Shown here piece after piece: positions 1 to 64,000 of a stretch of 64,000 nucleotides of DNA; positions within the stretch are counted from its first letter, which is position 1, and the number at the start of each line of letters is the position of its first letter. Made by a program: the position numbers and the translations under genes. Source of the stretch: an uncultured Verrucomicrobiales bacterium (lineage in GTDB: Bacteria; Verrucomicrobiota; Verrucomicrobiia; Verrucomicrobiales; Akkermansiaceae); the NCBI GenBank assembly GCA_949372665.1, contig CASIAV010000031.1:8699-72698 (forward strand), read 5' to 3'. The notes under the pieces were generated by a model. The model searched no databases. It worked only from the letters and a program-made list of their open reading frames with translations, and had not been told where the DNA came from.

Positions 1-244
1 TCACGAGACCGGAGGGGGAGACAGTAATGATATTGGGTGGATCGCTGGTGTAGGTGGCGGTGTGAGTGAGGTCGGTTGTTGTTTGACCGGGAGATTGCGA
101 TTCCTGAGTGAGGACAAGTTGGTGGGTATCGTGTAGGTGTTCTAGGGTAATAGGTGAGGAGTTTTCGAAAGCGAGATTTGAAGACTGGGCAGACGCACAA
201 GAAAGAAAGAGGGCGAATGCCGCGATGATGGGGAGCTTGGGCAT
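1..244 (-). CDS. Secreted/lipoprotein-like protein, 5' part only (runs off the window), with a bacterial Ig-like (Big_2-type) segment
   Basis: ATG at 244-242. It is absent from the ORF track because there is no stop in the window. My translation is MPKLPIIAAFALFLSCASAQSS...LTHTATYTSDPPNIITVSPSGLV. It has a hydrophobic leader with an LSC lipobox-like motif. The TYTSxxPxxxTVSxSGLV pattern is typical of Big_2 domains. Confidence 0.5.
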   Translation of the reverse strand, partial: MPKLPIIAAFALFLSCASAQSSNLAFENSSPITLEHLHDTHQLVLTQESQSPGQTTTDLTHTATYTSDPPNIITVSPSGLV

Positions 245-266
245 GGGCGCTGGTGGTGCGTGAAAC

Positions 267-1616
267 TTATCCGACAAGTTCCTTCATAGGAGCGTGTTGG
301 GAATCAACAAGGAAACGGGGGCGACCTGTAAGATCGTCGATCGTGGTGCGGCGGGCATCGATGCCAAGATTATGGTAAAGAGTCGAAAAGACTTCCTGGA
401 ATTCGACAGGTCGGTCATCGGCTTCTCCGCCATCACGAGTCGTGGATCCAATGACTTGCCCGTGGGTCATGCCTCCGCCGGCAAGGAGAGCCGTTGAGAC
501 TTTCGGCCAGTGATCACGCCCGCCTTTGTCGTTGATTTTTGGAGTGCGTCCGAATTCGCCCCAGACGACAACTGAGACATCGTCGGAGAGACCGCGGTCG
601 TGGAGGTCCTGGACGAGCGCGGTGATGCCTTGGTCGAGGAGAGGGAAATCAGTACGCGCACGACCGAAGTTGTTGCCATGCCAGTCCCATCGAGAGAAGC
701 CTAGGGTGACGCAGCGGGCTCCGGCTTCGACGAGTCGACGGGCCATCAGGAACTGATCGAGCCGCTTCCAAGGCCCATCTGCAGTGAGTTTCTCGGTTCC
801 TTTTCCATAGCGCTCGACCATCTTGGGGTCTTCCTTGGAAAGATCAAAAGCCTCGGCGAGCCTTGAGGAAGTGAGAACCCCGAAAGCTTGTTCGGTGAAA
901 GTGTCCATCCCTGTCATGGCACCAGAGGAGTCGACATCTCGCCGGAAGTTGTCGAAGGATTTTAAGAGAGCTTTGCGGTCCGCAAGTCGTTCGATGGAGA
1001 TATCTTTAAGGATCATATCATCCTTTCCGCCTCCGCGGAACGGCGCGAAGGCTGCGTGGGAAGGCCCAAGGAAGCCTGGCTTACCTGGGTCGCCCCATTG
1101 GTCGTGTCCGCATTTTGGCGAGAGGCCGAGAAATGAGGGGACTCCTGGAGTGACTTGGCCCTGAAGCTTGGAGAGGACAGCGCCGATCGAAGGCCAACCG
1201 CCAGAGGGTTGAGGGCCCTGAAGTTTTCGACCGGTCAGGCACTGGACTGCGTCGTGTCCTCCACCGGCCCCAACCATCGAACGGATGACGGAAAATTTGT
1301 CCATCATACCAGCCATTTTTGGGAAGAGTTCTCCAATTTGGATGCCTGGGACGTTAGTGGAGATAGGATTAAATTCGCCACGAATACCGGAGGGAGCTTC
1401 AGTTTTAATGTCCCACATGTCTTGGTGTGGCGGGCCGCCAGCGAGGAAAACCATGATGACCGCCTTGTGTTCTAGCTTTTTAGGCGTGGTCGCTTCGGCT
1501 TGGAGCAGTTGAGGAAGGGAGGCTCCGCCGAGACCAAGACCCCCGATTCGTAAGAAGCCACGGCGGGTCATGCCGTCGCAGAAAGCTTCGCCTTTGGATC
1601 CGGATATTGTGAGCAT
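267..1616 (-). CDS. DUF1501 domain protein (alkaline-phosphatase/sulfatase-like superfamily), Tat-signal
   Basis: 449-aa ORF with RR leader [16 protein letters not shown] (alternative start at 1571). It has the motifs [13 protein letters not shown] and WGEFGRTP...GRDHWP, shared with the four other DUF1501 paralogs in this window. Confidence 0.85.
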
Positions 1617-1676
1617 AGTACGTTTCTAAGGTATTGTTCTTCCTACGTAAAAGAGTTGAGAGATCTTTCTGGATGA

Positions 1677-2045
1677 GTTTTTTGGCTTCTTGGCCATCGT
1701 AAGAACAGGTGTTTACGACTAGGACGGGGAAGTGAGATCCACTTTACCAAGCCTCCCAGGAAGGCAGCCATGGCAAAATCAGTTCAAGTGAAGTCATGGT
1801 TTTACACCAACACCGCGGAGTATGGTTCTCCCGAGCACGACGTTCGTGAAGACTCTGTCGCTTCCACTGAACTTTCCGATGATGGTCTGACCCTGGGTGT
1901 AAAATTAAAGGGGTTTGGCAAAGGGGATTGCTGGCTGGACCGAATTTATCAGATCACTTTCCCGAAGACAGAAGATGCCTTTGGAAAACACTCAGCTTGG
2001 GAAAGGCTTCAGGCCTTCTTCACCTTGCGTGCGATTCCGAAGTGA
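1677..2045 (+). pseudogene. 3' remnant of a beta-propeller dehydrogenase-like gene, paralogous to the C-terminus of 45932-47482
   Basis: The 91-aa ORF 1770-2045 plus the open frame upstream to the stop at 1674-1676 reads GSEIHFTKPPRKAAMAKSVQVKSWFYTNTAEYGSPEH...AWERLQAFFTLRAIPK. This aligns by eye with GFELVFTEPLHPDSLTPESLKVSSFTYQYSSRYGGDEI...AWYTLNRIPSD at the C-terminus of the 516-aa protein. There is no N-terminal propeller part and no signal peptide. Confidence 0.55.
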
Positions 2046-2721
2046 TGTTAAAGCGCACCTCGCTGAGTCCCACGAAGTTATCGTCCCCACCATGATTTGA
2101 CTTGATGTTAAATCTCACCAAGCGTGCATCACCTGTCTCCGGAAAAGAGGAAAGATCAATGATTTGACCAAAGTTCTGATTTGCTACACCGGGCGCGATA
2201 GTAAAATTGAAGTCCCCGATCGAGGTGAATTCGCCCCCTTCGCTTGTTGCGATTAAGATTTCGACGTCGTTGGCCCCACGGTTCACAAGATCTGGACGCG
2301 CAGTTTCATTGTAGTTCCAAACAGTAACTGAATGAAGCGCCGTGTTTATTCCTAAATCGAAAGTGATTACGGCTCCTGGAGCATTCGGATCGTTGGGAGC
2401 ATCCGGGCCGGGTGGACTGTAGGTTCCACTGTTGAGCCACATGCCGCCACCTCGGTTCCCATCTGGAATGACGTTGTGTTCTCCGAGAGCTTCATCGAAT
2501 CCACTTCCATCGAGCACACGAATTGCGCCGCGATCGAAATTACTAAAGAGCACGCCGAAATTACCAACGAGCTCGCTGGAAACATCTTTGATGGTCACTC
2601 CCGTGAGAACGGTTCTTCGGGGCGCAGCGGGAGGGAGTTTGTTAAGAAAGTGATCGCGACGGAGCGGGGTCATCTGCCATTTTCCTGTCGAGTCGGCGAC
2701 GCGGGCCTGTCCACCAATCAA
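2020..2721 (-). CDS. F5/8 type C (discoidin / galactose-binding-like) domain protein, no signal peptide, possibly truncated
   Basis: 233-aa ORF with VSSELV...RGAIRVLDGSG near the N-terminus and NFVGLSEVRF at the C-terminus, typical of discoidin domains. The track start is TTG, directly preceded by an in-frame TGA. The first in-frame ATG is at 2673. The 3' end overlaps the remnant at 1677-2045 by 26 nt. Confidence 0.5.
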   Translation of the reverse strand: MIGGQARVADSTGKWQMTPLRRDHFLNKLPPAAPRRTVLTGVTIKDVSSELVGNFGVLFSNFDRGAIRVLDGSGFDEALGEHNVIPDGNRGGGMWLNSGTYSPPGPDAPNDPNAPGAVITFDLGINTALHSVTVWNYNETARPDLVNRGANDVEILIATSEGGEFTSIGDFNFTIAPGVANQNFGQIIDLSSFPETGDARLVRFNIKSNHGGDDNFVGLSEVRFNITSESHAR

Positions 2722-3057
2722 TCATTCGCGTTGTCCTCGGAGTTGAGCGGCACTGACCCTAATAAGCTGAACAACGAGCTTTCAGGATTCACAGATCAAC
2801 GACCTAATTTCGGATTGAAGTGGCTTTATTTAGTGGTCTCCCAATCTCGATTGTTTGAAATAAGCTTTCACACCAGAGAAATTGAAGGAGGAGTCCAAGA
2901 ATTACGATGTGGATCTTAAGAACGCCCCCCCCCTGCATCTATGGGAACAACACACACACACGCACTAAACCACAGAACAGGGAGGAGCTTGCACTCCAGA
3001 GAAAATCATTAAAGTAAAGATAACTTGGGGGGGGCTCTGCATCGGGAACAAGGTAAT

Positions 3058-4116
3058 CTAAAAACAGATTCCTTGCTTATGTTCGGTTGACAATCTCTTG
3101 CTTTGAATTGCCTTCAATCTTTTGCGTTTTATGCTGATGGGGGATCCGATTTGATATTTTTCTTCCGAAGCTACTTCTACAATTACGGGAGTCAGATTAT
3201 TTTGAATTTTCACATAGACCATCTGAGTCTTCCCAAAAAATTCAATCTCGTGGATTATGCCGGAGGTAAAGCCTCCATGGCTTTCTTCAACGAGCTCGAG
3301 TTCATTAGCCCGTAGCCAATTGGGAAAATTAGAAGAGGGAAGCTGGTTAATTTGGTCAAAGAGCGAGGCGGCTACCGGTGATACAGGGTTTCTCCAAAGA
3401 TTACGTGGGGTGTCACATTGGATAATGGTTCCAGAATCCATTACTGCGATAGAGTCTCCAGTGGAAAGGGCGTCTTCAGGATGATGGGTGACGAAAATAG
3501 TCGTTGTTTTCTCTTTTCGAAGAATGTCAGCTGTAAGTCGTCGCAGGGATTGGCGAAGATTTGAGTCGAGGTTACTGAAAGGCTCATCTAGGAGCAGAAG
3601 AGGAGGTCGTGGTGCAAGAGCTCGGGCTAGTGCGATACGCTGTTTTTCTCCGCCTGAAAGTTCATGAGGAAAGCGCTTTTCAAAATTAGGAAGGCCGATT
3701 GCTTCAAGTAGTTCTTTGCAACGAGTTTTTCGGTCTGCACGGCGCCAATTTGTCAATCCATATCCTAGATTTTGAAACACGTTAAGATGCGGAAAGAGGT
3801 CGCCGCTTTGGGAAACCAAACCGATTTTCCGCCGATCGGGGCGGACGAATTTGGCTGAACTGCAGAGAACTTGACCCCCAAGTTTTATTGTCCCACTTGC
3901 TGGGGACTCAAGGCCACATAGGGCGCGTAGAAGAGTTGATTTACCGCTACCGCTGGCCCCTACAATGCTTAAGATTGAAGATGCGGCTACATTTAAAGTA
4001 ACTTTTTGAAGGGCCGGCTCCTTACTGTCAGGATAAGAAACCGAGAGATTCTCAACAGCTAGGGAATTGGGAGAGGTCATCATCTTATTTCGTTTTGGAA
4101 AGCTTACGCCAACCAT
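3058..4116 (-). CDS. fbpC: Fe(III)-type ABC transporter ATP-binding protein
   Basis: Walker A GASGSGKST, ABC signature LSGGEKQRIALARAL, Walker B LLLLDEPFSNLD and H-loop FVTHH, plus a C-terminal extension of about 100 aa. It is the last gene of an SBP-permease-ATPase operon. Confidence 0.85.
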   Translation of the reverse strand: MVGVSFPKRNKMMTSPNSLAVENLSVSYPDSKEPALQKVTLNVAASSILSIVGASGSGKSTLLRALCGLESPASGTIKLGGQVLCSSAKFVRPDRRKIGLVSQSGDLFPHLNVFQNLGYGLTNWRRADRKTRCKELLEAIGLPNFEKRFPHELSGGEKQRIALARALAPRPPLLLLDEPFSNLDSNLRQSLRRLTADILRKEKTTTIFVTHHPEDALSTGDSIAVMDSGTIIQCDTPRNLWRNPVSPVAASLFDQINQLPSSNFPNWLRANELELVEESHGGFTSGIIHEIEFFGKTQMVYVKIQNNLTPVIVEVASEEKYQIGSPISIKRKRLKAIQSKRLSTEHKQGICF

Positions 4117-5756
4117 TTAATTCTACGATAATCAGCCCAAGCATACTAACCGAAATCAAAAATAGAGAGGGTATCGCACAAGCGTAAATTGCACCTTGAT
4201 CGACCTTGCTATAAGTAAGAGTGCTAAGAGTTTCAAAATCAAAAGGACGCAGAAGTAAGCAAAGTGGCAACTCTTTGCAGACATCAACGAATACAAGTGT
4301 TGCACCTCCCAAGATGCTGGGCTTTAGGAGTGGAAGGTTGATTCTAAAAAACGTTTCGGTAGGTGTTTTGCCGAGACTAAAAGAGGCTTTGATCAAGGCT
4401 CTTATTCTGTCGAGCTAACCCTTGTTGAACCATCTGGGAGCCTATGGAAAAATAGCGGGTAACGATTGCAAAAAGCAGCCATATAAAACCGCTCGGGACG
4501 AGGAGCCTTCCTATCCAACTTTCTGAGGGGAATTGGTTTCCTAGAGCGACCGCAAAGCCCATGACACCGAGAGCGATGACAGTTCCTGGACAAGCGTAAC
4601 CAGCCACGGTCGAGAACTTAGAGATGACACGCAAAATTGGATTTGTAGAAAAACGAGCGGCTCCGATAATTATTAGGGCAGTTGCAAGACAAATTACCGT
4701 TGAGCTGAGTGCGAGAATGAGAGTGTGGCGACTTGCAGTGATGATTTCTTCCCAATCAATTTGATCGTAGATACTCGAAGATTTTAGGAGCCAGTCGATG
4801 AGCCCAAAGAGTGGTAGAATAAGGCCAAGTGAGATGGGAACTAAACAAGAAAGGTAGCAAGCTATGCGAGTGATTATCGAAGAAGGAGAGCCGAAAGATT
4901 TAGCGCCTTCAGGGTGAAGGCTACGAAGAGCACGCCCACGATGCCAATGTTCCAAAGCAACGAGAAAGAAGACACTTATGAGAATCCAACTGGCTAGTTT
5001 TTTAGCAGTTTCGATCTGATCCATCCCAAACCAAGTTGTGAAAAGGGTAACGGTCAAAGTATTGAAACCAAAGTGTTTCACCGCCCCGTAATCATTGATT
5101 ACCTCCATTGCAACCAGGAAGATCCCTGCGGCAAGGGCAGGACGAGCGAGCGGAAGTTGGATTGAACTAAAAACTCGCCAAGGAGAACGTCCAAGCATCC
5201 GACCCGCTTCTCCCATGATAATTCCGCTTCCGGCAAAAGCGCTTCGACCAGCAAGAAACACGTAGGGATATAGGAGTGACCCAAAAAGTAAAATGAGACA
5301 GCCATAACGCAGATGCTCCTCCCACCAGAGAAAGGATTCAACTCCTTCTTCCCTGCGAATTTTAATGAGGAAAGGGATCAATTTCTCCCTTAGGTCACTC
5401 GAGATGATTGCCGCTATAAATGGAGGAATTGCAAGAGGTAAGACGAGTGCGATGGAAAGAAGCCGTTTCCCAGGAAAATCAAAGTTTTCGATAAACCAGG
5501 CTGCTGGGATGCCAAGTAAGGAGGCCACAACGCAGGAACCAATAACAAGGATGATTGTTTCTTTGATGGCATCCTTGAGAAGAAAGCTGCTGATTTGTTG
5601 CCAAGCTTCCGTTGAGTCCGGAGACAAGCTACTAAATAACGATAAAAGTATTACTAAGACGGGAGCCAATAAAGTCAGCCCAAGCGCCCAAGCTAAAAAT
5701 TTCCATAATCGGAGCCCCCATGTATCTGAATGAAAGGGTTTTTTCTTGAAGAACAT
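4085..5756 (-). pseudogene. fbpB: Fe(III) ABC transporter permease (two-domain FbpB type) interrupted by an apparent 1-nt frameshift
   Basis: The 459-aa ORF (4377-5756, many TM helices) ends at ...QQGLARQNKSLDQSLF*. The overlapping 103-aa ORF (4085-4396) carries the second EAA-loop motif, LDRIRALIKASFSLGKTPTETFFRINLPLLKP. The second frame is open only from the TAG at about 4415-4417. Removing the A in GGGTTAGCTCGAC (about 4416) would give one continuous protein of about 560 aa. Confidence 0.7.
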
Positions 5757-5776
5757 CTATTCGAAGTTTTAGACGA

Positions 5777-6058
5777 TCAGCGCCACCCCTCTCTTTCAGC
5801 ATTTCTCTCCAGATCACTGGTTAGGAAAAGTGATTTTTCTGATGGAAAGCTTTTCGGATCCTCAGAAATCTTGACGGAGAACCTGTCGGTCGACTGGATT
5901 TGGGTTGCGCCACTTGATTCCTTTGAGGAGTGCTTTGCTAAAAAATATAAAAGTAAAATGAAGAGAGGTATTAGTAGAAGTAGCCCGAGCGTCCAAGCAA
6001 GAAAGTGCCAAAGGCAGGGGCCAATTTTGCCAGTTGCTTTCTCTTTAATGAGGCACAT
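5777..6058 (-). pseudogene. Diverged duplicate of the 5' end of the fbpB permease gene (single TM helix)
   Basis: The 93-aa ORF segment GPCLWHFLAWTLGLLLLIPLFILLLYFLAKHSSKESSGATQI aligns with GLRLWKFLAWALGLTLLAPVLVILLSLFSSLSPDSTEAWQQI at the N-terminus of the permease ORF, which starts 20 nt downstream. Confidence 0.5.
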
Positions 6059-6088
6059 TTAATACCAGGAATTGATGAATCTAAGCGG

Positions 6089-7105
6089 TTACTTCCATCC
6101 CACCATATTGAAAATTTTCTGGGCTTCTTGGTCGTAGATCCCGAGGTCGTGAATTGATTCAAGATCTGGATTAATTTCACCCCAAGCTTTTTGTAATGGC
6201 TCATGTTCAACCTTGGTGGATACGGCGTATTCGGAAGTGAGTCGTTGATATTTTTTTTGGACTTTTTCTGAGACAAGGTATTCCAAAAGCTTACGAGCAT
6301 TACTGGAGTTCTTGGCACCCTTAATAATTCCACCTCCGCTGATGTTGACGTGTGTTCCACGATCTCCTGATGTTGGTAAGACCACTCCTACGGCAGCGTG
6401 CGCGTCACGGTCCTCCTGGCTTTCCCCATTTTTTAGAAGTCCGAGGTAGTAGGTGTTGACAATAGCATAGTCTGCGATGCCTTTTGCGACGGCGCGAACT
6501 TGGTCACGATCATTTCCTTGAGGCGGTCGGGCGAAATTATTTTTCATCCCGGTAGCCCATTGTATAGCCTTCGCTTTTCCTTGGATTGCTATGATAGAGG
6601 CGAGGAGGGAACGGTTGTATTTACTCGTTGAGGAACGAATCAGAAGGTTACCTCGATACTCTGGTGAAGCGAGATCTTGATAACTTTTCGGGAGTTGTCC
6701 TTTAACCCGGTCCTTAGCATAGACAAGGATTCGCCCTCTCATCGTAAAAGCGGCCCAAGTATCTTGCTTCCCCCGAAGCGCCTGAGGCACTGCAGCATTA
6801 ATAAGTTCACTTTTAAGTGGAGCTAGGAGACCAGCTTTTGATGCTTTTGTGAGGCTTGCAGCATCGGAAGTGATATAGAGATCAGCTTGTGGAGAATTCT
6901 TCTCTGATTTGAGCCTAGCAATAAGTTCGTTGGCACCGGCTTTGACGACTTTAACTTCAATACCAGTTTTATCCGTGAATTCAGAAAATACTTCTTTGTC
7001 TGCGTCGTAATGGCGCTCGGAATATAATCGAACTTCTTCAGCTTGCGCTAGGAAGCCTACGAAGAAAGCGATTGCTGCTATAGGTGAAGAAAATCGTGTT
7101 TTCAT
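6089..7105 (-). CDS. fbpA: Fe(III) ABC transporter periplasmic substrate-binding protein (FbpA/AfuA/FutA type)
   Basis: 338 aa with signal peptide MKTRFSSPIAAIAFFVGFLAQA. It has the family-typical RLYSERHYDADKEVFSEFTDKTGIEVKVV and a tandem tyrosine pair in YAIVNTYYLG (iron ligands in FbpA-type proteins). It is the first gene of the operon. Confidence 0.8.
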   Translation of the reverse strand: MKTRFSSPIAAIAFFVGFLAQAEEVRLYSERHYDADKEVFSEFTDKTGIEVKVVKAGANELIARLKSEKNSPQADLYITSDAASLTKASKAGLLAPLKSELINAAVPQALRGKQDTWAAFTMRGRILVYAKDRVKGQLPKSYQDLASPEYRGNLLIRSSTSKYNRSLLASIIAIQGKAKAIQWATGMKNNFARPPQGNDRDQVRAVAKGIADYAIVNTYYLGLLKNGESQEDRDAHAAVGVVLPTSGDRGTHVNISGGGIIKGAKNSSNARKLLEYLVSEKVQKKYQRLTSEYAVSTKVEHEPLQKAWGEINPDLESIHDLGIYDQEAQKIFNMVGWK

Positions 7106-7270
7106 TTAGTTAGTAACTTGAACAATTTCAGTGGATATGCTTCTGGTCGCTTGTGACATTTTAGCGCTTGAATAAGCTTTTGGTAAAATTTAGGCCAAAT
7201 CAGTTTAAGAGCCAGATTATCGATTTTCTTTTGTTTGGGTGGCTTTAGCAGTTAGTCCTTAATCTTTGAG

Positions 7271-7284
7271 GATTATTAATAATC
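7271..7284. promoter_or_regulatory. Perfect 14-bp AT-rich palindrome GATTATTAATAATC, a candidate Fur-box-like operator
   Basis: The sequence is its own reverse complement. It lies in the AT-rich divergent intergenic region, 166 nt upstream of fbpA and 114 nt upstream of the 7398 gene. It resembles the GATAAT/ATTATC hexamers of Fur boxes. Confidence 0.35.
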
Positions 7285-7397
7285 TCGCCCTATTTTCTAA
7301 TTTGGATCTGATATCAGGGGATATCTTTATTGGCTTAAAGAGTGGGAAGATGAAAATCCTTTTGCTAGTCCTGATTTTGGAGAGATTTGATCGAAAG

Positions 7398-10202
7398 ATG
7401 AAGAAGAGCCTTTCAATTGTATTCAGCATTGCGTGCCTGATGGGGCCGGCAGCTCTTGCTGCTATTGCTGACGAGAAGGCGTTAGAGATTTTTGAGCACT
7501 ACTGCTTCGATTGTCACGGCGACGGCTCGGACAAAGGGGGGCTGGATCTCTCTGTGATACTCGGGAAAGAGGACTTCGATGGTTCTCTGATTTTTGAGAA
7601 TTTGGTGACGGGGAAAATGCCTCCCGCGGACAAAGATCAGCCGGATGCAAAGGAGAAGCGAGAGCTGCTGGAATGGCTCGCTGGTCGGCAGGGAAAGCAT
7701 GTTGAGAAATCCTTCCGTCGTCTTAGTCGGTATGAATTTGTTCATTCGGTGAATGATTTGTTGAGGACAGACCTCGATCTTGCCGGAAAAATTCCCGAAG
7801 ACCGGGGGACGAACGATTTTGATTCCAATCGCAAGATCAAGTTGAGCCGTGAGATGCTGGGATCGTATTTTTCAGTGGCAGACGAAATGCTCGATCATGC
7901 CTTTCCGGATGATGGGTTTCCCGCGGAGAGGAGCTGGGTCACGAACAAGGTCCGAGACAGTCATGAGAGCTACCGGATCTACCATCGGCCCTATCAGGAA
8001 GGCGCCCTTTTCTCGTGGACCCGGGCCAACAATGGCAACAGCTATTCTTTCTTCTACGACAACTTTGAGCCCCCGGTGGCAGGCTGGTATGAGTTGACAT
8101 TTGATGCCGCTAAGGTGGCCGACTTCGAAGACGATATGAGCCTGCAAGTTTATGCGGGAAAGTATTACTATGCCGATGACCGGCCGCAGCTGCAGCGTTT
8201 ACTGGGGGTGGTCTCGTTGGGGAACAAGAAATTGGAATCGTATCCCATCCGCGCCTACCTCCATCCCGGAGAAAGCGTTTCGGTGCACTGCTTTTCGCGG
8301 CACAATTTTCGTCAAAAGAATCCAAAGGAGGGAATCTACATCAAGCAATTGAAGGTCCGGGGGCCGGTGGTGGATTCATGGCCTCCGACGTCTTATCAAC
8401 AAGTCTTCGATGGATTGAGAATTGAGGCCGGGCAACGGAAGGCCCAAAAGGCTTCCGGGTTCCAAACTGAGCTCAAGCGGATCGGCGGCGTGTTTACGGT
8501 AAGTAGTTTTCAGGAGGGGATGGAAAAGGAAAGGATGCAGGATGGTTCGAATCTGACCTTCTGGCACACGCGCTTCTCTCCCTCAGTGGCGAAGCCGCCG
8601 CATTATGTGATTTTTGAAAACCCGAATGGAGCGGTCATCGAAGGACTTTCTTTTGCGACCTGGTCGGGCGGAAATGGCAATGGCTTGGTCAAGGCATACG
8701 AGATTTACTTTTCCGACGATGGAAAAACGTGGGATGATAAGGTGATGGAAGGTGGACTGGATGTCAGGCTTGCCAACGAACAAGCGGTTATCTTTCCGCA
8801 GGAAACGACCAGTCGCTTTATCAAGTTCCAGGTGACGGCCTCCGTTCAATTAGATGGGAAATCAATCGCTTCGATTGGCAAGTTGGACCTTATCACTCCT
8901 TTGGTTGAACAGGTTGAAACGTCCACGGTTACAGTTGCTTCAAGGAACCCCGATGATTTAAAAAAAGTGATTCGCCGTTTTGCGAAGCGAGCTTTTGCGT
9001 CGACTCTCAGTGAGGAGGAATTGGCGCCATACTACCGGGTTGGACTTCGCCGACTTGAGGAGAGAGGCGACTTTGTCGAGGCGACCAAGGTTGGGCTAAA
9101 GGCTATTCTTTGTTCACCAAGATTCCTGATGGCGCCCGGGGAGCATGCCAATTCGTCGTTTGGCAAAGCCTCGGATCTCGCTCGTATTTTGTGGCTTTCG
9201 GTTCCCGATGAGGAACTTTTGAAGTTGGCTGTTTCAGACTCGCTTCATGGCGCGACCTTGAATGATCAAATTCAGAGAATGTTGGCCGATAAGCGCAGCC
9301 GCCGCATGGTTCGCTCCTTCAGTGATCAGTGGCTGAATCTGCGTGGCCTCAATAAGGTGGCGCCTTCCTTGAAACTCTACCCGCTTTACGATGACCTTCT
9401 GAATTACTACCTCCCCATCGAAACCCGGAAATACCTTCAGCATTTGATCCATGAAAATCTTCCCGCCCGAAATCTCATCGATTCGAATTTCACTTTTCTC
9501 AATCAACGGCTTGCCCGGCACTACGGGATCAAGGGAGTGACTGGACAAAAAATACGCAAGGTAAACTTTTCAGACGAAGTGCCCCGTGGCGGACTTCTCA
9601 CGATGGGGAGTGTCTTGAAAGTGACGACGGATGGCTTCGAAACCTCGCCCATTTTACGGGGAGCCTGGATCTCCAAAAATATTGTGGGCACGCCGCTCTC
9701 GCCACCGCCGGAGAGTGTTCCGGCCTTGGAACCGGAACACGGAGAAGCAAAGACGCTCAAGGAACAGATCGATCAGCACAAAAGCAACAAGACTTGCTAC
9801 GCCTGCCACAAGAGTATCGACGGGTATGGCTTCGCATTGGAGAGCTTTGATGCCACGGGGGGATGGCGTGATCAATATCGGGTTAAGCAAGCCCATGGAG
9901 GCACTTTTCAGTATCGTCCTCAAGGCTACTTTAAGAGGGGTGCACCAGTTGATGCATCCGGAGAGATCGACGATGCCAGCTTCCAGGACATTTTTGGGCT
10001 CAAGAAGGTTTTGCTCTCCAGCGAGCGGAAGCTTGCCTATAACTTTGGGAAGAAGTTTTTCGAATACGCCTATGGAGACAAGCCGGATTTGAGCCAGCGC
10101 CTTCAGTTGTGGGACTTTTTTGGAACGAATCCTGGAAACCTACGACTGGGAACTCTCATGACCCACGTCCTTACTCATTCAACGAACGGAAAAGAGAAAT
10201 GA
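7398..10202 (+). CDS. Large secreted two-CxxCH protein of DUF1587/DUF1595/DUF1592/DUF1588/DUF1585 type with an inserted F5/8 type C (discoidin) domain
   Basis: Start chosen at ATG 7398 (MKKSLSIVFSIACLMGPAALAA signal) rather than the track start 7266. N-terminal CFDCHGDG. SRYEFVHSVNDLL (DUF1587-like). SPRFLM (DUF1592-like). SPILRGAWISKNIVGTPLSPPP (DUF1588-like). CYACHKSIDGYGFALESFD (DUF1585-like). Confidence 0.85.
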   Translation: MKKSLSIVFSIACLMGPAALAAIADEKALEIFEHYCFDCHGDGSDKGGLDLSVILGKEDFDGSLIFENLVTGKMPPADKDQPDAKEKRELLEWLAGRQGKHVEKSFRRLSRYEFVHSVNDLLRTDLDLAGKIPEDRGTNDFDSNRKIKLSREMLGSYFSVADEMLDHAFPDDGFPAERSWVTNKVRDSHESYRIYHRPYQEGALFSWTRANNGNSYSFFYDNFEPPVAGWYELTFDAAKVADFEDDMSLQVYAGKYYYADDRPQLQRLLGVVSLGNKKLESYPIRAYLHPGESVSVHCFSRHNFRQKNPKEGIYIKQLKVRGPVVDSWPPTSYQQVFDGLRIEAGQRKAQKASGFQTELKRIGGVFTVSSFQEGMEKERMQDGSNLTFWHTRFSPSVAKPPHYVIFENPNGAVIEGLSFATWSGGNGNGLVKAYEIYFSDDGKTWDDKVMEGGLDVRLANEQAVIFPQETTSRFIKFQVTASVQLDGKSIASIGKLDLITPLVEQVETSTVTVASRNPDDLKKVIRRFAKRAFASTLSEEELAPYYRVGLRRLEERGDFVEATKVGLKAILCSPRFLMAPGEHANSSFGKASDLARILWLSVPDEELLKLAVSDSLHGATLNDQIQRMLADKRSRRMVRSFSDQWLNLRGLNKVAPSLKLYPLYDDLLNYYLPIETRKYLQHLIHENLPARNLIDSNFTFLNQRLARHYGIKGVTGQKIRKVNFSDEVPRGGLLTMGSVLKVTTDGFETSPILRGAWISKNIVGTPLSPPPESVPALEPEHGEAKTLKEQIDQHKSNKTCYACHKSIDGYGFALESFDATGGWRDQYRVKQAHGGTFQYRPQGYFKRGAPVDASGEIDDASFQDIFGLKKVLLSSERKLAYNFGKKFFEYAYGDKPDLSQRLQLWDFFGTNPGNLRLGTLMTHVLTHSTNGKEK

Positions 10203-11434
10203 AGCAATACCGCCGAAGAGAGTTTTTGAGGTTTGGAGCGGCCCTTCCGTTGGCTTTGCATTCGCTGAATGCGCGGGCGGCAAGCGCCCTAGGAGTGGAA
10301 GCCCCGCCGAAACGGGTCATCTTCATTTGCAATTCGCTCGGTTTCTATGAACCAAATTTCTTTCCCACCAAGCGGGGGGACTTGACCAGTTCCAAGTATC
10401 TCAAAGAGATGGCAGTGAGGGAGAAAATGACGATTTTTCAAAACTTCTTTCACCCGGGGATGGAGACTAGCAACCATGATTCGGAAAAGTCTTTCCTGAC
10501 CGGAGCGCCGAGTCCCGAAGCCACGAATTTCACCAATACTATTTCGCTCGACCAGATCCTCGCCCGCGAGATGGGTGGTGACACGCGATTTCCGTATCTT
10601 TCCTTCAGTATCTACGACCGTGGCTGGGGATGCTCCTGGAATGATCGCGGGGTGGCCATTCCACCGATGCATGACGAACGGCAGATCTTTGAACGGCTCT
10701 TTGGTGAAGAAGATCTGAGTGCGAAGCGCCAACAGATCGAGAACGACCAGCAGATCGTGCACTCCCTCTACCGCGACATGGAGCAGATCAAGAAGAAGGG
10801 AGGAGGCGATGCCTCGAAGATCGAATCCTACCGGACCGTCATTTCAGAACTGGAAGCGCAATTGAAGCACGAGGAATTTTGGCTCAAAACCAAAAAGCCG
10901 GAAGTTCCTAATACCTTGAGCGATGACCAGGAATTCGCTTTCTCGACCAAGGTCCGCAATCTCTTTGAGCTTTCCAAACTGGCGTTGCAGACGGACTCGA
11001 CGAGAGTCATTACGCTCTCGCTTGATTGGATTTATGGCGCGATCAATGTTCCCGGCGCGACGGGGGGATGGCACACCCTTTCGCACCACGGAGGCAAGGC
11101 TGATGCGCTCGGCAAGCTCAGCCGGATCGAAGTCGACATCGTCAAACATCTCGACCGCTTTCTCGCTGAGCTCGATCAGATCGACGAAGGAGAGGGGAGT
11201 TTGCTGGACCATACCACCGTGGTGATCGGGAGTAATTTTGGTGATTCTTCAAATCACACCTGCAACAATCTCCCGACAATCGTGGCAGGTGGCGGTTACC
11301 GTCATCAAGCCCACACCGTTCTCGAAAAGCCGACTCCTCTTTGCAATCTCTACCTGGAGCTGCTCCACAAACACAATGTGGACTTGGGTGCCTTCGGAAG
11401 TAGCGAGAAGGACCTCGGTTTGCTTAAAGGGTAA
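10199..11434 (+). CDS. DUF1552 (HXXSHH) domain protein, Tat-signal
   Basis: Start at ATG 10199, overlapping the upstream TGA (ATGA). RR leader MKQYRRREFLRFGAALPLAL. Signature WHTLSHHGG. Confidence 0.85.
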   Translation: MKQYRRREFLRFGAALPLALHSLNARAASALGVEAPPKRVIFICNSLGFYEPNFFPTKRGDLTSSKYLKEMAVREKMTIFQNFFHPGMETSNHDSEKSFLTGAPSPEATNFTNTISLDQILAREMGGDTRFPYLSFSIYDRGWGCSWNDRGVAIPPMHDERQIFERLFGEEDLSAKRQQIENDQQIVHSLYRDMEQIKKKGGGDASKIESYRTVISELEAQLKHEEFWLKTKKPEVPNTLSDDQEFAFSTKVRNLFELSKLALQTDSTRVITLSLDWIYGAINVPGATGGWHTLSHHGGKADALGKLSRIEVDIVKHLDRFLAELDQIDEGEGSLLDHTTVVIGSNFGDSSNHTCNNLPTIVAGGGYRHQAHTVLEKPTPLCNLYLELLHKHNVDLGAFGSSEKDLGLLKG

Positions 11435-11643
11435 ATCGGATCCATTATGGGATCTTCATCATCGTGACCTTTGAGATTCCTTCGTCATTACAGGCGACCA
11501 GAGGGGCGGCGACTCATTCCAAGGGCAGGGAGAGGCCAAGTAGCTTGCAAAGGTAAAGCATCAGGCAGGTGGCCTTCTTCAAGTGCTTATTATCCATTGA
11601 CCTTTACCCCTGAGTCACTACATCGCTTGGATTGAATTGGGTC

Positions 11644-14115
11644 ATGAAGAAGCAAGTATTACTCCTCATTTTGCTTTTGCCGGTTTCGGTAATGGCGGTG
11701 GATATGCGGAGCTACAACGATCTTGTGATGCCGTTTTTGGACAAGCATTGCACGAACTGTCACGATGCAGATGATCCGAAAGCCGACCTAGACTTGTATG
11801 CGATCAACGCAGAGTTCGATAAGATTAAAACGGTGCGGGTCTGGCAGAGAATCTACGAGCAGGTCCAATATGATGAAATGCCGCCTGCAAAAAAGAAGCG
11901 CCCTGATGCCGCGGAGCTGCAAAAAGTGATCCAATGGATCTCTTCTGAACTCAACAAATCAGGACATGGCACCGGTCTGGAGGAGAAGCTACTGCTGCCT
12001 GATTACGCCAACTACATGAGCCACGAATTGCTGTTCAATGGCAGTATTACAACAAAAGCGTATACCCCGGCTCGCTTGTGGCGCACCCGCCCGTTTATTT
12101 ACGAAGCGAACTTTGCCGAGCGATATGGGAAGAAGCCCAGGCAGGGATTTCAGATCGGAGGGAAAGGCCGAGATATCGTTAAGGAAGGCGATCATGCAGG
12201 AAAGACTCTTGCGCGTGGACGATCCTACCAACACCTGCGTTATGCCAACCCCTTTTTTCAATTCGTGCACCATGCTTCGGGGATTACCGACTATAGCTCG
12301 ATTGTAGCTGATCAGACTTCCCTTGAAACACTGCTGGTGAATGCGGAAAAGATGGCTGAGATCTTGACGGTCGGCCGAGCGATTCCTGTCAGCGTGACGA
12401 TTAAAAATGACGGTAGCAAGTTCGCCAACAATCCGGGTGGCTTTGCCGGGGGGGCTGTTACCAGTTTCGTGAAGAATGTCGGCTTGATCAAACCGGCTTT
12501 TATTAAAGTGCTCAACTCTAAGGGAACTCCAAGCGACGCGGACATCAACACGGCGGTGCAGACCTGCTTTAAGGTCCTCTTGCATCGTGACGGGAACCCC
12601 GAAGAAGTGCGCCGCTACGGCGACGACCTGTTTAAGAAGAACTTACCTCAGGGCAATCTAATGGCACTGCAAAGCGTCCTAATCGCCATGGCGATCTCTC
12701 CGGAGTTTGTCTATCGTCTAGAATTGGGCATGGGTGAAAAGGACAGTCACGGCCGCCGACATCTCTCAGAACATGAGCTTGTTTACGCCTTGAATTATGC
12801 CCTGTTCAACAGTCCTCCCTTTGATGACTTTGACCACAAGCGTAGCAAGGACAAAAATAAAAAGGGAGGCCTAGATTCGCCGGGTGTCGACGACCTGCTC
12901 TACTATGCGAAGAACAAAATCTCCAAGCATCCACTGGACGGAGTGGAGGATATGGCGCTGATTGATGAGACCTTGGAAAAGTTTCTCATGACCCCTAGGG
13001 GAAGTGTTTCGGGGCTCGGCGAAGTGATGAAAGCAGGCCAGCTCAAGACAAAAGAAGATGTGGAACGTGAGTTACGCCGACTGCTCAGTGTGAAATTATT
13101 CACTCGTCCCAAAAGTGACAGTCGCCCGGCGCATCGAATTAAAAATCCAAGGATCCTCCAGTTCTTCCGGGAATTTTTCGGCTACCACCACGCTCCCAAT
13201 GTGTTTAAGGACGAAAAGCGCTTTGCTTATTATTCGGAGAGCGGCACTCGAAGCATGGTCAGCGACACTGACCAGTTAATTCTCTACCTTGTTGACCAGG
13301 ACGAAAATGTGCTGGAGAACATGCTGACCACAAACCTCAGTTTTTTTAGCACGAGCATCGGTAATAGACCATTGAAAGCGGCTCAAAAAGCGCAGGAAAA
13401 ATTTGAAAGTAAAAAGATCACAGGCGAACTGAGCCCGATTGAGAAACTGCATAATAAACATTACTCGATGTCTTATAATGTGAATCCGGGTAGCGCTGAA
13501 AATTCGAGTAAAAAGCCCTACAGTCTGCCTAAAGCGCAACGCATTGGCATCCTCACTCAACCCTCTTGGCTGGCCGCCCATTCAAATAATTTTGAAAATG
13601 ATCCTGTGCGCCGAGGCAAGTGGATACGTGAAAAGCTGCTGGCCGGCTTTGTCCTTGATGTTCCCATTAACGTAGACGCAAAGGTGCCAGAGGATGAAAA
13701 CAAGACGCTACGCGAACGTTTCTCGGTCGTTGAAGCTGAAGAATGCTGGCGCTGTCACAAGAAAATGAATCCGCTCGGGATGCCTTTTGAAGGTTATCAT
13801 GACAGCGGTCGTTTCCGTACTGAGGAGAAAGGCAAAGCGGTCACCACCAAAGGTGCCATAAGCTACAGCGGGGAAAAAGATCTTGATGGCGAAGTGGCGA
13901 ATGTTTCCGAGATGATGCACAAGCTGGCTCAGTCCAAGCGCGTTAAGCAATCATTCGTCAGACATGCGTTTCGTTTTTTCATGGGACGTAATGAATTGCT
14001 CAGCGATTCGCAAACTCTCATCAATGCGGAAAAAGCCTATGTCGATAGTAATGGAAGTTTTAAAGAAATGTTGATTTCACTTCTCACGTCAGATTCATTT
14101 TTATACCGGAAATAG
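11644..14115 (+). CDS. Large secreted two-CxxCH protein, DUF1588/DUF1585-type C-terminus
   Basis: ATG 11644 (MKKQVLLLILLLPVSVMA signal; the track start is TTG 11632). N-terminal CTNCHDAD...DEMPP. C-terminal GILTQPSWLAAHS...DPVRRGKWIREKLL and CWRCHKKMNPLGMPFEGY. Confidence 0.8.
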   Translation: MKKQVLLLILLLPVSVMAVDMRSYNDLVMPFLDKHCTNCHDADDPKADLDLYAINAEFDKIKTVRVWQRIYEQVQYDEMPPAKKKRPDAAELQKVIQWISSELNKSGHGTGLEEKLLLPDYANYMSHELLFNGSITTKAYTPARLWRTRPFIYEANFAERYGKKPRQGFQIGGKGRDIVKEGDHAGKTLARGRSYQHLRYANPFFQFVHHASGITDYSSIVADQTSLETLLVNAEKMAEILTVGRAIPVSVTIKNDGSKFANNPGGFAGGAVTSFVKNVGLIKPAFIKVLNSKGTPSDADINTAVQTCFKVLLHRDGNPEEVRRYGDDLFKKNLPQGNLMALQSVLIAMAISPEFVYRLELGMGEKDSHGRRHLSEHELVYALNYALFNSPPFDDFDHKRSKDKNKKGGLDSPGVDDLLYYAKNKISKHPLDGVEDMALIDETLEKFLMTPRGSVSGLGEVMKAGQLKTKEDVERELRRLLSVKLFTRPKSDSRPAHRIKNPRILQFFREFFGYHHAPNVFKDEKRFAYYSESGTRSMVSDTDQLILYLVDQDENVLENMLTTNLSFFSTSIGNRPLKAAQKAQEKFESKKITGELSPIEKLHNKHYSMSYNVNPGSAENSSKKPYSLPKAQRIGILTQPSWLAAHSNNFENDPVRRGKWIREKLLAGFVLDVPINVDAKVPEDENKTLRERFSVVEAEECWRCHKKMNPLGMPFEGYHDSGRFRTEEKGKAVTTKGAISYSGEKDLDGEVANVSEMMHKLAQSKRVKQSFVRHAFRFFMGRNELLSDSQTLINAEKAYVDSNGSFKEMLISLLTSDSFLYRK

Positions 14116-14125
14116 GAGCTAGCTC

Positions 14126-15490
14126 ATGAAATACAGCAGACGCCACAGCATCAAAACCCTCGGGAAGCTATCTCTCGGAAGCATGGCCTTCACGCCCTTC
14201 ATGAATCATCTGGCAGCCCAGCGTACTACGGGAGCCACGCCTAAAAGATTTTTGTTTGTGCTGAAAAGCAGTGGCCTTACCGAAGAGCACATCACCCCTC
14301 CGGCCTATCGGCCTTTTCTTGAGAGTCCTGTCGATAAAGTGATCGATAAACCGCTTCAGGGCGTCGCGCTGCCCGAGACTCTAACCTCTCTTGATCCGTT
14401 CAAGGATAAGATGACGATCGTGCAGAGGATCTCCGGCAAAATGTGTGCCACGGGCCATAGTGGATTTTATGGCGCGCTGGGTGCCTTTAAGGGTTCGAAC
14501 ACCAAAAAGCCGATCGCTCATACCATCGATGGTTATCTGGCCAAGAAGTTCCCGAGTGTTTTCAATCATGTGGGTTTAAAGACGGGCAACGGTTCGGAGT
14601 CTGTTGCTTATCCATCTATTTCTTCGGCTGGAGGGGGTAAGCAACTTCCCTATCAGTGCAACCCTATGATTGCCTATATGAATCTCTTCGGTTCGATCGC
14701 AGAATCTGGAGATGTTCAAAAGAAGTATGCGGCCTCAGGCAATATCTTGGACTTCGTATCCAATGATGTCAAAAAGCTGAAGCGACAACTCAATGGGGCC
14801 GAAGCCGAGAAGCTCGACTATTATCTAGAGGGGTTTGATGCCTTGAAAGAGCGCCGTATAAAGCTCACCGGCATGCAGAAGATTTTGAATCAGAATGCAC
14901 CGGAGGTGACCGACACATTCACCTCGCCCAACCCCACGCATCATCTCGAAGCGCACTTTGATTTGGCGGCCGCCACTCTGATCAGCGGTCTCTCCAATTC
15001 TATCAGTATTCTTTGCGATGATCTTCAAACAAACTACGACGGTATTGGAATACCCGGGACAGTTCATGGCATCGGCCATGGCGCGACGATCGGCGAACAC
15101 AATTCCGAGCAGTGCCGAGATTTGATTCGTAAGTTTCACCTCGAGCTTCTCTCTGGGCTGATGCATAAGCTTGCGAAGGTGCCAGAAGGCGATGGCACGA
15201 TGCTGGACAATACCGTCATCGTCTACCTTAGCGATAACTCAGATAAGCATCACTCCTTCGCCAACGAGTGGCCTCTTTTGCTTTTTGGCGGTAAGTTTAA
15301 TGGCCGGCTGAAGTCCACCGGGCGCTATCTACAGTATCCCGATTACGGCAAGCAGGGACATCGGACGATCGGCAACTTCCTTACAACCATCGTGCAGGCG
15401 GCCGGCTTGCCCGACAAACATTTTGGCCACTTGGATCTTGGGCTGAGCGATCTCGACCAAGAAGGTCCCCTCCATGAACTCTTAGTTTAA
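14126..15490 (+). CDS. DUF1552-like protein, Tat-signal, with a degenerate HXXSHH motif
   Basis: RR leader MKYSRRHSIKTLGKLSLGS. Collinear with the other two DUF1552 ORFs. The position of the HxxSHH signature reads HGIGHG. Confidence 0.75.
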   Translation: MKYSRRHSIKTLGKLSLGSMAFTPFMNHLAAQRTTGATPKRFLFVLKSSGLTEEHITPPAYRPFLESPVDKVIDKPLQGVALPETLTSLDPFKDKMTIVQRISGKMCATGHSGFYGALGAFKGSNTKKPIAHTIDGYLAKKFPSVFNHVGLKTGNGSESVAYPSISSAGGGKQLPYQCNPMIAYMNLFGSIAESGDVQKKYAASGNILDFVSNDVKKLKRQLNGAEAEKLDYYLEGFDALKERRIKLTGMQKILNQNAPEVTDTFTSPNPTHHLEAHFDLAAATLISGLSNSISILCDDLQTNYDGIGIPGTVHGIGHGATIGEHNSEQCRDLIRKFHLELLSGLMHKLAKVPEGDGTMLDNTVIVYLSDNSDKHHSFANEWPLLLFGGKFNGRLKSTGRYLQYPDYGKQGHRTIGNFLTTIVQAAGLPDKHFGHLDLGLSDLDQEGPLHELLV

Positions 15491-15512
15491 TCTTTCTCTC
15501 TCTCCCTAAATT

Positions 15513-16532
15513 ATGATGAAAAAACTCACCCTCTTCCTCCTCGCATGCAGCCTGTCTAACGGTCTCCTCGCAGCAAACAAGAAGCTCAAGGTCTACATCT
15601 TGGCTGGGCAATCCAATATGCAAGGACATTGCACGACCTCTGTGATTGAGAACCGCTTAAAAGATCCGAAACTTAAAGTGGGGTTCGAAAAATACCATCA
15701 AGGTGGATCCTTCGTTAAAAGGAACGATGTTTTCATTAATCACATCGAAAAAGAAATGCATGGACCCATGAGCGTGGGCTATGGGGCCAGTAATGAGAAG
15801 ATTGGCCCGGAACTTTCCTTTGGATGGACCATCGGTGACAAGCTGGATGAAGACGTGTTAATCATCAAAGCAGCCTGGGGAGGGAAATCACTCTTTCGCG
15901 ATTTCCTGCCGCCCAGTGGCCGGAAGCCGGACGATGCCTTCATTCAGGCGCTGGAAGATAAAGCAAAAAAGAAAAAGAAGCCCTTTTTAAAAGAGGAATA
16001 TATGGAGGGGTTTGGGCATTATTATCGACTGATGATGACAAGTGTTGGTGAGACTCTCGGTGATCTCAAAACTTACGCGCCCAACTACAAGGGGCAGGGG
16101 TATGAGATTGCGGGGTTCGTCTGGTTTCAGGGCTTCAACGATAAGTTCTCTGACCATTCCACAAGCACCTATCAGGAGAACATGGCGCATTTCATCAGAG
16201 ATGTCCGCAAAGACTTAAAGTTACCCAAGCTTCCTTTTGTGATTGGAGCGATGGGGCACCAAGGCACCGAGCAAAAAGGAACGACCAAGATCCTCGCCGA
16301 CGCGCAAATCGCGACCGCGCAAATGCCTGAATTTAAAGGCAGCGTCATCACCGTGAAGACCGCTGATTTTTGGGACTACGATGCCGGGAAAGCTTTCGAG
16401 AATAAAAACAAGGACCCCGATACTTGGGCAAAACTTGGGAGTAATAGAGCGTATCATTATTTTGGCAGCGCTGCTTTCTTTGAGAAAACAGGAACTGCCT
16501 TCGCGGATGCGATCATCGAATTAGGGAAATAG
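15513..16532 (+). CDS. Sialate O-acetylesterase-like (SASA/DUF303, CE6-like SGNH) secreted esterase
   Basis: Signal peptide, then KVYILAGQSNMQGH, AAWGGKSL and FVWFQGFND motifs. It is paralogous to 51159-51881 and 51997-53058. Confidence 0.75.
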   Translation: MMKKLTLFLLACSLSNGLLAANKKLKVYILAGQSNMQGHCTTSVIENRLKDPKLKVGFEKYHQGGSFVKRNDVFINHIEKEMHGPMSVGYGASNEKIGPELSFGWTIGDKLDEDVLIIKAAWGGKSLFRDFLPPSGRKPDDAFIQALEDKAKKKKKPFLKEEYMEGFGHYYRLMMTSVGETLGDLKTYAPNYKGQGYEIAGFVWFQGFNDKFSDHSTSTYQENMAHFIRDVRKDLKLPKLPFVIGAMGHQGTEQKGTTKILADAQIATAQMPEFKGSVITVKTADFWDYDAGKAFENKNKDPDTWAKLGSNRAYHYFGSAAFFEKTGTAFADAIIELGK

Positions 16533-16543
16533 AACGACCAAGC

Positions 16544-18040
16544 TTAGGTAAGGATATCGCTGATCACTTTCCCGTCGGTGGTTGGTCCAATGAGACGTTG
16601 GTCAAGTCCCTGATAGGAAAAGCTGAAGCGATGTGGATCAAGTCCGAGCTGGTGCAGGATCGTGGATTGTAAATCACGGATCCCCACTTTGTCTTCCGCG
16701 ATGTAGTAACCAATGTCGTCTGTCGAGCCGTAGGCACCTGGCTTTACCCCGGCTCCCGCCATCCACATCGTGAAGGCGTGCGGGTGGTGGTCGCGGCCGT
16801 AGAATCCTTTTTTCAATTCGTTGCGCACGTTGTTCTGCATCATCGGGGTGCGTCCAAACTCGCCGCCCCAGACGATGAGTGTTTCATCGAACAGACCACG
16901 CTGTTTCAGGTCTTTGATGAGGCCCGCGATGGCCTTGTCGATTTGCTGACATTTGATCGGCAAAGTTTCATCGATTGATTCGCCCAGTGACGAACCGTGG
17001 TGATCCCAACCCCAATCGTAGAGCTGCACGAAGCGCACTCCGTTTTCGACCAGTCGCCGTGCTAGGAGGCAGTTGTTGGCGAAGGTTGGATCGTCGCCCT
17101 TGTAAATCTGGCGTGGGTCGGCAGCGGTTTCGGCGGCAGAAACGTGGCCCGGTTGCGCACCGTAAAGATCCAAGATGTGCTTTGGTTCCTTGCTGATGTC
17201 CATCACCTCCGGGACCGACATTTGCATGCGGAAAGCCAACTCATACTGCGAGATGCGAGTGAGGGTTTCCGGGTCGCCGATTTGTTGGTGCTGGAGTTCG
17301 TTTAAGTCGTTGAGGGCGTCGAGTGTTTTGCGGCGCATTTGACGACTCATGCCCTTCGGGTCCGAAAGATACAGGATAGGATCGCCGCCATCAGTGCGGC
17401 ACTGCACACCCTGATAAACGGTCGGCAGGAATCCCGAACCCCACAAGGATTTGCCGGCACTTGGCGTTTTACCGCCTGAGGCGAGCACCACAAACCCGGG
17501 TAGGTTCTGGTTCTCGCTGCCGAGTCCGTAGGTCACCCACGATCCCATCGATGGTGAACCAAGGAGTTGGCTTCCGGTTTGCAAAAGAAGCTGCGCGGGC
17601 GAGTGGTTGAACTGTTCGGTGTGCATCGAGCGGATGACACAGACATCATCAATCACGGAACTGAGACCGGGAAGGAGACTGCTGATCCACTGGCCACTCT
17701 CGCCATGCTGGGCGTAGTCGAATACAGGACCCATCATCTTTGGCTTCCCCTTGATGAAGGCGAAGCGTTTTCCTTCGAGATACTCGTCCGGGCAAACCTT
17801 GCCGTGATACTTGGTTAGGGCCGGCTTGTTCTCAAACAAATCAATTTGTGATGGCGAGCCCGCCATGTGCAGGTAGATGATCGACTTGGCCTTGGCCGGA
17901 ATGCGGAACCGCGGCTTCGCGGCTGCTGCTGTCTCAGCCGACAACAATTGCTGCAGGGCAATCGCACCGAAGCCGAGACCGGATTGCTTGAAGAAGTGGC
18001 GCCGCGTATTTGCGCGAAGTTGTTCGAGTTTGAGGTTCAT
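16544..18040 (-). CDS. DUF1501 domain protein, Tat-signal
   Basis: RR leader NTRRHFFKQSGLGFGAIAL. Motifs HMAGSPSQIDLFE and WGGEFGRTP...GRDHHPHAFTMWMAGAG. ATGA overlap with the upstream gene at 18037-18040. Confidence 0.9.
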   Translation of the reverse strand: MNLKLEQLRANTRRHFFKQSGLGFGAIALQQLLSAETAAAAKPRFRIPAKAKSIIYLHMAGSPSQIDLFENKPALTKYHGKVCPDEYLEGKRFAFIKGKPKMMGPVFDYAQHGESGQWISSLLPGLSSVIDDVCVIRSMHTEQFNHSPAQLLLQTGSQLLGSPSMGSWVTYGLGSENQNLPGFVVLASGGKTPSAGKSLWGSGFLPTVYQGVQCRTDGGDPILYLSDPKGMSRQMRRKTLDALNDLNELQHQQIGDPETLTRISQYELAFRMQMSVPEVMDISKEPKHILDLYGAQPGHVSAAETAADPRQIYKGDDPTFANNCLLARRLVENGVRFVQLYDWGWDHHGSSLGESIDETLPIKCQQIDKAIAGLIKDLKQRGLFDETLIVWGGEFGRTPMMQNNVRNELKKGFYGRDHHPHAFTMWMAGAGVKPGAYGSTDDIGYYIAEDKVGIRDLQSTILHQLGLDPHRFSFSYQGLDQRLIGPTTDGKVISDILT

Positions 18041-20913
18041 GGTTTCATCAAAGTTTCATCAAGGTTGAGAATGACGCTCGCCACGCACACCCGGGCCGCG
18101 TCGCCTTCTTTGAGTCCGGCGGACTGAAGCAGTGCCTGAGCCTCCTCCGGTTTCGATGCGAAGTCGGCTTTCATCGTCTCGTAAAGCGCGTTCAGTCGTT
18201 TCGCTTCCTCCGCGGTCGGCAGGCGTGTTAGGACAAGCCGGAAACCGTGTTCGATGTTGGTCATCCGCTTTGCCAAGGCACCGGCTGCTTCGATGAAGGC
18301 TGTGTCGTTTAGGGTCACGAGTGCTTGCAAGGGCGTATTGGTGCGGACCCGGCGGATTTGGCAAACTTCGCCGCTGCCGGCATCAAAGGAGAGCATTGCC
18401 GGATGTGGGCTGGTGCGCTTGGCGTAGGTGTAAAGCCCGCGCCGGTAGCGGTCCGGTCCGGTTGCGTTTTTCCATCGCTCACCGCTGTAGGTTGACTTCC
18501 AAACGCCGTCTGGTTGCGGTGGCATCACTGATGGGCCACCGAGTTTACGCGTCAACAAACCGGACGCGGCGAGTGATTGATCACGCACCATTTCCGCTGA
18601 GAGACGAAAGCGCGACCCTCGGCTGAGGAGCCGATTGCGTGGGTCCGCCGCATGTCTTTCGGGCGTCACCACCGCGCTTTGCCGGTAGGTCCTGGACATC
18701 ACGATAGTCTTCAGCAGTTGTTTGAGCGACCATCCCTTCACGCGGTAGTCCACTGCCAGCCAATCGAGTAATTCGGGATGCGATGGCACCGCTCCTTGTG
18801 AGCCGAAATCCTCCTCGGTCTCGACGATTCCGATGCCGAAAAGCCGCGCCCAAACCCGGTTCACCATGACTCGCGCGGTGAGTGGGTTCTCCGGCTGCAT
18901 CAGCCACTGCGCAACGCCCAATCTGTTCGCTGGCGATTCGCCGGGCAACTTGCCGAAGACTTCTGGGACACCCGCTTCGACCGTGTCGCCCTGATCGAGA
19001 AAATTACCGCGATTGTGAATACGAGTTTTGCGACGCTTCTCTCCAGCGAGCTCTCGCATGATCGCGGTTTTGGAAATCCTCGATTGCACACCCTTGAGCG
19101 CTTTCTGCGTTGTCTCTAATTTCGCCTTCAGTTCGCGCGTTGGCCCGTAGACTTGTTCGGTAAACATTTTTTCCAGACCCGCGGTCGGATCGACATTCGC
19201 CGTCAGCCACTTCGCTGGATGGGTGCTTACTGACAAGCGGAATGATTCGAAAATCAGCCCGAGGCCGTATTCCATGTCCAAAGTCAGGCGTAGTTGCCCG
19301 CCCGAGATCGGCTTGGCAAAATCGAACACTGCAACGTGCGGCTCGGCAGCCTTGGGAGAGAATGCCCAGCCTGCTTTAGGCTTGCCATCAATCGCCCTGG
19401 CGACTTCCCAGCCGCGTTGCGAAAAATCAGCGCGCGGGTTGGCAAGTTTGAGCTTCACGGGTTTGGCGCCCGGGGCGAGAAACTCTGCTGTGAGCTCACG
19501 CAAGGCCACGTTCTTGTCTGGCCACTTACCACCCTCTTTTTTTGGCAGCGCGTCAATGCGCAGTGCGGTCAAGGTTTCCCCCGCTGGCAGATTAAGGGTC
19601 AGGGTCCAGGTGTCTTTCTCCGGATTTTCCGAGCGGACCTTGAGCGTCCCGTCTTTTGCTTGAGTCAGCTTTACGCCCTGTTTGGACTCCATCCCGGCCA
19701 GCTTTAACGGTTGCCAGGGCGGCGTCTTTTTAAAGGCCGCTTTCCATTTGGAAAAAGCCTCTGCGTAGCCTGCTGGCTTTGCCTTTAGCTTTTGATCGAG
19801 CGCCTTAATTTCCGCTTCGAACTTTGCGACTTGTTCGCTTTGCTCGGCCGTGGGAGTTGGCATGACGGGCGCAGGTCGGTCGGCATCCTCGGTTTGGTTG
19901 AAGAAGCTGTAGAACGAGTAGTAATCTCCGATACTGATCGGATCATACTTGTGTGAGTGACACTTGGCACAGCCCATTGTGAGCCCCATCCAAACCTGCA
20001 TTGTGGTGTCCGCTCGGTCCTTGACGGCAGCGACGCGGAACTCCTCATCGTCTGTACCTCCCTCGTCATTTTCCATCGTGTTGCGGTGGAAAGCGGTTGC
20101 CAGAATCTGCTCGGTCGTGGGCTTGGATAAGAGGTCGCCAGCGAGTTGTTCGATCGTGAACTGGTCGTAGGGCAGGTCGCGGTTGAGTGCCTCGATCACC
20201 CAATCGCGGAAGCGCCACATGTCGCGGTGACGATCTTTCTCGTAACCTTTCGTGTCCGCAAAACGCGCCAAGTCGAGCCACATTCGTGCCCAATGTTCAC
20301 CGAAATCTTCAGCCCCTAACAAGCGAGCAACCACTGCTTCGAAATCGCCCGACTTCACAAAGGCATCTGCGTCCTCAATCGTCGGAGGCAAACCAGTGAG
20401 GTCGAGCGAGACCCGGCGGATCAACGCGTAACGATCCGCCTCGGCTGCAGGCGCAAGCCCGGTCGCCTTCTTCAGTTGCTCACCAACAAAATGATCAATG
20501 GGATGCTTTCCCTCTGGCACGGCCATCTTAAAGGGCGGTTCAAAGGACCAGTGCGTATCGTATTCCCCTCCTGAAGCGACCCAGGCCCGCAGCAGTTTTT
20601 TCTGAGCCTCGGTGAGAACATGCCCTGTGTCCTCTGGCGGCATGAGATCATCTTCATCGTCGGTCTCAATCCGATAGACCAACTCGCTATCCTCTACCGG
20701 TCCTAGCATTTTCCTAGCCCCCTTTGCGGTATCAAGTCGGAGATCACCTTCGCGGGCTTCCTTGTCCGGTCCATGACAGGCGAAGCAGTTCGCCGAGAGG
20801 ATTGGCCGGATGTCCCGGTTGAAATCCACCGGTGGTTCACCGCAAGCGATCGAGACCAGCAAAGTTGAAGTGATGACGGCCAAAAGCGTTTTCATGATGG
20901 CGGATACTGGCAT
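18037..20913 (-). CDS. PSCyt1-DUF1549-DUF1553 (PSD1) large secreted two-CxxCH protein
   Basis: Signal peptide (alternative start at MKTLL, 20895). [35 protein letters not shown]. The DUF1553-type C-terminal half has ANRLGVAQWL...NPLTARVMVNRVW. Confidence 0.9.
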   Translation of the reverse strand: MPVSAIMKTLLAVITSTLLVSIACGEPPVDFNRDIRPILSANCFACHGPDKEAREGDLRLDTAKGARKMLGPVEDSELVYRIETDDEDDLMPPEDTGHVLTEAQKKLLRAWVASGGEYDTHWSFEPPFKMAVPEGKHPIDHFVGEQLKKATGLAPAAEADRYALIRRVSLDLTGLPPTIEDADAFVKSGDFEAVVARLLGAEDFGEHWARMWLDLARFADTKGYEKDRHRDMWRFRDWVIEALNRDLPYDQFTIEQLAGDLLSKPTTEQILATAFHRNTMENDEGGTDDEEFRVAAVKDRADTTMQVWMGLTMGCAKCHSHKYDPISIGDYYSFYSFFNQTEDADRPAPVMPTPTAEQSEQVAKFEAEIKALDQKLKAKPAGYAEAFSKWKAAFKKTPPWQPLKLAGMESKQGVKLTQAKDGTLKVRSENPEKDTWTLTLNLPAGETLTALRIDALPKKEGGKWPDKNVALRELTAEFLAPGAKPVKLKLANPRADFSQRGWEVARAIDGKPKAGWAFSPKAAEPHVAVFDFAKPISGGQLRLTLDMEYGLGLIFESFRLSVSTHPAKWLTANVDPTAGLEKMFTEQVYGPTRELKAKLETTQKALKGVQSRISKTAIMRELAGEKRRKTRIHNRGNFLDQGDTVEAGVPEVFGKLPGESPANRLGVAQWLMQPENPLTARVMVNRVWARLFGIGIVETEEDFGSQGAVPSHPELLDWLAVDYRVKGWSLKQLLKTIVMSRTYRQSAVVTPERHAADPRNRLLSRGSRFRLSAEMVRDQSLAASGLLTRKLGGPSVMPPQPDGVWKSTYSGERWKNATGPDRYRRGLYTYAKRTSPHPAMLSFDAGSGEVCQIRRVRTNTPLQALVTLNDTAFIEAAGALAKRMTNIEHGFRLVLTRLPTAEEAKRLNALYETMKADFASKPEEAQALLQSAGLKEGDAARVCVASVILNLDETLMKP

Positions 20914-20995
20914 AAGAATGAAAGGTGGTCTGGTAATTTTCTTGTATAAACGACGAATTAAAATGTACGGATATTTCTTAGGGTCAATTAACCAT

Positions 20996-21039
20996 CTTGC
21001 TCTTCTTGCTCTTCTTGCTCTTCTTGCTCTTCTTGCTCT
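20996..21039. repeat. 9-bp tandem repeat CTTGCTCTT, about 4.9 copies
   Basis: Direct reading gives cttgctctt cttgctctt cttgctctt cttgctctt cttgctct. It lies in the 204-bp divergent intergenic region between 20913 (-) and 21118 (+). Confidence 0.9.
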
Positions 21040-21117
21040 CTGACATCAGAGTCTTAGAAGTCCGTGTGGGAAAAAAATCTGGAAAGCTCACATCAAAATT
21101 ACCGTAGTAAATACCTA

Positions 21118-24102
21118 ATGAAACATCACCTGATTCACCTCACCATTTTGAGCTTTTTGTGCCTGAAGGCCTTTGCTGCCGATCCCATGTGGATTTGGAA
21201 GGCCGGCACCATCGCAAGCGAAGAGGCGAACTTTAAAACAACTCTGACGCTTAAGGCCAAGCCGGCCAAGGCTCCCTTGATTATCACTTGTGACAATTCC
21301 TTTAAACTCAGCATCAATGGTAAAAAAGTCACCGCTTCTAAAAATTGGGAGACGCCAGTCAGGATGGATGTTGCGAAGTTTCTTCAGGCTGGAAAGAATT
21401 ACGTGCTCGTAGAGGCTGATAATGAAGGTTCGATGGCCGGTTTCATCATGTCGCTGAAGGCTGGAAAGCAAAAGTTGGTCACCAATAAGAACTGGATGGC
21501 GCAGTCGCATGAGGGCGAATGGCACCAGGCCGTTGAGCTGAAGAAGTATGGAGCAGAACCCTGGGGGAATGTTTTCAATCAAGCGGCAGGCCCTGGCCAA
21601 ATTGCCAAAGCCACGAATTCGCCTAAGTCTATTCCGGTGACCACCTTACCAGGTTTCAAGGCGGAGAAGATTTACGATGTAAATAAAGCCTCGCAGGGGT
21701 CATGGGTGGGAATGACGGTCGATCCCAAGGGGCGGCTCATCACAACGGACCAATATGGCGGAATTTACCGGGTCACCCTGAACCCGAAAGTTTCGGTCGA
21801 AAGGCTCAAGGTTAATGTGAGCGGCGGTCATGGTGCGCTCTATGCTTTCGACAGCCTCTACATCATGGTTGGCGAAGGCAAACGTGGCCTCTACCGCCTA
21901 CGCGATACCAACGGCGACGACCAGTATGACAAAGAGGAATATCTCATTCCGCTTAAGGCTGGTGGCGAGCATGGGTCGCATAGTCTGGTGCTGAGCCCGG
22001 ATAAAAAGTCGATTTACATGGTGGGAGGTAATAACACGGACATGCCACCCTCGGTGACTTCATACCGGATGGCAAAAGCCTGGAAAGAAGATCATATTCT
22101 TCCGCGCATGCCCGACGGACGGGGTCACAACAACGGGCGGATGGCTCCTGGCGGTTTCATCATGAAGGTCAGTCCCGATGGCAAAACGCAGGAAATGATC
22201 TGCCACGGTTTCCGCAATGAATTTGATGCTGCCTTTAATCTGGATGGTGAACTCTTCGCGTTCGACGCGGATATGGAATACGACATCGGTGCCCCGTGGT
22301 ATCGTCCGACACGCGTGAATCATGTTGTTTCTGGCGTGGACTGGGGCTGGCGCCATGGCACCGGAAAATGGCCGAACTATTACACCGATACTTTACCGGC
22401 AACGATCGACATTGGACCTGGTAGTCCGACCGGAGTCAGTAATGGACTGGGAGCCCGCTTTCCCGCGAAATACCAAAAAGCGATCTACATCAACGACTGG
22501 ACCTATGGAACGATGTATGCGATCCATCTTGAGCAGGACGGAGCGAGCTACAAAGCAACCAAGGAAGAATTTGTCTCCGGAAAACCTCTTCCTTTAACCG
22601 ATGTCACCATTCATCCAGATGGCGATATGTACTTTATGGTTGGTGGACGCCGGACCACTTCGGCTCTCTATAAGCTCACTTACGTGGGTGACGAATCAAC
22701 TGCTCGGGTGAAAGCTGGTGCGGTCGATACGGATCTCACCCTTCGTCGTAAAATTGAAACTCTTCATGAGGTCGGAGTTGGTGAAGAGGCGATTGCCAAA
22801 GCGCTGCCATACCTGAAACACCAAGATCGGTTCATCCGATATGCGGCGCGTGTGGCTCTCGAGAAACAGCCGGCAACAAAGTGGCAACATCATCTCACCA
22901 AGGAGAAATCTCCCTGGGGCGTGATCGAACTTTCCACTGCGCTGGCACGCATGAGCACAAAAGACCAACAGCCTAAGATCCTCGCGGCATTGAATCAGTT
23001 GGATTTCAAAAATATGGAAGCGAAGCAGTTTTTGGCCGCTCTGCGCGCTTACCAATTGGCCTTCACTCGACTCGATAAACCGAGCTCGGCTGATGCAGCC
23101 GCAGTGATTGGCACCTTGAATGGTTTATACCCACATGAGGATAATTTCGTGAATCGCGAACTCAGTCAGATTCTACTCTATCTGAATGCTCCCGGCGCGG
23201 TGTCCAAGACCGTGCAGCTGGTTATGAATGCCACTGACATTCAGGAGAAGATTCTCGAAGACAAGGTCCTGCAGCGAAATGATAATTATGCCAAAGCGGC
23301 TCAGCGGACCGAACAATTCCGCCCTAATGTGCAACAATTCGCCCTAGCCTTCTCACTCCGCTCGATCAAAGAGGGTTGGAGCGCCGCCGACCATGCGAGC
23401 TATTTCTCATGGTTCCCACGAGCAAAAACCTGGCAGGGAGGAAACAGCTATGGGGCCTTCATCGAAAATTCCCGCAAGCAAGCGCTCGTTAATGTTACGA
23501 ATGAAGCAGCCCGGAAAAAATACGACGCCGCTTCCGCCAAATCCATGATGCCAGCTCGGGCAATTCAGACTCCCAAAGGTCCGGGTCGTTCATGGACTGT
23601 GAAAGAAGCGGTCTCGGCGGTTGAAGGGAATATGAAGGGTCGAGACTTCGCTAGTGGAGAAAACCTCTTCCACGCTACCGCCTGTGCCTCGTGCCACCGC
23701 TTTGCTGGAGAGGGGATGGGGATCGGCCCGGATCTCACTGGCTCCGCCAATCGTTACGCTTTACGGGACATGATGGAGAACATCATTGAACCATCCAAGG
23801 TGATTTCTGATCAATACATCAGCACTGGGTTTACCATGAAGGACGGGTCGACTGCCATTGGCCGCATTGCCAAAGAAAATGACGGGATGCTTCATCTCAT
23901 GACCAACCCCTTTTCTGCGGACAGCAACGTGCAAATCAAGGCCGCAGATGTGAAGAGCAGAGCTCCCCACGAAGTCTCGCATATGCCACCTTCGCTTATC
24001 AATGGGCTCAACTCTGATGAACTGAGTGACTTGGTTGCCTATATCTTTTCTGCTGGAGACAAAGACCATCAATACTTCTCAGGTGGGAAGAAGAAGCAAT
24101 AG
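21118..24102 (+). CDS. PVC-type dehydrogenase-like beta-propeller / HEAT-repeat / C-terminal CxxCH heme-binding protein with an N-terminal jelly-roll module
   Basis: ATG 21118 (MKHHLIHLTILSFLCLKAFA signal). Propeller-type LPGFKAEKIYD...GMTVDPKGRLITTDQYGGIYRV. HEAT-like repeats. C-terminal CASCHRFAGEGMGIGPDLTG...MPP. Confidence 0.8.
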   Translation: MKHHLIHLTILSFLCLKAFAADPMWIWKAGTIASEEANFKTTLTLKAKPAKAPLIITCDNSFKLSINGKKVTASKNWETPVRMDVAKFLQAGKNYVLVEADNEGSMAGFIMSLKAGKQKLVTNKNWMAQSHEGEWHQAVELKKYGAEPWGNVFNQAAGPGQIAKATNSPKSIPVTTLPGFKAEKIYDVNKASQGSWVGMTVDPKGRLITTDQYGGIYRVTLNPKVSVERLKVNVSGGHGALYAFDSLYIMVGEGKRGLYRLRDTNGDDQYDKEEYLIPLKAGGEHGSHSLVLSPDKKSIYMVGGNNTDMPPSVTSYRMAKAWKEDHILPRMPDGRGHNNGRMAPGGFIMKVSPDGKTQEMICHGFRNEFDAAFNLDGELFAFDADMEYDIGAPWYRPTRVNHVVSGVDWGWRHGTGKWPNYYTDTLPATIDIGPGSPTGVSNGLGARFPAKYQKAIYINDWTYGTMYAIHLEQDGASYKATKEEFVSGKPLPLTDVTIHPDGDMYFMVGGRRTTSALYKLTYVGDESTARVKAGAVDTDLTLRRKIETLHEVGVGEEAIAKALPYLKHQDRFIRYAARVALEKQPATKWQHHLTKEKSPWGVIELSTALARMSTKDQQPKILAALNQLDFKNMEAKQFLAALRAYQLAFTRLDKPSSADAAAVIGTLNGLYPHEDNFVNRELSQILLYLNAPGAVSKTVQLVMNATDIQEKILEDKVLQRNDNYAKAAQRTEQFRPNVQQFALAFSLRSIKEGWSAADHASYFSWFPRAKTWQGGNSYGAFIENSRKQALVNVTNEAARKKYDAASAKSMMPARAIQTPKGPGRSWTVKEAVSAVEGNMKGRDFASGENLFHATACASCHRFAGEGMGIGPDLTGSANRYALRDMMENIIEPSKVISDQYISTGFTMKDGSTAIGRIAKENDGMLHLMTNPFSADSNVQIKAADVKSRAPHEVSHMPPSLINGLNSDELSDLVAYIFSAGDKDHQYFSGGKKKQ

Positions 24103-24138
24103 GTTGAATGGTTTAACTCTCCGTTAGGAAACCAATCG

Positions 24139-27126
24139 GTGAAACACTTGAAAGGAATTTTCCTGGCGCTGTTCGCTTCCTCCGCATTGTCGGCGGATGA
24201 GGTGCCGCTGAGCTTTAACCGCGACATCCGCCCGATCCTTTCGGATAACTGCTTTGGCTGCCATGGGACGGACGCGCACGATGCAAAGGCAGGGCTGCAA
24301 CTCCATTCATTCGAGTTAGCGACGATGCGGATTGGCAAGAAAATGGATCGTCAGGCACTGGTTCCCAGAGACCGGGGAGCGAGCGAGTTGTGGAAACGCG
24401 TCAGCGCTAAGGACCCGGAGGAAATCATGCCGCCGCCCGATTCGAACCACCGGCTCTCCCTGGAGCAGATCGAACTCCTCGGGCGTTGGATCGATCAGGG
24501 TGGAGAGTATGAAGGTCACTGGTCATTCCAAACGGTGGCTGCGCCAAAGGGAGCCTCGATCGATTCATTGATCCGTGCGCAGTTCGAGGGGAGTGGCTTG
24601 CGGCCGGCACCGCCCGCGAATCGGGAGACTTTGTTGCGCCGGCTCACCCAGGACTTAACCGGATTACCCCCGACGCCTGAGGAGATTGATGCCTTCCTGG
24701 CCGATCAAAAACCGGGTGCATATGAGCGGGTGGTTGACCGGCTGCTTGCGTCGCCCGCGACTGCTGAACGGCTCGCGGTCGACTGGCTCGACGGCGCGCG
24801 CTATGCGGACACCAACGGTTACTCGATCGATGACCACCGTGACATGTGGATCTGGCGCGACTGGGTGCTCCATGCTTTTCTCACTAACAAACGCTTCGAC
24901 GAGTTCGCGGTCGAACAGATTGCTGGCGATCTTTTACCAAATGCCACCGAGCAGCAGCGCGTTGCCACCGGTTTCCTGCGCAACAGCATGAACACGCACG
25001 AGGGCGGGACGATCCCCGAGGAATACCGCGTGACTTACAACGTCGATAAAGTCGACACGGTCGCGACGGTCTTCATGGGGCTAACCATGAAATGTGCGCA
25101 GTGCCACGATCATAAGTACGATCCGATCTCGCAAAAGGAATTCTATCAATTCTACGCTTTCTTTAACCAATCGAGCGAGCCTGGGAGTGGCGGGACGAAT
25201 TCCAATACCGCACCGCTGATTGAAGCTGGATCGGCGATCTGTGACGCTGATCGGGTCAAGCGTGACGTAGGCCAACGGATTGCCGAACTCGATCGGTTGC
25301 GCGTCACACCCGAGCCGGCAATGGCGAGGATTCGCGACGAATGGGAAGCGCGCACCCTGCCGGCCCTCGCACCGTCGCCGAAAGAGGCAGCGAAGCCCGC
25401 AGATTTGCCACGTGTTCCGCACAGCTCGGCGTCGTGGATATGGGCCGCTGACGATAAACAGGCGGCGAAGGCGCTGTTCGAGCACCGCTTCCGACTTGAG
25501 GGGGAGCCGTCTGCGGCGCAGCTGCTTTTCACCTGCGATGACGCGTGCACGATCAAGATCAACGGGGGTCAAGCGATCGAGAAAAAGTCGCTTTGGATGG
25601 AGCCGAAGGTCGTTCGGATCACCAATTTAAAAGAGGGAGAGAATCACATTGAGATCTCCGCAACCAACGATGGCCCGAGCCCGGCAGGCTTACTGGTCAG
25701 CCTCGCGGTGCGAGCTGACGATGGCACTGTAAAACACTTTGTGAGCAGTTCGGCATGGTCGGCGAAAATCGTGGGTGCCAAGTGGAAACCAGCGGCTGAC
25801 TTGGGTCAGTATGGCAGTGCTCCTTGGGGTAAAAAGATTCAAGAAAAGGGGTCTCCTGGCGACGTGGGGAATAAGGCTCTTTATCTCGCTCTTTCAAAAC
25901 CGAAATTGAAACGCAGCAAGGCTGATTGGAAGACAGTCAACGATGCTTTTGCTGCCGTCTCCGGGCCGTTCAAGATTTATATCCACCAGCTCAACCTTGA
26001 GGAAAAGGTTCTGAGTAAGACCGCGCAATCGGGTCGCGCCACTGTTATGGTGATGGACTACAAACCGCGCGACACCCATATCCTTGACCGTGGGGCCTAC
26101 GACCAACCCGGAGAGAAAGTCACTGCAGATGGGCCGGCGATCCTCCCTCTACTGAATGGTTCCGATGGCAAGGCGAAGACCCGACTGGAACTCGCCAGAT
26201 GGCTAGTTGACCCAGCGCACCCGTTGACCTCGCGCGTCATTGTTAACCGATATTGGCAGATGATCTTCGGCACTGGCTTGGTGAAAACCGCTGAGGATTT
26301 CGGCGCGCAGGGCGAGTATCCGTCGCACCCCGAACTGCTCGACTGGCTAGCGGCTGATTTTGTCGAGCACGGATGGGATCTGCGGCGCACTTTAAAACAG
26401 ATCGTGATGTCCGAAACCTACGCTCAATCATCAAAGGCGACGCCCGACTCTCTTGAATTAGATCCCTACAATCGCCTGTTAGCCCGTGCACCACGTTTCC
26501 GGCTTGGAGCCGAGTTCGTCCGCGACAGTGCGCTCTTGGCCGCGGGCTTGATTAATCGCGACCTCGGTGGCCCGAGCGTCCATCCCTACCAGCCGGATGG
26601 CCTGTGGGCGGAGATTAGTCACTACGGCTATCCGGCCGGATTCACCTCCCAGAAATTCCTCCCTGGTAGCGGCCGGGCACTTTACCGTCGAAGTATGTAT
26701 ACCGCCTGGAAACGAACCTCCCCCCCGCCGAGCATGGCAATATTCGACGCGCCCTCCCGCGAGACCTGTACGGTGCGCAGGCTGAACACCAACACCCCGT
26801 TGCAGGCGCTAGTATTGCAGAACGACCCGCAGTTCCTGGAAGCGGCGCGCGCGCTTGGCGATCTTATGGCGGCTGCAGGATCGGCGGAGAAGGGGATCAC
26901 CCACGGCGCCCGGCGTGTTCTTGGCCGAGGACCGACTGCAAGAGAACTGAAAATTCTGTCCATCGCACTGACCCGCTATCAGCAGATTTTCGAATCGGAC
27001 ACTGAGAAAGCGCAGCAATTGCTCACCGCTGCCGGAGCACAAGACAGCGGCGATCCCAATCAGACCGCGTGGATGCTGGTCGCTAGCACTTTGCTAAACA
27101 TGGATGAAGCCGTGACAAGACAATGA
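24139..27126 (+). CDS. PSCyt1-DUF1549-DUF1553 large secreted two-CxxCH protein with a central jelly-roll insert
   Basis: GTG start with signal peptide. [38 protein letters not shown]1553-type C-terminal half ([24 protein letters not shown]). Confidence 0.9.
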
Positions 27127-28556
27127 TCATCAACGACGACACCAACACTCTACTTTCGCGTCGCGCCTTTCTGGGGCAGTCTGGTATCGGACTTGGTGCC
27201 CTTGCCGCGACCTCACTTCTGAATGATGCCACCGCTGCGGAATCTGGTCAGAATGATCTGCCGCATTTCCCAGCGAAAGCAAAGCGCGTCATCTACATGT
27301 TCCAGTCGGGTGGGCCGTCGCACATCGACCTTTTTGATCATTCGCCAGCCATCAAAAAATTGCATGGCAGCGAATTGCCCGACAGCATCCGTGGCGGACA
27401 GCGCGTGACCGGGATGACCGCCGGGCTGAAGAATTTTTTAGTCTGTGGTCCGATGTCGCCGATGAAGCAGCGCGGAGAGAGTGGCACTTGGATGAGCGAT
27501 TTTATACCCTACACGGCGTCAATTGCTGACAAGCTCACGGTGATCAATTCGATGCATACCGAGGCGATCAATCATGACCCCGGGATCACTTTGATTAACA
27601 CTGGTTCGCAGATTCCGGGTCGTCCCAGTCTCGGAGCTTGGGCAGGTTATGGATTAGGCAGCACAAACGAGAACATGCCAGCCTACATTGTCCTCCTTTC
27701 GCAGGGGAGCGGGAAGAATCCGGGACAACCAATTTTCTCCCGCTTATGGGGAAGTGGTTTTCTTCCTTCAAACCATCAGGGTGTATTGATGCGCAGCGGT
27801 AGGAATCCGCTTCTCTACCTCAAAGATCCCAATGGGCTCGATCGCTCGACACGGCGCGAGATGCTCGATGATCTTGCGGCCCTCAACGGAGATTCGTTTG
27901 GCCGCTTCGGCGACCCGGAGATCCAGACGCGCATCGCCCAGTATGAGATGGCTTTTCGCATGCAGACCACCGCTCCGGAAATCGTCGATCTTTCGGACGA
28001 GCCAGAGAGCACTTTCAAACTCTACGGCGATGCCGCGCGTCAACCGGGCACCTACGCTTACAACTGTCTTTTGGCGCGGCGCCTGGCCGAACGCGACGTG
28101 CGATTCGTGCAACTGTTCCACCGTGGTTGGGACCAACACGGCAGCCTCGTTCCTCATCTGACCGCGCAGTGTAAGGATACCGATCAGGCCTCGGCAGCGC
28201 TGGTCACTGATCTTGAACAGCGGGGGTTACTCGACGACACTCTGGTGATTTGGGGCGGCGAATTTGGGCGCACTAGTTACAGCCAAGGAGGCTTGGGTAA
28301 CGGCCGCGATCACCACGGTCGCTGCTTTTCAATTTGGATGGCGGGTGGAGGGATCAAACGCGGTCAAGTCCATGGTGCCACAGACGACTACTGTTATAAT
28401 ATCGTCAAAGATCCCGTGCACATTAACGATATGAATGCCACCATCCTCCATTGCATGGGGATGGACCATGAGCGTTTCACTTTCAAATTTCAAGGGCTCA
28501 ACACCCGTCTCACTGGAGTGGAGGAAGCGCATGTGGTGCAGCAAATCCTCGCTTAA
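27123..28556 (+). CDS. DUF1501 domain protein, Tat-signal
   Basis: ATGA overlap at 27123-27126. [39 protein letters not shown]...[17 protein letters not shown]. Confidence 0.9.
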
Positions 28557-28613
28557 GGCGAGAATCACCTGATTTAAATGCTACCGCCAGGAATTTGCTT
28601 TTTGCGGAAAGGC

Positions 28614-28659
28614 TCAGGCCCAAGTCGTCCGTGACAAACAGCTTGAGGGCCTGGGTTTT
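28614..28659 (+). terminator. Candidate hairpin terminator in the convergent intergenic region
   Basis: CAGGCCCAAG ... CTTG(AG)GGCCTG forms a 10-bp stem with a 2-nt bulge and a loop of about 17 nt, followed by GGTTTTAGG. It is weak. Confidence 0.3.
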
Positions 28660-28734
28660 AGGCATCTTGATCAGTTGAGGTCATACTGATGAGAGATCGG
28701 GACTCTCCCCTCATATGGCTTTCCGCCTAAGTCG

Positions 28735-30837
28735 CTAAAACGAGGGCGGCGGTCCCACTGACTTGCCATCATCCTTTTTCAACGGATATTTCGGCTTCCA
28801 GGTTGAATGTTTCTGGCTGAGCCAGGCATGGATCTTTTGGGAAAGCGAGGCGGCGATGGAGGTGTGGGTCTTAATGAGATTGGTTTTCTCACCGATGTCG
28901 TGACTCAAATTGTAGAGTTCCCAATCGTCGGCTTCGTAGAAATAGAGAAGCTTGTAGCGTTGTCCCTCGATCTCGTCGATGGCAGCGACAGTTGGCTGGG
29001 CGCGCGAATCCATGTAGCCGGGGAAAAGGTAGAAGATCGGATCACGCATGCGGTCAGTATTCGGATTGAGCAGGACATCGACGAAGGATTCTCCATCGAG
29101 AGGATGTTCGGCTTCCGGGGGCATCCAACGATCGCCAGCGAATTGAAGGTAGGTTGGGTAGTAGTCGACCGTATGGACCATATGATCGGTGACTGTGTTG
29201 GCGGGGATGACACCCGGCCAGTAGGCGATCAAGGGAACGCGGATACCGCCTTCGGTGAACATTCCTTTCTTTCCGCGCAGAGGGAGGTTGTCCTTGTGGG
29301 TGCCGCCATTGTCGGAGGTGAAGAGGATCAGGGTGTTTTCGGCGCAGCCGGTGTCATTCAAAACCTTCAGCAGACGACCGATCGTTAGATCAATGCTGGC
29401 AACGAAGCCGGCAAGTTCATCGCCGGTGCTTGCTTTTAGGTCCGGCCGTGAACGCACGGGACCGTGCACTGCATAAGGATGGAGTTGAAGATAGAAGGGC
29501 TTCTCGTCGTCGGCGAACTTGCCGATGGTCTCTTCCATGGCATCGGACAATGCGTCGCTAACATGCTTCGGCGTGCCAAGCAGAGACAGCGGAAAGTTGT
29601 GCTGTTTCAGATACGACTCGGTGTAGGGTTCGGCGAAGCGGTCGAAGTGGCCGCGCCCGAGTTTCCTGAATACCCAATTGTCGCCATCCTTGCTGGCAAA
29701 GCAGACCGGCTGATGTCCCTGCGTAAAGCCACCGATGTTAATATCGAAACCGGCGTTTTCAGGAAGGGTCTCCCCACCTCCATGTCCGCCGACGTGGTAT
29801 TTGCCGATATGCGCGGTTGCATAACCGTTTTTGCGCATCGCTTCAGCAACGGTGATTGCTTCGGCAGCCACATCTTCCGTCTGTTCCGGAGCGGTGAATT
29901 TTGCCTTCTCCTTCGAAATTCCTCCACGACCGTATCGGTTGAGGCTCCCGACACAGTAGACATCATTGTGGATGCGCGCAGGGTATTGTCCCGATAGCAT
30001 GGCCGCGCGGGTCGGCGCGCAGTTGGGCTGGGCATAGGCATTAGTGAAACTGAGTCCTCCGGCGGCGAGCTTCACCAGGTTTGGTGTGCGGTAAAGCTTT
30101 GGATTCGTCCCCATCGTGCTCTGCTCAACACCGATCTGGTTCCAGCCGAGATCGTCTACCATCACGGTGACGATGTTCGGCTGACGCCTGATCTTGTTGA
30201 AGGCTACCGGAATGAAGGGCGGATTCGTATGACGAAGCAATTTGACCGATACCCCGGCTGGGCCGGACGCTTCTTGAAAAGCAGATTTGCTCGCGGCTTC
30301 AATACCCAGAAAGCTGAAGGCGAAATCTCTGTCCTTTCCGCCCGCACTGGCCCAACGGCCTTTGGAACTCTTGTTGTTGCGGATCGCTCGACCACCGGCG
30401 TATCCGCGGCCTAGGATGAAGTGCAGATCGGATTCCTCGGCGGAAAGCACTAGGGCATAGTTGCCTGTCTTTAGTTGTGGCGGTGATTCAAATTCAAGCT
30501 TTAGGGTGGCCTCGGCGGCGCCCTTGGGCAACCTTCCAGATTCTGAATGCAGCATATCACCGACCGGATAGTCATTCTCGGTGCGATAGATACTGACCGT
30601 CAGATCGGCGGCGTTCACAACCCCGGCGGTCAGCACGAAAAGGCCCTCGAGTTTTCCGGTTTTCTTTACCGTGAATGTCTGCCCCTTCGAGTTACCGGCT
30701 GCAACAATTGTCGATCCGACCTTGCCGTGGGGCGGTGAGAGTTTTTCCGATCGATCGGCAACGGTCAATTTTAGCGCTGCGCTAACAGGTAGGGCAATCA
30801 ACAAGGTTGCGGTAACGGCTGCGAAAGTCTTTTTCAT
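28735..30837 (-). CDS. S1-family sulfatase (formylglycine type) with an extra N-terminal beta-rich module of about 160 aa
   Basis: Signal peptide. PNIVTVMVDDLGWNQ. CxPxR motif NCAPTRAAMLSGQYP (Cys codon at 30019-30021). GKYHVGG. LILFTSDNGG. The N-terminal 21-180 aa have no sulfatase motifs. Confidence 0.9.
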   Translation of the reverse strand: MKKTFAAVTATLLIALPVSAALKLTVADRSEKLSPPHGKVGSTIVAAGNSKGQTFTVKKTGKLEGLFVLTAGVVNAADLTVSIYRTENDYPVGDMLHSESGRLPKGAAEATLKLEFESPPQLKTGNYALVLSAEESDLHFILGRGYAGGRAIRNNKSSKGRWASAGGKDRDFAFSFLGIEAASKSAFQEASGPAGVSVKLLRHTNPPFIPVAFNKIRRQPNIVTVMVDDLGWNQIGVEQSTMGTNPKLYRTPNLVKLAAGGLSFTNAYAQPNCAPTRAAMLSGQYPARIHNDVYCVGSLNRYGRGGISKEKAKFTAPEQTEDVAAEAITVAEAMRKNGYATAHIGKYHVGGHGGGETLPENAGFDINIGGFTQGHQPVCFASKDGDNWVFRKLGRGHFDRFAEPYTESYLKQHNFPLSLLGTPKHVSDALSDAMEETIGKFADDEKPFYLQLHPYAVHGPVRSRPDLKASTGDELAGFVASIDLTIGRLLKVLNDTGCAENTLILFTSDNGGTHKDNLPLRGKKGMFTEGGIRVPLIAYWPGVIPANTVTDHMVHTVDYYPTYLQFAGDRWMPPEAEHPLDGESFVDVLLNPNTDRMRDPIFYLFPGYMDSRAQPTVAAIDEIEGQRYKLLYFYEADDWELYNLSHDIGEKTNLIKTHTSIAASLSQKIHAWLSQKHSTWKPKYPLKKDDGKSVGPPPSF

Positions 30838-31124
30838 AAGGGACTGATTGCTAAATGAGATGGGTTGTCAAGGGTGGGTGAAAGCCTTTAAGCTGACGAT
30901 TATTATCAATGACGAAGAAATAAAATCCTACGACACAATCAAGCTCGGAATCGACGCCCGAAGGGCTTGGTATTATTTGACCGGGCAATTCGACGCGGCG
31001 CCTAATTTTTGAGTCACTCACAGTTAAAATTCTGCCTCCCAAACGACAACAGTCGTCAAATCTGGAATTTCTTGTTTTGTGAATCGCATCCACAGATACT
31101 ATTATCCAGTCCGTTCCGAGGAAT

Positions 31125-33941
31125 ATGCGTTCTCATTCAGCTACTTGTTATCTTGCTTTCGTCGTGGGATTACTTCTTTCCGCTCCGGGAGCATGGGCCA
31201 AACTGGAATTCAATCGGGATGTTCGGCCGATTCTTTCCGACAAATGTTTCGCGTGTCATGGGTTTGATGCGAAGACGAGGGAGGCCGGGTTGCGTTTGGA
31301 TACGGAGGAAGGAGCCTATTCTTTGAAGGATGGCATTCAGGCGATCAAGCCGGGCGCTTTGCAAGAAAGCGAAGTCTGGCATCGCATCACACATGACGAT
31401 GAAGACGAATTAATGCCTCCGCCGGAGAGTAATAAGAGTCTCACGGAAGGGGAAAAAGAAGTGCTCAAACGTTGGATTGAGGAGGACGGGAAATACCAGC
31501 CGCACTGGGCTTTTGTGCCGCCGAAAAAGAGGGCGCCTCCGGTGGTGTCGGGAGCGCGCAATCCCATCGATCAATTCATCGGAGCACGGCTCGAAGAAGA
31601 GGAACTGTCGTTCTCGCCCGAGGCTGATCGTAGGACCTTGATTCGCCGGGTCACTTTGGATCTCACTGGCTTGCCGCCGACTCCGCAGCAATTGGATCAG
31701 TTTCTCAATGACGCGGCACCTGGAGCTTACGAACGATTAGTGGATCGCTTGATGGCGACTCGCGATTATGCCGAACGCCGGGCGCAGGATTGGCTCGATC
31801 TGGCTCGTTATGCCGACACGCGGGGCTTTGCGGATGACAAGATGCGTCAGATCTGGCCCTACCGAGATTGGGTGGTTCGCGCGCTTCATCGTAACATACC
31901 ATTCGATCAATTTACGATCGAGCAACTTGCGGGGGATATGCTGCCCAACGCGACTGACGAGCAACGAATTGCGACGGGCTTTCACCGCAACGCGCCCCAG
32001 GCTCGTGGGAACACCTACCCGGTCGAAGAGTATCGTCTCAAAGGAGTGACCGACCGCGTCAACACGACGGGAAAAGTTTGGTTAGGTTTGACCATGGAAT
32101 GTGCAGAGTGCCACGACCATAAATTCGATCCGATTAGTCAGCGTGATTACTTTTCGCTGTTCGCAATTTTCAACAACACCGAGCACCGTGGCAAGGGGCA
32201 TGGACAGGGAGGCCCGACAATGACCTACCGCCCTCCAGTGGCTGATCCTGATCCGGACCTCCTGGCCGAGCGGGCCCGTCTCAAGGCTGAATTGATTTCA
32301 GCTCGCAAGAAGCTTCCTCCCGCAAAGGCTCTTGGCGGGGAGGGCTTGTTGGGAAAATGGGACGCGCCTCATCTCGAGTCCGACGCCGGGAAATTTTGTA
32401 TCACCGGGGACCTCACCATCACCGCCAAAATCCGTACTAAGCAAGCGGTCGCGAATCTTGTCTCCAAATATGATTGGCCCGGTAAGCAACGCAGTTATGT
32501 TTTTGGGATCGGCGGTGAGGGCGATGAAGAAGGAAGGCCTGGACACCTCTTTTTCTGGGCATCTGCTCGGACTGATCCTTACCAAGGTGTCGCCATCCAT
32601 GGTAGTCGCGCGGTCAATGATGATCATGATCACGATGTCGCCCTTGTCTTCAAAGCCGGGGAATCAGTGCGCCTCTTCGTCGATGGAATTGAGGATGTCG
32701 AGGCTCGCGTGCTCGGTGCGCCGCCTCGATCGATTGCCGTTTCAAATCGCCCTCTCGCGATCGGGGCTGGGTATAAAAACTCATCCAAGCCCAATGCGCA
32801 TCGCTTCGGAGGTTCGCTTAGTGAGGTTCGGCTCTACGACCGCGCACTCGAGCTGATTCCAGAGAGCGAGGAAACTCGAAAGCTCCGGTCGGCTTTACAT
32901 AAAATCGACGATAAGCAATCTGCAGGTTCGAAAGAAATTCCGGCTGTTCCCGTGATGAAAGAGCGCACGTCGCCCCGGCAAACATTCATTCACCAACGTG
33001 GAAGTTTCCTCAGCCCGGGAGATAAAGTGTCACCTGCCGCGCCCAAAGTCCTGGTGCCCGAAGGTGAGAGGCAACCTGGTGATCGACTCGAATTCGCGCG
33101 TTGGCTCGTCGATGGAAAGAATCCACTGGTGGCGCGGGTTGTTGTGAATCGCTTTTGGCAGAGCTATTTTGGCCAAGGTCTGGTGAGCACTTCGGACGAC
33201 TTTGGGTCGCAAGGGGCACCGGCCACTCATCCCGAATTGCTTGATTGGTTAGCGACTGAATTTGTGGATAGCGGTTGGGACATGAAATACCTCAACCGCC
33301 TGATTGTGACCTCGGCGGTGTATCGGCAAGGGGCGAAAATGAGTTCGCAGCTCAGGGAAAGAGATCCAAAAAATCGACTCCTCTCCCGCATGCCCCGGGT
33401 TCGCCTGCCGGCGGAGCAGATCCGGGATCAGGCGCTTGCGATCGGTAGCTTACTGAAGCCGTTCGCCGTTGGCCCGAGTGTTTTTCCACCCCAGCCAGAC
33501 AGTTATTGGGAAGATCGGGGCCTGCCCGGTAAGTGGGTCGCAAGTAAGGGCGATAATCGTTATCGCAAGAGCCTCTACACCTATTGGAGACGAATGGCTC
33601 TGCATCCTACGATGGAACTCCTTGATGCCCCGGCTCGTGCGGTCTGCGTATCCAGACGCAACTCGGCAAACTTACCGACCCAGGCGCTCGTGACTTTGAA
33701 TGCGCCGGTCTTTGTCGAGTCCGCAGAGGGTCTTGCAAAACGACTTCTCGGGGAGGCCCTCGATTCCAAGGGGCGCCTCGATCTCGCGTTTCGACTTTGC
33801 CTTGGCCGGCTTCCTAGTGCTGACGAGCGGGAGAAGTTCCTGAGTTTTTTAGAGAGTCATTCCGCGCCATCTGATCTCGCGAAGTGGCAGAGTTTATCTA
33901 CCGTCCTTTTGAATCTCGACGAGACTATTACACGTCCATGA
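31125..33941 (+). CDS. PSCyt1-DUF1549-DUF1553 large secreted two-CxxCH protein with a central LamG (Laminin_G_3-like) insert
   Basis: Signal peptide. EFNRDVRPILSDKCFACHGFD. ECAECHDHKFDPIS. The insert ends in FGGSLSEVRLYDRAL. DUF1553-type C-terminal half. Confidence 0.9.
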   Translation: MRSHSATCYLAFVVGLLLSAPGAWAKLEFNRDVRPILSDKCFACHGFDAKTREAGLRLDTEEGAYSLKDGIQAIKPGALQESEVWHRITHDDEDELMPPPESNKSLTEGEKEVLKRWIEEDGKYQPHWAFVPPKKRAPPVVSGARNPIDQFIGARLEEEELSFSPEADRRTLIRRVTLDLTGLPPTPQQLDQFLNDAAPGAYERLVDRLMATRDYAERRAQDWLDLARYADTRGFADDKMRQIWPYRDWVVRALHRNIPFDQFTIEQLAGDMLPNATDEQRIATGFHRNAPQARGNTYPVEEYRLKGVTDRVNTTGKVWLGLTMECAECHDHKFDPISQRDYFSLFAIFNNTEHRGKGHGQGGPTMTYRPPVADPDPDLLAERARLKAELISARKKLPPAKALGGEGLLGKWDAPHLESDAGKFCITGDLTITAKIRTKQAVANLVSKYDWPGKQRSYVFGIGGEGDEEGRPGHLFFWASARTDPYQGVAIHGSRAVNDDHDHDVALVFKAGESVRLFVDGIEDVEARVLGAPPRSIAVSNRPLAIGAGYKNSSKPNAHRFGGSLSEVRLYDRALELIPESEETRKLRSALHKIDDKQSAGSKEIPAVPVMKERTSPRQTFIHQRGSFLSPGDKVSPAAPKVLVPEGERQPGDRLEFARWLVDGKNPLVARVVVNRFWQSYFGQGLVSTSDDFGSQGAPATHPELLDWLATEFVDSGWDMKYLNRLIVTSAVYRQGAKMSSQLRERDPKNRLLSRMPRVRLPAEQIRDQALAIGSLLKPFAVGPSVFPPQPDSYWEDRGLPGKWVASKGDNRYRKSLYTYWRRMALHPTMELLDAPARAVCVSRRNSANLPTQALVTLNAPVFVESAEGLAKRLLGEALDSKGRLDLAFRLCLGRLPSADEREKFLSFLESHSAPSDLAKWQSLSTVLLNLDETITRP

Positions 33942-35350
33942 ACCATCCATGCTCCTCAGCAGATCTTACCCGCCGCACTTTTCTGGGGCGGTCGGCGGGT
34001 GGGATTGGTTCGGTAGCGCTTGCGTCCTTGCTGAATGACAAGCTTCATGCAGGGCAGGGGAGCTTGCCAAATTTCCATCATGCTCCAAAAGCAAAGCGTG
34101 TCATTTTTCTCTTCATGGCGGGTGGGCCTTCGCACATCGATCTTTTTGATCCCAAGCCGAAGCTCAACGAACTCGATGGCAAAGCGATTCCAAAGGAGTT
34201 GCTGAAGGACCATCAGCAGTTTGCGCTGATTCGCGGAACACCGAACCTAAAGGGTTCGCCCTATTCATTCCGTCCCCGCGGGGAATCAGGCACGATCATC
34301 TCAGAACTGATGCCTCATCTTGCAACGATCGCCGATGAATTGACGGTGATTCGTTCGATGCACACTGACACTAATGTGCACGATCCGGGGGTGAATTTCA
34401 TGAACTGCGGAACCTTGTTGGGTGATCGGCCGACTCTTGGATCCTGGATGTCTTATGGGCTTGGTTCGGTTAATGATGATCTTCCTGCTTATACGGTGCT
34501 GACTTCCGGAGTGAGCGATGGCCAACCGCTTTTGCAGAGTTTTTGGGGGAATGGATTTCTCGAATCTCGGCACGCCGGTGTGCCTTTCCGGAATAGTGGT
34601 GCTCCAGTGCTCCATCTTGATAATCCAAAGGGCGTCTCGACCAAGGGGAGGCGAAATGAACTTGATCTGCTGCAGTGGATGAATCGCCGCCAACACCAAA
34701 CTCTGGGTGATCCCGAGATCGCGAATCGCATTGCTTCGTATGAATTGGCCTTCCGCATGCAGGCCAGCGTGCCGCAACTTGCCGATCTGAGGAAGGAGTC
34801 AGAGAAAACCCTTGAGCAATATGGCGCTGATCGCGTGAAGCCATCTTTCGCTCGGAACTGCCTGATGGCGCGTCGCCTTGTCGAGCGTGGTGTTCGCTTT
34901 GTGCAACTCTACGACCGTGGTTGGGATTCGCATACCGATATGGATCGCGAACACCGACGTCAATGTGGCGCGGCCGACCAACCGATTGCCGCACTCATTG
35001 CTGATCTTAAGCAACGTGGTTTACTCGATGATACTCTCGTCATCTGGGGCGGTGAATTCGGCCGGACACCGGTGGCGCAAGTGATGGGTAAAACCTGGGG
35101 GCGTGATCATCACCCGCACGGCTTTACGATGTGGATGGCCGGCGGTGGAATGAAACCTGGCCTCACCTACGGTGCGACCGATGACTTTGGCTATCACGCC
35201 ACCGAGAACAAAGTTCACGTCCACGACCTCCATGCTACTATTCTTCACCAGCTGGGAATCGACCATAAACGCCTCACCTTCCGCAGTCAGGGCCGCGACT
35301 TCCGCCTTACCGATGTGCATGGCCACGTGATCAAGGATCTACTGGGCTAA
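33938..35350 (+). CDS. DUF1501 domain protein, Tat-signal
   Basis: Start at ATG 33938 (ATGA overlap with the upstream stop) rather than the track start 33884. [41 protein letters not shown]...GRDHHPHGFTMWMAGGG. Confidence 0.9.
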   Translation: MNHPCSSADLTRRTFLGRSAGGIGSVALASLLNDKLHAGQGSLPNFHHAPKAKRVIFLFMAGGPSHIDLFDPKPKLNELDGKAIPKELLKDHQQFALIRGTPNLKGSPYSFRPRGESGTIISELMPHLATIADELTVIRSMHTDTNVHDPGVNFMNCGTLLGDRPTLGSWMSYGLGSVNDDLPAYTVLTSGVSDGQPLLQSFWGNGFLESRHAGVPFRNSGAPVLHLDNPKGVSTKGRRNELDLLQWMNRRQHQTLGDPEIANRIASYELAFRMQASVPQLADLRKESEKTLEQYGADRVKPSFARNCLMARRLVERGVRFVQLYDRGWDSHTDMDREHRRQCGAADQPIAALIADLKQRGLLDDTLVIWGGEFGRTPVAQVMGKTWGRDHHPHGFTMWMAGGGMKPGLTYGATDDFGYHATENKVHVHDLHATILHQLGIDHKRLTFRSQGRDFRLTDVHGHVIKDLLG

Positions 35351-35491
35351 GCTTCAGGAAATTGTGGGGTTTCCAAGCTAGACGCCTTAGCCTACTCGGG
35401 ATAAAATCCACCCTGCTCGGTTGAAGGCGGGCACACACACATCTATATTTCTTACTCATATCGTCGATATTACGGCGATGCGCACTCAGCT

Positions 35492-38400
35492 ATGAATCCG
35501 AATACATTTCTACTCACTACCGTCCTGACCCTTGCGGGCGGCTCTATTTTTCTCAATGCGACACCGGTTATTTCCGAATTTATGGCCGCTAACGATACGG
35601 TCTTGGCCGATGAAGACGGCGATTTTTCGGACTGGATCGAAATTCACAATCCAGATGGAAGCGAGGTCGATCTCGACGGCTACTTCGTCACTGATAAGGC
35701 GAGCAACCTCGATAAGTGGCGAATTCCCGCAGTCACTATCCCGGCTGGAGGTTATCTTGTCATCTTTGCTTCTGATAAGGATCGTTCAAATCCAGAGGCA
35801 GAGTTGCACGCTAGTTTTAAACTCCCTTTGAAAAGTGGTTACCTTGCCTTGGTTGCACCAGATGCCGTCACCGTCCTAACCGATTTTGGCTCGACTTACC
35901 CTTTGCAATTTGAGGACCAGTCTTATGGAAAAGATAGTTTTGGATCTGTGACACAGCAGCAGTTGATCAGTGGCACCTTGCCGGCCAAGTATTTCGTGCC
36001 ATCAGATGGCTCACTAGGTGATACCTGGCAGGCTCTTCCGGACTCCTTCAATGATTCAGCTTGGACTTCAACTACGACAGGAGTTGGATTCGACTCGGGG
36101 GTTCTCCTCGACTTGGTGGGCGACACGAACCTTGGCAATTCAACCCTCAAGCCGGCGATGCAGTCAATCAACGCGAGTTGTTACATCCGTATTCCATTCA
36201 CTTACGACCCAAACAATAACCAGATACAATCTCTCTCTCTCAGCGTGAATTGTGACGATGGATTTGTTGCCTACATCAATGGAGTGGAATCAGGGAGCTA
36301 CAATAAGCCAGGCAATCTGGCTTGGAATTCCAATGCTACGGGATCGCGATCCGACTCTGTCGCGGCAGCTGACCCAATTGTGGTTGATGCCACGGCGGGC
36401 GCAACGCAAGTGGTGGAAGGAGTAAACATCCTTGCGATACACGGCCTAAACCGGTCGGCAAATAGCTCTGATTTTCTTATTTATCCCGAGCTTACGGCCG
36501 CTGTTGTTGATACTTCTGGAGCGCAACGTGAAGGTTTTTTTAATTCGCCAACTCCGGGGCTCCCCAATTCCAGTGGCCAGGCCGCTGGTCCTCTCTTTGT
36601 TAATATTACGGATAAGCCCGAGAGACCCACCGCTGGCCAAGACCTCATTGTCACGGCCAAGATGGAAGCCGTCTCATCTCCTGTTGCTTCGGTCACGATG
36701 TTTTATCGTGTTATGTTTGGTGGGGAAAAGACCCTTCTCATGAATGATGAGGGCACTGGCTCTGACGCTCTAGCCAATGATGGCATCTTTACCGCTTCCA
36801 TCCCTGGTGGCGACTTCGACTCGGGAGAGATGATCCGTTGGAGATTTGAGGCAAGTGACGAGTTGGGGCTAGAAACAAAAATACCCGCCTTCAAGGATCC
36901 TGTCGACTCCCACCAATATGTCGGAACGGTTGCGGTGGATCCCTCTATTGAAACTAAGCTGAGCGTCGTAGAATGGTTTGTCCAAAATCCAGCACGAGCC
37001 ACTGGAACGGGTGGAACGCGTGGTGCGATTTTTTACTTAGGCGAGCTTTATGATAATGTCTTTTTCAATCGTCATGGTCAGTCGACTGGAGGATTCCCCA
37101 AGAAGAGTTACAATATTGATTTTAACAAGAGCCAGCGCTTCAGGTGGAGCGAAGATGCTCCTCGAACGAAGGATATTGACCTCATTACCAACTGGGCCGA
37201 CAAGTCAAAGGTTCGCCATGTTATGGGCTATGAAATCATGCGTAATGCCGGCGTGCATGCGCACTTCGCATACACGGTCCGTGTGCAGCAGAATGCCGAA
37301 TTTTTTAGTACGGCAGACTTTGTTGAAGACGCCGACAACATTTATTTAAAGCGTGCGGGGCTCAATGAGGATGGTGCGTTGTATAAGGCTTACAACAACA
37401 CTCTTACAGGAAGTGCCAATTCTGGGTTCGAAAAGAAGAACCGGCGCGACGAGAATAATTCCGACCTACAGGATTTGATCAATGGCCTCGCTCAGAGTGG
37501 CGCCTCGCTGGACAATTTCACCTTCGACAACGTCAACATACCGATGTGCGTCAACATGATGGCTGCCGCGGCCGTTATCCGGAATATCGACATGCACCGG
37601 AAGAATTGGTACATCTACCGTGATACCGGGAAGACCGACGAGTGGGCACTCCTCCCCTGGGACCTCGACCTCTCTCAAGGGCGCTATTGGAGATCGCAAT
37701 TCAACTACTTCAGTAACCTTATGGAGACCAATGGCTATATCGAGACAGGCGGTTCCGTGCGCCTTCTTTCTCAGCTCTATAGCCGTCGATCGACGAGAGC
37801 CATGTTCTACCGTCGGGTTCGAAGCTTACATGATCTCTATTTACAGTCAGCTGATACGCCCATGGAAGAGCGCTATTACGAACGCAGACTCAATGAGCTC
37901 TCAGCTTTAATCGATCCCGAAGATATCGCGCCTTCAGATGCCCAGCTCGATTTTGAAAAATGGGGTTCTTGGCTACACAACGCGGACGGGGGTTCTGCTC
38001 CCGCCGTTCCATACACGACTAATAATCCTGATGTCGAAACTATGGCTGAAGGGGTCCAGCGTTTGCGCGACGAATTTTTGGCGCCGCGAAGGGCATTTAT
38101 TTACGCCCAAAATTCCATCCCTGATGCGCAGACGGGTCAGCTGAGTCTTGCATACACTCCTCTGTTATCAGCGGGAGCACCTCTGACTCACCTCGTTCCA
38201 AACGACGACTCCGTCGATAACTCCTGGATGGAATTTGATTTTAACGACGCCAACTGGCTTGCGGGAACTACTGGCGTAGGATTTGATTCTAGCACAAAAT
38301 ATGATCCGCTCATTGGCACCGATACTGAAGCAACGATGCGGGGCACTCATTCCTCGGTCTACATGCGTTCTGAATTCGAGGTTGCTGACCCCTCTATCTA

Positions 38401-39910
38401 TCAGGCGATGGAGTTGCGAATGAAGTATGATGATGGTTTTGTCGTTTACCTCAACGGCACCAAGATCGCATCAGAAAAAGCGCCGTCTAATCCTGCTTGG
38501 AACTCGATTGCTACTGCTGGCTATGAAGCTGACCCCTTAGAGTATGATACCTGGAATGTTAGCGCATCCCTTGGTGCACTCAGACCTGGGACCAATGTCC
38601 TTGCGATCCATGGCATGAATCGGTCTTTGGGGAGTAGCGACCTAATCTTCATGCCGGAATTGCATGGTGGTATCGCTGATTCTAACGGGAGTATTGAGCC
38701 TCTAATCGAGTTTGGCACAATCGAATTTAACCCCGTTTCGACCAATCAGGATGAAGAGTATATCGAGCTTGTGAACAACAATGGGATTGCGGTCGATGTC
38801 TCAAACTGGAAGGTTAAAGGCGGAGTTGAATTCGAAATACCTGCCGGCACGGTCATTCCTGCGGGCTGGACACTCTACCTAAGCCCGAATGCTAAGTCTT
38901 TTCGCGCTCGCACGACTGGACCTACCGGAGGGCAGGGAAATTTTGTGGTGAGCCCCTTTAAAGGACACCTCTCGAACCTTGGAGAAACGCTGACGCTTTT
39001 GGACCAACATGGTATGGAGAACAATTTTACTTCCTATGTTGGAAATCCTACCGAGCAACAAGAGCATCTCATCATTTCTGAAATCATGTATCATCCTGAG
39101 CCTGATGGACTTGCCGAGTATATCGAGTTGATGAACGTGAGTGATTCCGTAACTCTCGACCTTGCAGGTGTAAAGTTTACCAATGGTATCGATTTTGATT
39201 TTACCGGAAGCTTGGTCACCAGCTTGGCACCAGGCGGGCGGGTTCTCGTTGTGCGTGATCTCGCCGCATTTGAACTCGCTTATGGTGAAGGACTCCCAGT
39301 CGCGGGAGTCTTTGCAAACTCTACGAGCTTGAGTAATGCAGGGGAGAAGTTGAAACTTGAGGACGCCTCGAATGGCACGATCAAGGAATTCTCTTATAAC
39401 GATAAGTCGCCTTGGCCTGTAGCAGCTGACACGCTTGGCTATAGTATAACTCTTAGGGCGCCAGGTCAGAATCTCGACCCCTCTGAGCCTACTCATTGGA
39501 GAGCGAGTGTCACTCCTGGAGGAACACCTGGAAGTTCGGATGGCACTCTTCTTGCGGGTAATCCAACGGATGATCTCGACGGTGATGGATTGACTGCTCT
39601 TCTGGAACATGCGCTTGGAACCAGTGATAATGATGCGACTCAATCGGGATCTGCCAGTGCTAGCCGCATGCTTATTGATGGCATCCTTTATGATTCTTTC
39701 ACCTACACCGTGAAGGAAGTCGCTGATGATGTGCGGACATTGGTTGAGACAACCATCGACCTTCAAAACTGGAGCAATGACCCGGCCGAGCTCGTCGAGT
39801 TAGTCGTGACTTCCAATGGCGACGGAACGGTGACCCGCACCGTGCGCTTGGCGACACCTGCGGTAGTTGATAGCAGGCGTTTCTTCCGGGTCAAAGCAGA
39901 GTTACGTTAG
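35492..39910 (+). CDS. Giant secreted CotH (atypical kinase-like) protein with lamin-tail domains (LTD) and two internally repeated jelly-roll modules
   Basis: Signal peptide. LTD-type ISEFMAANDTVLADEDGDFSDWIEIHNP, IEFNPVSTNQDEEYIELVNN and ISEIMYHPEP...AEYIELMNVS. CotH-type KKSYNIDFNKSQRFRW...DLITNWADKSKVRHVMGYEIMRNAG...IDMHRKNWYIYRD. Repeated modules with DDGFVAYINGVE and DDGFVVYLNGTK. Confidence 0.85.
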   Translation: MNPNTFLLTTVLTLAGGSIFLNATPVISEFMAANDTVLADEDGDFSDWIEIHNPDGSEVDLDGYFVTDKASNLDKWRIPAVTIPAGGYLVIFASDKDRSNPEAELHASFKLPLKSGYLALVAPDAVTVLTDFGSTYPLQFEDQSYGKDSFGSVTQQQLISGTLPAKYFVPSDGSLGDTWQALPDSFNDSAWTSTTTGVGFDSGVLLDLVGDTNLGNSTLKPAMQSINASCYIRIPFTYDPNNNQIQSLSLSVNCDDGFVAYINGVESGSYNKPGNLAWNSNATGSRSDSVAAADPIVVDATAGATQVVEGVNILAIHGLNRSANSSDFLIYPELTAAVVDTSGAQREGFFNSPTPGLPNSSGQAAGPLFVNITDKPERPTAGQDLIVTAKMEAVSSPVASVTMFYRVMFGGEKTLLMNDEGTGSDALANDGIFTASIPGGDFDSGEMIRWRFEASDELGLETKIPAFKDPVDSHQYVGTVAVDPSIETKLSVVEWFVQNPARATGTGGTRGAIFYLGELYDNVFFNRHGQSTGGFPKKSYNIDFNKSQRFRWSEDAPRTKDIDLITNWADKSKVRHVMGYEIMRNAGVHAHFAYTVRVQQNAEFFSTADFVEDADNIYLKRAGLNEDGALYKAYNNTLTGSANSGFEKKNRRDENNSDLQDLINGLAQSGASLDNFTFDNVNIPMCVNMMAAAAVIRNIDMHRKNWYIYRDTGKTDEWALLPWDLDLSQGRYWRSQFNYFSNLMETNGYIETGGSVRLLSQLYSRRSTRAMFYRRVRSLHDLYLQSADTPMEERYYERRLNELSALIDPEDIAPSDAQLDFEKWGSWLHNADGGSAPAVPYTTNNPDVETMAEGVQRLRDEFLAPRRAFIYAQNSIPDAQTGQLSLAYTPLLSAGAPLTHLVPNDDSVDNSWMEFDFNDANWLAGTTGVGFDSSTKYDPLIGTDTEATMRGTHSSVYMRSEFEVADPSIYQAMELRMKYDDGFVVYLNGTKIASEKAPSNPAWNSIATAGYEADPLEYDTWNVSASLGALRPGTNVLAIHGMNRSLGSSDLIFMPELHGGIADSNGSIEPLIEFGTIEFNPVSTNQDEEYIELVNNNGIAVDVSNWKVKGGVEFEIPAGTVIPAGWTLYLSPNAKSFRARTTGPTGGQGNFVVSPFKGHLSNLGETLTLLDQHGMENNFTSYVGNPTEQQEHLIISEIMYHPEPDGLAEYIELMNVSDSVTLDLAGVKFTNGIDFDFTGSLVTSLAPGGRVLVVRDLAAFELAYGEGLPVAGVFANSTSLSNAGEKLKLEDASNGTIKEFSYNDKSPWPVAADTLGYSITLRAPGQNLDPSEPTHWRASVTPGGTPGSSDGTLLAGNPTDDLDGDGLTALLEHALGTSDNDATQSGSASASRMLIDGILYDSFTYTVKEVADDVRTLVETTIDLQNWSNDPAELVELVVTSNGDGTVTRTVRLATPAVVDSRRFFRVKAELR

Positions 39911-39932
39911 AGAAAATTTTCTTTGGGACCTC

Positions 39933-41009
39933 ATGAAGTGCTTAATTCGACAACCGCTCCGGCTTGTCTGGCCTTTGTTGTGGACGGCTTCGATTTTTGC
40001 CGATGAGATAAAAACGCTGCCTCCTCCAATCGCCAATGATACTGTCAAACCAGCAGATGACTTCACACTGATCGTCTTGCCGGACACTCAGGGTTATGCC
40101 GATACCCGGCACCGGGAGACTCAAAAACATTGGCCAGAGATGGGCGATCAGAGAGCCTGCTTTTTTGGGCAGACCGAATGGATTAAAAAAAATCACGAGG
40201 CAAGAAACATCGCCTTGGTCACACATGTGGGAGATATCACTCAGACCGAGCACGACGATGAATGGAAGATCGCGGACGCCGCTTTCAAGACGATCGAGTC
40301 TCATGTTCCTTACGTTCTCTGTTCTGGAAATCATGATATGGGTTACTTACCTCAGCTGCGCAAGACGAGCCAATCTCGAGCAAGCCAGTTCAGTCGTTAT
40401 TTTCCACCTTCACGTTTCACGAAGAACCCTTTGTATGACGCGCACTTCGCTCCTGAGAGAGAGAGGCACTTTCGGGAGGCCGGGAAAACTGAGAACTATT
40501 ACCTTTTTTTCCAAGCATGCGGGATGGACTTTTTGGTGATTACCCTTGAATTCAAACCGAGGGACGAAGCGATAGCTTGGGCAAACCAAGTGGCGGAAAG
40601 GCATCCCGGCCACCGGATTATTGTGCTCACCCATGGGTATCTCACGAAGAAAGGGCGGCTTTCAGAACCCGATGGATATCCGATCAAAGGCAACTCGGGA
40701 CAAGTAATCTGGGAAAAGTTCGTCAGCCGTCACGCCAATATCTTTCTGGTGCTTTCGGGACATGCCGGAGAGAGCCAATTGACCAGCGAGGGACGGCACG
40801 GAAACCTTGTTCACCAGATCCAATCTGATTATTGGTATTTTGATCTCCCACGAATTAAGGCGGGGAGCGGTTTCTTGCGCATCTTGACTTTCCGTCCGGG
40901 CGAGGACCGGATCCAAGTGGAGACTTACTCGCCCGTGCTGGATGAATTCCTCACCCGCCCAAGTAGCAAGTTTTCGTTACCATACGCCATGAAGAAGAAA
41001 AGTGGCTAA
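39933..41009 (+). CDS. Secreted calcineurin-like metallophosphoesterase
   Basis: Start at ATG 39933 (signal MKCLIRQPLRLVWPLLWTASIFA). LIVLPDTQGYAD, HVGDITQ, SGNHDMG, VLTHGY and LSGHAGE motifs. Confidence 0.8.
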   Translation: MKCLIRQPLRLVWPLLWTASIFADEIKTLPPPIANDTVKPADDFTLIVLPDTQGYADTRHRETQKHWPEMGDQRACFFGQTEWIKKNHEARNIALVTHVGDITQTEHDDEWKIADAAFKTIESHVPYVLCSGNHDMGYLPQLRKTSQSRASQFSRYFPPSRFTKNPLYDAHFAPERERHFREAGKTENYYLFFQACGMDFLVITLEFKPRDEAIAWANQVAERHPGHRIIVLTHGYLTKKGRLSEPDGYPIKGNSGQVIWEKFVSRHANIFLVLSGHAGESQLTSEGRHGNLVHQIQSDYWYFDLPRIKAGSGFLRILTFRPGEDRIQVETYSPVLDEFLTRPSSKFSLPYAMKKKSG

Positions 41010-41082
41010 TCCGTATCGTGATTTCTTTTTCGCCCGATCTTTCTGCCTCGACCCGGGGAAAAGGCGTCCCTATTCTTCTACG

Positions 41083-43710
41083 GTGAAACTAGCTCGAGGT
41101 TTTTTAGCAAGGCTTGCGTTTGCGGCAGCTTTCGTTGCCTCGTCGTTCGCTCACGCTGAAAAACCTTCTGCGGAGATACGCGATTTCAAAAAGGGGGTGC
41201 AACAGATCTTTGAAAAGCATTGCTACGAGTGTCACGGTCGAGAAAAGACCAAGGGGAAAGTCGATCTCACCAAGTATGCAACATGGGCGGACCTTGAGGA
41301 GGATCCCGAGTTGATTGAAGAAATGATCGAGGTCCTCGACAAAAACGAAATGCCTCCGGAAGAGGAGCTTCAGCCCACTCAGAATCAACGAGACCTTTTG
41401 ATATCAGAACTAAAAAAAGCATTTGCCAATTCTACGAAACACGATCAGCCGTTGGTTCCGATGAGGCTGCGGCGCATGAATCGCTTTGAATATGGAAACG
41501 CGGTTCGGGACCTCTTCGATCTCGAGTCATGGGTCTATTCCATCAACGATCGCATCATCCGGAATCACAGTAATTACTTCAGGCCCGAGTCGGGGAAAAT
41601 GCCCAAGGTTGTCAGAGTGGGGAATCGGATTATGGGGCTCCAGCAGTTGCTGGAAGATCGCCTGCTTGGAGTCATGGCCTTTCCCAAGGATCCTCCGGCG
41701 GAGAATGGCTTCAATAATCGTGGGGATCATTTGAGTTTGTCTCCAGTTCTCATGGAGTCGTTTTTGGAGCTGAGCAGGTCCATCGTTCATGCCGAAAATT
41801 TCGATGAGAATTGTGGGGTTTGGTATGACTTGTTTGACGACCCCTTGAGCCCAAAAGCGAAAGCTCGAAAGGCTTCGATTTCAGTGGATCGATCAGTCGC
41901 GGCCGGCAGCACCGGGCTGACGGTCAGCGCTTGGATCCGCCCCACAAATTTGTCTGATCAATGGCAGACTATCGTCCGGCGGGAGGATTCATGGCGACGC
42001 CAATTGCTGGCGATTGGCCGGACTGGGAAAACCTGGGGGCTCTGGATGGGTGCGGGGATTGCGGGAAAGTATGAGGAATTTGGAGCTGCAGTGGATCCCA
42101 AAATACTTAGCGATGGGGAGTGGCATCATGTTGCGGGAACTATCGATGGTAAAAAGATTCGTCTCTACCTGGATGGCAAGGAGGTTGGGAGCAAGCCGAT
42201 GGCTGGGAAGCTTAGCACCCAAAGTGCTGGTCCGATGTTGGTTGGGGCCCATGGCAATGAGCCTTTTCATGGTGATTTGAATGATGTCCGCCTTTACCGA
42301 TCCGGATTGAATGGACTTCAGATTCAGAGTATTGCCTCCGGCGAGAAAGGAATCGCCGGGGATGAGCTGATGGGTAGCTGGAGTTTGCCTGATGAGGCCA
42401 AGCCAAAGGTTGAACAACCAGTTGAGAGGATTGCACACGAGCGGATTGAAAAGTTCCTCTTGAAGGCCTTTCATTCACCTGCCGATGAAAAGACAGGGAA
42501 GCTCTATTCAAGATATTTTGACAAGCAGTATCAGAAGAGCGGAGATTTTACCGAAAGTATGAAGGATGTTGTCTCAGCGGCTTTAGCTTCTCCGCGATTT
42601 ATCTTTGTTCATAACGAGCGAGATGAGGTTTCACCCAATCAGGCTTCATTCAATTTAGCGACCCGTCTTTCGATGTTTTTGTGGAGCTCCATCCCGGACG
42701 AGGAATTACTTGAGCTGGCCGCTAACGGAGAACTTCAAAACGCCGAGGTCTTGAGTGAACAAGTGGATCGCATGCTTAATCACCAGCGCGTAAAGAACTT
42801 CTGTGATAGTTTTGCCCCCCAGTGGTTGAAACTGAATAATCTAGTTTCGGCCTCCCCGGACTTTAAGTCGCATCGTGACTACTACTTTGGAGGAGACGAT
42901 AAGATTTCCTATAAGCGGGGAATGCATATGATGCTGGAGCCACTCTTGAATTTTGAGACGGTCTTTATCGAGAACAGACCGATCTCTGACCTGATTGATT
43001 CGGACTTTACCTACCGGAGCCATTTACTGAGCGAATGGTATCAGGGCAGGGCTGCCACTTATTCGATCAACGTAAATCTACGTGATATCGAATACACGCG
43101 AAGACCCGTTACGGACAGAAGGAATGGAGGTGTCATGACGACAGGAGCGGTGATGGTAATGACCTCCAGTCCATTTCGATCACTCCCGATCACGCGTGGC
43201 TCATGGGTTTCATCTGTCATTTTTAATGACCCTCCTGAGCCACCACCCGATGACATCCCTGACTTGCGGGCGGATGACAAAACGCTTCAAAAGGAGGGCC
43301 TGACTGTTCGACAGAAACTTAATCAACACAGCAGTGATGCTCAGTGCGCGAGCTGTCACGTAAAGATTGATCCCTTTGGCTTTGCCTTGGAAAACTACGA
43401 TCTGCTAGGCCGGTGGCGGGATCACTATCGTACCGGATTAAGGGTAGATGCGAGTGGAAAGTTGTTTGGGAAACACGAGTTCACAGATGTCGTGGGATTC
43501 AAGGATGCCATCTTGGCTGAGGAGGATCTCTTCGCGAAGGCCTTCATTGGGCACCTCTTGTCATATGCCCTGGGGCGTGAGCTCACCTTGGCGGATCGCA
43601 TTGCGACAGGTGAAATTGCCGATACAAGTCGTTCAGGCGGCTACCAAATGCGAGACGTCATCAAAAATATTGCAGTCCATCCTATTATCACTCAAATTAC
43701 GAAGCCATGA
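41083..43710 (+). CDS. Large secreted two-CxxCH protein of DUF1587/1595/1592/1588/1585 type with a LamG insert
   Basis: The start is uncertain. GTG 41083 gives the signal-like VKLARGFLARLAFAAAFVASSFAHA. The track start is GTG 41002. CYECHGRE. RRMNRFEYGNAVRDLF. LamG-type GDLNDVRLYRSGL. SPRFIFV. LPITRGSWVSSVIFNDPPEPPP. CASCHVKIDPFGFALENYD. Confidence 0.85.
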   Translation: MKLARGFLARLAFAAAFVASSFAHAEKPSAEIRDFKKGVQQIFEKHCYECHGREKTKGKVDLTKYATWADLEEDPELIEEMIEVLDKNEMPPEEELQPTQNQRDLLISELKKAFANSTKHDQPLVPMRLRRMNRFEYGNAVRDLFDLESWVYSINDRIIRNHSNYFRPESGKMPKVVRVGNRIMGLQQLLEDRLLGVMAFPKDPPAENGFNNRGDHLSLSPVLMESFLELSRSIVHAENFDENCGVWYDLFDDPLSPKAKARKASISVDRSVAAGSTGLTVSAWIRPTNLSDQWQTIVRREDSWRRQLLAIGRTGKTWGLWMGAGIAGKYEEFGAAVDPKILSDGEWHHVAGTIDGKKIRLYLDGKEVGSKPMAGKLSTQSAGPMLVGAHGNEPFHGDLNDVRLYRSGLNGLQIQSIASGEKGIAGDELMGSWSLPDEAKPKVEQPVERIAHERIEKFLLKAFHSPADEKTGKLYSRYFDKQYQKSGDFTESMKDVVSAALASPRFIFVHNERDEVSPNQASFNLATRLSMFLWSSIPDEELLELAANGELQNAEVLSEQVDRMLNHQRVKNFCDSFAPQWLKLNNLVSASPDFKSHRDYYFGGDDKISYKRGMHMMLEPLLNFETVFIENRPISDLIDSDFTYRSHLLSEWYQGRAATYSINVNLRDIEYTRRPVTDRRNGGVMTTGAVMVMTSSPFRSLPITRGSWVSSVIFNDPPEPPPDDIPDLRADDKTLQKEGLTVRQKLNQHSSDAQCASCHVKIDPFGFALENYDLLGRWRDHYRTGLRVDASGKLFGKHEFTDVVGFKDAILAEEDLFAKAFIGHLLSYALGRELTLADRIATGEIADTSRSGGYQMRDVIKNIAVHPIITQITKP

Positions 43711-44984
43711 AATCAATCGGTCGACGAAAATTTCTTCTTGGAGCCAGCGGCAGCGCGATGGCTCTTCCTTGGTTGGAGATGTATGCCGCCGATCCAAAAA
43801 CGAAGAAGGATAAGGAGCCGCCATTGCGGTTCGCCTCGTTTTATTCACCGATGGGCTTTGTGAGGGATCATTTCTTTCCGGAGCAAGGCAGCTCTGACTT
43901 TCTGTCGATGCCCACTCTTAGCCCACTTAAAAATGTGGGGAGTAAAGTTTCCCTGATCACCGGACTATCGAGGGTGAATGTAAGAGGAGTCGATGTTCAC
44001 AATCAATGCAGTTCCTGCTACCTCTCTTCGGCTGATCCAAATGGCAAACTCAAATCGCCCTATCCGATGGACCGGACACTGGATCATATTATCGCAGACA
44101 AGGTGGGCCATCGGACCCCGATCCGGTCATTGGAGTTGAATTGTAATAGTTTCAAGGACCTTAAGGAGTCGATCTACCTCGACAATATTTCTTGGTATGG
44201 TCCAGAGCATGTTGCGACCGCGATGAAAGACCCAAGCAAGGTCTATAAACGACTTTTTAAGACGAGTAATTCGAATAAAGACATCACCGATCTAATTTTG
44301 GAAGATGCCTCTAACTTTAAAAAGAATCTGTCCTATCATGACAAGGGCAAGCTGGATGAATACTTCGATTCCGTGCGGGAAATCGAAATGCAGATCGAGA
44401 AGCTAAACGATTACTACCGCAAGCGGAAGAGAGCGGATGTCCTGGAGCCCGGCGAAGGCCCGATGACGCGTGGAGAGTACATCAAGTTGATGGGGAAGTT
44501 GCTGGTGGTGGCTTTCCAGGGTGACCTGACCCACGTAGCGACCTTCATGCTTGCTCCCGAGAGATGGGGTTCTCCACAACATTTCCATGAACTACAATTC
44601 ACCAAGTCCCATCATGGGCTCACACACGGGCAGGACAACGAAGGGGTGAAAAAGTTTTTGGTTCAAGTGGATCGATTTTATATGGAGCTCTTCGCTGAGA
44701 TATTAGAACAAATGGACGCGATCAGCGAGGGAGCTGGGACGCTTTTAGACCATTCCATGGTCACGTTAGGATCAGGACTGGGTGATGGAAAAGATCACAC
44801 CATGAATGAGCTTCCAATTATCGTGGCTGGATCAGCCAATGGCAGGATCAAGACAGGCGGCGTCCTCAATTGTCCTGAAAACACTCCTTTGGCGAATCTA
44901 TGGCTTTCGCAAGCCAAGTTGATGGGAACCGGCATGAAGCAGTTTGCTGATAGCACCGGACCATTGAATGGCTTGCTTGTTTAA
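43707..44984 (+). CDS. DUF1552 domain protein, Tat-signal
   Basis: ATGA overlap at 43707-43710. RR leader MKSIGRRKFLLGASGSAMA. FTKSHHGLTHG at the signature position. Confidence 0.85.
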   Translation: MKSIGRRKFLLGASGSAMALPWLEMYAADPKTKKDKEPPLRFASFYSPMGFVRDHFFPEQGSSDFLSMPTLSPLKNVGSKVSLITGLSRVNVRGVDVHNQCSSCYLSSADPNGKLKSPYPMDRTLDHIIADKVGHRTPIRSLELNCNSFKDLKESIYLDNISWYGPEHVATAMKDPSKVYKRLFKTSNSNKDITDLILEDASNFKKNLSYHDKGKLDEYFDSVREIEMQIEKLNDYYRKRKRADVLEPGEGPMTRGEYIKLMGKLLVVAFQGDLTHVATFMLAPERWGSPQHFHELQFTKSHHGLTHGQDNEGVKKFLVQVDRFYMELFAEILEQMDAISEGAGTLLDHSMVTLGSGLGDGKDHTMNELPIIVAGSANGRIKTGGVLNCPENTPLANLWLSQAKLMGTGMKQFADSTGPLNGLLV

Positions 44985-44995
44985 GTTTGGCCCAG

Positions 44996-45850
44996 CTACT
45001 TCTTGGAAATTTCTCCCGCGAGTTTCACATACTCGTGGCTCAGCTTTCCTTCTTCTTTGGCCGTCCATTTCCGGAAGCCGAGGGGGCGTTTGTCGAAGTT
45101 CTTGCTGGTCGTCTCACCATTCACCATCTGGATCCCTTCGTAGTCATTGACGACGAGCTTGTGGGTGTGGCCGGCGAGCATCGCGACCACTCCGTTGGTT
45201 TTAAAAAGATTGAGCAACTCCTTCCGCTTGGCGGGCTCGATGTTGTAGTAGTTTTCCTTCTCATCGGGCTCTTTGACAAAGAGCGGGTAGTGCGTCACGA
45301 CAACGACCGGGCTACCTTTTTTCTTGGCTGATTTTAATGCGGCCTTGAACCAGGTGTCGTGTTTTTCGGACTCACCTTTGAGAGGAGCCTTCCAAAGTTG
45401 CGTGTTCGCTACGACAAAGGTGTATCCCTTGTGTTCGAGGGTGAAGTAATCCTTCCCAATTTTTTCGCGATAGTTCTTGAGAGATTCCGCGGTGGGTTTG
45501 TTTCCAACATCGTGATTTCCAGCGGCACAGTGGCAGGGGATTTTGAAGCCACCTTTGATCCGGTTGAAGTCAGCAAAGGATTTTTCGTTGGCCTTGCCGA
45601 CGAGATCACCGCAGATGAGGACGAAATCGGGAGCCATTTTATTGATCTGCTTGACCGCGAGTTCGAAGGTTTGCACATCGTGCTCGTAGCCGCCCATGCC
45701 GAGTTGAGTGTCGCACATTTGGATAAAGGTGAATTCCTTCGAGGGGTCCTCCTTGGCTACTTCTTCAGCCATTCCCGGGTGATTGATGAAAGCAAGAGAG
45801 GCCACCAGAGCGGTAGCGGCCAGTAGAGGGAGGGCACGGGAAAAGTTCAT
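44996..45850 (-). CDS. Secreted calcineurin-like metallophosphoesterase
   Basis: Signal peptide. FIQMCDTQLG, ICGDLV, AAGNHD, VVVTHYP and LAGHTHK motifs. Confidence 0.8.
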   Translation of the reverse strand: MNFSRALPLLAATALVASLAFINHPGMAEEVAKEDPSKEFTFIQMCDTQLGMGGYEHDVQTFELAVKQINKMAPDFVLICGDLVGKANEKSFADFNRIKGGFKIPCHCAAGNHDVGNKPTAESLKNYREKIGKDYFTLEHKGYTFVVANTQLWKAPLKGESEKHDTWFKAALKSAKKKGSPVVVVTHYPLFVKEPDEKENYYNIEPAKRKELLNLFKTNGVVAMLAGHTHKLVVNDYEGIQMVNGETTSKNFDKRPLGFRKWTAKEEGKLSHEYVKLAGEISKK

Positions 45851-45931
45851 GAGGTCCTTTGGGTAAATGGCGGGGTTCGATTCGTCTAGGTGCGAATATC
45901 GGAGTGAATTGGCTAGAATGAATTCGCGATG

Positions 45932-47482
45932 CTAGTCGCTCGGGATCCGGTTGAGAGTATACCAAGCTTGAGGGTGCTTTAGCCTTTGACCTAACTTTGA
46001 CCTCAACCCTTGGGTGGTTAGCTCAAAGACATAATTGGTTCTTAGATTTTCGACCTTAAAGCGGACTGATCTTCCGCCCATGGAAGTTTTAATCCCACTG
46101 ATTTTATGCCGAGCAGGATTGATCTCGTCACCACCGTAACGAGAGGAATATTGGTAAGTAAAACTACTCACCTTAAGTGACTCGGGGGTCAATGAATCGG
46201 GATGGAGTGGCTCGGTAAAAACCAATTCGAAGCCGTCGGGCTGGGCTTTCATCTCCTTGATTGCAAATGGTGTTTTTTGATTAAAGGTAATCCGCTGTAG
46301 TCCATAACTCCGATTCCCTAGAGACGACCAACCACGGTTGCTCATTCCAACAAACAGCGAGCCATCAGGTGCAAATTGAAGGCGCAAGACTGCTGCGGGG
46401 AAGTGATTTAAGAAAGGGAAGCAAGCCCCTTGATACTGTCCATCCACTTCCTCCAAAAAGACACGATTCACCGCGGAGTTGGTAAACTCACCGATCAGTA
46501 ATTGTCCGTCGAAGGGACCAAACTTGCCGTCTTGGTCGATAAGTTGCACATCAGTCGCAGACCGCCCCATCTTATTGTAGGGCAGCCAAACTGCGGGTGG
46601 GACAAATCTCTCTGAGCTAGTGAGCGCTTCTCCATAGGCTTGATTTGGCTCGGGAATCACCTTCATTTCAAAGGGAGCTTCTGGCGACTTGAGGCTGGCG
46701 AGCGATTCCTGATTTCCATAAAAGACGCCGGGCCTGAGATGGTAAATTGGAGTGGCTGGAATCCAGGTCCCTTGTTGGTCCGAGAAGAATAAGTCCCCTT
46801 TCAAATTTGCTCCCATCCCAGAAGGCGAACGCATCCCTAAGGCTTTGGGCTGGAAGGAGCCGTCCTTGCTAATCGTTCCAGCCCAACCACGCCAGCCGAT
46901 GTGATTATTCGCTAGCTTTCCCATGCCAAGGTTGAGGGACACCCAGAGGTTGCCATTTCCGTCGCGAGCTGGGCCGTAAGCATAGGCGTGGTAGTTGCCC
47001 GAGACATTCCAGCCGTCACACTCGGTGAGATAAGCATCCGCCTCTCCATTATTATTGCTATCTCGGAGACGTGTTACTTCACCCCGTTGGGCCACCAAAA
47101 GATCCATCCCATCTTTTAGCAATCCAAGCGGTTCATGTAGTCCGGAAGCGAAGAGCTTGAAATTGATTTTATTACGATCGGTAGACAAGGGATTCTCGAG
47201 CATCCAGATTTCTCCCTTGCGAATACAAACTGCCAACTTGTCCTCAATCCATTCCATGCCACTGACCTCCATGGGGATACCCTCACTGGGTTTCCACGCC
47301 GGATCGCGGGAATCTTTTTCGCCACCTGCGGCGAGGATTTCGAAGCGCTCGTATGATCTGGGAATTTTCGTCTCTTCTGCCTGAGTGACCAATGTGATCG
47401 AGATGACTAGGGCAAGCTGAAGTAGCGCCTTGGCCCTTTTAGGTTGATCGAGAAGGCGTCGACTCAAATTTCTCATTTCCAT
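45932..47482 (-). CDS. Secreted beta-propeller protein (glucose/sorbosone-dehydrogenase-like, PVC type) without its own heme domain
   Basis: Signal peptide. GLHEPLGLLKDGMDLLVAQRGEVTRLRDSNNNGEADAY. The C-terminal beta-sandwich is homologous to the remnant at 1677-2045. The second Met (47476) forms an ATGA overlap with the upstream stop. Confidence 0.7.
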   Translation of the reverse strand: MEMRNLSRRLLDQPKRAKALLQLALVISITLVTQAEETKIPRSYERFEILAAGGEKDSRDPAWKPSEGIPMEVSGMEWIEDKLAVCIRKGEIWMLENPLSTDRNKINFKLFASGLHEPLGLLKDGMDLLVAQRGEVTRLRDSNNNGEADAYLTECDGWNVSGNYHAYAYGPARDGNGNLWVSLNLGMGKLANNHIGWRGWAGTISKDGSFQPKALGMRSPSGMGANLKGDLFFSDQQGTWIPATPIYHLRPGVFYGNQESLASLKSPEAPFEMKVIPEPNQAYGEALTSSERFVPPAVWLPYNKMGRSATDVQLIDQDGKFGPFDGQLLIGEFTNSAVNRVFLEEVDGQYQGACFPFLNHFPAAVLRLQFAPDGSLFVGMSNRGWSSLGNRSYGLQRITFNQKTPFAIKEMKAQPDGFELVFTEPLHPDSLTPESLKVSSFTYQYSSRYGGDEINPARHKISGIKTSMGGRSVRFKVENLRTNYVFELTTQGLRSKLGQRLKHPQAWYTLNRIPSD

Positions 47483-49560
47483 GAATAGATATATTTGATG
47501 CTGCGTTCGCCGGTGATGGTCTCAAGCCGCACTCCTGCTGGATGAGCGACCGGTGGAGAAATTCCTCGGTCCCACTTTACCATCCGGATCAACTTCCCGT
47601 CTTCAGCCCGATAGCTATCTTGGATGGTTTGATTGATCCGACTGGATAAAAACGTGGGGTTGCCACGAGGGCCGATCGTATAGCCCCGGAAACGTGATGC
47701 TTCAAGCCCAGCATTATTAACTGGATAGACTTCGCTACTTAAAGGTTTTTCGAATGGGACAAATCTTGAGAACCAGGTGCCATAGGCATCGAAAAATCGC
47801 CCCCGCCAGACCAGTGATAGTTGTGATTTCATTCCATCGTAAGCGAGATGAATTTCTCCTGGGAATCCTACTAAGATGGCCTTTGTTCCTGTCTTCTCGA
47901 AGAAGGCACGCTGGATGATAGGAGTGGTTTGCGGCACAAGTTCAAAGCGATCGCTGCGGTGATTTGGGAATCGGTTTGGCAATCCTTTTCCTTCTTTGAT
48001 GAATCCCCAAATGGCGGCGATCTGGTGTTCCGTGTCACCACCAAGAACATTGCGAATGGAGGATTGGCCTTTGGGCCAAAAAGAGGGCATGAGCGTTCCA
48101 GGGCGATAGCTGGAAGGGTCGAGAAGATAGGAGCGGAACCAGCTGGGTTGTATTCGCTGATCAAGCGAGCGGATATTAAGAGCCGGGATCCCCAGTGATT
48201 GTTGATCACCCCAGCTGTGGCAGGTGATACAGTTGACGCCGCCCTGATTGCCCAGGAGCTTGCCCCCCATCTCGGTGTGCTTTGAATTTAGGATGATGGG
48301 TTGTGCCCGTGGATCGGAATCAAGCTCAGCGAGCCACTTTGCGAGAACTTCCGCATTGCCCGGATAGGCCGGCATCTGGGTCTTTAAATAAGGACGCACC
48401 TGGCGATCTTTGCGTCCTTCCAGCACCCCTTCCAGCCAGTCGTATTGAAGTTTATGACCAATGCCAGTGAGGGGTGGAGGAACGCGGCCGGAGTCACCAA
48501 GGCTTTTGTTACCGATGAAGAAAGAATCAACCTCTGGGACCGGACCTCCTTTTCCATCGCGGCTGTGGCAGGCGTAACAATTCATAGCGGCAAAGCTTAG
48601 ATGACCCTTCGAAGAATCTGGCGGGACAGTTTTGTTTCCTTTAAGATAAAGAGCTAGAGATATGCGTTGTGTTTTAGTGAGGCGATAGTGGGGTGCTCCT
48701 TTGACAGAATTCTTTGAGATACAGGCCCCATTTTTAAAAGAAGAGGACAATGCGAGTGGACGTAATTTTGATACTTTTATTTCCGGTAGGTCGTGGCACG
48801 AAGCACAGTTCATTTTGGTGACTAGCGATCTTCCTCGGGCGACTTTTTCGTGATCTATTTTGGGCCAGGGAATAAGATCAGGAGCCTGTCTTGGATCGCT
48901 TGATTGGTAGTCGAGCAAATGAGCGGCAAGGTCGATGGCCTCCTGCTTTTCAAGAGGAATACGAGGCATTCGGCTATCTGGACGAAACTTCGAAGGATCA
49001 GCGAGAAAGTGTTCTAGCGCGGTGAGAGTCGTCTTCTGTCCCAGATCTGGTAATGGGACTGCTAGAGGTGAGGTGAGTTTTAAGCCACTTCCTTGTGGTC
49101 CACGAAAATCACGGGTTGGAGCATGGCAGGCCACACAGCCTTTTTCATGATAGAGGGCGCTTCCACGTTCTGCATTGGCATGACGGGCTTTCTTAAATTT
49201 GAGTCCGTTCCCAAGGGTAGCTAGATAAGAAACGATGGCATCGATTTCTTGTTCGACGAGGCCATGTGCCATGTGCGGCATGGTGGATCCTTGGCGGCTA
49301 GCCTCGGGATTCTGAAGAAATTGTATGACCCAATCATGACTCACCCTACTTGATAGGTTTTCGAGGGAAGGACCTTTCCGAGGAATGATAACTTGGGAAC
49401 CTCCGTGGCAATTGGCGCAGCCGAGTTCAGAAAAAAGAACCGCGCCCCCTTGTGCCGAAGGAGTCCGCGAATGAAAACGCTCGTAGCCGACGACATGAGG
49501 TTCGGCATGAGCTCCTCCCCAAGTGAGTAGCAATAAAGCGGATAGAAAATTTCGCATCAT
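47473..49560 (-). CDS. Secreted penta-heme c-type cytochrome
   Basis: Signal peptide and five CxxCH motifs: CANCH, CVACH, CASCH, CYACH and CITCH. ATGA overlap with the upstream gene at 49557-49560. Confidence 0.85.
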   Translation of the reverse strand: MMRNFLSALLLLTWGGAHAEPHVVGYERFHSRTPSAQGGAVLFSELGCANCHGGSQVIIPRKGPSLENLSSRVSHDWVIQFLQNPEASRQGSTMPHMAHGLVEQEIDAIVSYLATLGNGLKFKKARHANAERGSALYHEKGCVACHAPTRDFRGPQGSGLKLTSPLAVPLPDLGQKTTLTALEHFLADPSKFRPDSRMPRIPLEKQEAIDLAAHLLDYQSSDPRQAPDLIPWPKIDHEKVARGRSLVTKMNCASCHDLPEIKVSKLRPLALSSSFKNGACISKNSVKGAPHYRLTKTQRISLALYLKGNKTVPPDSSKGHLSFAAMNCYACHSRDGKGGPVPEVDSFFIGNKSLGDSGRVPPPLTGIGHKLQYDWLEGVLEGRKDRQVRPYLKTQMPAYPGNAEVLAKWLAELDSDPRAQPIILNSKHTEMGGKLLGNQGGVNCITCHSWGDQQSLGIPALNIRSLDQRIQPSWFRSYLLDPSSYRPGTLMPSFWPKGQSSIRNVLGGDTEHQIAAIWGFIKEGKGLPNRFPNHRSDRFELVPQTTPIIQRAFFEKTGTKAILVGFPGEIHLAYDGMKSQLSLVWRGRFFDAYGTWFSRFVPFEKPLSSEVYPVNNAGLEASRFRGYTIGPRGNPTFLSSRINQTIQDSYRAEDGKLIRMVKWDRGISPPVAHPAGVRLETITGERSIKYIYSWK

Positions 49561-50465
49561 TTTTTCAGGCAGTCATTAAGATATGCCCTTGAGGTGTTGA
49601 TGGCTTTTGTAATCTTTGCTGCGGACCCAAGCATTGGAATTCCTCTTGGGACCGGGTGGCCAAAGATCTCCACAAGTCCCGAGTATCGGATGTCACGAAG
49701 GGCTTTCAGGATGGGGATGTAATCGAGCTTTCCAAATCCGGGGAGTTGTTTGAGTTGTTCCTGTTCGGACATCTTCTTTTTCGAAGAGGGATGATATTCT
49801 TGGAAATAAATGAACGGAATGTGGGTGTTTCCTCCTTCCCTGAGTAGTGCAGAAATCTGATCAATGGCGTCGTGAAGATGATGTGGGGCGAAAGCAACTC
49901 CGACGTTCTTCGAAGGATTTAACTCGTAAAAATACCTAATTGAATCGGGAGAAGAGAGCATTGAATTCTTGTGATTTTCAATGGCCATGGTGACACCAAG
50001 TTCTTCGGCCAGTTCATAGTGGGGTTTTAGTTTTTCAAAAAAGGCTTTTACTTGTTTTTTAGCCTCTTGGCCCACTGGATCTTTAGGCCCCATCCCACCT
50101 GAGCCGCACACTGTGATCGAGCCCCCGTTCTTCTTCGTCCAGCGCATCTCATTGTCCTGCCGGAAAGGTCCAAGGGGATAGCAGGTTGAAACTGACATCG
50201 TGGTGAGATGCTTTTTGAGGAGCTCTTGAAAAGCTTCATCTCCGATTTTGCTGATTTGCTCGCGATGAGTCGCATGAACTTTGCGCCAAATATCTACCGA
50301 TTCACTGCCTGTTTTTACTGCCTCTGATAAAACATGATCAAGAGGCATAGTTCCATACATGGCCGATGACATGACATAGCGGGGCGTCCATTCTTGTTCT
50401 AACTCCCTCGCAGAAGTGAAAAGAGCGCTACCTCCGAGGAGGGTTGAAAAATTTCTTCGATTCAT
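49557..50465 (-). CDS. Tat-signal xylose-isomerase-like TIM-barrel (sugar phosphate isomerase/epimerase family) protein
   Basis: Start at ATG 50465 (MNRRNFSTLLGGSALFTSA), which forms an ATGA overlap with the upstream stop, rather than the track start 50591. MAIENHKN-type motif. About 300 aa. Confidence 0.6.
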   Translation of the reverse strand: MNRRNFSTLLGGSALFTSARELEQEWTPRYVMSSAMYGTMPLDHVLSEAVKTGSESVDIWRKVHATHREQISKIGDEAFQELLKKHLTTMSVSTCYPLGPFRQDNEMRWTKKNGGSITVCGSGGMGPKDPVGQEAKKQVKAFFEKLKPHYELAEELGVTMAIENHKNSMLSSPDSIRYFYELNPSKNVGVAFAPHHLHDAIDQISALLREGGNTHIPFIYFQEYHPSSKKKMSEQEQLKQLPGFGKLDYIPILKALRDIRYSGLVEIFGHPVPRGIPMLGSAAKITKAINTSRAYLNDCLKK

Positions 50466-51037
50466 TTCTTCGCCTCTTCCTCGAGCATCTTGATCCAAGG
50501 TCCCACGTAGTGCCCGTTGTCGTGAAAGGTTCTGCCTGAGACTAGGTTTCCATCGATCACACAGGCTTCGTTGACGTAAATTCCGCCACAAATCTCGAGG
50601 TCAAACTGGCATTTTGCCACGGTTGCCATCCGTCGACCCTTCACACAATCCGCGCGCGCGGGAATCTCAACCCCGTGACAAACACTAGCAATCGGTTTAT
50701 TTCGCTCAAAAAACCATCGGGTTAATTGAATAAGATCCGGATCCTCACGAATGTATTCTGGTGCTCGTCCGCCGGAGAATAGAATGCCGAGATAGTCCTC
50801 TGGGTTCACTTCTGAAAAAGCAAGATCAGCAGCTAGCTGATATCCCTCCCACTCACGTGTGATGGTCCAGCCCGGACGGACTTCGTGCATCACCATTTGA
50901 TAGAGCCTCTTTTCGGGAGCGATCACTACGGGTTCAATTCCAGCCTCCTGCAAGCGGTAGTAGGGGTAGAGAGTGTCTACGGTCTCAGTTGCGTCCCCAA
51001 TTACAATCAGAGCTTTTCCGATCACTTTGTTTGTCAT
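50462..51037 (-). CDS. DJ-1/PfpI family protein (class I glutamine-amidotransferase-like fold)
   Basis: 191 aa with no signal peptide. Nucleophile-elbow motif PIASVCHGVEI. LFSGGRAPE. Confidence 0.8.
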   Translation of the reverse strand: MTNKVIGKALIVIGDATETVDTLYPYYRLQEAGIEPVVIAPEKRLYQMVMHEVRPGWTITREWEGYQLAADLAFSEVNPEDYLGILFSGGRAPEYIREDPDLIQLTRWFFERNKPIASVCHGVEIPARADCVKGRRMATVAKCQFDLEICGGIYVNEACVIDGNLVSGRTFHDNGHYVGPWIKMLEEEAKK

Positions 51038-51158
51038 TTCGGCATGCTAATTTCCTAGGTTGAGACGTCTATCTATTTATAGCCCAGAAAAACGTATCGC
51101 TTTGATGATAGTTTTCCATCTGACTATTGATGAAACTTATTTCGGACAATACTGACAC

Positions 51159-51881
51159 ATGAAATTGCAAAAAGGAGTTCTAGGCGCGCTTGTCATCGTT
51201 TTGTTTTCTATGCCTGATGTGGGAGCGGAAAAGGCGAAGAGAGAAGAGAAGAATTTGTTCATCCTTTCCGGCCAATCGAACATGGCGGGGATGGATGAGT
51301 CTCTCACGTTTACTCCGGCCGTGACCAAGGCTTTTGGGAAAGATGGGGTCATTGTTGTAAAGAATGCCAACAGCGGGCAGTCGATTCGTAGCTGGGCCAA
51401 GACGAACCATGAAGATCCTCCTCCAACGCGGGGTCGTGTTCCGAAGGTGAGGGGAGAGCTTTACGACCCCTTGATCAAGAAGGTGAAGACGGCGATTGAG
51501 GGAGAGCCCTTAAAGACAGTGACCTTGGTTTGGATGCAGGGTGAATCGGATCTCAACAACACCGCTTACGATGCCTACCTCAAGGAATTACTACAGCAGT
51601 TGCAGACGGATTTGGCCTTCAAGGAAATCAATATCGTGATTGGAAGGATCAGTGACAGCGGGCTCGACAATCCTAAGCGCCTCGAAGGACGCCTCAATAT
51701 CCGAAAAGTTCAGAAGACCTTTGCCGAAGGGCATCCTCGCGGAGCGTGGGTCGACACCGACGATTTGAATGACCGCGAAGCTGAAGGAAAAGTGATCCAC
51801 GATCTCCACTACACCAAGGAAGGATATCGGGAGCTGGGAACGAGATTCGCAGAGGAGGCGATTCGTTTGATTAAGCGTTGA
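51159..51881 (+). CDS. Sialate O-acetylesterase-like (SASA/DUF303) secreted esterase, short form
   Basis: Signal peptide. LFILSGQSNMAGM. LVWMQGESD. DLHYTKEGYRELG. Confidence 0.75.
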   Translation: MKLQKGVLGALVIVLFSMPDVGAEKAKREEKNLFILSGQSNMAGMDESLTFTPAVTKAFGKDGVIVVKNANSGQSIRSWAKTNHEDPPPTRGRVPKVRGELYDPLIKKVKTAIEGEPLKTVTLVWMQGESDLNNTAYDAYLKELLQQLQTDLAFKEINIVIGRISDSGLDNPKRLEGRLNIRKVQKTFAEGHPRGAWVDTDDLNDREAEGKVIHDLHYTKEGYRELGTRFAEEAIRLIKR

Positions 51882-51996
51882 GCTACGCAAAAAGAGTGAT
51901 TGACCTACCCATTATAGGGGTAGGAGATGTGATTGAAGATTTGAAAGCTCTTGCTCCAGGCACTCGTTCGGAGCCCACGGAGTTAATCAAATATTT

Positions 51997-53058
51997 ATGA
52001 AAATGAACAATAGAAGAAACGCAACAAGCCTACTGGCTGCCATGAGCCTTGGCTTTGCCGGTGTCGCAAGCGCCGAACTCCCTGATCCCGATGGGAAGCC
52101 CGCCGACATGGGTAAGCCGGTTCAAGTTTACATCCTGATGGGGCAGTCCAACATGCTGGGTTTTGGCAAAATTGGTGGAGGCGAGGGATCTCTCGAGCAC
52201 GCTGTGAAGGAGAAAGGTCTCTATCCCTATCTTGTTGATGACGAAGGTAATTGGACCGAGCGTAAAGATGTGCGCAATGTCCGTGTGATGGGGAGTGGTG
52301 GTCCGGGCAAGACAAGGCAGTTCAACAATGAATGGATGAAGATCGGAAAGGGAAAGATCGGTCCTGAGATTGGGATTGGTCATCACATTGGCCAAGCCGT
52401 CGATGCTCCGATTATGATTCTTAAGAGCTGCATTGGGAACCGTGGTCTTGGTTGGGATCTTCTTCCTCCGGGAAGTGAAGGTTTTGAATTCACTGATTCG
52501 AAAGGTCAGGCTTGGGTTCACCCCGGATACAAAGGTTCTCCTGAAAGATGGAAAAAGGGCGAAGATCCCAAGCCGATTGGTTGGTATGCCGGCCTTCAAT
52601 ACGATGGCGATGTCGATCGCGCGAAGAAGGTCCTCGCGGAACTCGATAAATACTACCCTGAGGCGACAAAGTACGAAGTGGCAGGATTTCTTTGGTGGCA
52701 GGGCGATCGCGACAGCCGGAGCGAAGCTCTTTCACAGCGGTATGAGAAAAATCTTGTGAATCTAATTAAGTCTCTCCGTAAGGATTTCAAGGCACCCGAT
52801 GCAAAGTTTGTGACGGCATCTCTTGGTCAGACCAAGCAGGGGTCCACTGATGGAGGCGGCAAGATTCTAGATGCCATGCTCGCAGTTGATGGTGAATCCG
52901 GCAAATACCCCGAATTCAAAGGAAACGTGGCGGCGGTTTATACGCATCCGCTGTCTAAGGGGGGAAGCTCCGGCGGGCACTATAGTGGGAACGCTGAAAC
53001 CTACATGAACGTTGGTGATGCGATGGGCAAGGCAATGGTCGAGTTGCTCAAAAAGTAA
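51997..53058 (+). CDS. Sialate O-acetylesterase-like (SASA/DUF303) secreted esterase
   Basis: Signal peptide. VYILMGQSNMLGFG. AGFLWWQGDRD. Confidence 0.75.
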   Translation: MKMNNRRNATSLLAAMSLGFAGVASAELPDPDGKPADMGKPVQVYILMGQSNMLGFGKIGGGEGSLEHAVKEKGLYPYLVDDEGNWTERKDVRNVRVMGSGGPGKTRQFNNEWMKIGKGKIGPEIGIGHHIGQAVDAPIMILKSCIGNRGLGWDLLPPGSEGFEFTDSKGQAWVHPGYKGSPERWKKGEDPKPIGWYAGLQYDGDVDRAKKVLAELDKYYPEATKYEVAGFLWWQGDRDSRSEALSQRYEKNLVNLIKSLRKDFKAPDAKFVTASLGQTKQGSTDGGGKILDAMLAVDGESGKYPEFKGNVAAVYTHPLSKGGSSGGHYSGNAETYMNVGDAMGKAMVELLKK

Positions 53059-53071
53059 ATTAGCTCACTAG

Positions 53072-53105
53072 AAGGGCGGATCCGTGAGTTTGCGGACCCG
53101 CCCTT
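53072..53105 (+). terminator. Stem-loop terminator candidate
   Basis: AAGGGCGG-A-TCCG / TGAGTTTG loop / CGGA-C-CCGCCCTT, starting 14 nt after the stop of 51997-53058. There is no strong T-tract. Confidence 0.5.
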
Positions 53106-53211
53106 ACTTTGTACAAAAGCTTTAGTTGACGACTTTCTATTCAGGAGCGGCCTTGTCTGGTCAAAGGGGTCCAGTCACATTTTTGAACCTAGCAACTGCG
53201 GTGGTTTAGCG

Positions 53212-56200
53212 ATGGAAGAGGGCCCAGATCAGAGCTGGCCATATCTACCGCTGAAAGATAGGGTGCCCCCTTCGTCTCTTAGATTGGTTATGGTGCTTTT
53301 AAAGATTATTAACCCCGCCTCATTAGCTAAGCGCCTCCTTCTTCTAAGTGCTCTTGGAAGTTATCTCTTGGTGGGGCTTTTATCGCTGTCAGCTGATTCT
53401 CATCTTGCAGAGCAAAACTTGTTAGCAGGTGCTCACGTTCAGGATATCACACCTCCTTTTGATTCTCTTTTGATTAATGGAGGGTTTGTTGAAAGAAGAC
53501 GGGGGAAGATGCAGCCGGGTGATCTCAAGGCGCGTTGTTTTGTTTTACAGCGTGGTGAAGTCAGCATCGCGGTGGCAGTGGTCGATAGCTGCATGATTCC
53601 TCGGGATGTTTGTGACCGGACAAAAGCTCTGGCATCACAAAAGACTGGAATTCCCATTGATCAAATCGTCATTGCAGCGACCCATACCCACTCTGCTCCG
53701 AGCACGATGGATTATTGTTTGGGAACAATGGCAGACCCGGCTTACACCGAATTCTTACCGAGTAAAATTGCGGAGGGGATTGTGAAGGCCTATGGGAAAA
53801 TCGAGCCAGCGCAAATTGGTCACAAGCAAGTGAAAGCCACTGGCTACAATTACAATCGGCGCTGGATCACGCGGCCAGATCAAATGCAAAGAGATCCCTT
53901 TGGTGATAAAACGGTCCGAGCTATGATGCATCCTGGATTTCGAAATCCAAAATACGTCGGACCTTCCGGCCCGGTTGACGATGAATTGTCTGTCTTATCG
54001 ATTCAGGCTTTGAATGGTGATCCGATTGGCGTTCTCGCGAATTTTTCGATGCACTACCATGGCGGTGGGGGAGGCCCCGCGGATTACTTTGGTCTTTTTT
54101 CTGATCGGCTTGCTAAGCAGTTGGCTGTCGGAGGGCGTGAGCCTGTGTGCGCCATGACTCAGGGCACGAGCGGAGACCTGCATTTGCGAGATTATGAAGG
54201 CGATCGAACTAATTCAGATATCTCGATCTATACCGATGGGCTGGTTGAGATTGCCAAAGGGGCAGTTGAAAAGGTTCGTTATGACCGAAGTCCCCTGCTC
54301 GGGATGGACCAGAAAGAGCTCACGCTTTCACGGCGATTGCCTGACGCGAAGCGTTTGGCTTGGGCTGATAAAATGCTCTCTGAAATGAAAGGGCAAAGGC
54401 CCAAAAACCGCCCCGAAGTTTACGCGGAACAGGCTCGATACATTCATAAAAACCCCACTGAAAACCTTGTCTTGCAAACGCTACGGATTGGAAATTTGGG
54501 GATTACGACAATTCCCAATGAAGTTTACGCCATCACGGGCCTTAAGCTCAAAGCCTGGAGCCCATTCCCTTCGACCTTTAATATTGAATTGGCGAACGGG
54601 GCCGCGGGATACATTCCGCCTCCTGAACAACACGCTTTGGGAGGTTACACCACTTGGCCGGCTAGGACTGCTGGGTTAGAGGTGGAGGCCGAGCCAAAGA
54701 TCGTTGAGACTTTGTTGAGCTCTTTTGAATCTCTCGCAGGAAAACCCCGTCGACCGTCGCTGAGGCATCAAGGAGATTACGTAAAATGGATCATGGCGCA
54801 AAAACCTTTGGCCTACTTTCAGTGTGAGGATTTGGGAGGGGGCACGTTGGACGATGCCTCTGGCCAAGGTCGTAGCGGGCATGTTGAGGGGGTGGTGGCT
54901 TATCATCTTCCGGGGCCTGAGTGTCAGGCTATTTCTGAACAAAACTCAAATAATGCTCTTCAGCTGGCAGGTGGACGTATTTCAGTCACGGTTCCAAAGG
55001 CCCGAACATTATCCTTTTGGTTTTGGAATGGCATGAGTAATACGGTGCGAGACCATACCGGTGACCTTGTGCAGCATGGGGTGTCTCGCTTTCTGCGGAT
55101 TGGCGGCAAGGCGGATGGGGAGTCTAGTGGTTCTTTAATTTTACAAGATGGTGAAAAACGTTTTTTTGGTAAGACAAAGTTAGCCTTAAAAGCATGGCAT
55201 CACGTGGTAATGTCCCAAGAGGAGGAAGAGGTGAAGATTTATCTTGATGGCCACATCATACCAGAAGTGAGTGCCCCTCTTACCCCGTCTGAATCTGAGC
55301 AATGGCACTTGGGGGGGGAGTTGCCAGTCGAAGGGCGCCTCGATGAAGTCGCTTGGTTTAAGGGCGCCTTTAGCCAAAAAGAAGCGGCCCGAAATTTTTC
55401 TGCTTCAAGGATGACTCCACCCGCGCGCCCTGCTCCGCCCCGTCCAAAGTATGACCGCGGTGCGATGGCTGGTTATCAAAAATCAGTTTTGGCTTCTCAA
55501 CCATCAGTCTGGATCGAACACGGAAATGAGGCTTCTCAGCAGCGCGTTCAGAAAAAATTTGAAGGGATCGAAGATGTCTACACTGTAGAATTTTGGGTTC
55601 GCAACCAACTTCCAAATCAAATCCGTCCGGTTACTGCCTACTTGTTTTCGCGAGGAGTGGATGGCATGAAAGAGGCGGAAGGAGACCATCTTGGTATTGG
55701 GGGATCACACCTTGCAGCGGGAAAATTAATTGTTTTTCAGGGGAACCGGAGCGGGGGGCTATTAACGGGAGTGACTGAGCTTGAACCAAATAGCTGGCAT
55801 CATCTCGCCATGATTCGTGAGGGAGAGCGGGTGCGAGTGTATTTGAATGGAAGATCTGAACCTGAAATCGATGGGACCCTTGCTCGCACTTATCCGGATG
55901 GGCATCCTGAGTTTTTTTTTGGAGGCCGAAGCGATCGCTTTTCTATTCTTGAGGGGCGCCTTGATCACGTTGCTTTATATGATCGGGCTCTCTCGATTGT
56001 TGAGATTTCGGAGCATTACGAGGCAGTTAATTTGCTGCCAAGCGAAAAGAATTTAGAGGAAAGTAATTCCGGGGCCCTTTCGCCACAGGATGCTCTCTCA
56101 AGCATACATGTCCCTGAGGGCTATCGAATTGAGTTGGTGGCGAGTGAGCCGTTGATCAAAGATCCCGTCGCAATTGATTGGGGGGCTGATGGCAAATTAT

Positions 56201-58848
56201 GGGTTGCGGAGATGGCAGATTATCCCTCTGGAGTTGATGGAAAGCCTGGAGGACGTGTGCGTTTTTTGGAGGATCTTGATGGGGATGGGAAATACGAAAA
56301 ATCGACTCTTTTTCTCAAAGGGCTCAATTACCCTGCGGGAATCATGTCTTGGCGCAGTGGAGTAATTGTAGCGGCCGCGCCTGATTTGATCTATGCGCAA
56401 GACACCACTGGTGACGGTAAAGCTGATCTCCAAGAAGTGCTCTATTCCGGATTCAAGCAAGGCAATCAACAGCTACGAGTCAATGGATTGAGCTGGGGTT
56501 TGGACAACTGGATTCATGGTGCCAATGGGAGTCACCATCCTGGGTATGCAAAAAATACCATGATTCATTCTTCGCGAGCAGGAAGCACTTTACCACTAGG
56601 TAGTATGGACTTTCGAATTCGTCCCGATGAGGGGCTGATGGAAGCTCTCTCTGGACCTTCTCAATTTGGCCGAGCGCGCGATGATTGGGGGAATTCGTTC
56701 GGGGTGCAGAACAGTTTCCCCCTTTGGCACTATGTTTTGGAGGAGCGCTATTTGACTAGGAACATTAATTTTGCACCACCTGAAATTCGTCGTCAGCTTC
56801 GCCCTCAAAATCCGCGAGTGTTTCCAGCGTCATCCCTCCAGAAACGGTTTCACAGTTTTAATCAATCTGGGCGTTTCACGAGTGCTTGTTCGCCGATGAT
56901 TTATCGTGATCGACTTTTGTTTGACGACGAGCAGGTGCATGCTTTGACCTGCGAGCCCTTTCATAACTTAGTGCAGCGAGTCGTGTTGGATCGTGATGGC
57001 TACAGCTTTAAAGCCAAGCGGGCAGAAGAAGGAGCCTTTGATTTTTTTGCTTCTGAGGACAGATGGTGTCGCCCGGTGATGGCCCGAACTGGTCCAGATG
57101 GTGCCGTGTGGGTAGTCGACATGTATCGATATATGATTGAGCATCCCGAGTGGTTGCCTGACGAGGGGAAAAGAGAAATGAAAGCGCACGAGCGCAAGGG
57201 GTCTGGTTACGGGCGGATTTATCGTATTTTGCCCAAGGATGAGCCGGTCCGGGAAATCCCAGATCTGGCGAAGGTTGCTCCCAAAAATCTTGTGAGGTAT
57301 TTGGCAAGTCCAAATGGAATTGTGCGAGATCTTGCTCATCGCCTTCTTGTCGAAAGAAAAGCGGTTTCGGTGACTGGTCAGGTTTCGAAGATGGCCTTAA
57401 AACATCCGAGTCCTAGAGCTCGTTTGCACGCTCTGTGTGTGCTCGATGGAATCAATCGATTGACTCTGGAGATCCTCTATTCCGCGTGCAAGGATCCCCA
57501 TCCTCAACTTCGTCGTCATGCCGTTCGTCTTGCGGAATATCGCTGGGCTAAAGAGCCTGAATTAGTCGTAGCCGTCTCGGAGATGATCGATGATGTTGAT
57601 TTAGGGGTGCGCTTGCAGGTGGCTTGCTCATTAGGCAACTCAAAGAGACCTGAAGCGGGCCATGCTCTGGCTGCCTTGGCGGTAGATAATGCCGCGGACC
57701 CTATGATTAGGGCGGCAGTGATGAGCTCGCCTCCGCATCATTTTATTGCCCTAGCCGAGCGAGCTCTTGATCAAGGGGTGTTGGTTGACGAGCTCATTAA
57801 AGTGGCTGGGGCTAAAAACCATGCCGCCTTAGAAGCACTGGTTACCCGACTCTCCCAGCCTGGCAAAGAAGGCTTCCAACCGGTGCAATTCCAATCGCTG
57901 AGCCATTGGGCTGATCTTCATCCCCAAGCTTCAGTAAGTCTCAGTCATGTGATTGGGGAGGCACGCAAAATCGTCCGCATGCCAGGGGGATCGAGCCCGC
58001 TTAAAATTGCCGCAATTAGCTTATTGGGAAGAGAGGAAAACAAATTTAAGAGCGACCGAGATCTCTTAGGAGAATTACTTATTTTGTCGGAATCCAGCGA
58101 AATGAAATTTGCGGTGATTGAAGCTCTTGCGAGAATGGGTGGACCGGACATACCACGCCTTATGATTGGTTCTTGGAGTGGATGTTTTCCTCGAGAAAGG
58201 TCAAAAATTATGGACACCCTCCTCCAGCGAAAAGAGTGGGCGATGACAATGCTCAAAGCGATAGGACAAGGTCAAATTTCGCCAGAAGCAGTTGATGTTT
58301 CGAGGCGCCAGATCCTGCGAACTCATGCGGATGCCGGGATTAAAAAGATGGCAGAGGAGTTGTTTCCCTCTCATGGAGGACTGACACGAGCGCGGCAGCT
58401 CAAGAAATTCCGTTCTGCTTTGGAACTTAAAGCGAATCCTCAAGATGGGCGAGCGGTGTTCAATCGAGCCTGTGCGCATTGTCACCTTTCGGTAAAGGGT
58501 CTCCCCATGAATGGGCCAGACCTACGCTCCATTACAGAGCGTAGCAAGGAGGGTCTCTTCACCTCAATTTTAAATCCTAACGAATCAGTGGACCCTTCTT
58601 ATTTCGGTTATTCAGTGACTCTTAAAGACGGTAAAATGCTCTTTGGAAGGGTTCTTGCAGAAAAGGAGAACAATCTCACTTTGAGACTTCTTGATGGTAG
58701 TGATCGTCAGATTCTCCGAAAAAGAATTAAAGGTTTAGACACAAGTGGGCGCTCGCTTATGCCAGATGGTCTCGAGCTTGGTATGACCCACCAAAATCTT
58801 GCTGACCTGATTGGATTTTTACAAACCTTTGGGCGCGAAGGTGAATAA
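53212..58848 (+). CDS. 1878-aa fusion protein: neutral-ceramidase-like N-terminal domain, two LamG domains, PVC-type dehydrogenase-like propeller, HEAT repeats and a C-terminal CxxCH heme domain
   Basis: The start is uncertain (53212, or Met at 53290). Ceramidase-like VAVVDSCMIPRDVCDRT...IVIAATHTHSAPS. LamG-type GRLDEVAWFKGAFS and GRLDHVALYDRALS. IHVPEGYRIELVASEPLIKDPVAIDWGADGKLWVAEMADYPSG. HEAT-like repeats. ACAHCH...SLMP. Confidence 0.8.
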   Translation: MEEGPDQSWPYLPLKDRVPPSSLRLVMVLLKIINPASLAKRLLLLSALGSYLLVGLLSLSADSHLAEQNLLAGAHVQDITPPFDSLLINGGFVERRRGKMQPGDLKARCFVLQRGEVSIAVAVVDSCMIPRDVCDRTKALASQKTGIPIDQIVIAATHTHSAPSTMDYCLGTMADPAYTEFLPSKIAEGIVKAYGKIEPAQIGHKQVKATGYNYNRRWITRPDQMQRDPFGDKTVRAMMHPGFRNPKYVGPSGPVDDELSVLSIQALNGDPIGVLANFSMHYHGGGGGPADYFGLFSDRLAKQLAVGGREPVCAMTQGTSGDLHLRDYEGDRTNSDISIYTDGLVEIAKGAVEKVRYDRSPLLGMDQKELTLSRRLPDAKRLAWADKMLSEMKGQRPKNRPEVYAEQARYIHKNPTENLVLQTLRIGNLGITTIPNEVYAITGLKLKAWSPFPSTFNIELANGAAGYIPPPEQHALGGYTTWPARTAGLEVEAEPKIVETLLSSFESLAGKPRRPSLRHQGDYVKWIMAQKPLAYFQCEDLGGGTLDDASGQGRSGHVEGVVAYHLPGPECQAISEQNSNNALQLAGGRISVTVPKARTLSFWFWNGMSNTVRDHTGDLVQHGVSRFLRIGGKADGESSGSLILQDGEKRFFGKTKLALKAWHHVVMSQEEEEVKIYLDGHIIPEVSAPLTPSESEQWHLGGELPVEGRLDEVAWFKGAFSQKEAARNFSASRMTPPARPAPPRPKYDRGAMAGYQKSVLASQPSVWIEHGNEASQQRVQKKFEGIEDVYTVEFWVRNQLPNQIRPVTAYLFSRGVDGMKEAEGDHLGIGGSHLAAGKLIVFQGNRSGGLLTGVTELEPNSWHHLAMIREGERVRVYLNGRSEPEIDGTLARTYPDGHPEFFFGGRSDRFSILEGRLDHVALYDRALSIVEISEHYEAVNLLPSEKNLEESNSGALSPQDALSSIHVPEGYRIELVASEPLIKDPVAIDWGADGKLWVAEMADYPSGVDGKPGGRVRFLEDLDGDGKYEKSTLFLKGLNYPAGIMSWRSGVIVAAAPDLIYAQDTTGDGKADLQEVLYSGFKQGNQQLRVNGLSWGLDNWIHGANGSHHPGYAKNTMIHSSRAGSTLPLGSMDFRIRPDEGLMEALSGPSQFGRARDDWGNSFGVQNSFPLWHYVLEERYLTRNINFAPPEIRRQLRPQNPRVFPASSLQKRFHSFNQSGRFTSACSPMIYRDRLLFDDEQVHALTCEPFHNLVQRVVLDRDGYSFKAKRAEEGAFDFFASEDRWCRPVMARTGPDGAVWVVDMYRYMIEHPEWLPDEGKREMKAHERKGSGYGRIYRILPKDEPVREIPDLAKVAPKNLVRYLASPNGIVRDLAHRLLVERKAVSVTGQVSKMALKHPSPRARLHALCVLDGINRLTLEILYSACKDPHPQLRRHAVRLAEYRWAKEPELVVAVSEMIDDVDLGVRLQVACSLGNSKRPEAGHALAALAVDNAADPMIRAAVMSSPPHHFIALAERALDQGVLVDELIKVAGAKNHAALEALVTRLSQPGKEGFQPVQFQSLSHWADLHPQASVSLSHVIGEARKIVRMPGGSSPLKIAAISLLGREENKFKSDRDLLGELLILSESSEMKFAVIEALARMGGPDIPRLMIGSWSGCFPRERSKIMDTLLQRKEWAMTMLKAIGQGQISPEAVDVSRRQILRTHADAGIKKMAEELFPSHGGLTRARQLKKFRSALELKANPQDGRAVFNRACAHCHLSVKGLPMNGPDLRSITERSKEGLFTSILNPNESVDPSYFGYSVTLKDGKMLFGRVLAEKENNLTLRLLDGSDRQILRKRIKGLDTSGRSLMPDGLELGMTHQNLADLIGFLQTFGREGE

Positions 58849-58894
58849 ACAACCTCCAAATGGATTCGAGTTCGGCGATGGATATCTGGGAGAG

Positions 58895-60286
58895 CTAGGC
58901 GATGATGCCGCGTTCCACGTTCCCGGCGACGTCGGTAAGTCGGAAGTCACGGCCAGCGTAGTTGTAAGTGAGCTGTTCGTGGTCAAGCCCAAGGAGATGG
59001 AGCATCGTAGCGTGGAGGTCATGCATGTGAAGTCGGCCGCTCACCGCGGTGTCACCCACTTCATCGGTTGCCCCGTGGGCGTGACCTGGTTTAGTGCCTC
59101 CTCCGGCTAACCAAGTCGTGAAGCCGCGTGGGTTGTGGTCGCGGCCGTCCTTGCCTTGTGAGAAGGGTGTGCGTCCAAACTCTCCGCCCCACCAGACAAG
59201 GGTGTCTTCCAGAAGGCCGCGCTGTTTGAGGTCTTTTAAAAGTCCGGCCACGGGCTGGTCGGTTGCGTGAGCGTGGACCTTGTGCTTGGGCATGTTGGAA
59301 TGTTGGTCCCAGCGTGGATTAACTGACTCATCGGAGTAGTTAACTTGGATAAAACGGACTCCGCGCTCTGCGAGCCGGCGGGCCATTAGGCATTGTCTGC
59401 CATAGTCGTCGGTCGCTTTTTCGCCAATCCCATACATGGATTTAGTAGCTTCAGATTCTTCCGCGAGGTCGAGAATGTCGGGGGCATTCATCTGCATCCG
59501 GAAGGCAAGGTCGAAGGAGTCGATAGCAGCGTTGATATTTTGATCGTTTTTGGTTTGCGCCTGCTGTCGGTTCAGTTGTTGGAGGAAGTCGAACTGTTTT
59601 GACTGAGCGTTGAGGGGAAGGTGTGGGTTTTTGAGATTTCTGATGGTGGCTTTTGATGCAGGAAGTCCGGCTCGGCCAATGCAGGTGCCTTGGTGGACAG
59701 CTGGGAGAAAAGCATTGGAGTAGTTGCGCGGTCCGCCCTTGCTGGCGGAGGGCATAATGGTGACAAAGCCAGGAAGGTTCTCGTTTTCGGTTCCCAGACC
59801 ATAGGTGATCCAGCTGCCCATGGAGGGGCGGACTAAGTTAGTCGCTCCGGTATGAAGAAAGAGGGTGGAGGGGCCGTGCGCCACCCCTTCGGTATGCATG
59901 GAATGTATAAAGCAGAGATCATCGACATGCTTTGCGATGTGGGGAAAGAGAGAGCTGACCCAGCGACCGGATTCACCGTGTTGCTTGAAATCCCAAAGCG
60001 GTTTGAGAAGTTTCCGTTGGGATTTTTTGCCGAAGGTGTTTTTGCGGACACCCACGAAATCAAAAGATTGTCCGTCGCGTTTGATAAGCCCGGGCTTGTA
60101 GTCGAAGGAGTCAACATGGGAGGGCCCTCCAGCCATGAAGAGAAAGATGATCCTTTTAGCGCGAGCTGGTAGGACAGGAGATTTTGGAGATAGAGGGTTG
60201 CTGAGACCTTTGCCTAAAAGGGAGGAAAGCGCGAGGGAACCGAATCCACAACTGGACGATTTTAGCAGCTGGCGACGGTTGAGCAT
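58895..60286 (-). CDS. DUF1501 domain protein, Tat-signal
   Basis: Start at ATG 60286 (MLNRRQLLKSSSCGFGSLALSSLL) rather than the low-complexity track start 60547. [22 protein letters not shown]...GRDHNPRGFTTWLAGGG. Confidence 0.9.
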   Translation of the reverse strand: MLNRRQLLKSSSCGFGSLALSSLLGKGLSNPLSPKSPVLPARAKRIIFLFMAGGPSHVDSFDYKPGLIKRDGQSFDFVGVRKNTFGKKSQRKLLKPLWDFKQHGESGRWVSSLFPHIAKHVDDLCFIHSMHTEGVAHGPSTLFLHTGATNLVRPSMGSWITYGLGTENENLPGFVTIMPSASKGGPRNYSNAFLPAVHQGTCIGRAGLPASKATIRNLKNPHLPLNAQSKQFDFLQQLNRQQAQTKNDQNINAAIDSFDLAFRMQMNAPDILDLAEESEATKSMYGIGEKATDDYGRQCLMARRLAERGVRFIQVNYSDESVNPRWDQHSNMPKHKVHAHATDQPVAGLLKDLKQRGLLEDTLVWWGGEFGRTPFSQGKDGRDHNPRGFTTWLAGGGTKPGHAHGATDEVGDTAVSGRLHMHDLHATMLHLLGLDHEQLTYNYAGRDFRLTDVAGNVERGIIA

Positions 60287-60332
60287 AGGCTGAAGGTTTG
60301 GTTTTGTGACATGAACTATCCCGCTGTGTGGT

Positions 60333-61283
60333 TTAGTTGATGAAGCGAAAGTCGATGGTTGAGAAGAGAGCTTGAGTGAGTTGGGTCCAAGCTTCTGTTT
60401 TTTGTTCGGGGGGGAAGCTGGCGAGAAAGGTTTGAGAGGAGAGGCGTTCGCTTTCGGAGGGAGGACGGGAGAGGATGAGGAGGTAAGTATCTTCGACGGT
60501 TCCCGCTTCGGCGAGAAGTCTTTTGGCGGTGAGTTCTGACTGCTCACGTATAAAGGGGCTGTTCATGAGGAAGAGTGCCTGGGTGGGGAGGTTGGTGGTG
60601 GAACGCCGTCCTACCACAAGATTTGGATTTGGGGCGTCGAAGACCTCAAAAATAGGGAGCATGGAATTGCGGAACCACGGGACATAGACACTCCGGCGGT
60701 TCGAATCAAAATGGTAGTTGAGGTCGTACTGTCCAGCATTTCGAATCGTCGGCCCGCCCTTGATGGGATCAAATTGTCCGCTGAGGTGAAGAGCGGTGTC
60801 GCGAATAGCCTCGGCTTCAAGGCGCTTACGATGAGCTCGACCAAAGAAGCGGTTTTCAGGGTCGCTAGGGTCAGCAGTTTTCGAGGATAGCTGATAGGTT
60901 CGACTCAGGACGATTTCGCGGATGAGTGATTTGATTGACCAATTATTTTCGGTGAACTGGATCGCTAGATGGTCGAGCAGTTTAGGATGACTTGGCAATT
61001 CTCCTGTTTTCCCAAAGTTGTCGACGGTGCGCACGATGCCTTCACCGAGGAGATATTTCCAAATGCGGTTTACCATGACTCGAGAAGTGAGCGGATGCTG
61101 AGGATCAGTGATCCATTCGGCGAGTTCAAGCCGCCCGGAATGACCTTCCGGAATTTCGTGGGATGTTCCGGCTTGGGAGGCGACGGTGATGAAACCCCGC
61201 GGAACCTTGGCTCCTTTGTTGCGGACCAGGCCGCGGATGTGGACGTGCCCGTCTGCGATCGTCTCGGCTTCGGTCGGCGCCAT
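60333..61283 (-). CDS. DUF1553 (PSD1) C-terminal half of a split DUF1549/DUF1553 gene
   Basis: 316 aa. LELAEWITDPQHPLTSRVMVNRIWKYLLGEGIV...GELPSHPKLLDHL matches the C-terminal halves of the intact paralogs. It starts 20 nt after, and in a different frame from, the stop of 61304-63079. Confidence 0.8.
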   Translation of the reverse strand: MAPTEAETIADGHVHIRGLVRNKGAKVPRGFITVASQAGTSHEIPEGHSGRLELAEWITDPQHPLTSRVMVNRIWKYLLGEGIVRTVDNFGKTGELPSHPKLLDHLAIQFTENNWSIKSLIREIVLSRTYQLSSKTADPSDPENRFFGRAHRKRLEAEAIRDTALHLSGQFDPIKGGPTIRNAGQYDLNYHFDSNRRSVYVPWFRNSMLPIFEVFDAPNPNLVVGRRSTTNLPTQALFLMNSPFIREQSELTAKRLLAEAGTVEDTYLLILSRPPSESERLSSQTFLASFPPEQKTEAWTQLTQALFSTIDFRFIN

Positions 61284-61303
61284 CGTGATGGGTTGAAGCT
61301 TCT

Positions 61304-63079
61304 TTAATTTAGCCGTGAGTATTTGTGTCGGCTTTCAAGTTTCTTAAGATTAGCTTTGGACTTCTGTGGAATTACAGAATTTGGTGTGATGAAAGCTACG
61401 GCATCGGCGATGACATGGGCCGTGGTTTTCTCGGTGGAGATGACGATGGATGCCGGCTTTTCGCTTGAGAATGGAAATGTTCCAACGTTGGTAAATGTTT
61501 CCCAGATAGAAGCCTGCTTCGATTGGTCAATGATAACAGTCGTTGTGCCTTCGGCGTGGTGAATGGTGACAGGAACGTTTTTGGCACGATTGGGGCCTGA
61601 ACTGTAGGCGACCAGAACTTCATAGTCGCGATTTCCCCCAAGAGTGGTGGTGAACTTGGCTCTCTTTTCTCCCTTACCGGTATTTTCGTCGTGGAGGTAG
61701 CTCTTGCCGATCCAAGGTTTTGTAGCGGTGGATTCCTTCCACTTTCCGGTTAATTTCGCTTCGGTAGAATCAATGATGATTCCAGGAAATTTTTTTAGAT
61801 CAGGTGAGCTTTTGAGTGTATCAATTTGTTTTTTGAGAGAGTCGATCGAACTGCGGAGCTGTGTGATCTCGGCAGGATTGGAAATTGCGAGAGGGTTGGT
61901 GGCGAAGGAAGTGACTCCGGAGGCGGCGCTGCCTTTACCCATGGAGCGCGTGCTTTGAAAGATGCCCGCAAGGGCGTAGTAGTCAGAAGTAGGGATGGGG
62001 TCAAACTTGTGATCATGGCAGCGGGCGCAGCCAAGAGTCATTCCGAGGAAGGTGCGCCCGACCGTGTCGATTTGCTCGTCGACGAATTCCATTTTGAGAA
62101 GTTCGTGATCTTGTAGTTCGTAGTTGAGTGCGCCAAGGACGAGGTAACCCGAGCCGATGAGTTGGGAATTTCGTTGGATGGGGGTCGAGTGGGAAAGGAG
62201 GTCTCCGGCAAGATGCTCGCGGACGAGTTGGTGGTAAGGCTTGTCCTTGTTAAATGAGTCGATTACGTAGTCACGGAAACGCCAAGCATCGGGAAAGACG
62301 AGGGAGCGGCCACCACCGGAGGATTCGGCAAAGCGGGTGATGTCGAGCCAGTGGCGGCCCCATCGTTCTCCAAATTCTGGACGAGCGAGGAGGTGAGCGA
62401 CGATGGTTTGGAACGCTTGCGAGGACTTGTCCCGAAGGAAGGCTTTCAGTTCGTCAGGCGAAGGTGGCAGCCCGATAAGATCGAAGTAAACGCGACGAAG
62501 AAGGGTGGTTTTCGATGCGCGTCTCGAAGGAGTGATTTTTTGGGCTTCGAGTCGGGCCAGGATGAAGCGGTCGATATCGTTGGCTGGCCATGCGGTATCG
62601 CGGGGTTTCGGGATTGGGTGGGCCACGGGAGGTTGGAAGGACCAAAATTGGCGCCCTTTATTGAGGTCGATTTGGGAAGTGGTTTTTTTGGTTTTGTTTT
62701 CGCGAGGGTCAGGGGCACCCATCGCAATCCATGACTTGAGATGCTGAATTTTAGAATCTGGGAGCCGGTTTTTAGGTGGCATTTCTAAGTCGCTATTGGT
62801 GTAGGAAATGGCGTTGAGGAGAAGGGAGTCCTCGGGTTTTCCAGGGATAATAGCGGGGCCGGAGTCACCGCCGGTTTGCCACCCGGTGCGTGAATCAAGG
62901 TAGAGGTTGGCTTTCAGCTCCTTAGCGTCGGCGGAGTGACATTCGTAACAGTGCTCGACAAAGAGAGGACGAATGTGGGTTTCAAAATATTCAATACCCT
63001 CCGAATTATTGGCGTGAACCATCGAGCCACTCGCGAGAAAGGCGAGAGTGATTTTTAGCTGACGTAAGTTGCCAAACAT
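61304..63079 (-). CDS. PSCyt1-DUF1549 N-terminal half with a golvesin-C-terminal-like beta-sandwich insert (split gene)
   Basis: Signal peptide. HCYECHSAD. GCARCHDHKFDPIP. The insert reads IIIDSTEAKLTGKWKEST...YLHD...DYEVLVAYSSGPNRAKNVPVTIHHAEG...IWETFTNVGTFPF...HVIADAVAFI. The ORF ends where the paralogs continue into DUF1553. Confidence 0.8.
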   Translation of the reverse strand: MFGNLRQLKITLAFLASGSMVHANNSEGIEYFETHIRPLFVEHCYECHSADAKELKANLYLDSRTGWQTGGDSGPAIIPGKPEDSLLLNAISYTNSDLEMPPKNRLPDSKIQHLKSWIAMGAPDPRENKTKKTTSQIDLNKGRQFWSFQPPVAHPIPKPRDTAWPANDIDRFILARLEAQKITPSRRASKTTLLRRVYFDLIGLPPSPDELKAFLRDKSSQAFQTIVAHLLARPEFGERWGRHWLDITRFAESSGGGRSLVFPDAWRFRDYVIDSFNKDKPYHQLVREHLAGDLLSHSTPIQRNSQLIGSGYLVLGALNYELQDHELLKMEFVDEQIDTVGRTFLGMTLGCARCHDHKFDPIPTSDYYALAGIFQSTRSMGKGSAASGVTSFATNPLAISNPAEITQLRSSIDSLKKQIDTLKSSPDLKKFPGIIIDSTEAKLTGKWKESTATKPWIGKSYLHDENTGKGEKRAKFTTTLGGNRDYEVLVAYSSGPNRAKNVPVTIHHAEGTTTVIIDQSKQASIWETFTNVGTFPFSSEKPASIVISTEKTTAHVIADAVAFITPNSVIPQKSKANLKKLESRHKYSRLN

Positions 63080-63206
63080 AGATCAAATGAGGTTGAAAAA
63101 AGCGACAAGGCCACCTGGGAAGATGGAGTGCAGAGGCTGATTACGGAAGAATCGAGCACAATTGTTCATTTTCTGTTCAGGTTATACAGGCTAAGCTTGA
63201 GAAAAG

Positions 63207-63863
63207 ATGAGAGTGCTTGTAGTTGAGGATCAGGACGATCTGCGTGAGGTGGTGGTGGAGACGCTACGCGAGGAATCCTTCGCGGTAGATGAATCGGCGG
63301 ATGGTGAAGAGGGTCTCTACAAGGCGCTGAACTGGGATTACGATATCGTGGTTCTTGATGTAATGATGCCGGTGATGAACGGCTGGGAGGTCTTGGATGG
63401 ATTACGTAAGGAGAAACAGACACCGGTCCTGATGCTGACGGCTCTTGATCAGGTGTGTGATAAGGTAAAGGGTCTGAATCATGGGGCGGATGATTATTTG
63501 GCAAAACCTTTTGATTTGACGGAGTTGGTGGCACGGGTGAGAGCGGTGATGAGAAGGAAGGGCGGTGACCATTGCCCGGAGGTCACGGTTGGTAATGTTA
63601 CGATCAACACGACGGCTAAGACTCTGCGGCTAGGTGATAAGGAAGTGGAGGTGACCGCACGAGAATTTGCGATGGCAGAGTTATTAATCAAGCACCGTGA
63701 TGAAGTCGTGACACGTGATTTTTTATACGACCATCTTTTCGACGAAAATGATGAGTCGATGTCAAACATGCTTGATGTTTATGTTTACAAATTACGTCAA
63801 AAATTTGGCAAAAGTTTTATCAAGACGCGTCGGGGTCAGGGGTATATCGTTGAATCAAGTTAG
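63207..63863 (+). CDS. OmpR/PhoB-family response regulator
   Basis: Receiver domain MRVLVVEDQDDL...DIVVLDVMMPVMNGWEVL...KPF. Winged-helix output LTAREFAMAELLIKH...YVYKLRQKF...IKTRRGQGY. Confidence 0.9.
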   Translation: MRVLVVEDQDDLREVVVETLREESFAVDESADGEEGLYKALNWDYDIVVLDVMMPVMNGWEVLDGLRKEKQTPVLMLTALDQVCDKVKGLNHGADDYLAKPFDLTELVARVRAVMRRKGGDHCPEVTVGNVTINTTAKTLRLGDKEVEVTAREFAMAELLIKHRDEVVTRDFLYDHLFDENDESMSNMLDVYVYKLRQKFGKSFIKTRRGQGYIVESS

Positions 63864-64000
63864 ATGGGTATTTTTCCGCAATCGATTCGCTGGCGTATTC
63901 AGCTTTGGTATCTCCTTCTTTTGGCGGTGATTATCGCGGCGTTGTTGGCAGCATTTCATCGTAACCAACGTGAGATTAAATATCAGGTTCTTGATCGCGA
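63864..64000 (+). CDS. Sensor histidine kinase, 5' end only (runs off the window)
   Basis: ATG at 63864, directly after the regulator stop. My translation is MGIFPQSIRWRIQLWYLLLLAVIIAALLAAFHRNQREIKYQVLDR. The SIRWRxxLWY start plus a TM helix is typical of kinases paired with OmpR-type regulators. Confidence 0.55.
   Translation, partial: MGIFPQSIRWRIQLWYLLLLAVIIAALLAAFHRNQREIKYQVLDR

Follow-up and report, generated by a model that had tools for sequence, protein, structure and literature searches.

Paired PSCyt/PSD and DUF1501 or DUF1552 genes on a verrucomicrobial DNA segment: members of a published module with a predicted sulfatase-type fold

What do the paired genes that recur along this DNA encode, and is their arrangement a new one? 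The window, by which we mean the whole 64-kb stretch that was analysed, has 64,000 bases, and the paired genes span 30,425 of these, almost half, in agreement with an earlier sequence-only reading that had put them at roughly 30 of 64 kb. Our analysis showed eight copies of one two-gene module, seven of them wholly in the window and one whose large gene lies mostly outside it. The two kinds of pair proposed by that reading, and their families, were borne out by Pfam, with E-values of 1e-26 to 1e-159 for the main domains. In kind 1 (four copies), a PSCyt1-PSCyt2(DUF1549)-PSD1(DUF1553) large gene is followed by a DUF1501 gene, and in kind 2 (three copies), a large gene with PSCyt1, PSD3, PSD5, PSD4, PSCyt3 and PSD2 is followed by a DUF1552 gene (Table 1).

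The HMM check that had been called for was run, and the DUF1501, DUF1552 and PSCyt/PSD families were all assigned. PF07635, PF07583 and PF07587 scored above their gathering scores in all four kind-1 large genes, the matches of gene d being split over two frameshifted halves, and PF07627 and PF07631 did so in all three kind-2 large genes; PSD5 in kind-2 gene b and PSD2 in kind-2 gene a were below the Pfam cut-off. Full-length matches to DUF1501 (PF07394) were found in five genes (285–531 bits, cut-off 27), and matches to DUF1552/HXXSHH (PF07586) in three (117–233 bits, cut-off 30). Each kind-1 large gene is immediately adjoined by a DUF1501 gene on the same strand, and each kind-2 large gene by a DUF1552 gene. 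The start and stop codons overlap as ATGA in five of the seven in-window pairs, as expected from the claim that most pairs overlap, and each pair is predicted to be co-transcribed and mostly translationally coupled. Every CxxCH motif and RR leader quoted earlier was present, and the small-protein motif GGPSH(I/V)D was missing from S1a, which has AGSPSQID instead. The probable ATG of kind-2 large gene a lies near 7398 (~934 aa), and the mechanical ORF start of S1c was GTG 33884, against the probable ATG 33938.

Table 1. Paired genes and associated genes in the window (positions counted from its first base)
Gene	Position	Strand	Features
Eighth large gene, 5′ end	1-244	-	~81 codons (MPKLPIIAAF...); Big_2 + PSCyt2 + PSD1; runs off window
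Fifth DUF1501	267-1616	-	449 aa; TRRGFL leader; first gene of four-gene cluster
Kind-2 large a	7266-10202	+	PSCyt1 (CFDCHGDG), PSD3, F5_F8_type_C insert, PSD5, PSD4, PSCyt3 (CYACHKSIDGYGF), PSD2
Kind-2 small a	10199-11434	+	~411 aa; DUF1552/HXXSHH; RRREFL leader; ATGA overlap
Kind-2 large b	11632-14115	+	~823 aa; PSCyt1 (CTNCHDAD), PSD5/PSD4, PSCyt3 (CWRCHKKMNPLGMP), PSD2
Kind-2 small b	14126-15490	+	454 aa; DUF1552; SRRHSI leader; 10-nt spacer with GGAG
Kind-1 small a (S1a)	16544-18040	-	498 aa; DUF1501 (Pfam E 2.5e-148); TRRHFF twin-arginine leader; ATGA overlap
Kind-1 large a	18037-20913	-	958 aa; Sec-type leader, PSCyt1, PSCyt2/DUF1549, central beta-sandwich, PSD1/DUF1553 (Pfam, motifs)
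Possible accessory gene	21064-24102	+	37 nt upstream of kind-1 large b; Rhamnosidase-N-like jelly roll, PVC-type propeller-like region, C-terminal CxxCH haem-binding domain (Pfam)
Kind-1 large b	24139-27126	+	995 aa; PSCyt1 + PSCyt2 + PSD1 (Pfam, motifs)
Kind-1 small b (S1b)	27123-28556	+	477 aa; DUF1501; SRRAFL leader; predicted alkaline-phosphatase/sulfatase fold
Kind-1 large c	31125-33941	+	938 aa; PSCyt1 + PSCyt2 + Laminin_G_3 insert + PSD1 (Pfam, motifs)
Kind-1 small c (S1c)	33938-35350	+	DUF1501; TRRTFL leader; probable ATG 33938 overlapping large-gene stop
Kind-2 large c	41002-43710	+	902 aa; PSCyt1 (CYECHGRE), PSD3, Laminin_G_3 insert, PSD5, PSD4, PSCyt3 (CASCHVKIDPFGF), PSD2
Kind-2 small c	43707-44984	+	425 aa; DUF1552; GRRKFL leader; ATGA overlap
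Kind-1 small d	58895-60286	-	463 aa from ATG 60286; DUF1501; NRRQLL leader; ~46 nt downstream of large gene
Kind-1 large d	60333-63079	-	PSCyt1 + PSCyt2 + Golvesin_C insert + PSD1; frame broken in window
OmpR-type regulator	63207-63863		Near pair d; histidine kinase beside it in related contigs

The eighth pair, earlier given only as possible, is real. Its large gene was seen whole in the related contigs L001–L004 (831 aa; 11373-13868 in L001), and its gene order is reversed, with DUF1501 first and the Big_2+PSCyt2+PSD1 gene after it. Downstream of the pair, these contigs carry a PPC-domain gene and then a PSCyt1+WD40 gene. All four genes lie beside an identical copy of the window's DUF1501 in L001, L003 and L004, while the PPC gene is shorter in L002. 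The same cluster of DUF1501, Big_2-PSCyt2-PSD1, PPC protein and PSCyt1-WD40 was described by Kamneva et al.

The families hold for all four kind-1 large genes, but gene d is not a single ORF in the window. Its PSCyt1+PSCyt2+Golvesin_C part (61304-63079) and its PSD1 part (60333-61283) lie in different frames. Five related contigs with an identical DUF1501 were retrieved; four of them carry an intact version of 896–915 aa, and the fifth, L165, is fragmented. The region showed 99.9% identity and one indel against three aligned related contigs, and compared with contig L167 the window is one A short near 61325 (A3 for an A4 run). Gene d is split in the window by this single missing A and is whole in the related contigs.

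The pairing is conserved beyond the source genome, as had been predicted: kind-1 adjacency was found at 62 of 69 testable loci in other genomes and kind-2 adjacency at 44 of 49 testable metagenome loci, and no cross-type adjacency (kind-1 large with DUF1552, or kind-2 large with DUF1501) occurred among them. The pairing was found in Planctomycetota, Verrucomicrobiota, Bacteroidota and Acidobacteriota, and one DUF1501 query yielded 12,603 clusters at 50% identity (E <= 1e-10). "Amplified", the word used earlier, should not be read as recent local duplication, since the window paralogues are only 40–51% identical to each other and S1b has a closer match in a Planctomycetaceae protein (63%) than among its window neighbours. 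Neighbour surveys of related loci showed that a conserved third partner is absent from most pairs. However, an ORF beside the pair had a PSCyt1-level match at ~18 of 80 related loci, and Pfam identified all eight such ORFs analysed as a His-rich DUF2231 membrane domain fused to PSCyt1; these fusions also occur next to pairs in other phyla. We add that some relatives carry a predicted membrane-anchored PSCyt1 cytochrome as a third gene.

The large product is predicted to have a Sec-type leader, an N-terminal class-I-like cytochrome c domain, a second invariant CxxCH in a helical body without a solved relative, and a variable beta-sandwich of carbohydrate-binding type. In kind-1 large protein a, the two motifs are CFACHGPD at residue 43 (PSCyt1) and CAKCHSHKYDP at 315 (PSCyt2/DUF1549). 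Both motifs are 97–100% conserved among relatives of kind 1, and the C-terminal CxxCH of kind 2 is 100% conserved. C40/C43/H44 and M88-P89 of PSCyt1 are 97% conserved in 65 kind-1 proteins, so that this domain has the CxxCH and distal Met of a class I c-type cytochrome, with a putative haem; the same pattern was found in the DUF2231-PSCyt1 fusions. The AF2 model of large protein a had a pLDDT of 78.8, and on Foldseek search its beta-sandwich alone matched, to CBM27, CBM32 and discoidin domains. Inserts also vary among the other large proteins (F5_F8_type_C, Laminin_G_3 in two genes, Golvesin_C), which upholds, by Pfam and Foldseek, the claim of variable CBM-like inserts. "Scaffold", the earlier term for the large protein, undersells these haem motifs: the cytochrome-c-type signature of PSCyt1 and the membrane-domain fusions beside some pairs argue for electron transfer.

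Could the inner CxxCH instead be a metal site or a redox-active disulfide, leaving PSCyt1 as the sole cytochrome? Its forms are C-x-x-C-H-x-H-K-x-D-P in kind 1 and C-x-x-C-H-x3-D-P in kind 2. Residues C312, C315, H316 and H318 of kind 1 (alignment numbering; C315, C318, H319 and H321 in the 958-aa protein) are 100% conserved and could form a Cys2His2 site, and Foldseek found no cytochrome-like PDB neighbour for the helical region around the motif in large protein a. But every one of the 65 kind-1 and 58 kind-2 sequences examined has a perfect CxxCH here, and the second His is missing in kind 2, which makes haem attachment the feature common to both kinds. We consider a non-haem role improbable.

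The twin-arginine consensus (S/T-R-R-x-F-L-K), with a hydrophobic stretch after it, is present in all eight small proteins, and the RR is kept in 94–97% of relatives (94 DUF1501 and 88 DUF1552 sequences). They are thus predicted Tat substrates, although the TIGR01409 cut-off was passed by S1b (20.0 bits, cut-off 16.7) and S1c only. The placement of DUF1501 in the alkaline-phosphatase/sulfatase-like superfamily was confirmed by fold. Its AF2 model (pLDDT 80.4) matched LtaS, arylsulfatase A, phosphonate monoester hydrolase and E. coli AP in Foldseek with probability 1.0, at a TM of just 0.3–0.38, and hhalign gave 92% against S1 sulfatases; DUF1552 is tied to the fold via DUF1501 (97%). Our analysis adds that DUF1501 and DUF1552 are, as judged from these profiles, homologous end to end, and that the modelled fold appears common to both.

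The putative active site was mapped by profile alignments and AF2 secondary structure. In these alignments, as distinct from coordinates, neither the alkaline-phosphatase nucleophile (Ser, Thr or formylglycine) nor the Asp/His/Asn metal ligands were found. The formylglycine-Cys position of sulfatases is an invariant His, H151 in DUF1501 and the equivalent H98 in DUF1552 (kind-2 small protein c), and the metal ligands DD...DN have become GG...EF in DUF1501, with G63-G64 on strand 1 and E380-F381 for D-N/H. Of 74 diverse representatives, 72 retain H151, D337, H339, E380, R383, R395 and H397, all present in S1b, while T146 is not conserved. The invariant His and the lost calcium ligands indicate that DUF1501 and DUF1552 are not classical hydrolases, and the earlier label "hydrolase-like catalytic partner" is not the default reading.

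Our best guess, offered tentatively, is that the gene pair encodes a periplasmic two-subunit enzyme using electron transfer. The two products would meet in the periplasm as a heterodimer, in which the variable insert would select the substrate, probably a decorated sugar or oligosaccharide, and the small subunit would supply the reaction pocket (S66, D69, D72, H151, D337, H339, E380, R383, R395 and H397). The haems may shuttle electrons between this pocket and the respiratory chain, which would make the reaction a redox-assisted one and not a classical ester hydrolysis. The gene at 21064-24102, which possibly belongs to the pair-b module, matched TIGR02603 (92 bits) and TIGR02604 (74 bits) of NCBIfam; this propeller and cytochrome c gene directly upstream of pair b was also counted for the redox reading. 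So were the DUF2231-PSCyt1 neighbours, the enrichment in oxic-layer genomes reported by He et al. (PMC5615132) and the independent proposal of electron transport by Kamneva et al. (PMC3542564). Against it, the conserved Arg/Asp/His/Ser set would equally suit the binding and hydrolysis of an anionic ester, and most pairs are without a conserved third partner. To our knowledge, moreover, the characterised alkaline-phosphatase-superfamily enzymes are all hydrolases or transferases, none of them redox.

The model of the sequence-only reading makes the small subunit a metal-dependent hydrolase or transferase for glycan esters of sulfate, phosphate or the like, and the large one mainly a substrate-recognition scaffold whose haems are structural or regulatory, outside turnover. 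The fold and the CBM-like inserts fit this model, the invariant residues (Arg, Asp/Glu, His and Ser66) might well hold a metal together with an anionic ester, and sulfatases and SASA esterases lie near the pairs in the window, with sulfatases among the neighbours of related pairs in 4/112 and 4/117 cases. We find it rather unlikely, for besides the replaced nucleophile and calcium ligands it does not account for the retention of two CxxCH motifs and the M-P ligand over thousands of paralogues, and it leaves the membrane-anchored PSCyt1 beside some pairs unexplained. Loss of the canonical catalytic residues could also mean that the sulfatase-fold subunit is a pseudoenzyme and the pairs serve for binding or sensing in the periplasm, for instance as glycan receptors feeding ECF-sigma or two-component signalling or uptake. 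The protein-interaction-type and lectin-type inserts, the OmpR-type regulator and histidine kinase next to pair d, and an ECF-sigma link suggested for one R. baltica member (relayed in PMC2754498) would agree with this. But no adjacent regulator was found at most related loci surveyed, Tat export plus two haem motifs would be a high price for binding alone, and ten polar pocket residues essentially invariant in 74 diverse representatives are more typical of catalysis, so that such a role appears very improbable. Overall, the earlier interpretation stands for families, fold, coupling, adjacency and inserts, but is unsupported or overstated on novelty, "hydrolase-like", "scaffold" and "amplified".

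As to novelty, these gene pairs are typical examples of two published PVC-type modules, "PSCyt/PSD + DUF1501" and "PSCyt3/PSD + DUF1552", and both pairings and their amplification were already described by Kamneva et al. in 2012 (PMC3542564) and He et al. in 2017 (PMC5615132, Text S1). Kamneva et al. reported loci of PSCyt1/PSCyt2/PSD1 + DUF1501 modules in Planctomycetes and Verrucomicrobia with the same Pfam domains, gene adjacency, DUF1501 twin-arginine leader and Laminin_G_3 and F5_F8_type_C inserts as in the window, and no essential difference was found. They tied the module to intracellular membranes and treated it as largely PVC-specific, whereas about one third of the closest relatives sampled here are in aerobic Bacteroidota and ~10% in Acidobacteriota. 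The "Group II" and "Group III" PSCyt genes of He et al. (Fig. S7b) follow the rule seen in the window, PSCyt2 genes adjoining DUF1501 and PSCyt3 genes DUF1552, and both sets show high copy number, CBM-type inserts and nearby sulfatases. Their hosts are freshwater Verrucomicrobia, whereas the window is from a marine relative of Roseibacillus/Akkermansiaceae, and the DUF1501-DUF1552 homology and active-site analysis given here are absent from their paper. Published copy numbers reach 41 to ~70 per genome.

The module is very common, and it occupies large portions of the genomes of polysaccharide degraders that abound in waters and soils. Its domains were named more than 20 years ago (PSCyt1, PSCyt2 and PSD1 reportedly by Studholme et al. 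in 2004), and our literature search found no functional study of either pairing, as had been claimed. A bolder and doubtful proposition is that DUF1501 and DUF1552 constitute a large, so far unrecognised branch of the sulfatase/alkaline-phosphatase fold, with an invariant His in place of the formylglycine or Ser/Thr nucleophile and a remodelled calcium site. Together with its dihaem CBM-bearing partner, such a subunit would carry out a cytochrome-coupled, redox-dependent transformation of decorated glycans. If true, the pairs would represent a periplasmic carbohydrate-processing enzyme of a new class, present in tens of copies per genome of aerobic Planctomycetota, Verrucomicrobiota, Bacteroidota and Acidobacteriota. 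Should the module turn out to be a redox-coupled enzyme built on a sulfatase scaffold, models of how glycans are turned over in the sea and in fresh water would gain a missing route, and a well-studied superfamily would gain new chemistry. The window itself makes the question of function no more testable than before, but the His-for-formylglycine replacement, the DUF1501-DUF1552 homology and the membrane-anchored PSCyt1 partner offer concrete mutants and constructs.

Among known systems, the S1 sulfatases (PF00884; in the window, gene 28735-30837) share the alpha/beta core fold with DUF1501 and can be aligned with it over the nucleophile strand-loop-helix, the "PHxP" His, the SDNG strand and the C-terminal helix. 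They have C-x-P-x-R where DUF1501 has H-D-P-x-x (the sulfatase gene in the window has CAPTR opposite H-D-P-G-I), DD and D-N calcium ligands where it has G-G and E-F, and a catalytic Lys region where it has G-R-D-H. Membership of family S1 is ruled out by the missing C/S-x-P-x-R motif, ~10% identity and the low TM. Lytic polysaccharide monooxygenases with cytochrome-domain electron donors act on glycans through a His-rich metal site fed by a CBM-attached haem domain; the analogy is one of idea only, as the pairs have no sequence or fold relationship to them and no sign of copper or oxidative cleavage. In periplasmic enzymes such as the SorAB sulfite dehydrogenase, a Tat-exported catalytic subunit works with a Sec-exported c-type cytochrome subunit. 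The pairs are similar, by way of analogy only, in having two adjacent genes, with a twin-arginine leader on one product and a Sec leader and CxxCH on the other. Unlike SorAB, they are without a molybdenum or other known redox cofactor domain, and combine an alkaline-phosphatase-type catalytic fold with a ~900 aa cytochrome subunit bearing CBM-like inserts.

Gene calls on the window, made from an ORF table and Pfam scans of every non-nested ORF of at least 150 aa, confirmed the four kind 1 and three kind 2 pairs, with their family labels, that the sequence-only reading had proposed. Four large genes with PSCyt1, PSCyt2 (DUF1549) and PSD1 (DUF1553) each have a DUF1501 gene next on the same strand (kind 1), and three with PSCyt1, PSD3, PSD5, PSD4, PSCyt3 and PSD2 are each followed by a DUF1552 (HXXSHH) gene (kind 2), with E-values of 1e-26 to 1e-159 for the main domains. 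All the CxxCH motifs and twin-arginine (RR) leaders quoted in that reading were found, as was its fifth DUF1501 gene. The start/stop overlaps it saw in most pairs are ATGA overlaps at five of the seven in-window junctions, and the roughly 30 of 64 kb that it assigned to the pairs came to 30,425 of 64,000 bases. NCBIfam gave an informative name to none of the four families. The window paralogues are mutually 40-51% identical, which rules out recent tandem duplication, and S1b, the DUF1501 protein of pair b, is 63% identical to a Planctomycetaceae protein, above its identity to its window neighbours. The pairs are old subfamilies sitting side by side rather than recent local duplicates.

Coordinates of the paired genes and of other features in the window
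Feature	Position	Strand	Remark
Eighth pair, large gene (start)	1-244	-	leaves the window
Eighth pair, fifth DUF1501	267-1616	-	
Segment between fifth DUF1501 and next large gene	1617-7265		discoidin/DUF4457-like gene; ABC transporter (ATPase, permease, solute-binding protein)
Next large gene	7266-10202		
SASA-type (sialate O-acetylesterase-like) esterases	15513-16532, 51159-51881, 51997-53058	+	three, among the pairs
Kind 1 large protein a	18037-20913	-	958 aa
Pair b, large gene	24139-27126	+	
Pair b, DUF1501 (S1b)	27123-28556	+	
S1 sulfatase	28735-30837	-	700 aa, long N-terminal extension; among the pairs
Lamin-tail/CotH protein	35492-39910	+	1472 aa; lamin-tail domains, CotH kinase-like domain
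Metallophosphoesterase	39867-41009	+	follows the 1472-aa protein, directly upstream of kind 2 pair c
Second cytochrome-linked operon	45932-50591	-	starts and stops overlapping
PVC-type propeller-like protein	45932-47482	-	516 aa; in second operon
Multi-CxxCH cytochrome c	47473-49560	-	695 aa; in second operon
Xylose-isomerase-like TIM barrel	49557-50591	-	in second operon
Ceramidase-like/DUF7133 protein	53212-58848	+	1878 aa
Pair d, DUF1501	58895-60286	-	
Pair d, PSD1 frame	60333-61283	-	
Pair d, PSCyt1-PSCyt2-Golvesin_C frame	61304-63079	-	

Relatives were collected with a DUF1501 profile against one genome per species and a DUF1552 profile against metagenomes, and HMMs made from the proteins of the window then scored all ORFs of 160 loci. 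The adjacency of large and small genes was upheld outside this genome: of 69 testable DUF1501 loci, 62 have a kind 1 large gene that ends no more than 500 bp upstream of the DUF1501 gene, and of 49 DUF1552 loci, 44 have a kind 2 large gene placed likewise. No cross-type adjacency (kind 1 large gene with DUF1552, or kind 2 with DUF1501) occurred among these testable loci (69 + 49), and no large-small fusion protein was present among the 240 homologues listed. The 80 DUF1501 loci that came closest comprised roughly 24 from Planctomycetota, 20 from Verrucomicrobiota, 24 from Bacteroidota/Rhodothermales (aerobic lineages throughout) and 8 from Acidobacteriota. Since they include Bacteroidota and Acidobacteriota, the module is not confined to the PVC superphylum. 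A search with one DUF1501 protein returned 12,603 clusters (50% identity, E <= 1e-10). The nearest named relatives, 83-90% identical, are Roseibacillus, Akkermansiaceae and Verrucomicrobiales, and the source of the window is a marine Verrucomicrobium. Close DUF1501 relatives were also found under implausible bin labels, namely a Nitrosopumilus MAG (L080) and Acidimicrobiia (L007), and two loci from lake samples (L044 and L063) are labelled Akkermansia muciniphila. These four are probably mis-binned or mislabelled and were left out as evidence of distribution.

The two kinds of small subunit were found to be related. The alignment of DUF1501 with DUF1552 spans 350 columns at 97% probability; in it H151 of DUF1501 pairs with the invariant H98 of DUF1552, in G-D-H-A-R-x-x-A-x-F-L-T-G, WDQH aligns to HHxLSHH, and GRDHH to DGNxH. 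One ancestral small subunit is thus common to both kinds of pair. The AF2 model of S1b (pLDDT 80.4, pTM 0.83) matched LtaS, arylsulfatase A, phosphonate monoester hydrolase and E. coli alkaline phosphatase with probability 1.0, at a TM of only 0.3-0.38 and about 10% identity. A profile alignment seeded with the window's own sulfatase joined DUF1501 to the S1 sulfatases with 92% probability, while DUF1552 compared directly with them gave 1%, which is not significant, so that its sulfatase link holds only through DUF1501. PDB sequence searches with shallow and deep profiles of both families gave only weak matches (E 0.02-1.4), to the C-terminal motif of LtaS, ENPP4 and sulfatases; by these searches neither family has a solved relative.

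In the profile alignment, the sulfatase C-A-P-T-R, which holds the formylglycine Cys, corresponds to H151-D-P-G-I, the S-D-N-G to G-E380-F381-G, the His of 'PHxP' to H339, and the catalytic Lys region to G-R395-D-H397; the DD after strand 1 has no counterpart, G63-G64 following the strand instead. In the S1b model H151 lies after strand 139-145 and two residues ahead of helix 153-158, so its site would be the nucleophile position of the superfamily. H151, D337, H339, E380, R383, R395 and H397 are kept in 72 of 74 diverse full-length representatives, and in the same set S66, D69/E and D72 hardly vary. T146 was rejected as a nucleophile, being T or S in just 43 of the 74. The shared small subunit thus has the sulfatase fold and lacks the classical nucleophile; its pocket is rebuilt and still looks functional.

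Across 65 kind 1 large proteins, the first CxxCH with an M-P about 45 residues downstream is 97% conserved, a pattern indicative of a putative His/Met-ligated class I cytochrome c. All these kind 1 proteins carry the inner C-x-x-C-H-x-H-K-x-D-P (100% conservation), and C-x-x-C-H-x3-D-P-x-G-F is invariant in kind 2. The AF2 model of large protein a (pLDDT 78.8) has N- and C-terminal helical bodies with a beta-sandwich between them. PDB neighbours (CBM27, CBM32 and discoidin domains, probability 1.0) were found for the sandwich alone; the helical PSCyt2 and PSD1 parts had none. In other paralogues Pfam places Laminin_G_3, Golvesin_C or F5_F8_type_C at the same central position, and the variable element of the large proteins is a carbohydrate-binding-type module. 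PSCyt1 is common to both large types, and with it removed hhalign gave 17%, which is not significant.

All four kind 1 large genes have the domains ascribed to them, but that of pair d is not the single ORF that had been read, being split into two frames. An intact gene of 896-915 aa is present in four of five fetched assemblies encoding an identical DUF1501 (the NCBI genome GCA_028259545.1 is one of the four), the fifth (L165) being fragmented. Against three aligned assemblies the region is 99.9% identical with one indel; relative to L167 an A3 replaces an A4 run near 61325 (61290-61330, -), and this lost A splits the gene. A programmed frameshift or true split gene is ruled out by these comparisons, and the break is either an error of assembly or a lesion of very recent date, not a feature of the module. 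L165, a long-read-style assembly, is broken in the same gene, which suggests homopolymer errors in assemblies of that style.

The possible eighth pair proved real. In four related contigs (L001-L004) the gene after the fifth DUF1501 encodes an 831-aa Big_2+PSCyt2+PSD1 protein, whose start is the one at the window edge, followed by a PPC-domain protein and a PSCyt1+WD40 protein; Kamneva et al. (PMC3542564) draw the same four-gene cluster. On the other side of this DUF1501, L001, L003 and L004 (9428-10000) are without the window segment that separates it from the next large gene, the flanking genes being about 570 bp apart, and L002 (1-10000) has sigma-70, DUF4457 and LTD-CotH genes there. The pair borders have thus been rearranged at strain level.

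Among 112 neighbours of relatives of pair b, the commonest kind was a further PSCyt1 protein, seen 10 times. Eight of these were examined (L023, L026, L043, L051, L054, L068, L083 and L084, e.g. L084:7420-9534), and all are DUF2231-PSCyt1-leucine-rich-repeat fusions, sometimes with an NHL/SGL-type propeller ahead and some with Fn3_assoc; a propeller gene often intervenes between pair and fusion. They lie beside the pairs most like pair b, in Bacteroidota, Acidobacteriota and Opitutaceae. Conserved His residues lie in the predicted membrane segments of DUF2231, which is a membrane domain (H-P-x3-H-x-P, H-x3-G and H-x-G-x3-T-H-G). The window has no such fusion gene; a propeller-like protein with a C-terminal predicted haem-binding domain precedes pair b at 37 nt. 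Kind 2 neighbourhoods are heterogeneous, and sulfatases occur near pairs inconsistently. A PUL-type context or glycoside-hydrolase enrichment was rejected, neither SusC/SusD nor glycoside hydrolases being among the 25 most frequent neighbour families of either neighbour set.

The 1878-aa protein beside pair d, kept there in related contigs, is ceramidase-like at its N-terminus and has a cytochrome c motif at its C-terminus; it also contains two Laminin_G-type domains, DUF7133 (494 bits) and HEAT repeats. In L085, a metagenome locus with an 87% identical DUF1552, the closest gene outside the pair's own families is likewise a metallophosphoesterase. The SASA-type esterases and S1 sulfatase among the window pairs fit a locus processing decorated glycans.

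The pair is laid out as two co-translated genes, whose large product carries two conserved haem motifs behind a Sec-type leader and whose small product has a twin-arginine leader and the sulfatase fold. The two may form a periplasmic heterodimer in which the insert of the large subunit would choose the substrate, the small subunit would hold the reaction pocket, and the haems would link that pocket to the respiratory chain. With somewhat less than even confidence, we favour redox-assisted chemistry rather than plain hydrolysis because the hydrolytic nucleophile and calcium ligands are lost, the haem motifs are conserved to the same degree as the pocket, some pairs are joined by a membrane-anchored PSCyt1 cytochrome, and oxic-layer genomes are enriched in module genes (He et al., PMC5615132). 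The sequence-only reading had favoured a hydrolase with a scaffold; its sulfatase-like fold for the partner stood, but a classical hydrolase did not, with His in place of the nucleophile and the calcium ligands absent from DUF1501, and we consider that model rather doubtful. Confidence in the redox-assisted reaction is modest because the conserved Arg/Asp/His/Ser set would suit an ester hydrolase as well, and because we know of no redox enzyme with the alkaline-phosphatase fold. It is improbable that the inner CxxCH carries no haem, an arrangement compatible with either the hydrolase and scaffold or a non-catalytic receptor, and a pair acting as such a receptor is slightly more improbable still.

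As a genomic pattern the two-gene module is already known, since it was described by Kamneva et al. 2012 (PMC3542564) and He et al. (PMC5615132), and the novelty claimed for pairing and amplification falls. Kamneva et al. reported the DUF1501 and PSCyt1/PSCyt2/PSD1 locus with its Tat and signal peptides and lectin-type inserts, as well as amplification and the four-gene variant. In these two papers we did not find the homology of DUF1501 with DUF1552, a His in the formylglycine position or the DUF2231-PSCyt1 partner. We found no functional study of the DUF or PSCyt families in the literature, later papers merely citing this work, which agrees with the earlier statement that no biochemical function had been shown. 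He et al. placed PSCyt2 genes beside DUF1501 and PSCyt3 genes beside DUF1552, counted up to 71 copies per genome, and stated that nothing is known of the function. The function of the module is a worthwhile question, and Kamneva et al. proposed electron transport for it.

Follow-up and report, generated by a model that had tools for sequence, protein, structure and literature searches.

Paralogous cytochrome-type gene pairs in a verrucomicrobial locus, with lectin-type beta-sandwich domains at a central position of six of the seven scaffold proteins

A 64,000-nucleotide stretch of contig CASIAV010000031.1 (here termed the window), which comes from a marine Verrucomicrobium, encodes seven large periplasmic proteins of cytochrome type and raises the question of how these proteins are related and what the segments between their conserved halves might do. 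Pfam searches showed that four of them have the order PSCyt1-PSCyt2(DUF1549)-PSD1(DUF1553), each adjoining a DUF1501 gene, and that three have the order PSCyt1-PSD3/5/4-PSCyt3-PSD2, each adjoining a DUF1552 gene. The window genes are paralogous copies of the two types of 'planctomycete-specific cytochrome' gene pair found in PVC bacteria, in which a Sec-exported scaffold, bearing a c-type cytochrome domain at its N-terminus and a further CxxCH, is paired with a Tat-type partner that is either DUF1501 (alkaline-phosphatase/sulfatase-like) or DUF1552, usually with translational coupling to the scaffold gene. Read from sequence, scaffold N-termini were hydrophobic and signal-like, with two CxxCH motifs in each scaffold, partner N-termini were of RR type, and the junctions contained an ATGA stop/start overlap in five of the seven pairs. 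Divergence of the partner genes runs parallel to that of the scaffolds, and the genes suggest that the scaffold and partner of each pair may work together. A sulfatase and three SASA-type esterases are encoded nearby, a glycan context.

A discrete beta-sandwich module was found between the conserved halves in 6/7 scaffold proteins, the exception being 11632-14115. The modules were Laminin_G_3 (twice), F5/8-type-C, Golvesin_C, a CBM67-like lectin domain and a divergent discoidin-like domain without a Pfam family. The core of the original prediction was thus borne out: the scaffolds share a conserved framework whose centre is permissive and holds discrete beta-sandwiches of lectin type that vary in identity; the pattern of a sugar-binding-type domain at this position is real, and at the level of domain architecture it has already been published (PMC3542564, PMC5615132). 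The statement that the scaffolds differ mainly by the insert overstated their likeness, since the conserved halves were just 32–50% identical between paralogues, which makes these old paralogues; the middles gave no matches or short flank matches only.

The DUF1549/DUF1553 scaffolds (with the insert position as a slot) and their partners are:

24139..27126, + strand: PSCyt1-PSCyt2(DUF1549)-slot-PSD1(DUF1553) scaffold, 995 aa (Pfam; CxxCH at aa 38 and 319)
27123..28556, + strand: DUF1501 partner, twin-arginine-type N-terminus, ATGA overlap with the scaffold stop (Pfam E 2e-148)
18037..20913, − strand: PSCyt1-PSCyt2-slot-PSD1 scaffold, 958 aa (Pfam)
16544..18040, − strand: DUF1501 partner, ATGA overlap with the scaffold gene (Pfam, junction sequence)
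31125..33941, + strand: PSCyt1-PSCyt2-slot-PSD1 scaffold, 938 aa (Pfam)
33938..35350, + strand: DUF1501 partner (Pfam); the ORF opens at 33884, with a likely start at the ATG of 33938, in overlap with the scaffold stop codon
61304..63079, − strand: split scaffold, N-terminal ORF, PSCyt1-PSCyt2-Golvesin_C, 591 aa (Pfam, frame analysis)
60333..61283, − strand: split scaffold, C-terminal ORF, PSD1 only, in a different reading frame (Pfam, frame analysis)
58895..60283, − strand: DUF1501 partner of the split gene (Pfam); the ORF reaches 60547, with a likely start MLNRRQLL at 60283

Both PSCyt2 (PF07583) and PSD1 (PF07587) scored 272–327 bits in all three intact proteins, above the Pfam gathering score, and PSCyt1 scored 52–65 bits in these scaffolds, in which a CxxCH at aa 38–44 and a second at aa 315–351 are predicted to attach heme. 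The motif predicted as C-A-x-CH-DHK-Y/F-DP was present in all four DUF1549 proteins, with one position variable (C-A-x-C-H-[DS]-H-K-[YF]-D-P). DUF1501 lies immediately downstream of all four scaffolds (E 1e-145 to 1e-159), and RR motifs read from the sequence predict a twin-arginine-type signal for these partners. Unlike in the earlier description, one of the four scaffold genes is split in two by a frameshift, with PSCyt2 and PSD1 on adjacent ORFs (61304-63079 and 60333-61283) that would become one through an indel of a single nucleotide within about 61305-61335.

The inserts of this family, and the helices that flank one of them, are:

25417..25833, + strand: CBM67-like lectin beta-sandwich insert, aa 427-565 of 24139-27126 (profile, Foldseek)
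25246..25365, + strand: helices before this insert, aa 370-389 and 393-409, between PSCyt2 and the beta-sandwich (DSSP on AlphaFold2 model)
25855..26031, + strand: helices after this insert, aa 573-586, 594-607 and 609-631, into PSD1 (DSSP on AlphaFold2 model)
19216..19740, − strand: divergent discoidin-like insert (p4-type), aa 392-566, no Pfam family (weak F5_F8_type_C)
32379..32852, + strand: Laminin_G_3 insert, aa 419-576 of 31125-33941 (Pfam E 8e-12, 46 bits, cut-off 27.6)
61391..61777, − strand: Golvesin_C insert, aa 435-563 of 61304-63079 (Pfam E 9e-22, 77.9 bits)

The insert of 24139-27126, predicted as a jelly-roll at 25426-25839, had no Pfam match and could be refined to a CBM67-like lectin domain. 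Over aa 427-565, a profile of 54 orthologues compared with the PDB matched both the Pleurotus ostreatus lectin (6kbj/6t0q; E 7.5e-29) and a rhamnosidase domain, the CBM67 of SaRha78A (3w5m; E 4.5e-18), and the excised insert (aa 415-579, 25381-25875) matched the P. ostreatus lectin as a single sequence (E 3e-14). In the AlphaFold2 model of the protein (pLDDT 80, pTM 0.74), the beta-sandwich is discrete (aa 432-557) with low-confidence linkers on both sides, and Foldseek matches to the PDB were confined to it (3w5m E 2e-8, P. ostreatus lectin E 5e-8; overall 2e-8 to 1e-7). Going by this one model, the flanking helices may pack as a hairpin stalk, and the flank after the insert, into PSD1, is homologous between paralogues. 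An invariant C-D-[DN] of the insert aligns with D179-N180 of SaRha78A, which Fujimoto et al. 2013 reportedly placed in the sugar/Ca site; the ligand site is probably kept.

The beta-rich segment left unassigned within 18037-20913 proved to be a discrete discoidin-like domain (aa 392-566, 19216-19740). Its match to F5_F8_type_C (PF00754; 15.3 bits, E 0.023) lies below the 28.2-bit gathering score, 30/50 orthologues gave weak matches to the same model (best E 2.8e-6), and comparison with the window's own discoidin insert gave an hhalign P of 0.0027 over 33 columns. It is best described, from these sequence comparisons, as a distant discoidin-like domain outside the F5/8 type C family proper. The domain has 1537 representative relatives, many in unrelated architectures, including 2–6 copies in TPR, GSDH/cytochrome c and PPC proteins.

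The two remaining assignments agreed with prediction: LamG, expected at 32351-32850, was recovered as Laminin_G_3 at 32379-32852 (46 bits), and the golvesin-C-terminal-like sandwich expected at 61388-61795 was recovered as Golvesin_C at 61391-61777. The latter match (77.9 bits) exceeds the gathering score of PF25275 (31.6 bits) and spans model positions 2-130 of 132. A domain of golvesin is annotated CBM6-CBM35-CBM36_like_2 (PMC9166713), and we infer that the Golvesin_C model covers that CBM6/35/36-like domain. Pairwise hhalign between the inserts gave no significant relation, and even the two LamG inserts of the window were barely alike (P about 1e-3). The claim of a different module in each paralogue therefore holds in that the inserts are of different families, but one of the seven proteins has none. 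From Pfam clan membership, we take five of the six modules to lie in the galactose-binding-domain-like superfamily and LamG in another. Five modules thus probably share one broad jelly-roll superfamily, so that the folds are less diverse than was implied.

The DUF1587-type scaffolds differ in the anatomy of this region:

7266..10202, + strand: PSCyt1-PSD3-(beta module and F5/8C)-PSD5-PSD4-PSCyt3-PSD2 scaffold (Pfam; CxxCH at aa 80 and 844)
7905..8495, + strand: family-constitutive beta module, aa 214-410, with G.Y and GP..WPP motifs, not an insert (homologue alignment)
8496..8840, + strand: F5/8 type C (discoidin) insert, aa 411-525, after the constitutive module (Pfam E 4e-10)
10199..11434, + strand: DUF1552 (HXXSHH) partner, RR-type N-terminus, ATGA overlap (Pfam)
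11632..14115, + strand: divergent PSCyt1-PSD5-PSD4-PSCyt3-PSD2 protein, 827 aa, no lectin-type insert (Pfam, AlphaFold2)
14126..15490, + strand: DUF1552 partner of the insert-less protein (Pfam)
41002..43710, + strand: PSCyt1-PSD3-LamG-PSD5-PSD4-PSCyt3-PSD2 scaffold, 902 aa (Pfam)
41878..42327, + strand: Laminin_G_3 (PF13385), aa 293-442, in the place of the constitutive beta module (Pfam E 4e-26, 92.3 bits)
43707..44984, + strand: DUF1552 partner, ATGA overlap (Pfam)

PSCyt3, PSD4 and an adjacent DUF1552 gene were found for all three. The discoidin domain predicted at 8502-8894 was confirmed at 8496-8840 (PF00754, 40.4–42.9 bits against a cut-off of 28.2) and was confined, among sampled homologues, to orthologues of 7266-10202; LamG, predicted at 41890-42330, scored 92.3 bits at 41878-42327 (gathering score 27.6 bits). 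These two domains do not occupy the equivalent central position that had been proposed. The beta module at 7905-8495, which gave only a weak filamin-repeat match (E 0.015), has its aligned counterpart, in most of the 66 metagenomic homologues, in the spacer between PSD3 and PSD5. The DUF1587 family thus has a constitutive beta module between PSD3 and PSD5 that is now and then replaced by LamG or supplemented by discoidin, and lectin-type inserts are rare in it (4/66 sampled homologues). The central segment within 11644-14115, listed originally as a further insert, is not one: the AlphaFold2 model of 11632-14115 (pTM 0.79) is mostly helical with short strands only, and Foldseek found no PDB match for it. 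PSD4 scored just 30.7 bits in this protein, PSD5 fell below its cut-off and PSD3 was absent; its orthologues in Planctomycetes (about 800 aa, 45–50% identity) have no extra domain.

We then compared the slot of the DUF1549/DUF1553 family across homologues of many phyla, where it can be empty, linker-only, or hold one or two domains; both homologue samples were skewed towards relatives of the query. Slot lengths were multimodal among 74 homologues, at 49–53 residues in 6, 84–134 in 7, 245–376 in 56 and 438–584 in 5. Slot contents (n = 78) were LamG in 20, p4-type in 19, CBM67-like in 3, Golvesin_C in 1, unassigned (matching no module type tested) in 22, linker only in 7 and none in 6; by another count, the p4-type domain was in 18/68 sampled slots. 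A module was absent from about 17% of these homologues (13/78) and from one paralogue of the window, which indicates that it is dispensable for the core activity. On a neighbour-joining scaffold tree, without support values, slot type required 19 Fitch changes, where the lowest possible number was 6 and shuffling gave 40.5 on average; slot type thus appears heritable and follows the scaffold tree, yet it is not monophyletic. Scaffold-insert combinations were retained in orthologues down to 48–55% identity across phyla (24139-27126, 97–48%; 18037-20913, 93–55%, Planctomycetes among them). Column identity in the CBM67-type lineage was 0.50 for the insert vs 0.51 for the linker, the p4-type insert was more conserved than its flanks (0.67 vs 0.50–0.55), and invariant residues were present within modules. 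These results show that a self-folding, lectin-type beta-sandwich (LamG, discoidin-like, CBM67-like or CBM6/35/36-like) has repeatedly been placed between the conserved halves in evolution, and that each paralogue lineage has long kept its own module; helical segments are predicted to join the halves, as in the modelled protein 24139-27126.

The reading that we consider probable, with clear room for others, is that the paralogues are scaffolds with a slot module that recruits a specific ligand to the cytochrome/partner complex. The module would be held away from the scaffold core, and the ligand that it delivers to the cytochrome and the partner enzyme would most likely be a periplasmic glycan or glycoconjugate; paralogues would then differ in target, not chemistry. 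It is plausible that the insert sets substrate specificity, although ligand binding is predicted here from family membership alone, and proteins or lipids are further possible ligands of discoidin and LamG domains. A literature search on PSCyt/PSD, DUF1501 and DUF1552 proteins found no functional paper, and structure searches with scaffolds and partners found no solved relative. Instead of selecting substrates, the inserts could be protein-protein or envelope-anchoring modules that assemble or localise the complex, with the partner enzyme, other cytochromes or the cell wall as possible docking targets. Many systems provide examples of protein-binding LamG and discoidin domains, the p4-type domain co-occurs with protein-binding TPR and PDZ repeats, and the parallel divergence of partner and scaffold also fits an insert that recognises the partner. 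He et al. (PMC5615132) class F5_F8_type_C as a protein-interaction domain. We nevertheless regard a purely assembling role as unlikely, as the closest relatives of the CBM67-like insert are sugar-binding lectins and it keeps the D-[DN] aligned with the SaRha78A sugar/Ca site, the golvesin domain that we take to underlie the Golvesin_C model is classed CBM6/35/36-like, and insert-less homologues still adjoin DUF1501-type partners in published surveys, so that the insert is dispensable for pairing.

Less probable still is a central region that is a permissive loop, with modules as neutral passengers that have no role in specificity. The variable occupancy of the slot (empty, linker-only, single or double), the 22/78 segments that match no module type tested, and the position of insert and linker as the least conserved parts of the protein all agree with such a loop. 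However, modules are kept in orthologues to 48–55% identity across phyla and contain invariant residues, the p4-type insert exceeds its flanks in conservation, and slot type follows scaffold phylogeny far better than chance. Active DNA-level exchange of cassettes within the genome (by a shufflon, gene conversion or a diversity-generating mechanism) had as its sole prompt the original wording 'swappable' and 'cassette-like', which holds only over deep evolutionary time; as an ongoing process it is effectively refuted. No direct or inverted repeats lie beside any insert, the only repeats within the window being conserved coding stretches of DUF1501 paralogues; Pfam scans of window ORFs of at least 200 aa gave no recombinase and no reverse transcriptase; the two LamG inserts are barely alike; the scaffolds are old paralogues; and orthologues elsewhere retain the same scaffold-insert combination.

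The PSCyt/PSD and DUF1501/DUF1552 families are among the most expanded in Planctomycetes and Verrucomicrobia, whose genomes each hold tens of copies, and we know of no function established for PSCyt/PSD proteins since they were named in 2004. If recruitment by the slot module is correct and the module reports the ligand of its pair, pairs could be selected by insert type for matching glycans, with rhamnose or galactosides as candidates for the CBM67-like insert and CBM6/35/36-like and LamG as other types. A broader and rather doubtful extension is that the scaffold/partner pairs form a large class of periplasmic cytochrome-c-linked glycan-processing machines parallel to glycoside hydrolases, with the linker-held module as specificity determinant and DUF1501/DUF1552 as catalytic subunit. 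Were this true, the seven-pair window would correspond to a polysaccharide-utilisation island, and substrates could be predicted from insert identity for thousands of orphan PVC genes. The p4-type insert also defines a widespread domain family without a Pfam model (about 1500 representative clusters), found in tandem in giant TPR proteins and dehydrogenase/cytochrome proteins.

The pattern itself has precedents: PSCyt proteins with variable domains of CBM or protein-binding type, and a similar hypothesis, were published by Kamneva et al. in 2012 (PMC3542564) and by He et al. in 2017 (PMC5615132). What is added here is the slot anatomy, an account of how the slot evolves, and corrections to the earlier description. 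The four DUF1549/DUF1553 proteins share with Group II PSCyt proteins (PMC3542564, PMC5615132) the same Pfam domains and order, adjacency to a Tat-type DUF1501 gene, sulfatase neighbours, the host group (Verrucomicrobia), and the extra domains Laminin_G_3, F5_F8_type_C and a relative of the N-terminal CBM of rhamnosidase (Bac_rhamnosid_N in the list of He et al., PMC5615132). The published work lists extra domains without defining a slot, whereas in the window the slot was mapped between PSCyt2 and PSD1, flanked by helices, with its length classes and evolution measured and with two further occupants, Golvesin_C and the widespread discoidin-like domain without a Pfam family. The other three proteins share Pfam domains (PSCyt3 and PSD4, with or without PSD2/3/5), the DUF1552 partner family and occasional CBM-type extra domains with Group III (PMC5615132), but there the 'slot' normally holds a family-specific beta module, which LamG replaces in 41002-43710 and discoidin follows in 7266-10202, and 11632-14115 is a divergent subfamily without a lectin-type domain or PSD3 match.

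Compared to the CBM67 of Streptomyces avermitilis SaRha78A (3w5m/3w5n) and the two-domain P. ostreatus lectin (6kbj, 6t0q; target-normalised TM 0.37), the insert of 24139-27126 has the beta-sandwich in common (Foldseek E 2e-8 to 1e-7) and conserves the D-[DN] dipeptide at D179-N180, but it is a single copy inside a cytochrome-c scaffold, neither attached to a glycoside hydrolase nor a tandem lectin, and is a candidate for binding sugar (L-rhamnose or galactosides) and calcium. Cellobiose dehydrogenase and Cellvibrio Cbp2D (PMC8981238), the latter a c-type cytochrome that reduces LPMOs and carries a DUF1587 (PSD3) domain, likewise combine a cytochrome domain with carbohydrate-binding modules in one secreted or periplasmic polypeptide. 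The window genes differ from these in having no adjacent flavin, PQQ or LPMO partner; their partner, a putative enzyme, is instead alkaline-phosphatase-superfamily-like.

Open reading frame listing and Pfam scans identified seven large cytochrome-c proteins (scaffolds) of two families in the window, each followed by a partner gene. Family II scaffolds had the domain order PSCyt1, PSCyt2/DUF1549, PSD1/DUF1553, with a DUF1501 gene after each (E 1e-145 to 1e-159), and family III scaffolds had the order PSCyt1, PSD3/DUF1587, PSD5, PSD4, PSCyt3, PSD2/DUF1585, with a DUF1552 (HXXSHH) gene after each.

Scaffold genes in the window (Pfam)
18037-20913, minus strand: family II
24139-27126, plus strand: family II
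31125-33941, plus strand: family II
61304-63079 and 60333-61283, both minus strand: family II, split gene
7266-10202: family III
11632-14115: family III
41002-43710: family III

As read from the sequence, every scaffold carried a hydrophobic N-terminus resembling a periplasm-type signal, together with two CxxCH motifs, and the partners had RR-type N-termini. The partner ATG overlapped the scaffold stop codon as ATGA in five of the seven pairs (at 10199, 18040 on the minus strand, 27123, 33938 and 43707), which suggests translational coupling and argues for co-translation and joint function of the pairs. The 14115/14126 pair had a 10-nt spacer containing GGAG and no ATGA overlap, and the partner of the split gene began ~50 nt downstream. 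Close relatives were found in Akkermansiaceae/Verrucomicrobiales, Roseibacillus among them. In sequence and profile searches for solved relatives, the scaffolds matched cytochrome c weakly, through their N-terminal domain only, and the partners gave a single weak match at the Tat-type N-terminus; Foldseek found no solved-structure relatives of two scaffold models (24139-27126 and 11632-14115) beyond the insert. A fifth DUF1501 gene (267-1616, minus strand; E 1e-84) had no adjoining PSCyt2/PSD1 gene, and the ORF beside it (2020-2721) showed a weak DUF4457 match only.

According to the original prediction, the scaffolds differ mainly by their inserts, the domains that occupy a central slot. This overstated the similarity within family II, in which the N-terminal halves were only 32-49% and the C-terminal halves 38-50% identical in pairwise comparisons, and the middle regions gave no match or short flank matches only. 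The DUF1501 partners were 40-50% identical and repeated the relatedness pattern of the scaffolds, with the 58895-63079 pair an outlier among both. This divergence indicates that the frameworks are old paralogues and not near-identical copies. All-against-all hhalign comparison of the modules gave no significant relation, the best values being those between the two LamGs (P about 1e-3) and between the two discoidin-like modules (P 0.0027); recent LamG exchange between the two scaffold families was rejected because the two LamG inserts were barely alignable.

The setting of the family II slot, between PSCyt2 and PSD1, was taken from an AlphaFold2 model of 24139-27126 (pLDDT 80, pTM 0.74).

Regions of the 24139-27126 model
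aa 26-120: cytochrome domain
aa 141-340: helical PSCyt2 region
aa 370-409: helices before the insert, then a low-confidence linker
aa 432-557: beta-sandwich, then a second low-confidence linker
aa 573-631: helices after the insert, then PSD1

Foldseek matches to the PDB fell in the beta-sandwich only (CBM67, E 2e-8; Pleurotus ostreatus lectin, E 5e-8), which, together with the linkers and helices, indicates that the insert is a discrete domain between two helical arms; in the model, these arms may pack as a hairpin stalk. The four family II paralogues shared the order Gly/Pro-rich linker, amphipathic helix, module, helix and PSD1 entry (motif VM.E ... R.T.IH.RG), and their right flanks were detectably homologous.

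Most of the predicted inserts were confirmed, with the following domains scoring above Pfam curated thresholds where discoidin, LamG and golvesin domains had been proposed.

Pfam domains in the slots
8496-8840: F5_F8_type_C (discoidin), in 7266-10202
41878-42327: Laminin_G_3 (LamG), in 41002-43710
32379-32852: Laminin_G_3 (LamG), in 31125-33941
61391-61777: Golvesin_C, in 61304-63079

Golvesin's own domain has been annotated as CBM6-CBM35-CBM36_like_2 (PMC9166713). A Pfam scan of the proposed jelly-roll at 25426-25839 gave no match, and profile, single-segment and Foldseek searches identified it as a CBM67-like beta-sandwich: over aa 427-565 of 24139-27126, a 54-orthologue profile matched the P. 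ostreatus lectin (E about 1e-28) and, with E 4.5e-18, the SaRha78A rhamnosidase CBM67, and the excised segment alone (aa 415-579) matched the lectin with E 3e-14. An invariant C-D-[DN] in orthologues of this insert aligned with SaRha78A D179-N180, which we take to be Ca/rhamnose ligands. The P. ostreatus lectin family has been described as CBM67-like, with Gal, GalNAc, GlcNAc and L-Rha as its ligands (PMC11186620).

The segment of 18037-20913 that had been left unassigned proved to be a discrete domain (aa 392-566; 19216-19740, minus strand), here called p4-type. It scored 15.3 bits against F5_F8_type_C, below threshold, and 30 of 50 orthologues showed weak matches to this family (best E 2.8e-6). 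Relatives numbered 1537 among 1.84 billion representative proteins (E<=1e-3), many of them with 2-6 tandem copies in proteins other than such scaffolds, including TPR proteins of giant size (1000-4000 aa), one protein that combines glucose/sorbosone dehydrogenase with cytochrome c, and another with a PPC domain. These occurrences indicate an independent, mobile, discoidin-like domain, and the p4-type is a widespread domain without a Pfam family or model. The central segment claimed for 11632-14115, on the other hand, was no insert: its AlphaFold2 model (pLDDT 77, pTM 0.79) was mostly helical with short strands only, and a Foldseek search of the PDB gave no match (best E 1.1), which together ruled out a lectin-like insert. 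Planctomycetes orthologues of this protein (45-50% identity, ~800 aa) likewise had no extra domain.

The fourth DUF1549/DUF1553 gene (60333-63079, minus strand) consisted of two ORFs in different frames, with a junction at about 61283-61335, where one ORF ends ...ANLKKLESRHKYSRLN* and the other frame reads KPTQILTAKLKKLQPITMAPTEAETIADGHVHIRG. A 1-base indel within ~30 nt, directly after the Golvesin_C insert, would rejoin a ~900-aa protein; the split may reflect a sequencing error or a recent pseudogene, or may be genuine. The exact N-terminal ORF had no record in public assemblies.

The notion of an equivalent central slot in the DUF1587 family stood only loosely, since the LamG of 41002-43710 replaces a beta module that the discoidin domain of 7266-10202 follows. 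In family III, the PSD3-to-PSD5 spacer was usually 157-285 residues long and held this family-specific module, in which G.Y and GP...WPP motifs were conserved and which gave only a weak filamin-repeat match (E 0.015). The module was also present in 7266-10202 (aa 214-410), whose discoidin domain is an extra block found only in its own orthologues. We surveyed 74 metagenome homologues, a biased sample; the 66 sampled spacers contained only two F5_F8 and two CBM60 domains; lectin-type occupants are thus uncommon in this sample of family III.

For family II, we surveyed 74 homologues from genomes of many phyla, including Verrucomicrobiota, Planctomycetota, Acidobacteriota, Bacteroidota, Hydrogenedentota and Armatimonadota. 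Clustering entire slot segments by single linkage was uninformative, since all segments were joined through their common helical flanks, and 78 slots (the four of the window included) were instead classified with module-specific HMMs and Pfam.

Spacer length and slot content in family II
PSCyt2-to-PSD1 spacer, 49-53 residues: 6/74, all Bacteroidota
84-134 residues: 7/74
245-376 residues: 56/74
438-584 residues: 5/74
Slot content, LamG: 20/78
p4-type: 19/78
CBM67-like: 3/78
Golvesin_C: 1/78
no tested module type matched: 22/78
linker only: 7/78
none: 6/78

The six homologues with ~50-residue spacers (Algoriphagus, Mucilaginibacter, Spirosomataceae, Maribacter and Chitinophagaceae), which lacked linker helices and insert, grouped with one another on the scaffold tree. 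When slot type was mapped onto the neighbour-joining tree built from scaffold domains of 69 taxa, it required 19 Fitch changes, relative to a possible minimum of 6 and a mean of 40.5 in 1000 shuffles (none below 32). Slot type was therefore strongly inherited, yet repeatedly gained, lost or replaced.

Discrete lectin-family modules thus occupy a permissive interdomain position, and each has been retained long-term in its own lineage. The module would recruit a particular glycan or glycoconjugate to the cytochrome/partner-enzyme complex, and the paralogues would differ in target, not chemistry. He et al. (2017) listed Big_2, WD40 and F5_F8_type_C as protein-interaction domains of such proteins (PMC5615132), and a role of the inserts as protein-docking modules is an unlikely alternative. 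That they are neutral passengers in a permissive loop appears less probable still. Within orthologous groups, the modules were kept down to 48-55% identity. They evolved faster than the scaffolds, column identity being 0.50 vs 0.77-0.80 for the CBM67 lineage and 0.67 vs 0.83 for the p4-type lineage. Active DNA-level cassette exchange is very hard to credit, and cassette swapping was rejected, as no DNA repeats flanked the inserts in the window, the paralogues are old and scaffold-insert combinations were stable in orthologues. The originally predicted swappability of the inserts accordingly holds only if it is taken to mean ancient domain shuffling.

Besides the pairs, we observed three SASA-type (sialate O-acetylesterase-like) esterases (15513-16532, 51159-51881 and 51997-53058) and an SGSH_C-domain sulfatase (28735-30837, minus strand), interspersed with them in a way that would fit a glycan-processing island. 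The gene at 21064-24102 (plus strand) lies immediately upstream of 24139-27126 and in the same orientation; its 1012-aa product has cytochrome c at the C-terminus and weakly matches the GH2_N sugar-binding domain. Together with the CBM67-type scaffold gene and the DUF1501 gene paired with it, this gene possibly forms a three-gene unit. Other neighbours were two metallophosphoesterases and further cytochrome c/LamG multidomain proteins; the cytochrome c multidomain proteins included 53212-58848 (plus strand; 1878 aa; ceramidase-like N-terminus, two LamG, DUF7133, HEAT repeats and cytochrome c) and the adjoining 45932-47482 and 47473-49560 (both minus strand; a DUF7133-like protein and one that has two cytochrome c domains). 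Such proteins indicate that the combination of cytochrome c and lectin extends beyond the two scaffold families.

The insert pattern is real but of an already-known kind. Kamneva et al. (2012) described DUF1501 paired with PSCyt1/PSCyt2/PSD1 genes, noted extra Laminin_G_3 or F5_F8_type_C domains, and proposed cytochromes handing electrons to specific acceptors, e.g. sugars (PMC3542564). He et al. (2017) defined Groups II and III with their DUF1501 and DUF1552 neighbours, reported extra CBMs (Laminin_G_3, Bac_rhamnosid_N, NPCBM, CBM_6 and PA14) and sulfatase genes in the neighbourhood, and wrote that the function was wholly unknown (PMC5615132); we found no later functional work in the literature. 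Our analysis therefore rediscovers a published architecture, to which it adds the location, helical setting and length classes of the slot, the identities of three occupants (CBM67-like, Golvesin_C and p4-type) and corrections to the first reading; it also demonstrates that slot type, though inherited, has changed repeatedly. Its value would be greater if the substrates of this very large family of orphan genes prove predictable from insert identity.

Follow-up and report, generated by a model that had tools for sequence, protein, structure and literature searches.

Four genes on the minus strand of a 64,000-nucleotide stretch of DNA (hereafter the window) from an uncultured Verrucomicrobiales bacterium encode a DJ-1/PfpI protein, a Tat-exported xylose-isomerase-like TIM barrel, a 695-aa cytochrome and a heme-less propeller. 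Do they form one unit, and which reaction would it carry out? An earlier note had read them as a module for periplasmic oxidation feeding a multiheme chain, and this remains the best reading: with a probability of about 0.6, the operon encodes a periplasmic sugar-type dehydrogenase that would pass electrons to its own five-heme cytochrome via a C-terminal domain of the latter (X domain), plus two helper enzymes.

A conserved four-gene operon

The four ORFs and the three ATGA overlaps reported in the earlier note were recovered in the sequence (Table 1). An alternative ATG for the propeller gene is present at 47482, and no sigma-70-like site was found in the intergenic region upstream of DJ-1. 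The metallophosphoesterase gene lies behind the propeller gene only in locus L006; in L007 and L008 it has a different place, and the remaining loci are without it. It is possibly a lineage-specific trailing gene outside the core.

Table 1. Features of the operon and its flanks, in window coordinates
Feature	Coordinates	Strand	Remarks
DJ-1/PfpI	50462..51037	-	191 aa, first operon gene
TIM barrel, Tat-exported, xylose-isomerase-like	49557..50465	-	302 aa counted from ATG at 50465
Pentaheme cytochrome c, exported	47473..49560	-	695 aa; Sec leader, five class-I-like heme domains, C-terminal X domain
X domain (cytochrome residues 528-695)	47476..47979	-	heme-less, all-beta; proposed propeller-docking adaptor
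Propeller, exported, six-bladed (residues ~70-400) + C-terminal beta-sandwich	45932..47476	-	514 aa; proposed dehydrogenase subunit
Propeller C-terminal beta-sandwich (residues ~400-514)	45935-46279	-	
DJ-1/TIM stop/start overlap, ATGA	50462..50465	-	gaagaaATGAatcg; read in sequence
TIM/cytochrome stop/start overlap, ATGA	49557..49560	-	aaaaaATGAtgcg; read in sequence
Cytochrome/propeller stop/start overlap, ATGA	47473..47476	-	tggaaATGAgaaat; read in sequence
Divergent intergenic region upstream of DJ-1	51038..51158	.	121 bp; presumed promoter region, from position only
Metallophosphoesterase, exported	44996..45850	-	Pfam Metallophos 2e-16; 81 nt downstream, same strand

The order and strand of the TIM barrel, cytochrome and propeller genes are kept in essentially all of 70 related loci in Verrucomicrobiales and Opitutales, even where cytochrome identity falls to 43%, and independent gene calls on a metagenome contig gave XylR beside DJ-1_PfpI, AP_endonuc_2, cytochrome and DUF7133. 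The TIM barrel stop codon lies within ATGA in 38 and within GTGA in 11 of 59 loci (49 together), and that of the cytochrome within ATGA in 42 and within GTGA in 11 of 54 (53 together). Since overlapping stop/start codons recur across loci at these two inner junctions, the coupling is not due to chance. The four genes are one operon conserved in environmental Verrucomicrobiota, and the synteny and translational coupling expected by the earlier note are borne out. On the far side of DJ-1, a divergent XylR-type regulator with Peripla_BP_3 and AraC domains is encoded in 30 of the 70 loci, mostly about 100-230 bp off; in the window, its place is occupied by a SASA esterase gene. Carbohydrate esterase and sulfatase genes are found among the neighbours of the operon, and the propeller gene of Opitutaceae is followed by genes for a CoA-transferase and an enoyl-CoA hydratase.

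The first gene encodes a DJ-1_PfpI protein (Pfam, 5e-31) that is closest, among solved structures, to Arabidopsis DJ-1D (4ofw, E 9e-45). Like DJ-1D and the PfpI/YhbO glyoxalase III or deglycases, it carries a Cys-His nucleophile elbow (ASVCHG, invariant in 41 orthologs) and a conserved Glu upstream of it; unlike them, it is a single-domain bacterial protein inside a periplasmic redox operon, and its activity is putative. No signal peptide or leader precedes the fold, which starts at residue 8 and indicates a cytoplasmic protein. Glyoxalase III or deglycase activity is established for DJ-1D-like proteins, and a role in clearing reactive dicarbonyls arising from the sugar chemistry of the operon is probable. 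Alternatively, the functional unit may comprise the cytochrome and the propeller only, with or without the TIM barrel, DJ-1 being a stress or housekeeping gene that shares the promoter. DJ-1 is missing, degraded or about 3 kb away in roughly 20 loci, its junction with the TIM barrel gene is usually a gap of 3-40 nt (32 of 45 loci; ATGA in 6 only), and it is the sole copy of its type in the genome. Its orthologs are 74-99% identical across the two orders (74-77% even where the cytochrome falls to 43-46%), whereas its partners go down to 43-60%; given this much stronger conservation, DJ-1 may have a general role. This possibility deserves attention but is unlikely, given that in about 45 of the 70 loci, from both orders, DJ-1 is placed and oriented alike, with the regulator on one side and the TIM barrel on the other.

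The propeller and its electron carrier

The propeller, which has no CxxCH motif, matches only DUF7133 in Pfam, at 1e-4 and, with 22 bits, below the gathering score of 27; a paralog exceeds this score (38.9 bits) and an ortholog has a precomputed match at E <= 1e-5. With its AF2 model (pLDDT 86.7, pTM 0.87), the best Foldseek matches were the PQQ-dependent sugar dehydrogenases 3a9g, 2ism, 1cq1, 3das and 6jt5 (E 3e-13 to 1e-9, TMt 0.56-0.75), and a propeller paralog passes the PF07995 GSDH cut-off. The match to solved PQQ enzymes is at the fold level only, profile searches giving no alignment with them. The six-bladed fold and the periplasmic or secreted location are thus common to the propeller and the soluble PQQ-dependent sugar dehydrogenases (A. 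calcoaceticus sGDH, E. coli YliI/Asd, Pyrobaculum PQQ-SDH 3a9g, fungal AA12 pyranose dehydrogenase), from which it differs by its C-terminal beta-sandwich and its obligatory X-domain carrier partner. Invariant residues include the His of NYH, the Arg of GMRSP, the Gln-Gly of DQQG and a DxDxDGxxD-like motif. The propeller has motif-level equivalents of what we take to be the catalytic His, the RN-motif Arg and the Ca/PQQ-loop QG of sGDH, a mapping that serves as a lead only. A further difference from the known enzymes concerns the hosts: PqqC was found neither in this genome nor in any sampled genome with the operon or a paralog; out of 401 genomes from the phylum, 5 gave a detection, which provides the positive control. 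Because PqqC is absent from the carrier genomes sampled, the enzyme would need scavenged PQQ or another cofactor.

The cytochrome matches Cytochrom_C over three stretches (Pfam, 6e-29) and also CBB3. Its five CxxCH motifs (residues 48, 142, 252, 328 and 444) are kept in 61 of 61 orthologs; hemes 1, 2, 4 and 5 are followed by an invariant Met (M94, M198, M396, M491), and heme 3 by an invariant Cys280 instead. The last ~168 residues form the X domain (AF2 pLDDT 90.4), for which no PDB fold match was obtained (best E 6e-3, TM at most 0.39). It is matched weakly by DUF6797 in 4 of 25 aligned sequences, and itself matches 2432 representative clusters. All 6 X-domain genes of this genome, and all 16 of those checked in 10 other genomes, adjoin or are fused to a propeller gene of the type in this operon, so that the pairing is strict (22/22 in 11 genomes) and supports the earlier proposal that propeller and cytochrome are functional partners. 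The X domain is attached to five hemes, to one heme or to a blue-copper domain, and we read it as a dedicated adaptor that would dock on the propeller and wire it to an electron carrier. As a proposed docking domain it is previously undescribed and has no solved relative. No paper was found on DUF7133 or DUF6797 and no system with this four-gene composition was found, in agreement with the earlier note.

The genome contains at least nine carrier-plus-propeller modules, with carriers of five hemes, one heme, or a cupredoxin and PA14 without heme; in one case cytochrome c, X domain and propeller are fused into a single protein. In paralogous modules, TIM barrels of the xylose-isomerase kind or a fused DUF1080 (3-keto-disaccharide-hydrolase) domain are present. 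The X domain, these modules with their copper version and true fusion, and the XylR-type regulator of other lineages had escaped the earlier note.

That note had also called the propeller the same type as those at 21118-24102 and 53212-58848. The proteins at 21064-24102 and 53212-58848 are PVC-type heme-binding CxxCH proteins, in which a TIGR02604 propeller, HEAT repeats and a TIGR02603 heme domain are joined. Both groups occur in the same phyla, pair a propeller with heme and are uncharacterised. Remote homology between the propellers stands (hhalign probability 94%, 23% identity), but the operon's propeller has its own beta-sandwich and, with 28.5 bits, is far below the TIGR02604 cut-off of 122, against 261 for the 1878-aa protein. 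The PVC-type proteins are single polypeptides with one C-terminal heme; the X profile, run against every ORF of at least 80 aa in a six-frame translation of the genome, matched six carriers only, and hence all its fused PVC-type proteins are without X domain. The "split version" of the fused architecture is therefore only partly right, and a cytochrome derived from a freed TIGR02603 heme domain was rejected, the actual make-up being five class-I-like heme domains and the X domain.

A parallel is given by PQQ six-bladed propellers modelled with an adjacent cytochrome c4 or c551 (Voutsinos et al., bioRxiv 10.64898/2026.07.10.737718). There too, a propeller dehydrogenase gene adjoins one for a class-I cytochrome c of the periplasm, and in the prediction this cytochrome docks over the active site and supplies the respiratory chain. 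Those propellers resemble AA12 and have all nine PQQ-binding residues, and their partners are plain cytochromes with one or two hemes (bioRxiv 10.64898/2026.07.10.737718), whereas the propeller of the operon is DUF7133-like, its partner has five hemes and an X domain, and a TIM barrel and DJ-1 are added.

Substrate and direction of electron flow

The TIM barrel (Pfam AP_endonuc_2, 7e-15) has a twin-arginine leader, MNRRNF, with R3 and R4 invariant in 20 aligned orthologs, and its metal is probably loaded in the cytoplasm before Tat export. Among solved structures it has weak relatives only, the nearest being D-tagatose 3-epimerase (6e-5), TM0416, MJ1311 and IolI. In the alignment with D-tagatose 3-epimerase, two of the four metal ligands that are canonical for ketose 3-epimerases appear to be absent from it, and similarity to the known 3-keto-glycoside eliminases (AtOGE, CGE) was not detectable. 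It may work on a keto-sugar product or prepare the substrate, by epimerisation, isomerisation, dehydration or beta-elimination; the isomerisation suggested earlier is possible, as just one among several keto-sugar reactions. In the oxidise-eliminate-hydrate-reduce glycoside pathway of Agrobacterium tumefaciens (GlycDH, AtOGE, AtHYD and a Gfo reductase), a sugar-oxidising dehydrogenase is likewise encoded with "sugar phosphate isomerase/epimerase" TIM barrels of the same superfamily, which cleave or hydrate its 3-keto-glycoside products (PMC10628242). That dehydrogenase is a flavoenzyme (PMC10628242) where the operon studied here has a propeller, and this operon has neither a Gfo reductase nor a second TIM barrel. 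The link to sugar would come from this analogy, the TIM barrels and DUF1080 domains of the paralogs and the XylR-type regulator.

The same architecture might serve a non-glycan substrate, for instance glycated amines (Amadori products), a polyol or an aldehyde, with the TIM barrel acting as an FrlC-like epimerase of ketoamines or ketoses and DJ-1 as a deglycase/glyoxalase that truly belongs to the pathway. The DJ-1D-like enzymes and the relationship of the TIM barrel to ketose 3-epimerases and IolI fit this scheme, and the Opitutaceae genes downstream of the propeller hint at an acid product; however, the XylR-type sugar binder, the neighbouring carbohydrate esterases and sulfatases and the DUF1080 domains of paralogs speak against it and make it rather improbable.

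Reverse flow has also to be considered, the propeller then being a terminal reductase or oxidase fed by the cytochrome (cupredoxin in a paralog) and reducing a periplasmic oxidant, much as cytochrome c or azurin feeds NirS, NirK or NosZ, which are propeller-containing enzymes too. Periplasmic reductases classically receive their electrons from class-I His/Met hemes and blue-copper domains, as in the carriers found here; PQQ synthesis is missing; and the Cys replacing Met at heme 3 is a substitution seen in catalytic or low-potential hemes. Yet the best fold matches of the propeller are all dehydrogenases, it has few invariant His for a CuZ- or d1-like centre, and the TIM barrel, regulator and DUF1080 fusions would be left without a role, so that we consider reverse flow very doubtful. 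Finally, chance adjacency of four genes without functional link is already refuted by the 70 syntenic loci, the conserved overlapping codons, the Rosetta-stone fusion and the X domain-propeller pairings.

The sugar-type dehydrogenase is thus the reading we retain. The exported propeller would oxidise a substrate in the periplasm, most likely the hydroxyl of a sugar or glycoside, or an aldose, and pass electrons to the co-translated cytochrome. The X domain would hold the cytochrome on the propeller, and the cytochrome's chain of mostly His/Met hemes would lead to the aerobic respiratory chain. In most lineages, the sugar-binding XylR/AraC regulator would control the unit; the lineage of the window would have lost it.

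Operon layout and conservation

The four minus-strand ORFs lie exactly at the positions given in the earlier note, and the ATGA overlap that it had claimed was read at all three junctions. Pfam and NCBIfam bear out three of the four labels, namely DJ-1/PfpI (DJ-1_PfpI, 5e-31; 108 bits, cut-off 26.6), the TIM barrel (AP_endonuc_2, 7e-15; PF01261, 55.8 bits, cut-off 31.1) and the cytochrome, which carries class-I cytochrome c domains. The TIM barrel ORF was listed as a longer TTG frame, and the ATG at 50465 opens the twin-arginine leader MNRRNF (MNRRNFSTLLGGSALFTSA), whose R3 and R4 are invariant in 20/20 orthologs. A second ATG lies at 47482, six bases upstream of the propeller start, and its use would make the overlap 10 nt long rather than an ATGA. 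A Sec leader is present on the cytochrome and a hydrophobic helix at the N-terminus of the propeller; DJ-1 shows no such segment. Scanning for promoters and terminators gave fewer promoter-like sites than in shuffled sequences and none at the operon ends.

Coordinates of the operon genes and of associated features (positions are those of the window unless a contig or locus is named)
Feature	Location	Strand	Remark
DJ-1/PfpI	50462-51037	-	ORF; Pfam match
TIM barrel	49557-50465	-	ORF from ATG at 50465
Cytochrome	47473-49560	-	ORF; 695 aa
Propeller	45932-47476	-	ORF
Cys280 and heme 3 motif of the cytochrome	48721-48723 and 48793-48807	-	C252ASCH
Fused PVC-type protein	21064-24102		TIGR02604 propeller and TIGR02603 heme domain
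LamG/TIGR02604/heme fusion	53212-58848	+	1878 aa
SASA-family esterases	51159-53058	+	Two genes
Isolated beta-sandwich frame	1677-2042	+	122 codons
Cytochrome c - X domain - propeller fusion	C1:185384-187885		One 833-aa protein, own genome
Cupredoxin carrier and propeller	C16:23510-26658		Own genome
Sulfatase	L080 9548-10933; L081 3780-5165		Related loci in other genomes
Family III CoA-transferase and enoyl-CoA hydratase (example)	L046 11597-13587		Opitutaceae locus

A scan with one genome per species recovered cytochrome relatives at 70 loci, which without exception belong to Verrucomicrobiales/Akkermansiaceae or Opitutales. When these loci were searched by tblastn with the four window proteins, the order and strand of the TIM barrel, cytochrome and propeller genes were kept wherever the contig reaches, at cytochrome identities as low as 43%, the sole exception being locus L061, which misses the TIM barrel. 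This synteny rules out a chance adjacency of the four genes. The TIM gene stop falls within ATGA or GTGA in 49/59 loci and the cytochrome gene stop in 53/54, so that the inner three genes share a translational coupling that has been conserved. Between the DJ-1 and TIM barrel genes there is usually a gap of 3-40 nt. Among the four proteins, conservation is highest in DJ-1 (74-99% identity throughout, and 74-77% where the cytochrome is at 43-46%). The DJ-1 gene is found immediately upstream in about 38 loci and 3.1-3.5 kb upstream in four Opitutaceae loci, is reduced to a fragment in about five and is absent from about ten; because its presence is uneven, a looser link of DJ-1 to the operon is allowed.

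In 30 loci, a XylR-type regulator gene (sugar-binding Peripla_BP_3 plus AraC HTH) lies divergently upstream of DJ-1, and a metagenome contig with independent gene calls has the identical arrangement from regulator to propeller. No ortholog of this regulator was found in the own genome, a 4.1-Mb, 38-contig, Akkermansiaceae-like assembly that contains the window at C31:8699-72698 and where the best match is 32-35% identical. The flanking genes beyond this core vary by lineage. The conserved unit is (XylR)/DJ-1-TIM-cytochrome-propeller. Among 401 genomes taken evenly across the phylum, two besides the own genome contain a true ortholog and ten more contain paralogs; the operon is absent from the small Akkermansia genomes.

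Several neighboring genes were recorded along the way. The window has two SASA-family carbohydrate (sialate O-acetyl) esterase genes where other lineages have the XylR-type regulator. In Opitutaceae loci L041-L073, a family III CoA-transferase gene stands beside the cluster in 17 loci and an enoyl-CoA hydratase gene in 15, directly after the propeller in about ten loci and, in the rest, upstream of it or on the other strand. Loci L080 and L081, from one freshwater or metagenome lineage, have a sulfatase gene that overlaps the propeller stop by 4 nt, which hints at sulfated sugar substrates. Nine loci (L015-L018, L023, L040, L042, L066 and L080) have a gene for a ceramidase-like protein of about 475 aa beyond the XylR regulator. 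The N-terminus of the 1878-aa fusion protein of the window is a ceramidase-like module, 34%-similar to this protein, so the fusion protein may be functionally tied to the operon.

The propeller and its relation to known families

An AlphaFold2 model of the propeller, built from 22 orthologs and paralogs (pLDDT 86.7, pTM 0.87), places a six-bladed beta-propeller of the sGDH/Asd type at residues ~70-400, followed by a C-terminal beta-sandwich. The best PDB matches found with Foldseek are all PQQ-dependent soluble sugar dehydrogenases (3a9g, 2ism, sGDH as 1cq1 and 1c9u, 3das and the fungal AA12 enzyme 6jt5), with E from 3e-13 to 1e-9 and TMt from 0.56 to 0.75; the top match is 3a9g (probability 1.0, E 3e-13, TMt 0.75). 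Sequence and profile searches against PDB chains returned noise from the NHL "Pizza" repeat and no PQQ enzyme, and alignment with the canonical GSDH of the own genome by hhalign covered a single blade, out of register. A PDB search with this canonical GSDH itself gave, among the matches listed, only alignments with Hedgehog-interacting protein. PF07995 (GSDH) is not among the Pfam matches of the window propeller at E <= 0.01, and the paralog on contig C6 alone reaches it (32.9 bits, cut-off 25). DUF7133 scores 22.1 bits on the window propeller, under its gathering score of 27, and 38.9 bits on the C16 paralog; a precomputed DUF7133 match (E <= 1e-5) is also found in a propeller ortholog from a locus with 55% cytochrome identity.

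Residues H163, R216, Q235-G236 and R365 show little or no variation, and the motifs around them look similar to HxxG, RN and QGP. H163 (NYH), R216 (GMRSP), Q235-G236 (DQQG) and a DxDxDGxxD-like motif are invariant across orthologs and paralogs. As a lead only, they resemble four features of sGDH: its catalytic His, its RN-motif Arg, the Gln-Gly pair in its PQQ/Ca loop and its structural Ca site. Elsewhere in the window, a 122-codon frame matches the C-terminal beta-sandwich of the propeller family alone (profile 399-499, E 8e-10) and has no Pfam match; it may be all that is left of a former propeller gene, or else a small independent domain.

The earlier note had considered the propeller to be of the same type as that of the fused PVC-type heme proteins of the window. 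The relation is real and remote, with an hhalign probability of 94% and 23% identity to the protein at 21064-24102. TIGR02604 (cut-off 122 bits) scores 28.5 bits on the window propeller and 261 bits on its 1878-aa neighbor. The propeller contains no CxxCH and lacks the C-terminal TIGR02603 CxxCH domain of a PVC-type protein, and TIGR02603 reaches 20 bits on the cytochrome (cut-off 68). The proposal that the operon is a split version of the fused architecture is only partly right: a simple split is out because the fused PVC proteins have no X domain, the heme-less region that ends the cytochrome.

The pentaheme cytochrome and the X domain

All five CxxCH motifs of the cytochrome are kept in 61/61 orthologs. 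After each of hemes 1, 2, 4 and 5 comes an MP motif whose Met is invariant, the combination of CxxCH and distal Met expected of a multidomain class I cytochrome c, and these hemes would be ligated by that Met. Heme 3 has no conserved Met ligand and has instead an invariant Cys280, 24 residues past the heme 3 His and 28 past the first Cys, in 61/61 orthologs. By-eye comparison suggests that paralogous pentaheme proteins keep its equivalent, and heme 3 may be His/Cys-ligated.

Residues 528-695, the X domain, carry no heme and form an all-beta structure when modelled alone (pLDDT 90.4). The best PDB match is insignificant (E 6e-3, TM at most 0.39, GH38 or mutarotase-like). Pfam DUF6797 is touched by 4/25 aligned X domains, at E 1e-3 or weaker, and gives no match with the window copy. 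Searching 1.84 billion representative proteins with the X profile returned 2432 clusters, defined at 50% identity, and exactly five CxxCH motifs occur in 95 of the best 149 of these. For the X region of the C1 paralog, the named proteins among the matches listed were all Verrucomicrobial.

Carrier-plus-propeller modules in the own genome
Contig	Carrier	Propeller
C31 (window operon)	5 hemes + X domain, 695 aa	514 aa
C1	5 hemes + X domain, 759 aa	494 aa
C6	1 heme + X domain, 390 aa	524 aa
C4	X domain + 1 heme, 315 aa; xylose-isomerase TIM barrel before it	483 aa
C27	1 heme, 373 aa; X domain not detected	841 aa
C16	Cupredoxin + PA14 + X domain, 555 aa, no heme	496 aa
C1 (fusion)	Cytochrome c - X domain, fused to the propeller	Part of one 833-aa protein

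The own genome holds at least nine carrier-plus-propeller modules. The 841-aa propeller of C27 is fused to a 3-keto-disaccharide-hydrolase (DUF1080) domain and EF hands. Two larger modules, on contigs C7 and C34, have a more distant propeller paired or fused with a cytochrome of four or five hemes in which the X domain is missing, and one of them faces a divergent gene for a Tat-exported TIM barrel. On C16, the gene for the heme-less cupredoxin carrier overlaps the propeller gene, a copper-wired version of the system. The natural fusion on C1 would make a useful template for modelling the two-subunit complex.

An X-domain HMM recovered six proteins in the own genome, each directly upstream of, or fused to, a full-length propeller of the family. 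In 10 further genomes of the class, 16/16 X-domain matches adjoin such a propeller on the same strand, with the order reversed in one case, which brings the pairing to 22/22. The redox centre may be five hemes, one heme or copper, and the X domain itself may be C-terminal, N-terminal or internal, while its partner stays the same. Because the partner is constant while carrier and position vary, and because a cytochrome-X-propeller fusion exists in nature, the X domain is best read as an adaptor that would dock the electron carrier on the propeller through a predicted physical contact. Such a role argues in turn that the propeller is an oxidoreductase.

Helper genes, cofactor and overall reading

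The nearest solved relatives of the TIM barrel are weak (E 6e-5 to 3e-3): D-tagatose 3-epimerase, TM0416, MJ1311 and IolI, which all work beside a sugar carbonyl. E163 aligns with one canonical metal-site Glu of D-tagatose 3-epimerase, and E266 with the other in the MJ1311 alignment, with the Glu-Asp-His-Glu site of ketose 3-epimerases taken as the reference. The position of the Asp is an invariant Ala193 and that of the His is Tyr/Phe, so half of this four-ligand metal site appears to have been exchanged. A number of His, Glu and Gln residues are still invariant, and H195, H196, E223 and H270, all invariant, may substitute for the missing ligands. The 3-keto-glycoside eliminases of Agrobacterium and the gut show that a TIM barrel with a sugar phosphate isomerase annotation can act on oxidised glycosides by cleavage or hydration (PMC10628242). 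The operon TIM barrel has no detectable similarity to these eliminases, and none of them (AtOGE, AtHYD, CGE) was among the PDB matches at E <= 1, with the single sequence or with a 20-sequence profile.

The Cys-His elbow of DJ-1 (ASVCHG) is invariant in 41/41 orthologs. For the subfamily model TIGR01382 the score is 124 bits, short of the cut-off of 139, and the closest solved relative is Arabidopsis DJ-1D (9e-45), a known glyoxalase III. It is plausible that DJ-1 would shield the cell against dicarbonyl products, or salvage them.

The module is real, conserved and uncharacterised, and we put the probability that it encodes a dehydrogenase-cytochrome mechanism at about 0.6; our confidence in any particular substrate is lower. 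PqqC (TIGR02111) was above cut-off in 5/401 genomes of the phylum, all from one family with small genomes, which served as a positive control, and was found neither in the own genome nor in any sampled genome carrying the operon or a paralog. With PqqC absent from the carriers, the propellers must use scavenged PQQ or a different cofactor. Apo-quinoproteins of E. coli use scavenged PQQ, and uptake from outside could likewise supply the propellers. A broader reading seems to us unlikely as a whole. In it, the X domain would be a modular electron-transfer adaptor of a hitherto unrecognised kind and would mark out a large family of periplasmic propeller oxidoreductases, about 2400 clusters at 50% identity, with heme or copper carriers. 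The propellers, present in many copies in hosts unable to synthesise PQQ, might then rely on a non-PQQ cofactor (a protein-derived quinone or a metal centre, for example), and heme 3 could have a gating or catalytic role.

The nearest analogue in the literature is a set of six-bladed PQQ propellers described in pairs with an adjacent cytochrome c4 or c551; these proteins are AA12-like, with all nine PQQ residues and plain cytochromes (bioRxiv 10.64898/2026.07.10.737718). The operon differs from this pairing in that its propeller belongs to a different subfamily, the partner is a pentaheme protein with an X adaptor, a Tat TIM barrel and DJ-1 are coupled to it, and its hosts lack PQQ synthesis. 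Our searches found no literature on DUF7133 or DUF6797, and nothing relevant linking periplasmic 3-keto sugars to Verrucomicrobia.

In oceans, soils and lakes, Verrucomicrobia play a major part in breaking down complex and sulfated glycans, and their genomes hold dozens of uncharacterised propeller-heme proteins. If the operon encodes a respiratory dehydrogenase acting on sugars or glycosides, it would reveal how Verrucomicrobia draw energy directly from carbohydrate oxidation in the periplasm, and would give a first functional handle on DUF7133 and DUF6797. The absence of PQQ synthesis from the hosts poses a testable cofactor question. The X domain, if the reading is right, would offer a new, transferable means of linking enzymes with heme or copper carriers, of relevance to bioelectrocatalysis, where enzymes of the sGDH type already serve in sensors.
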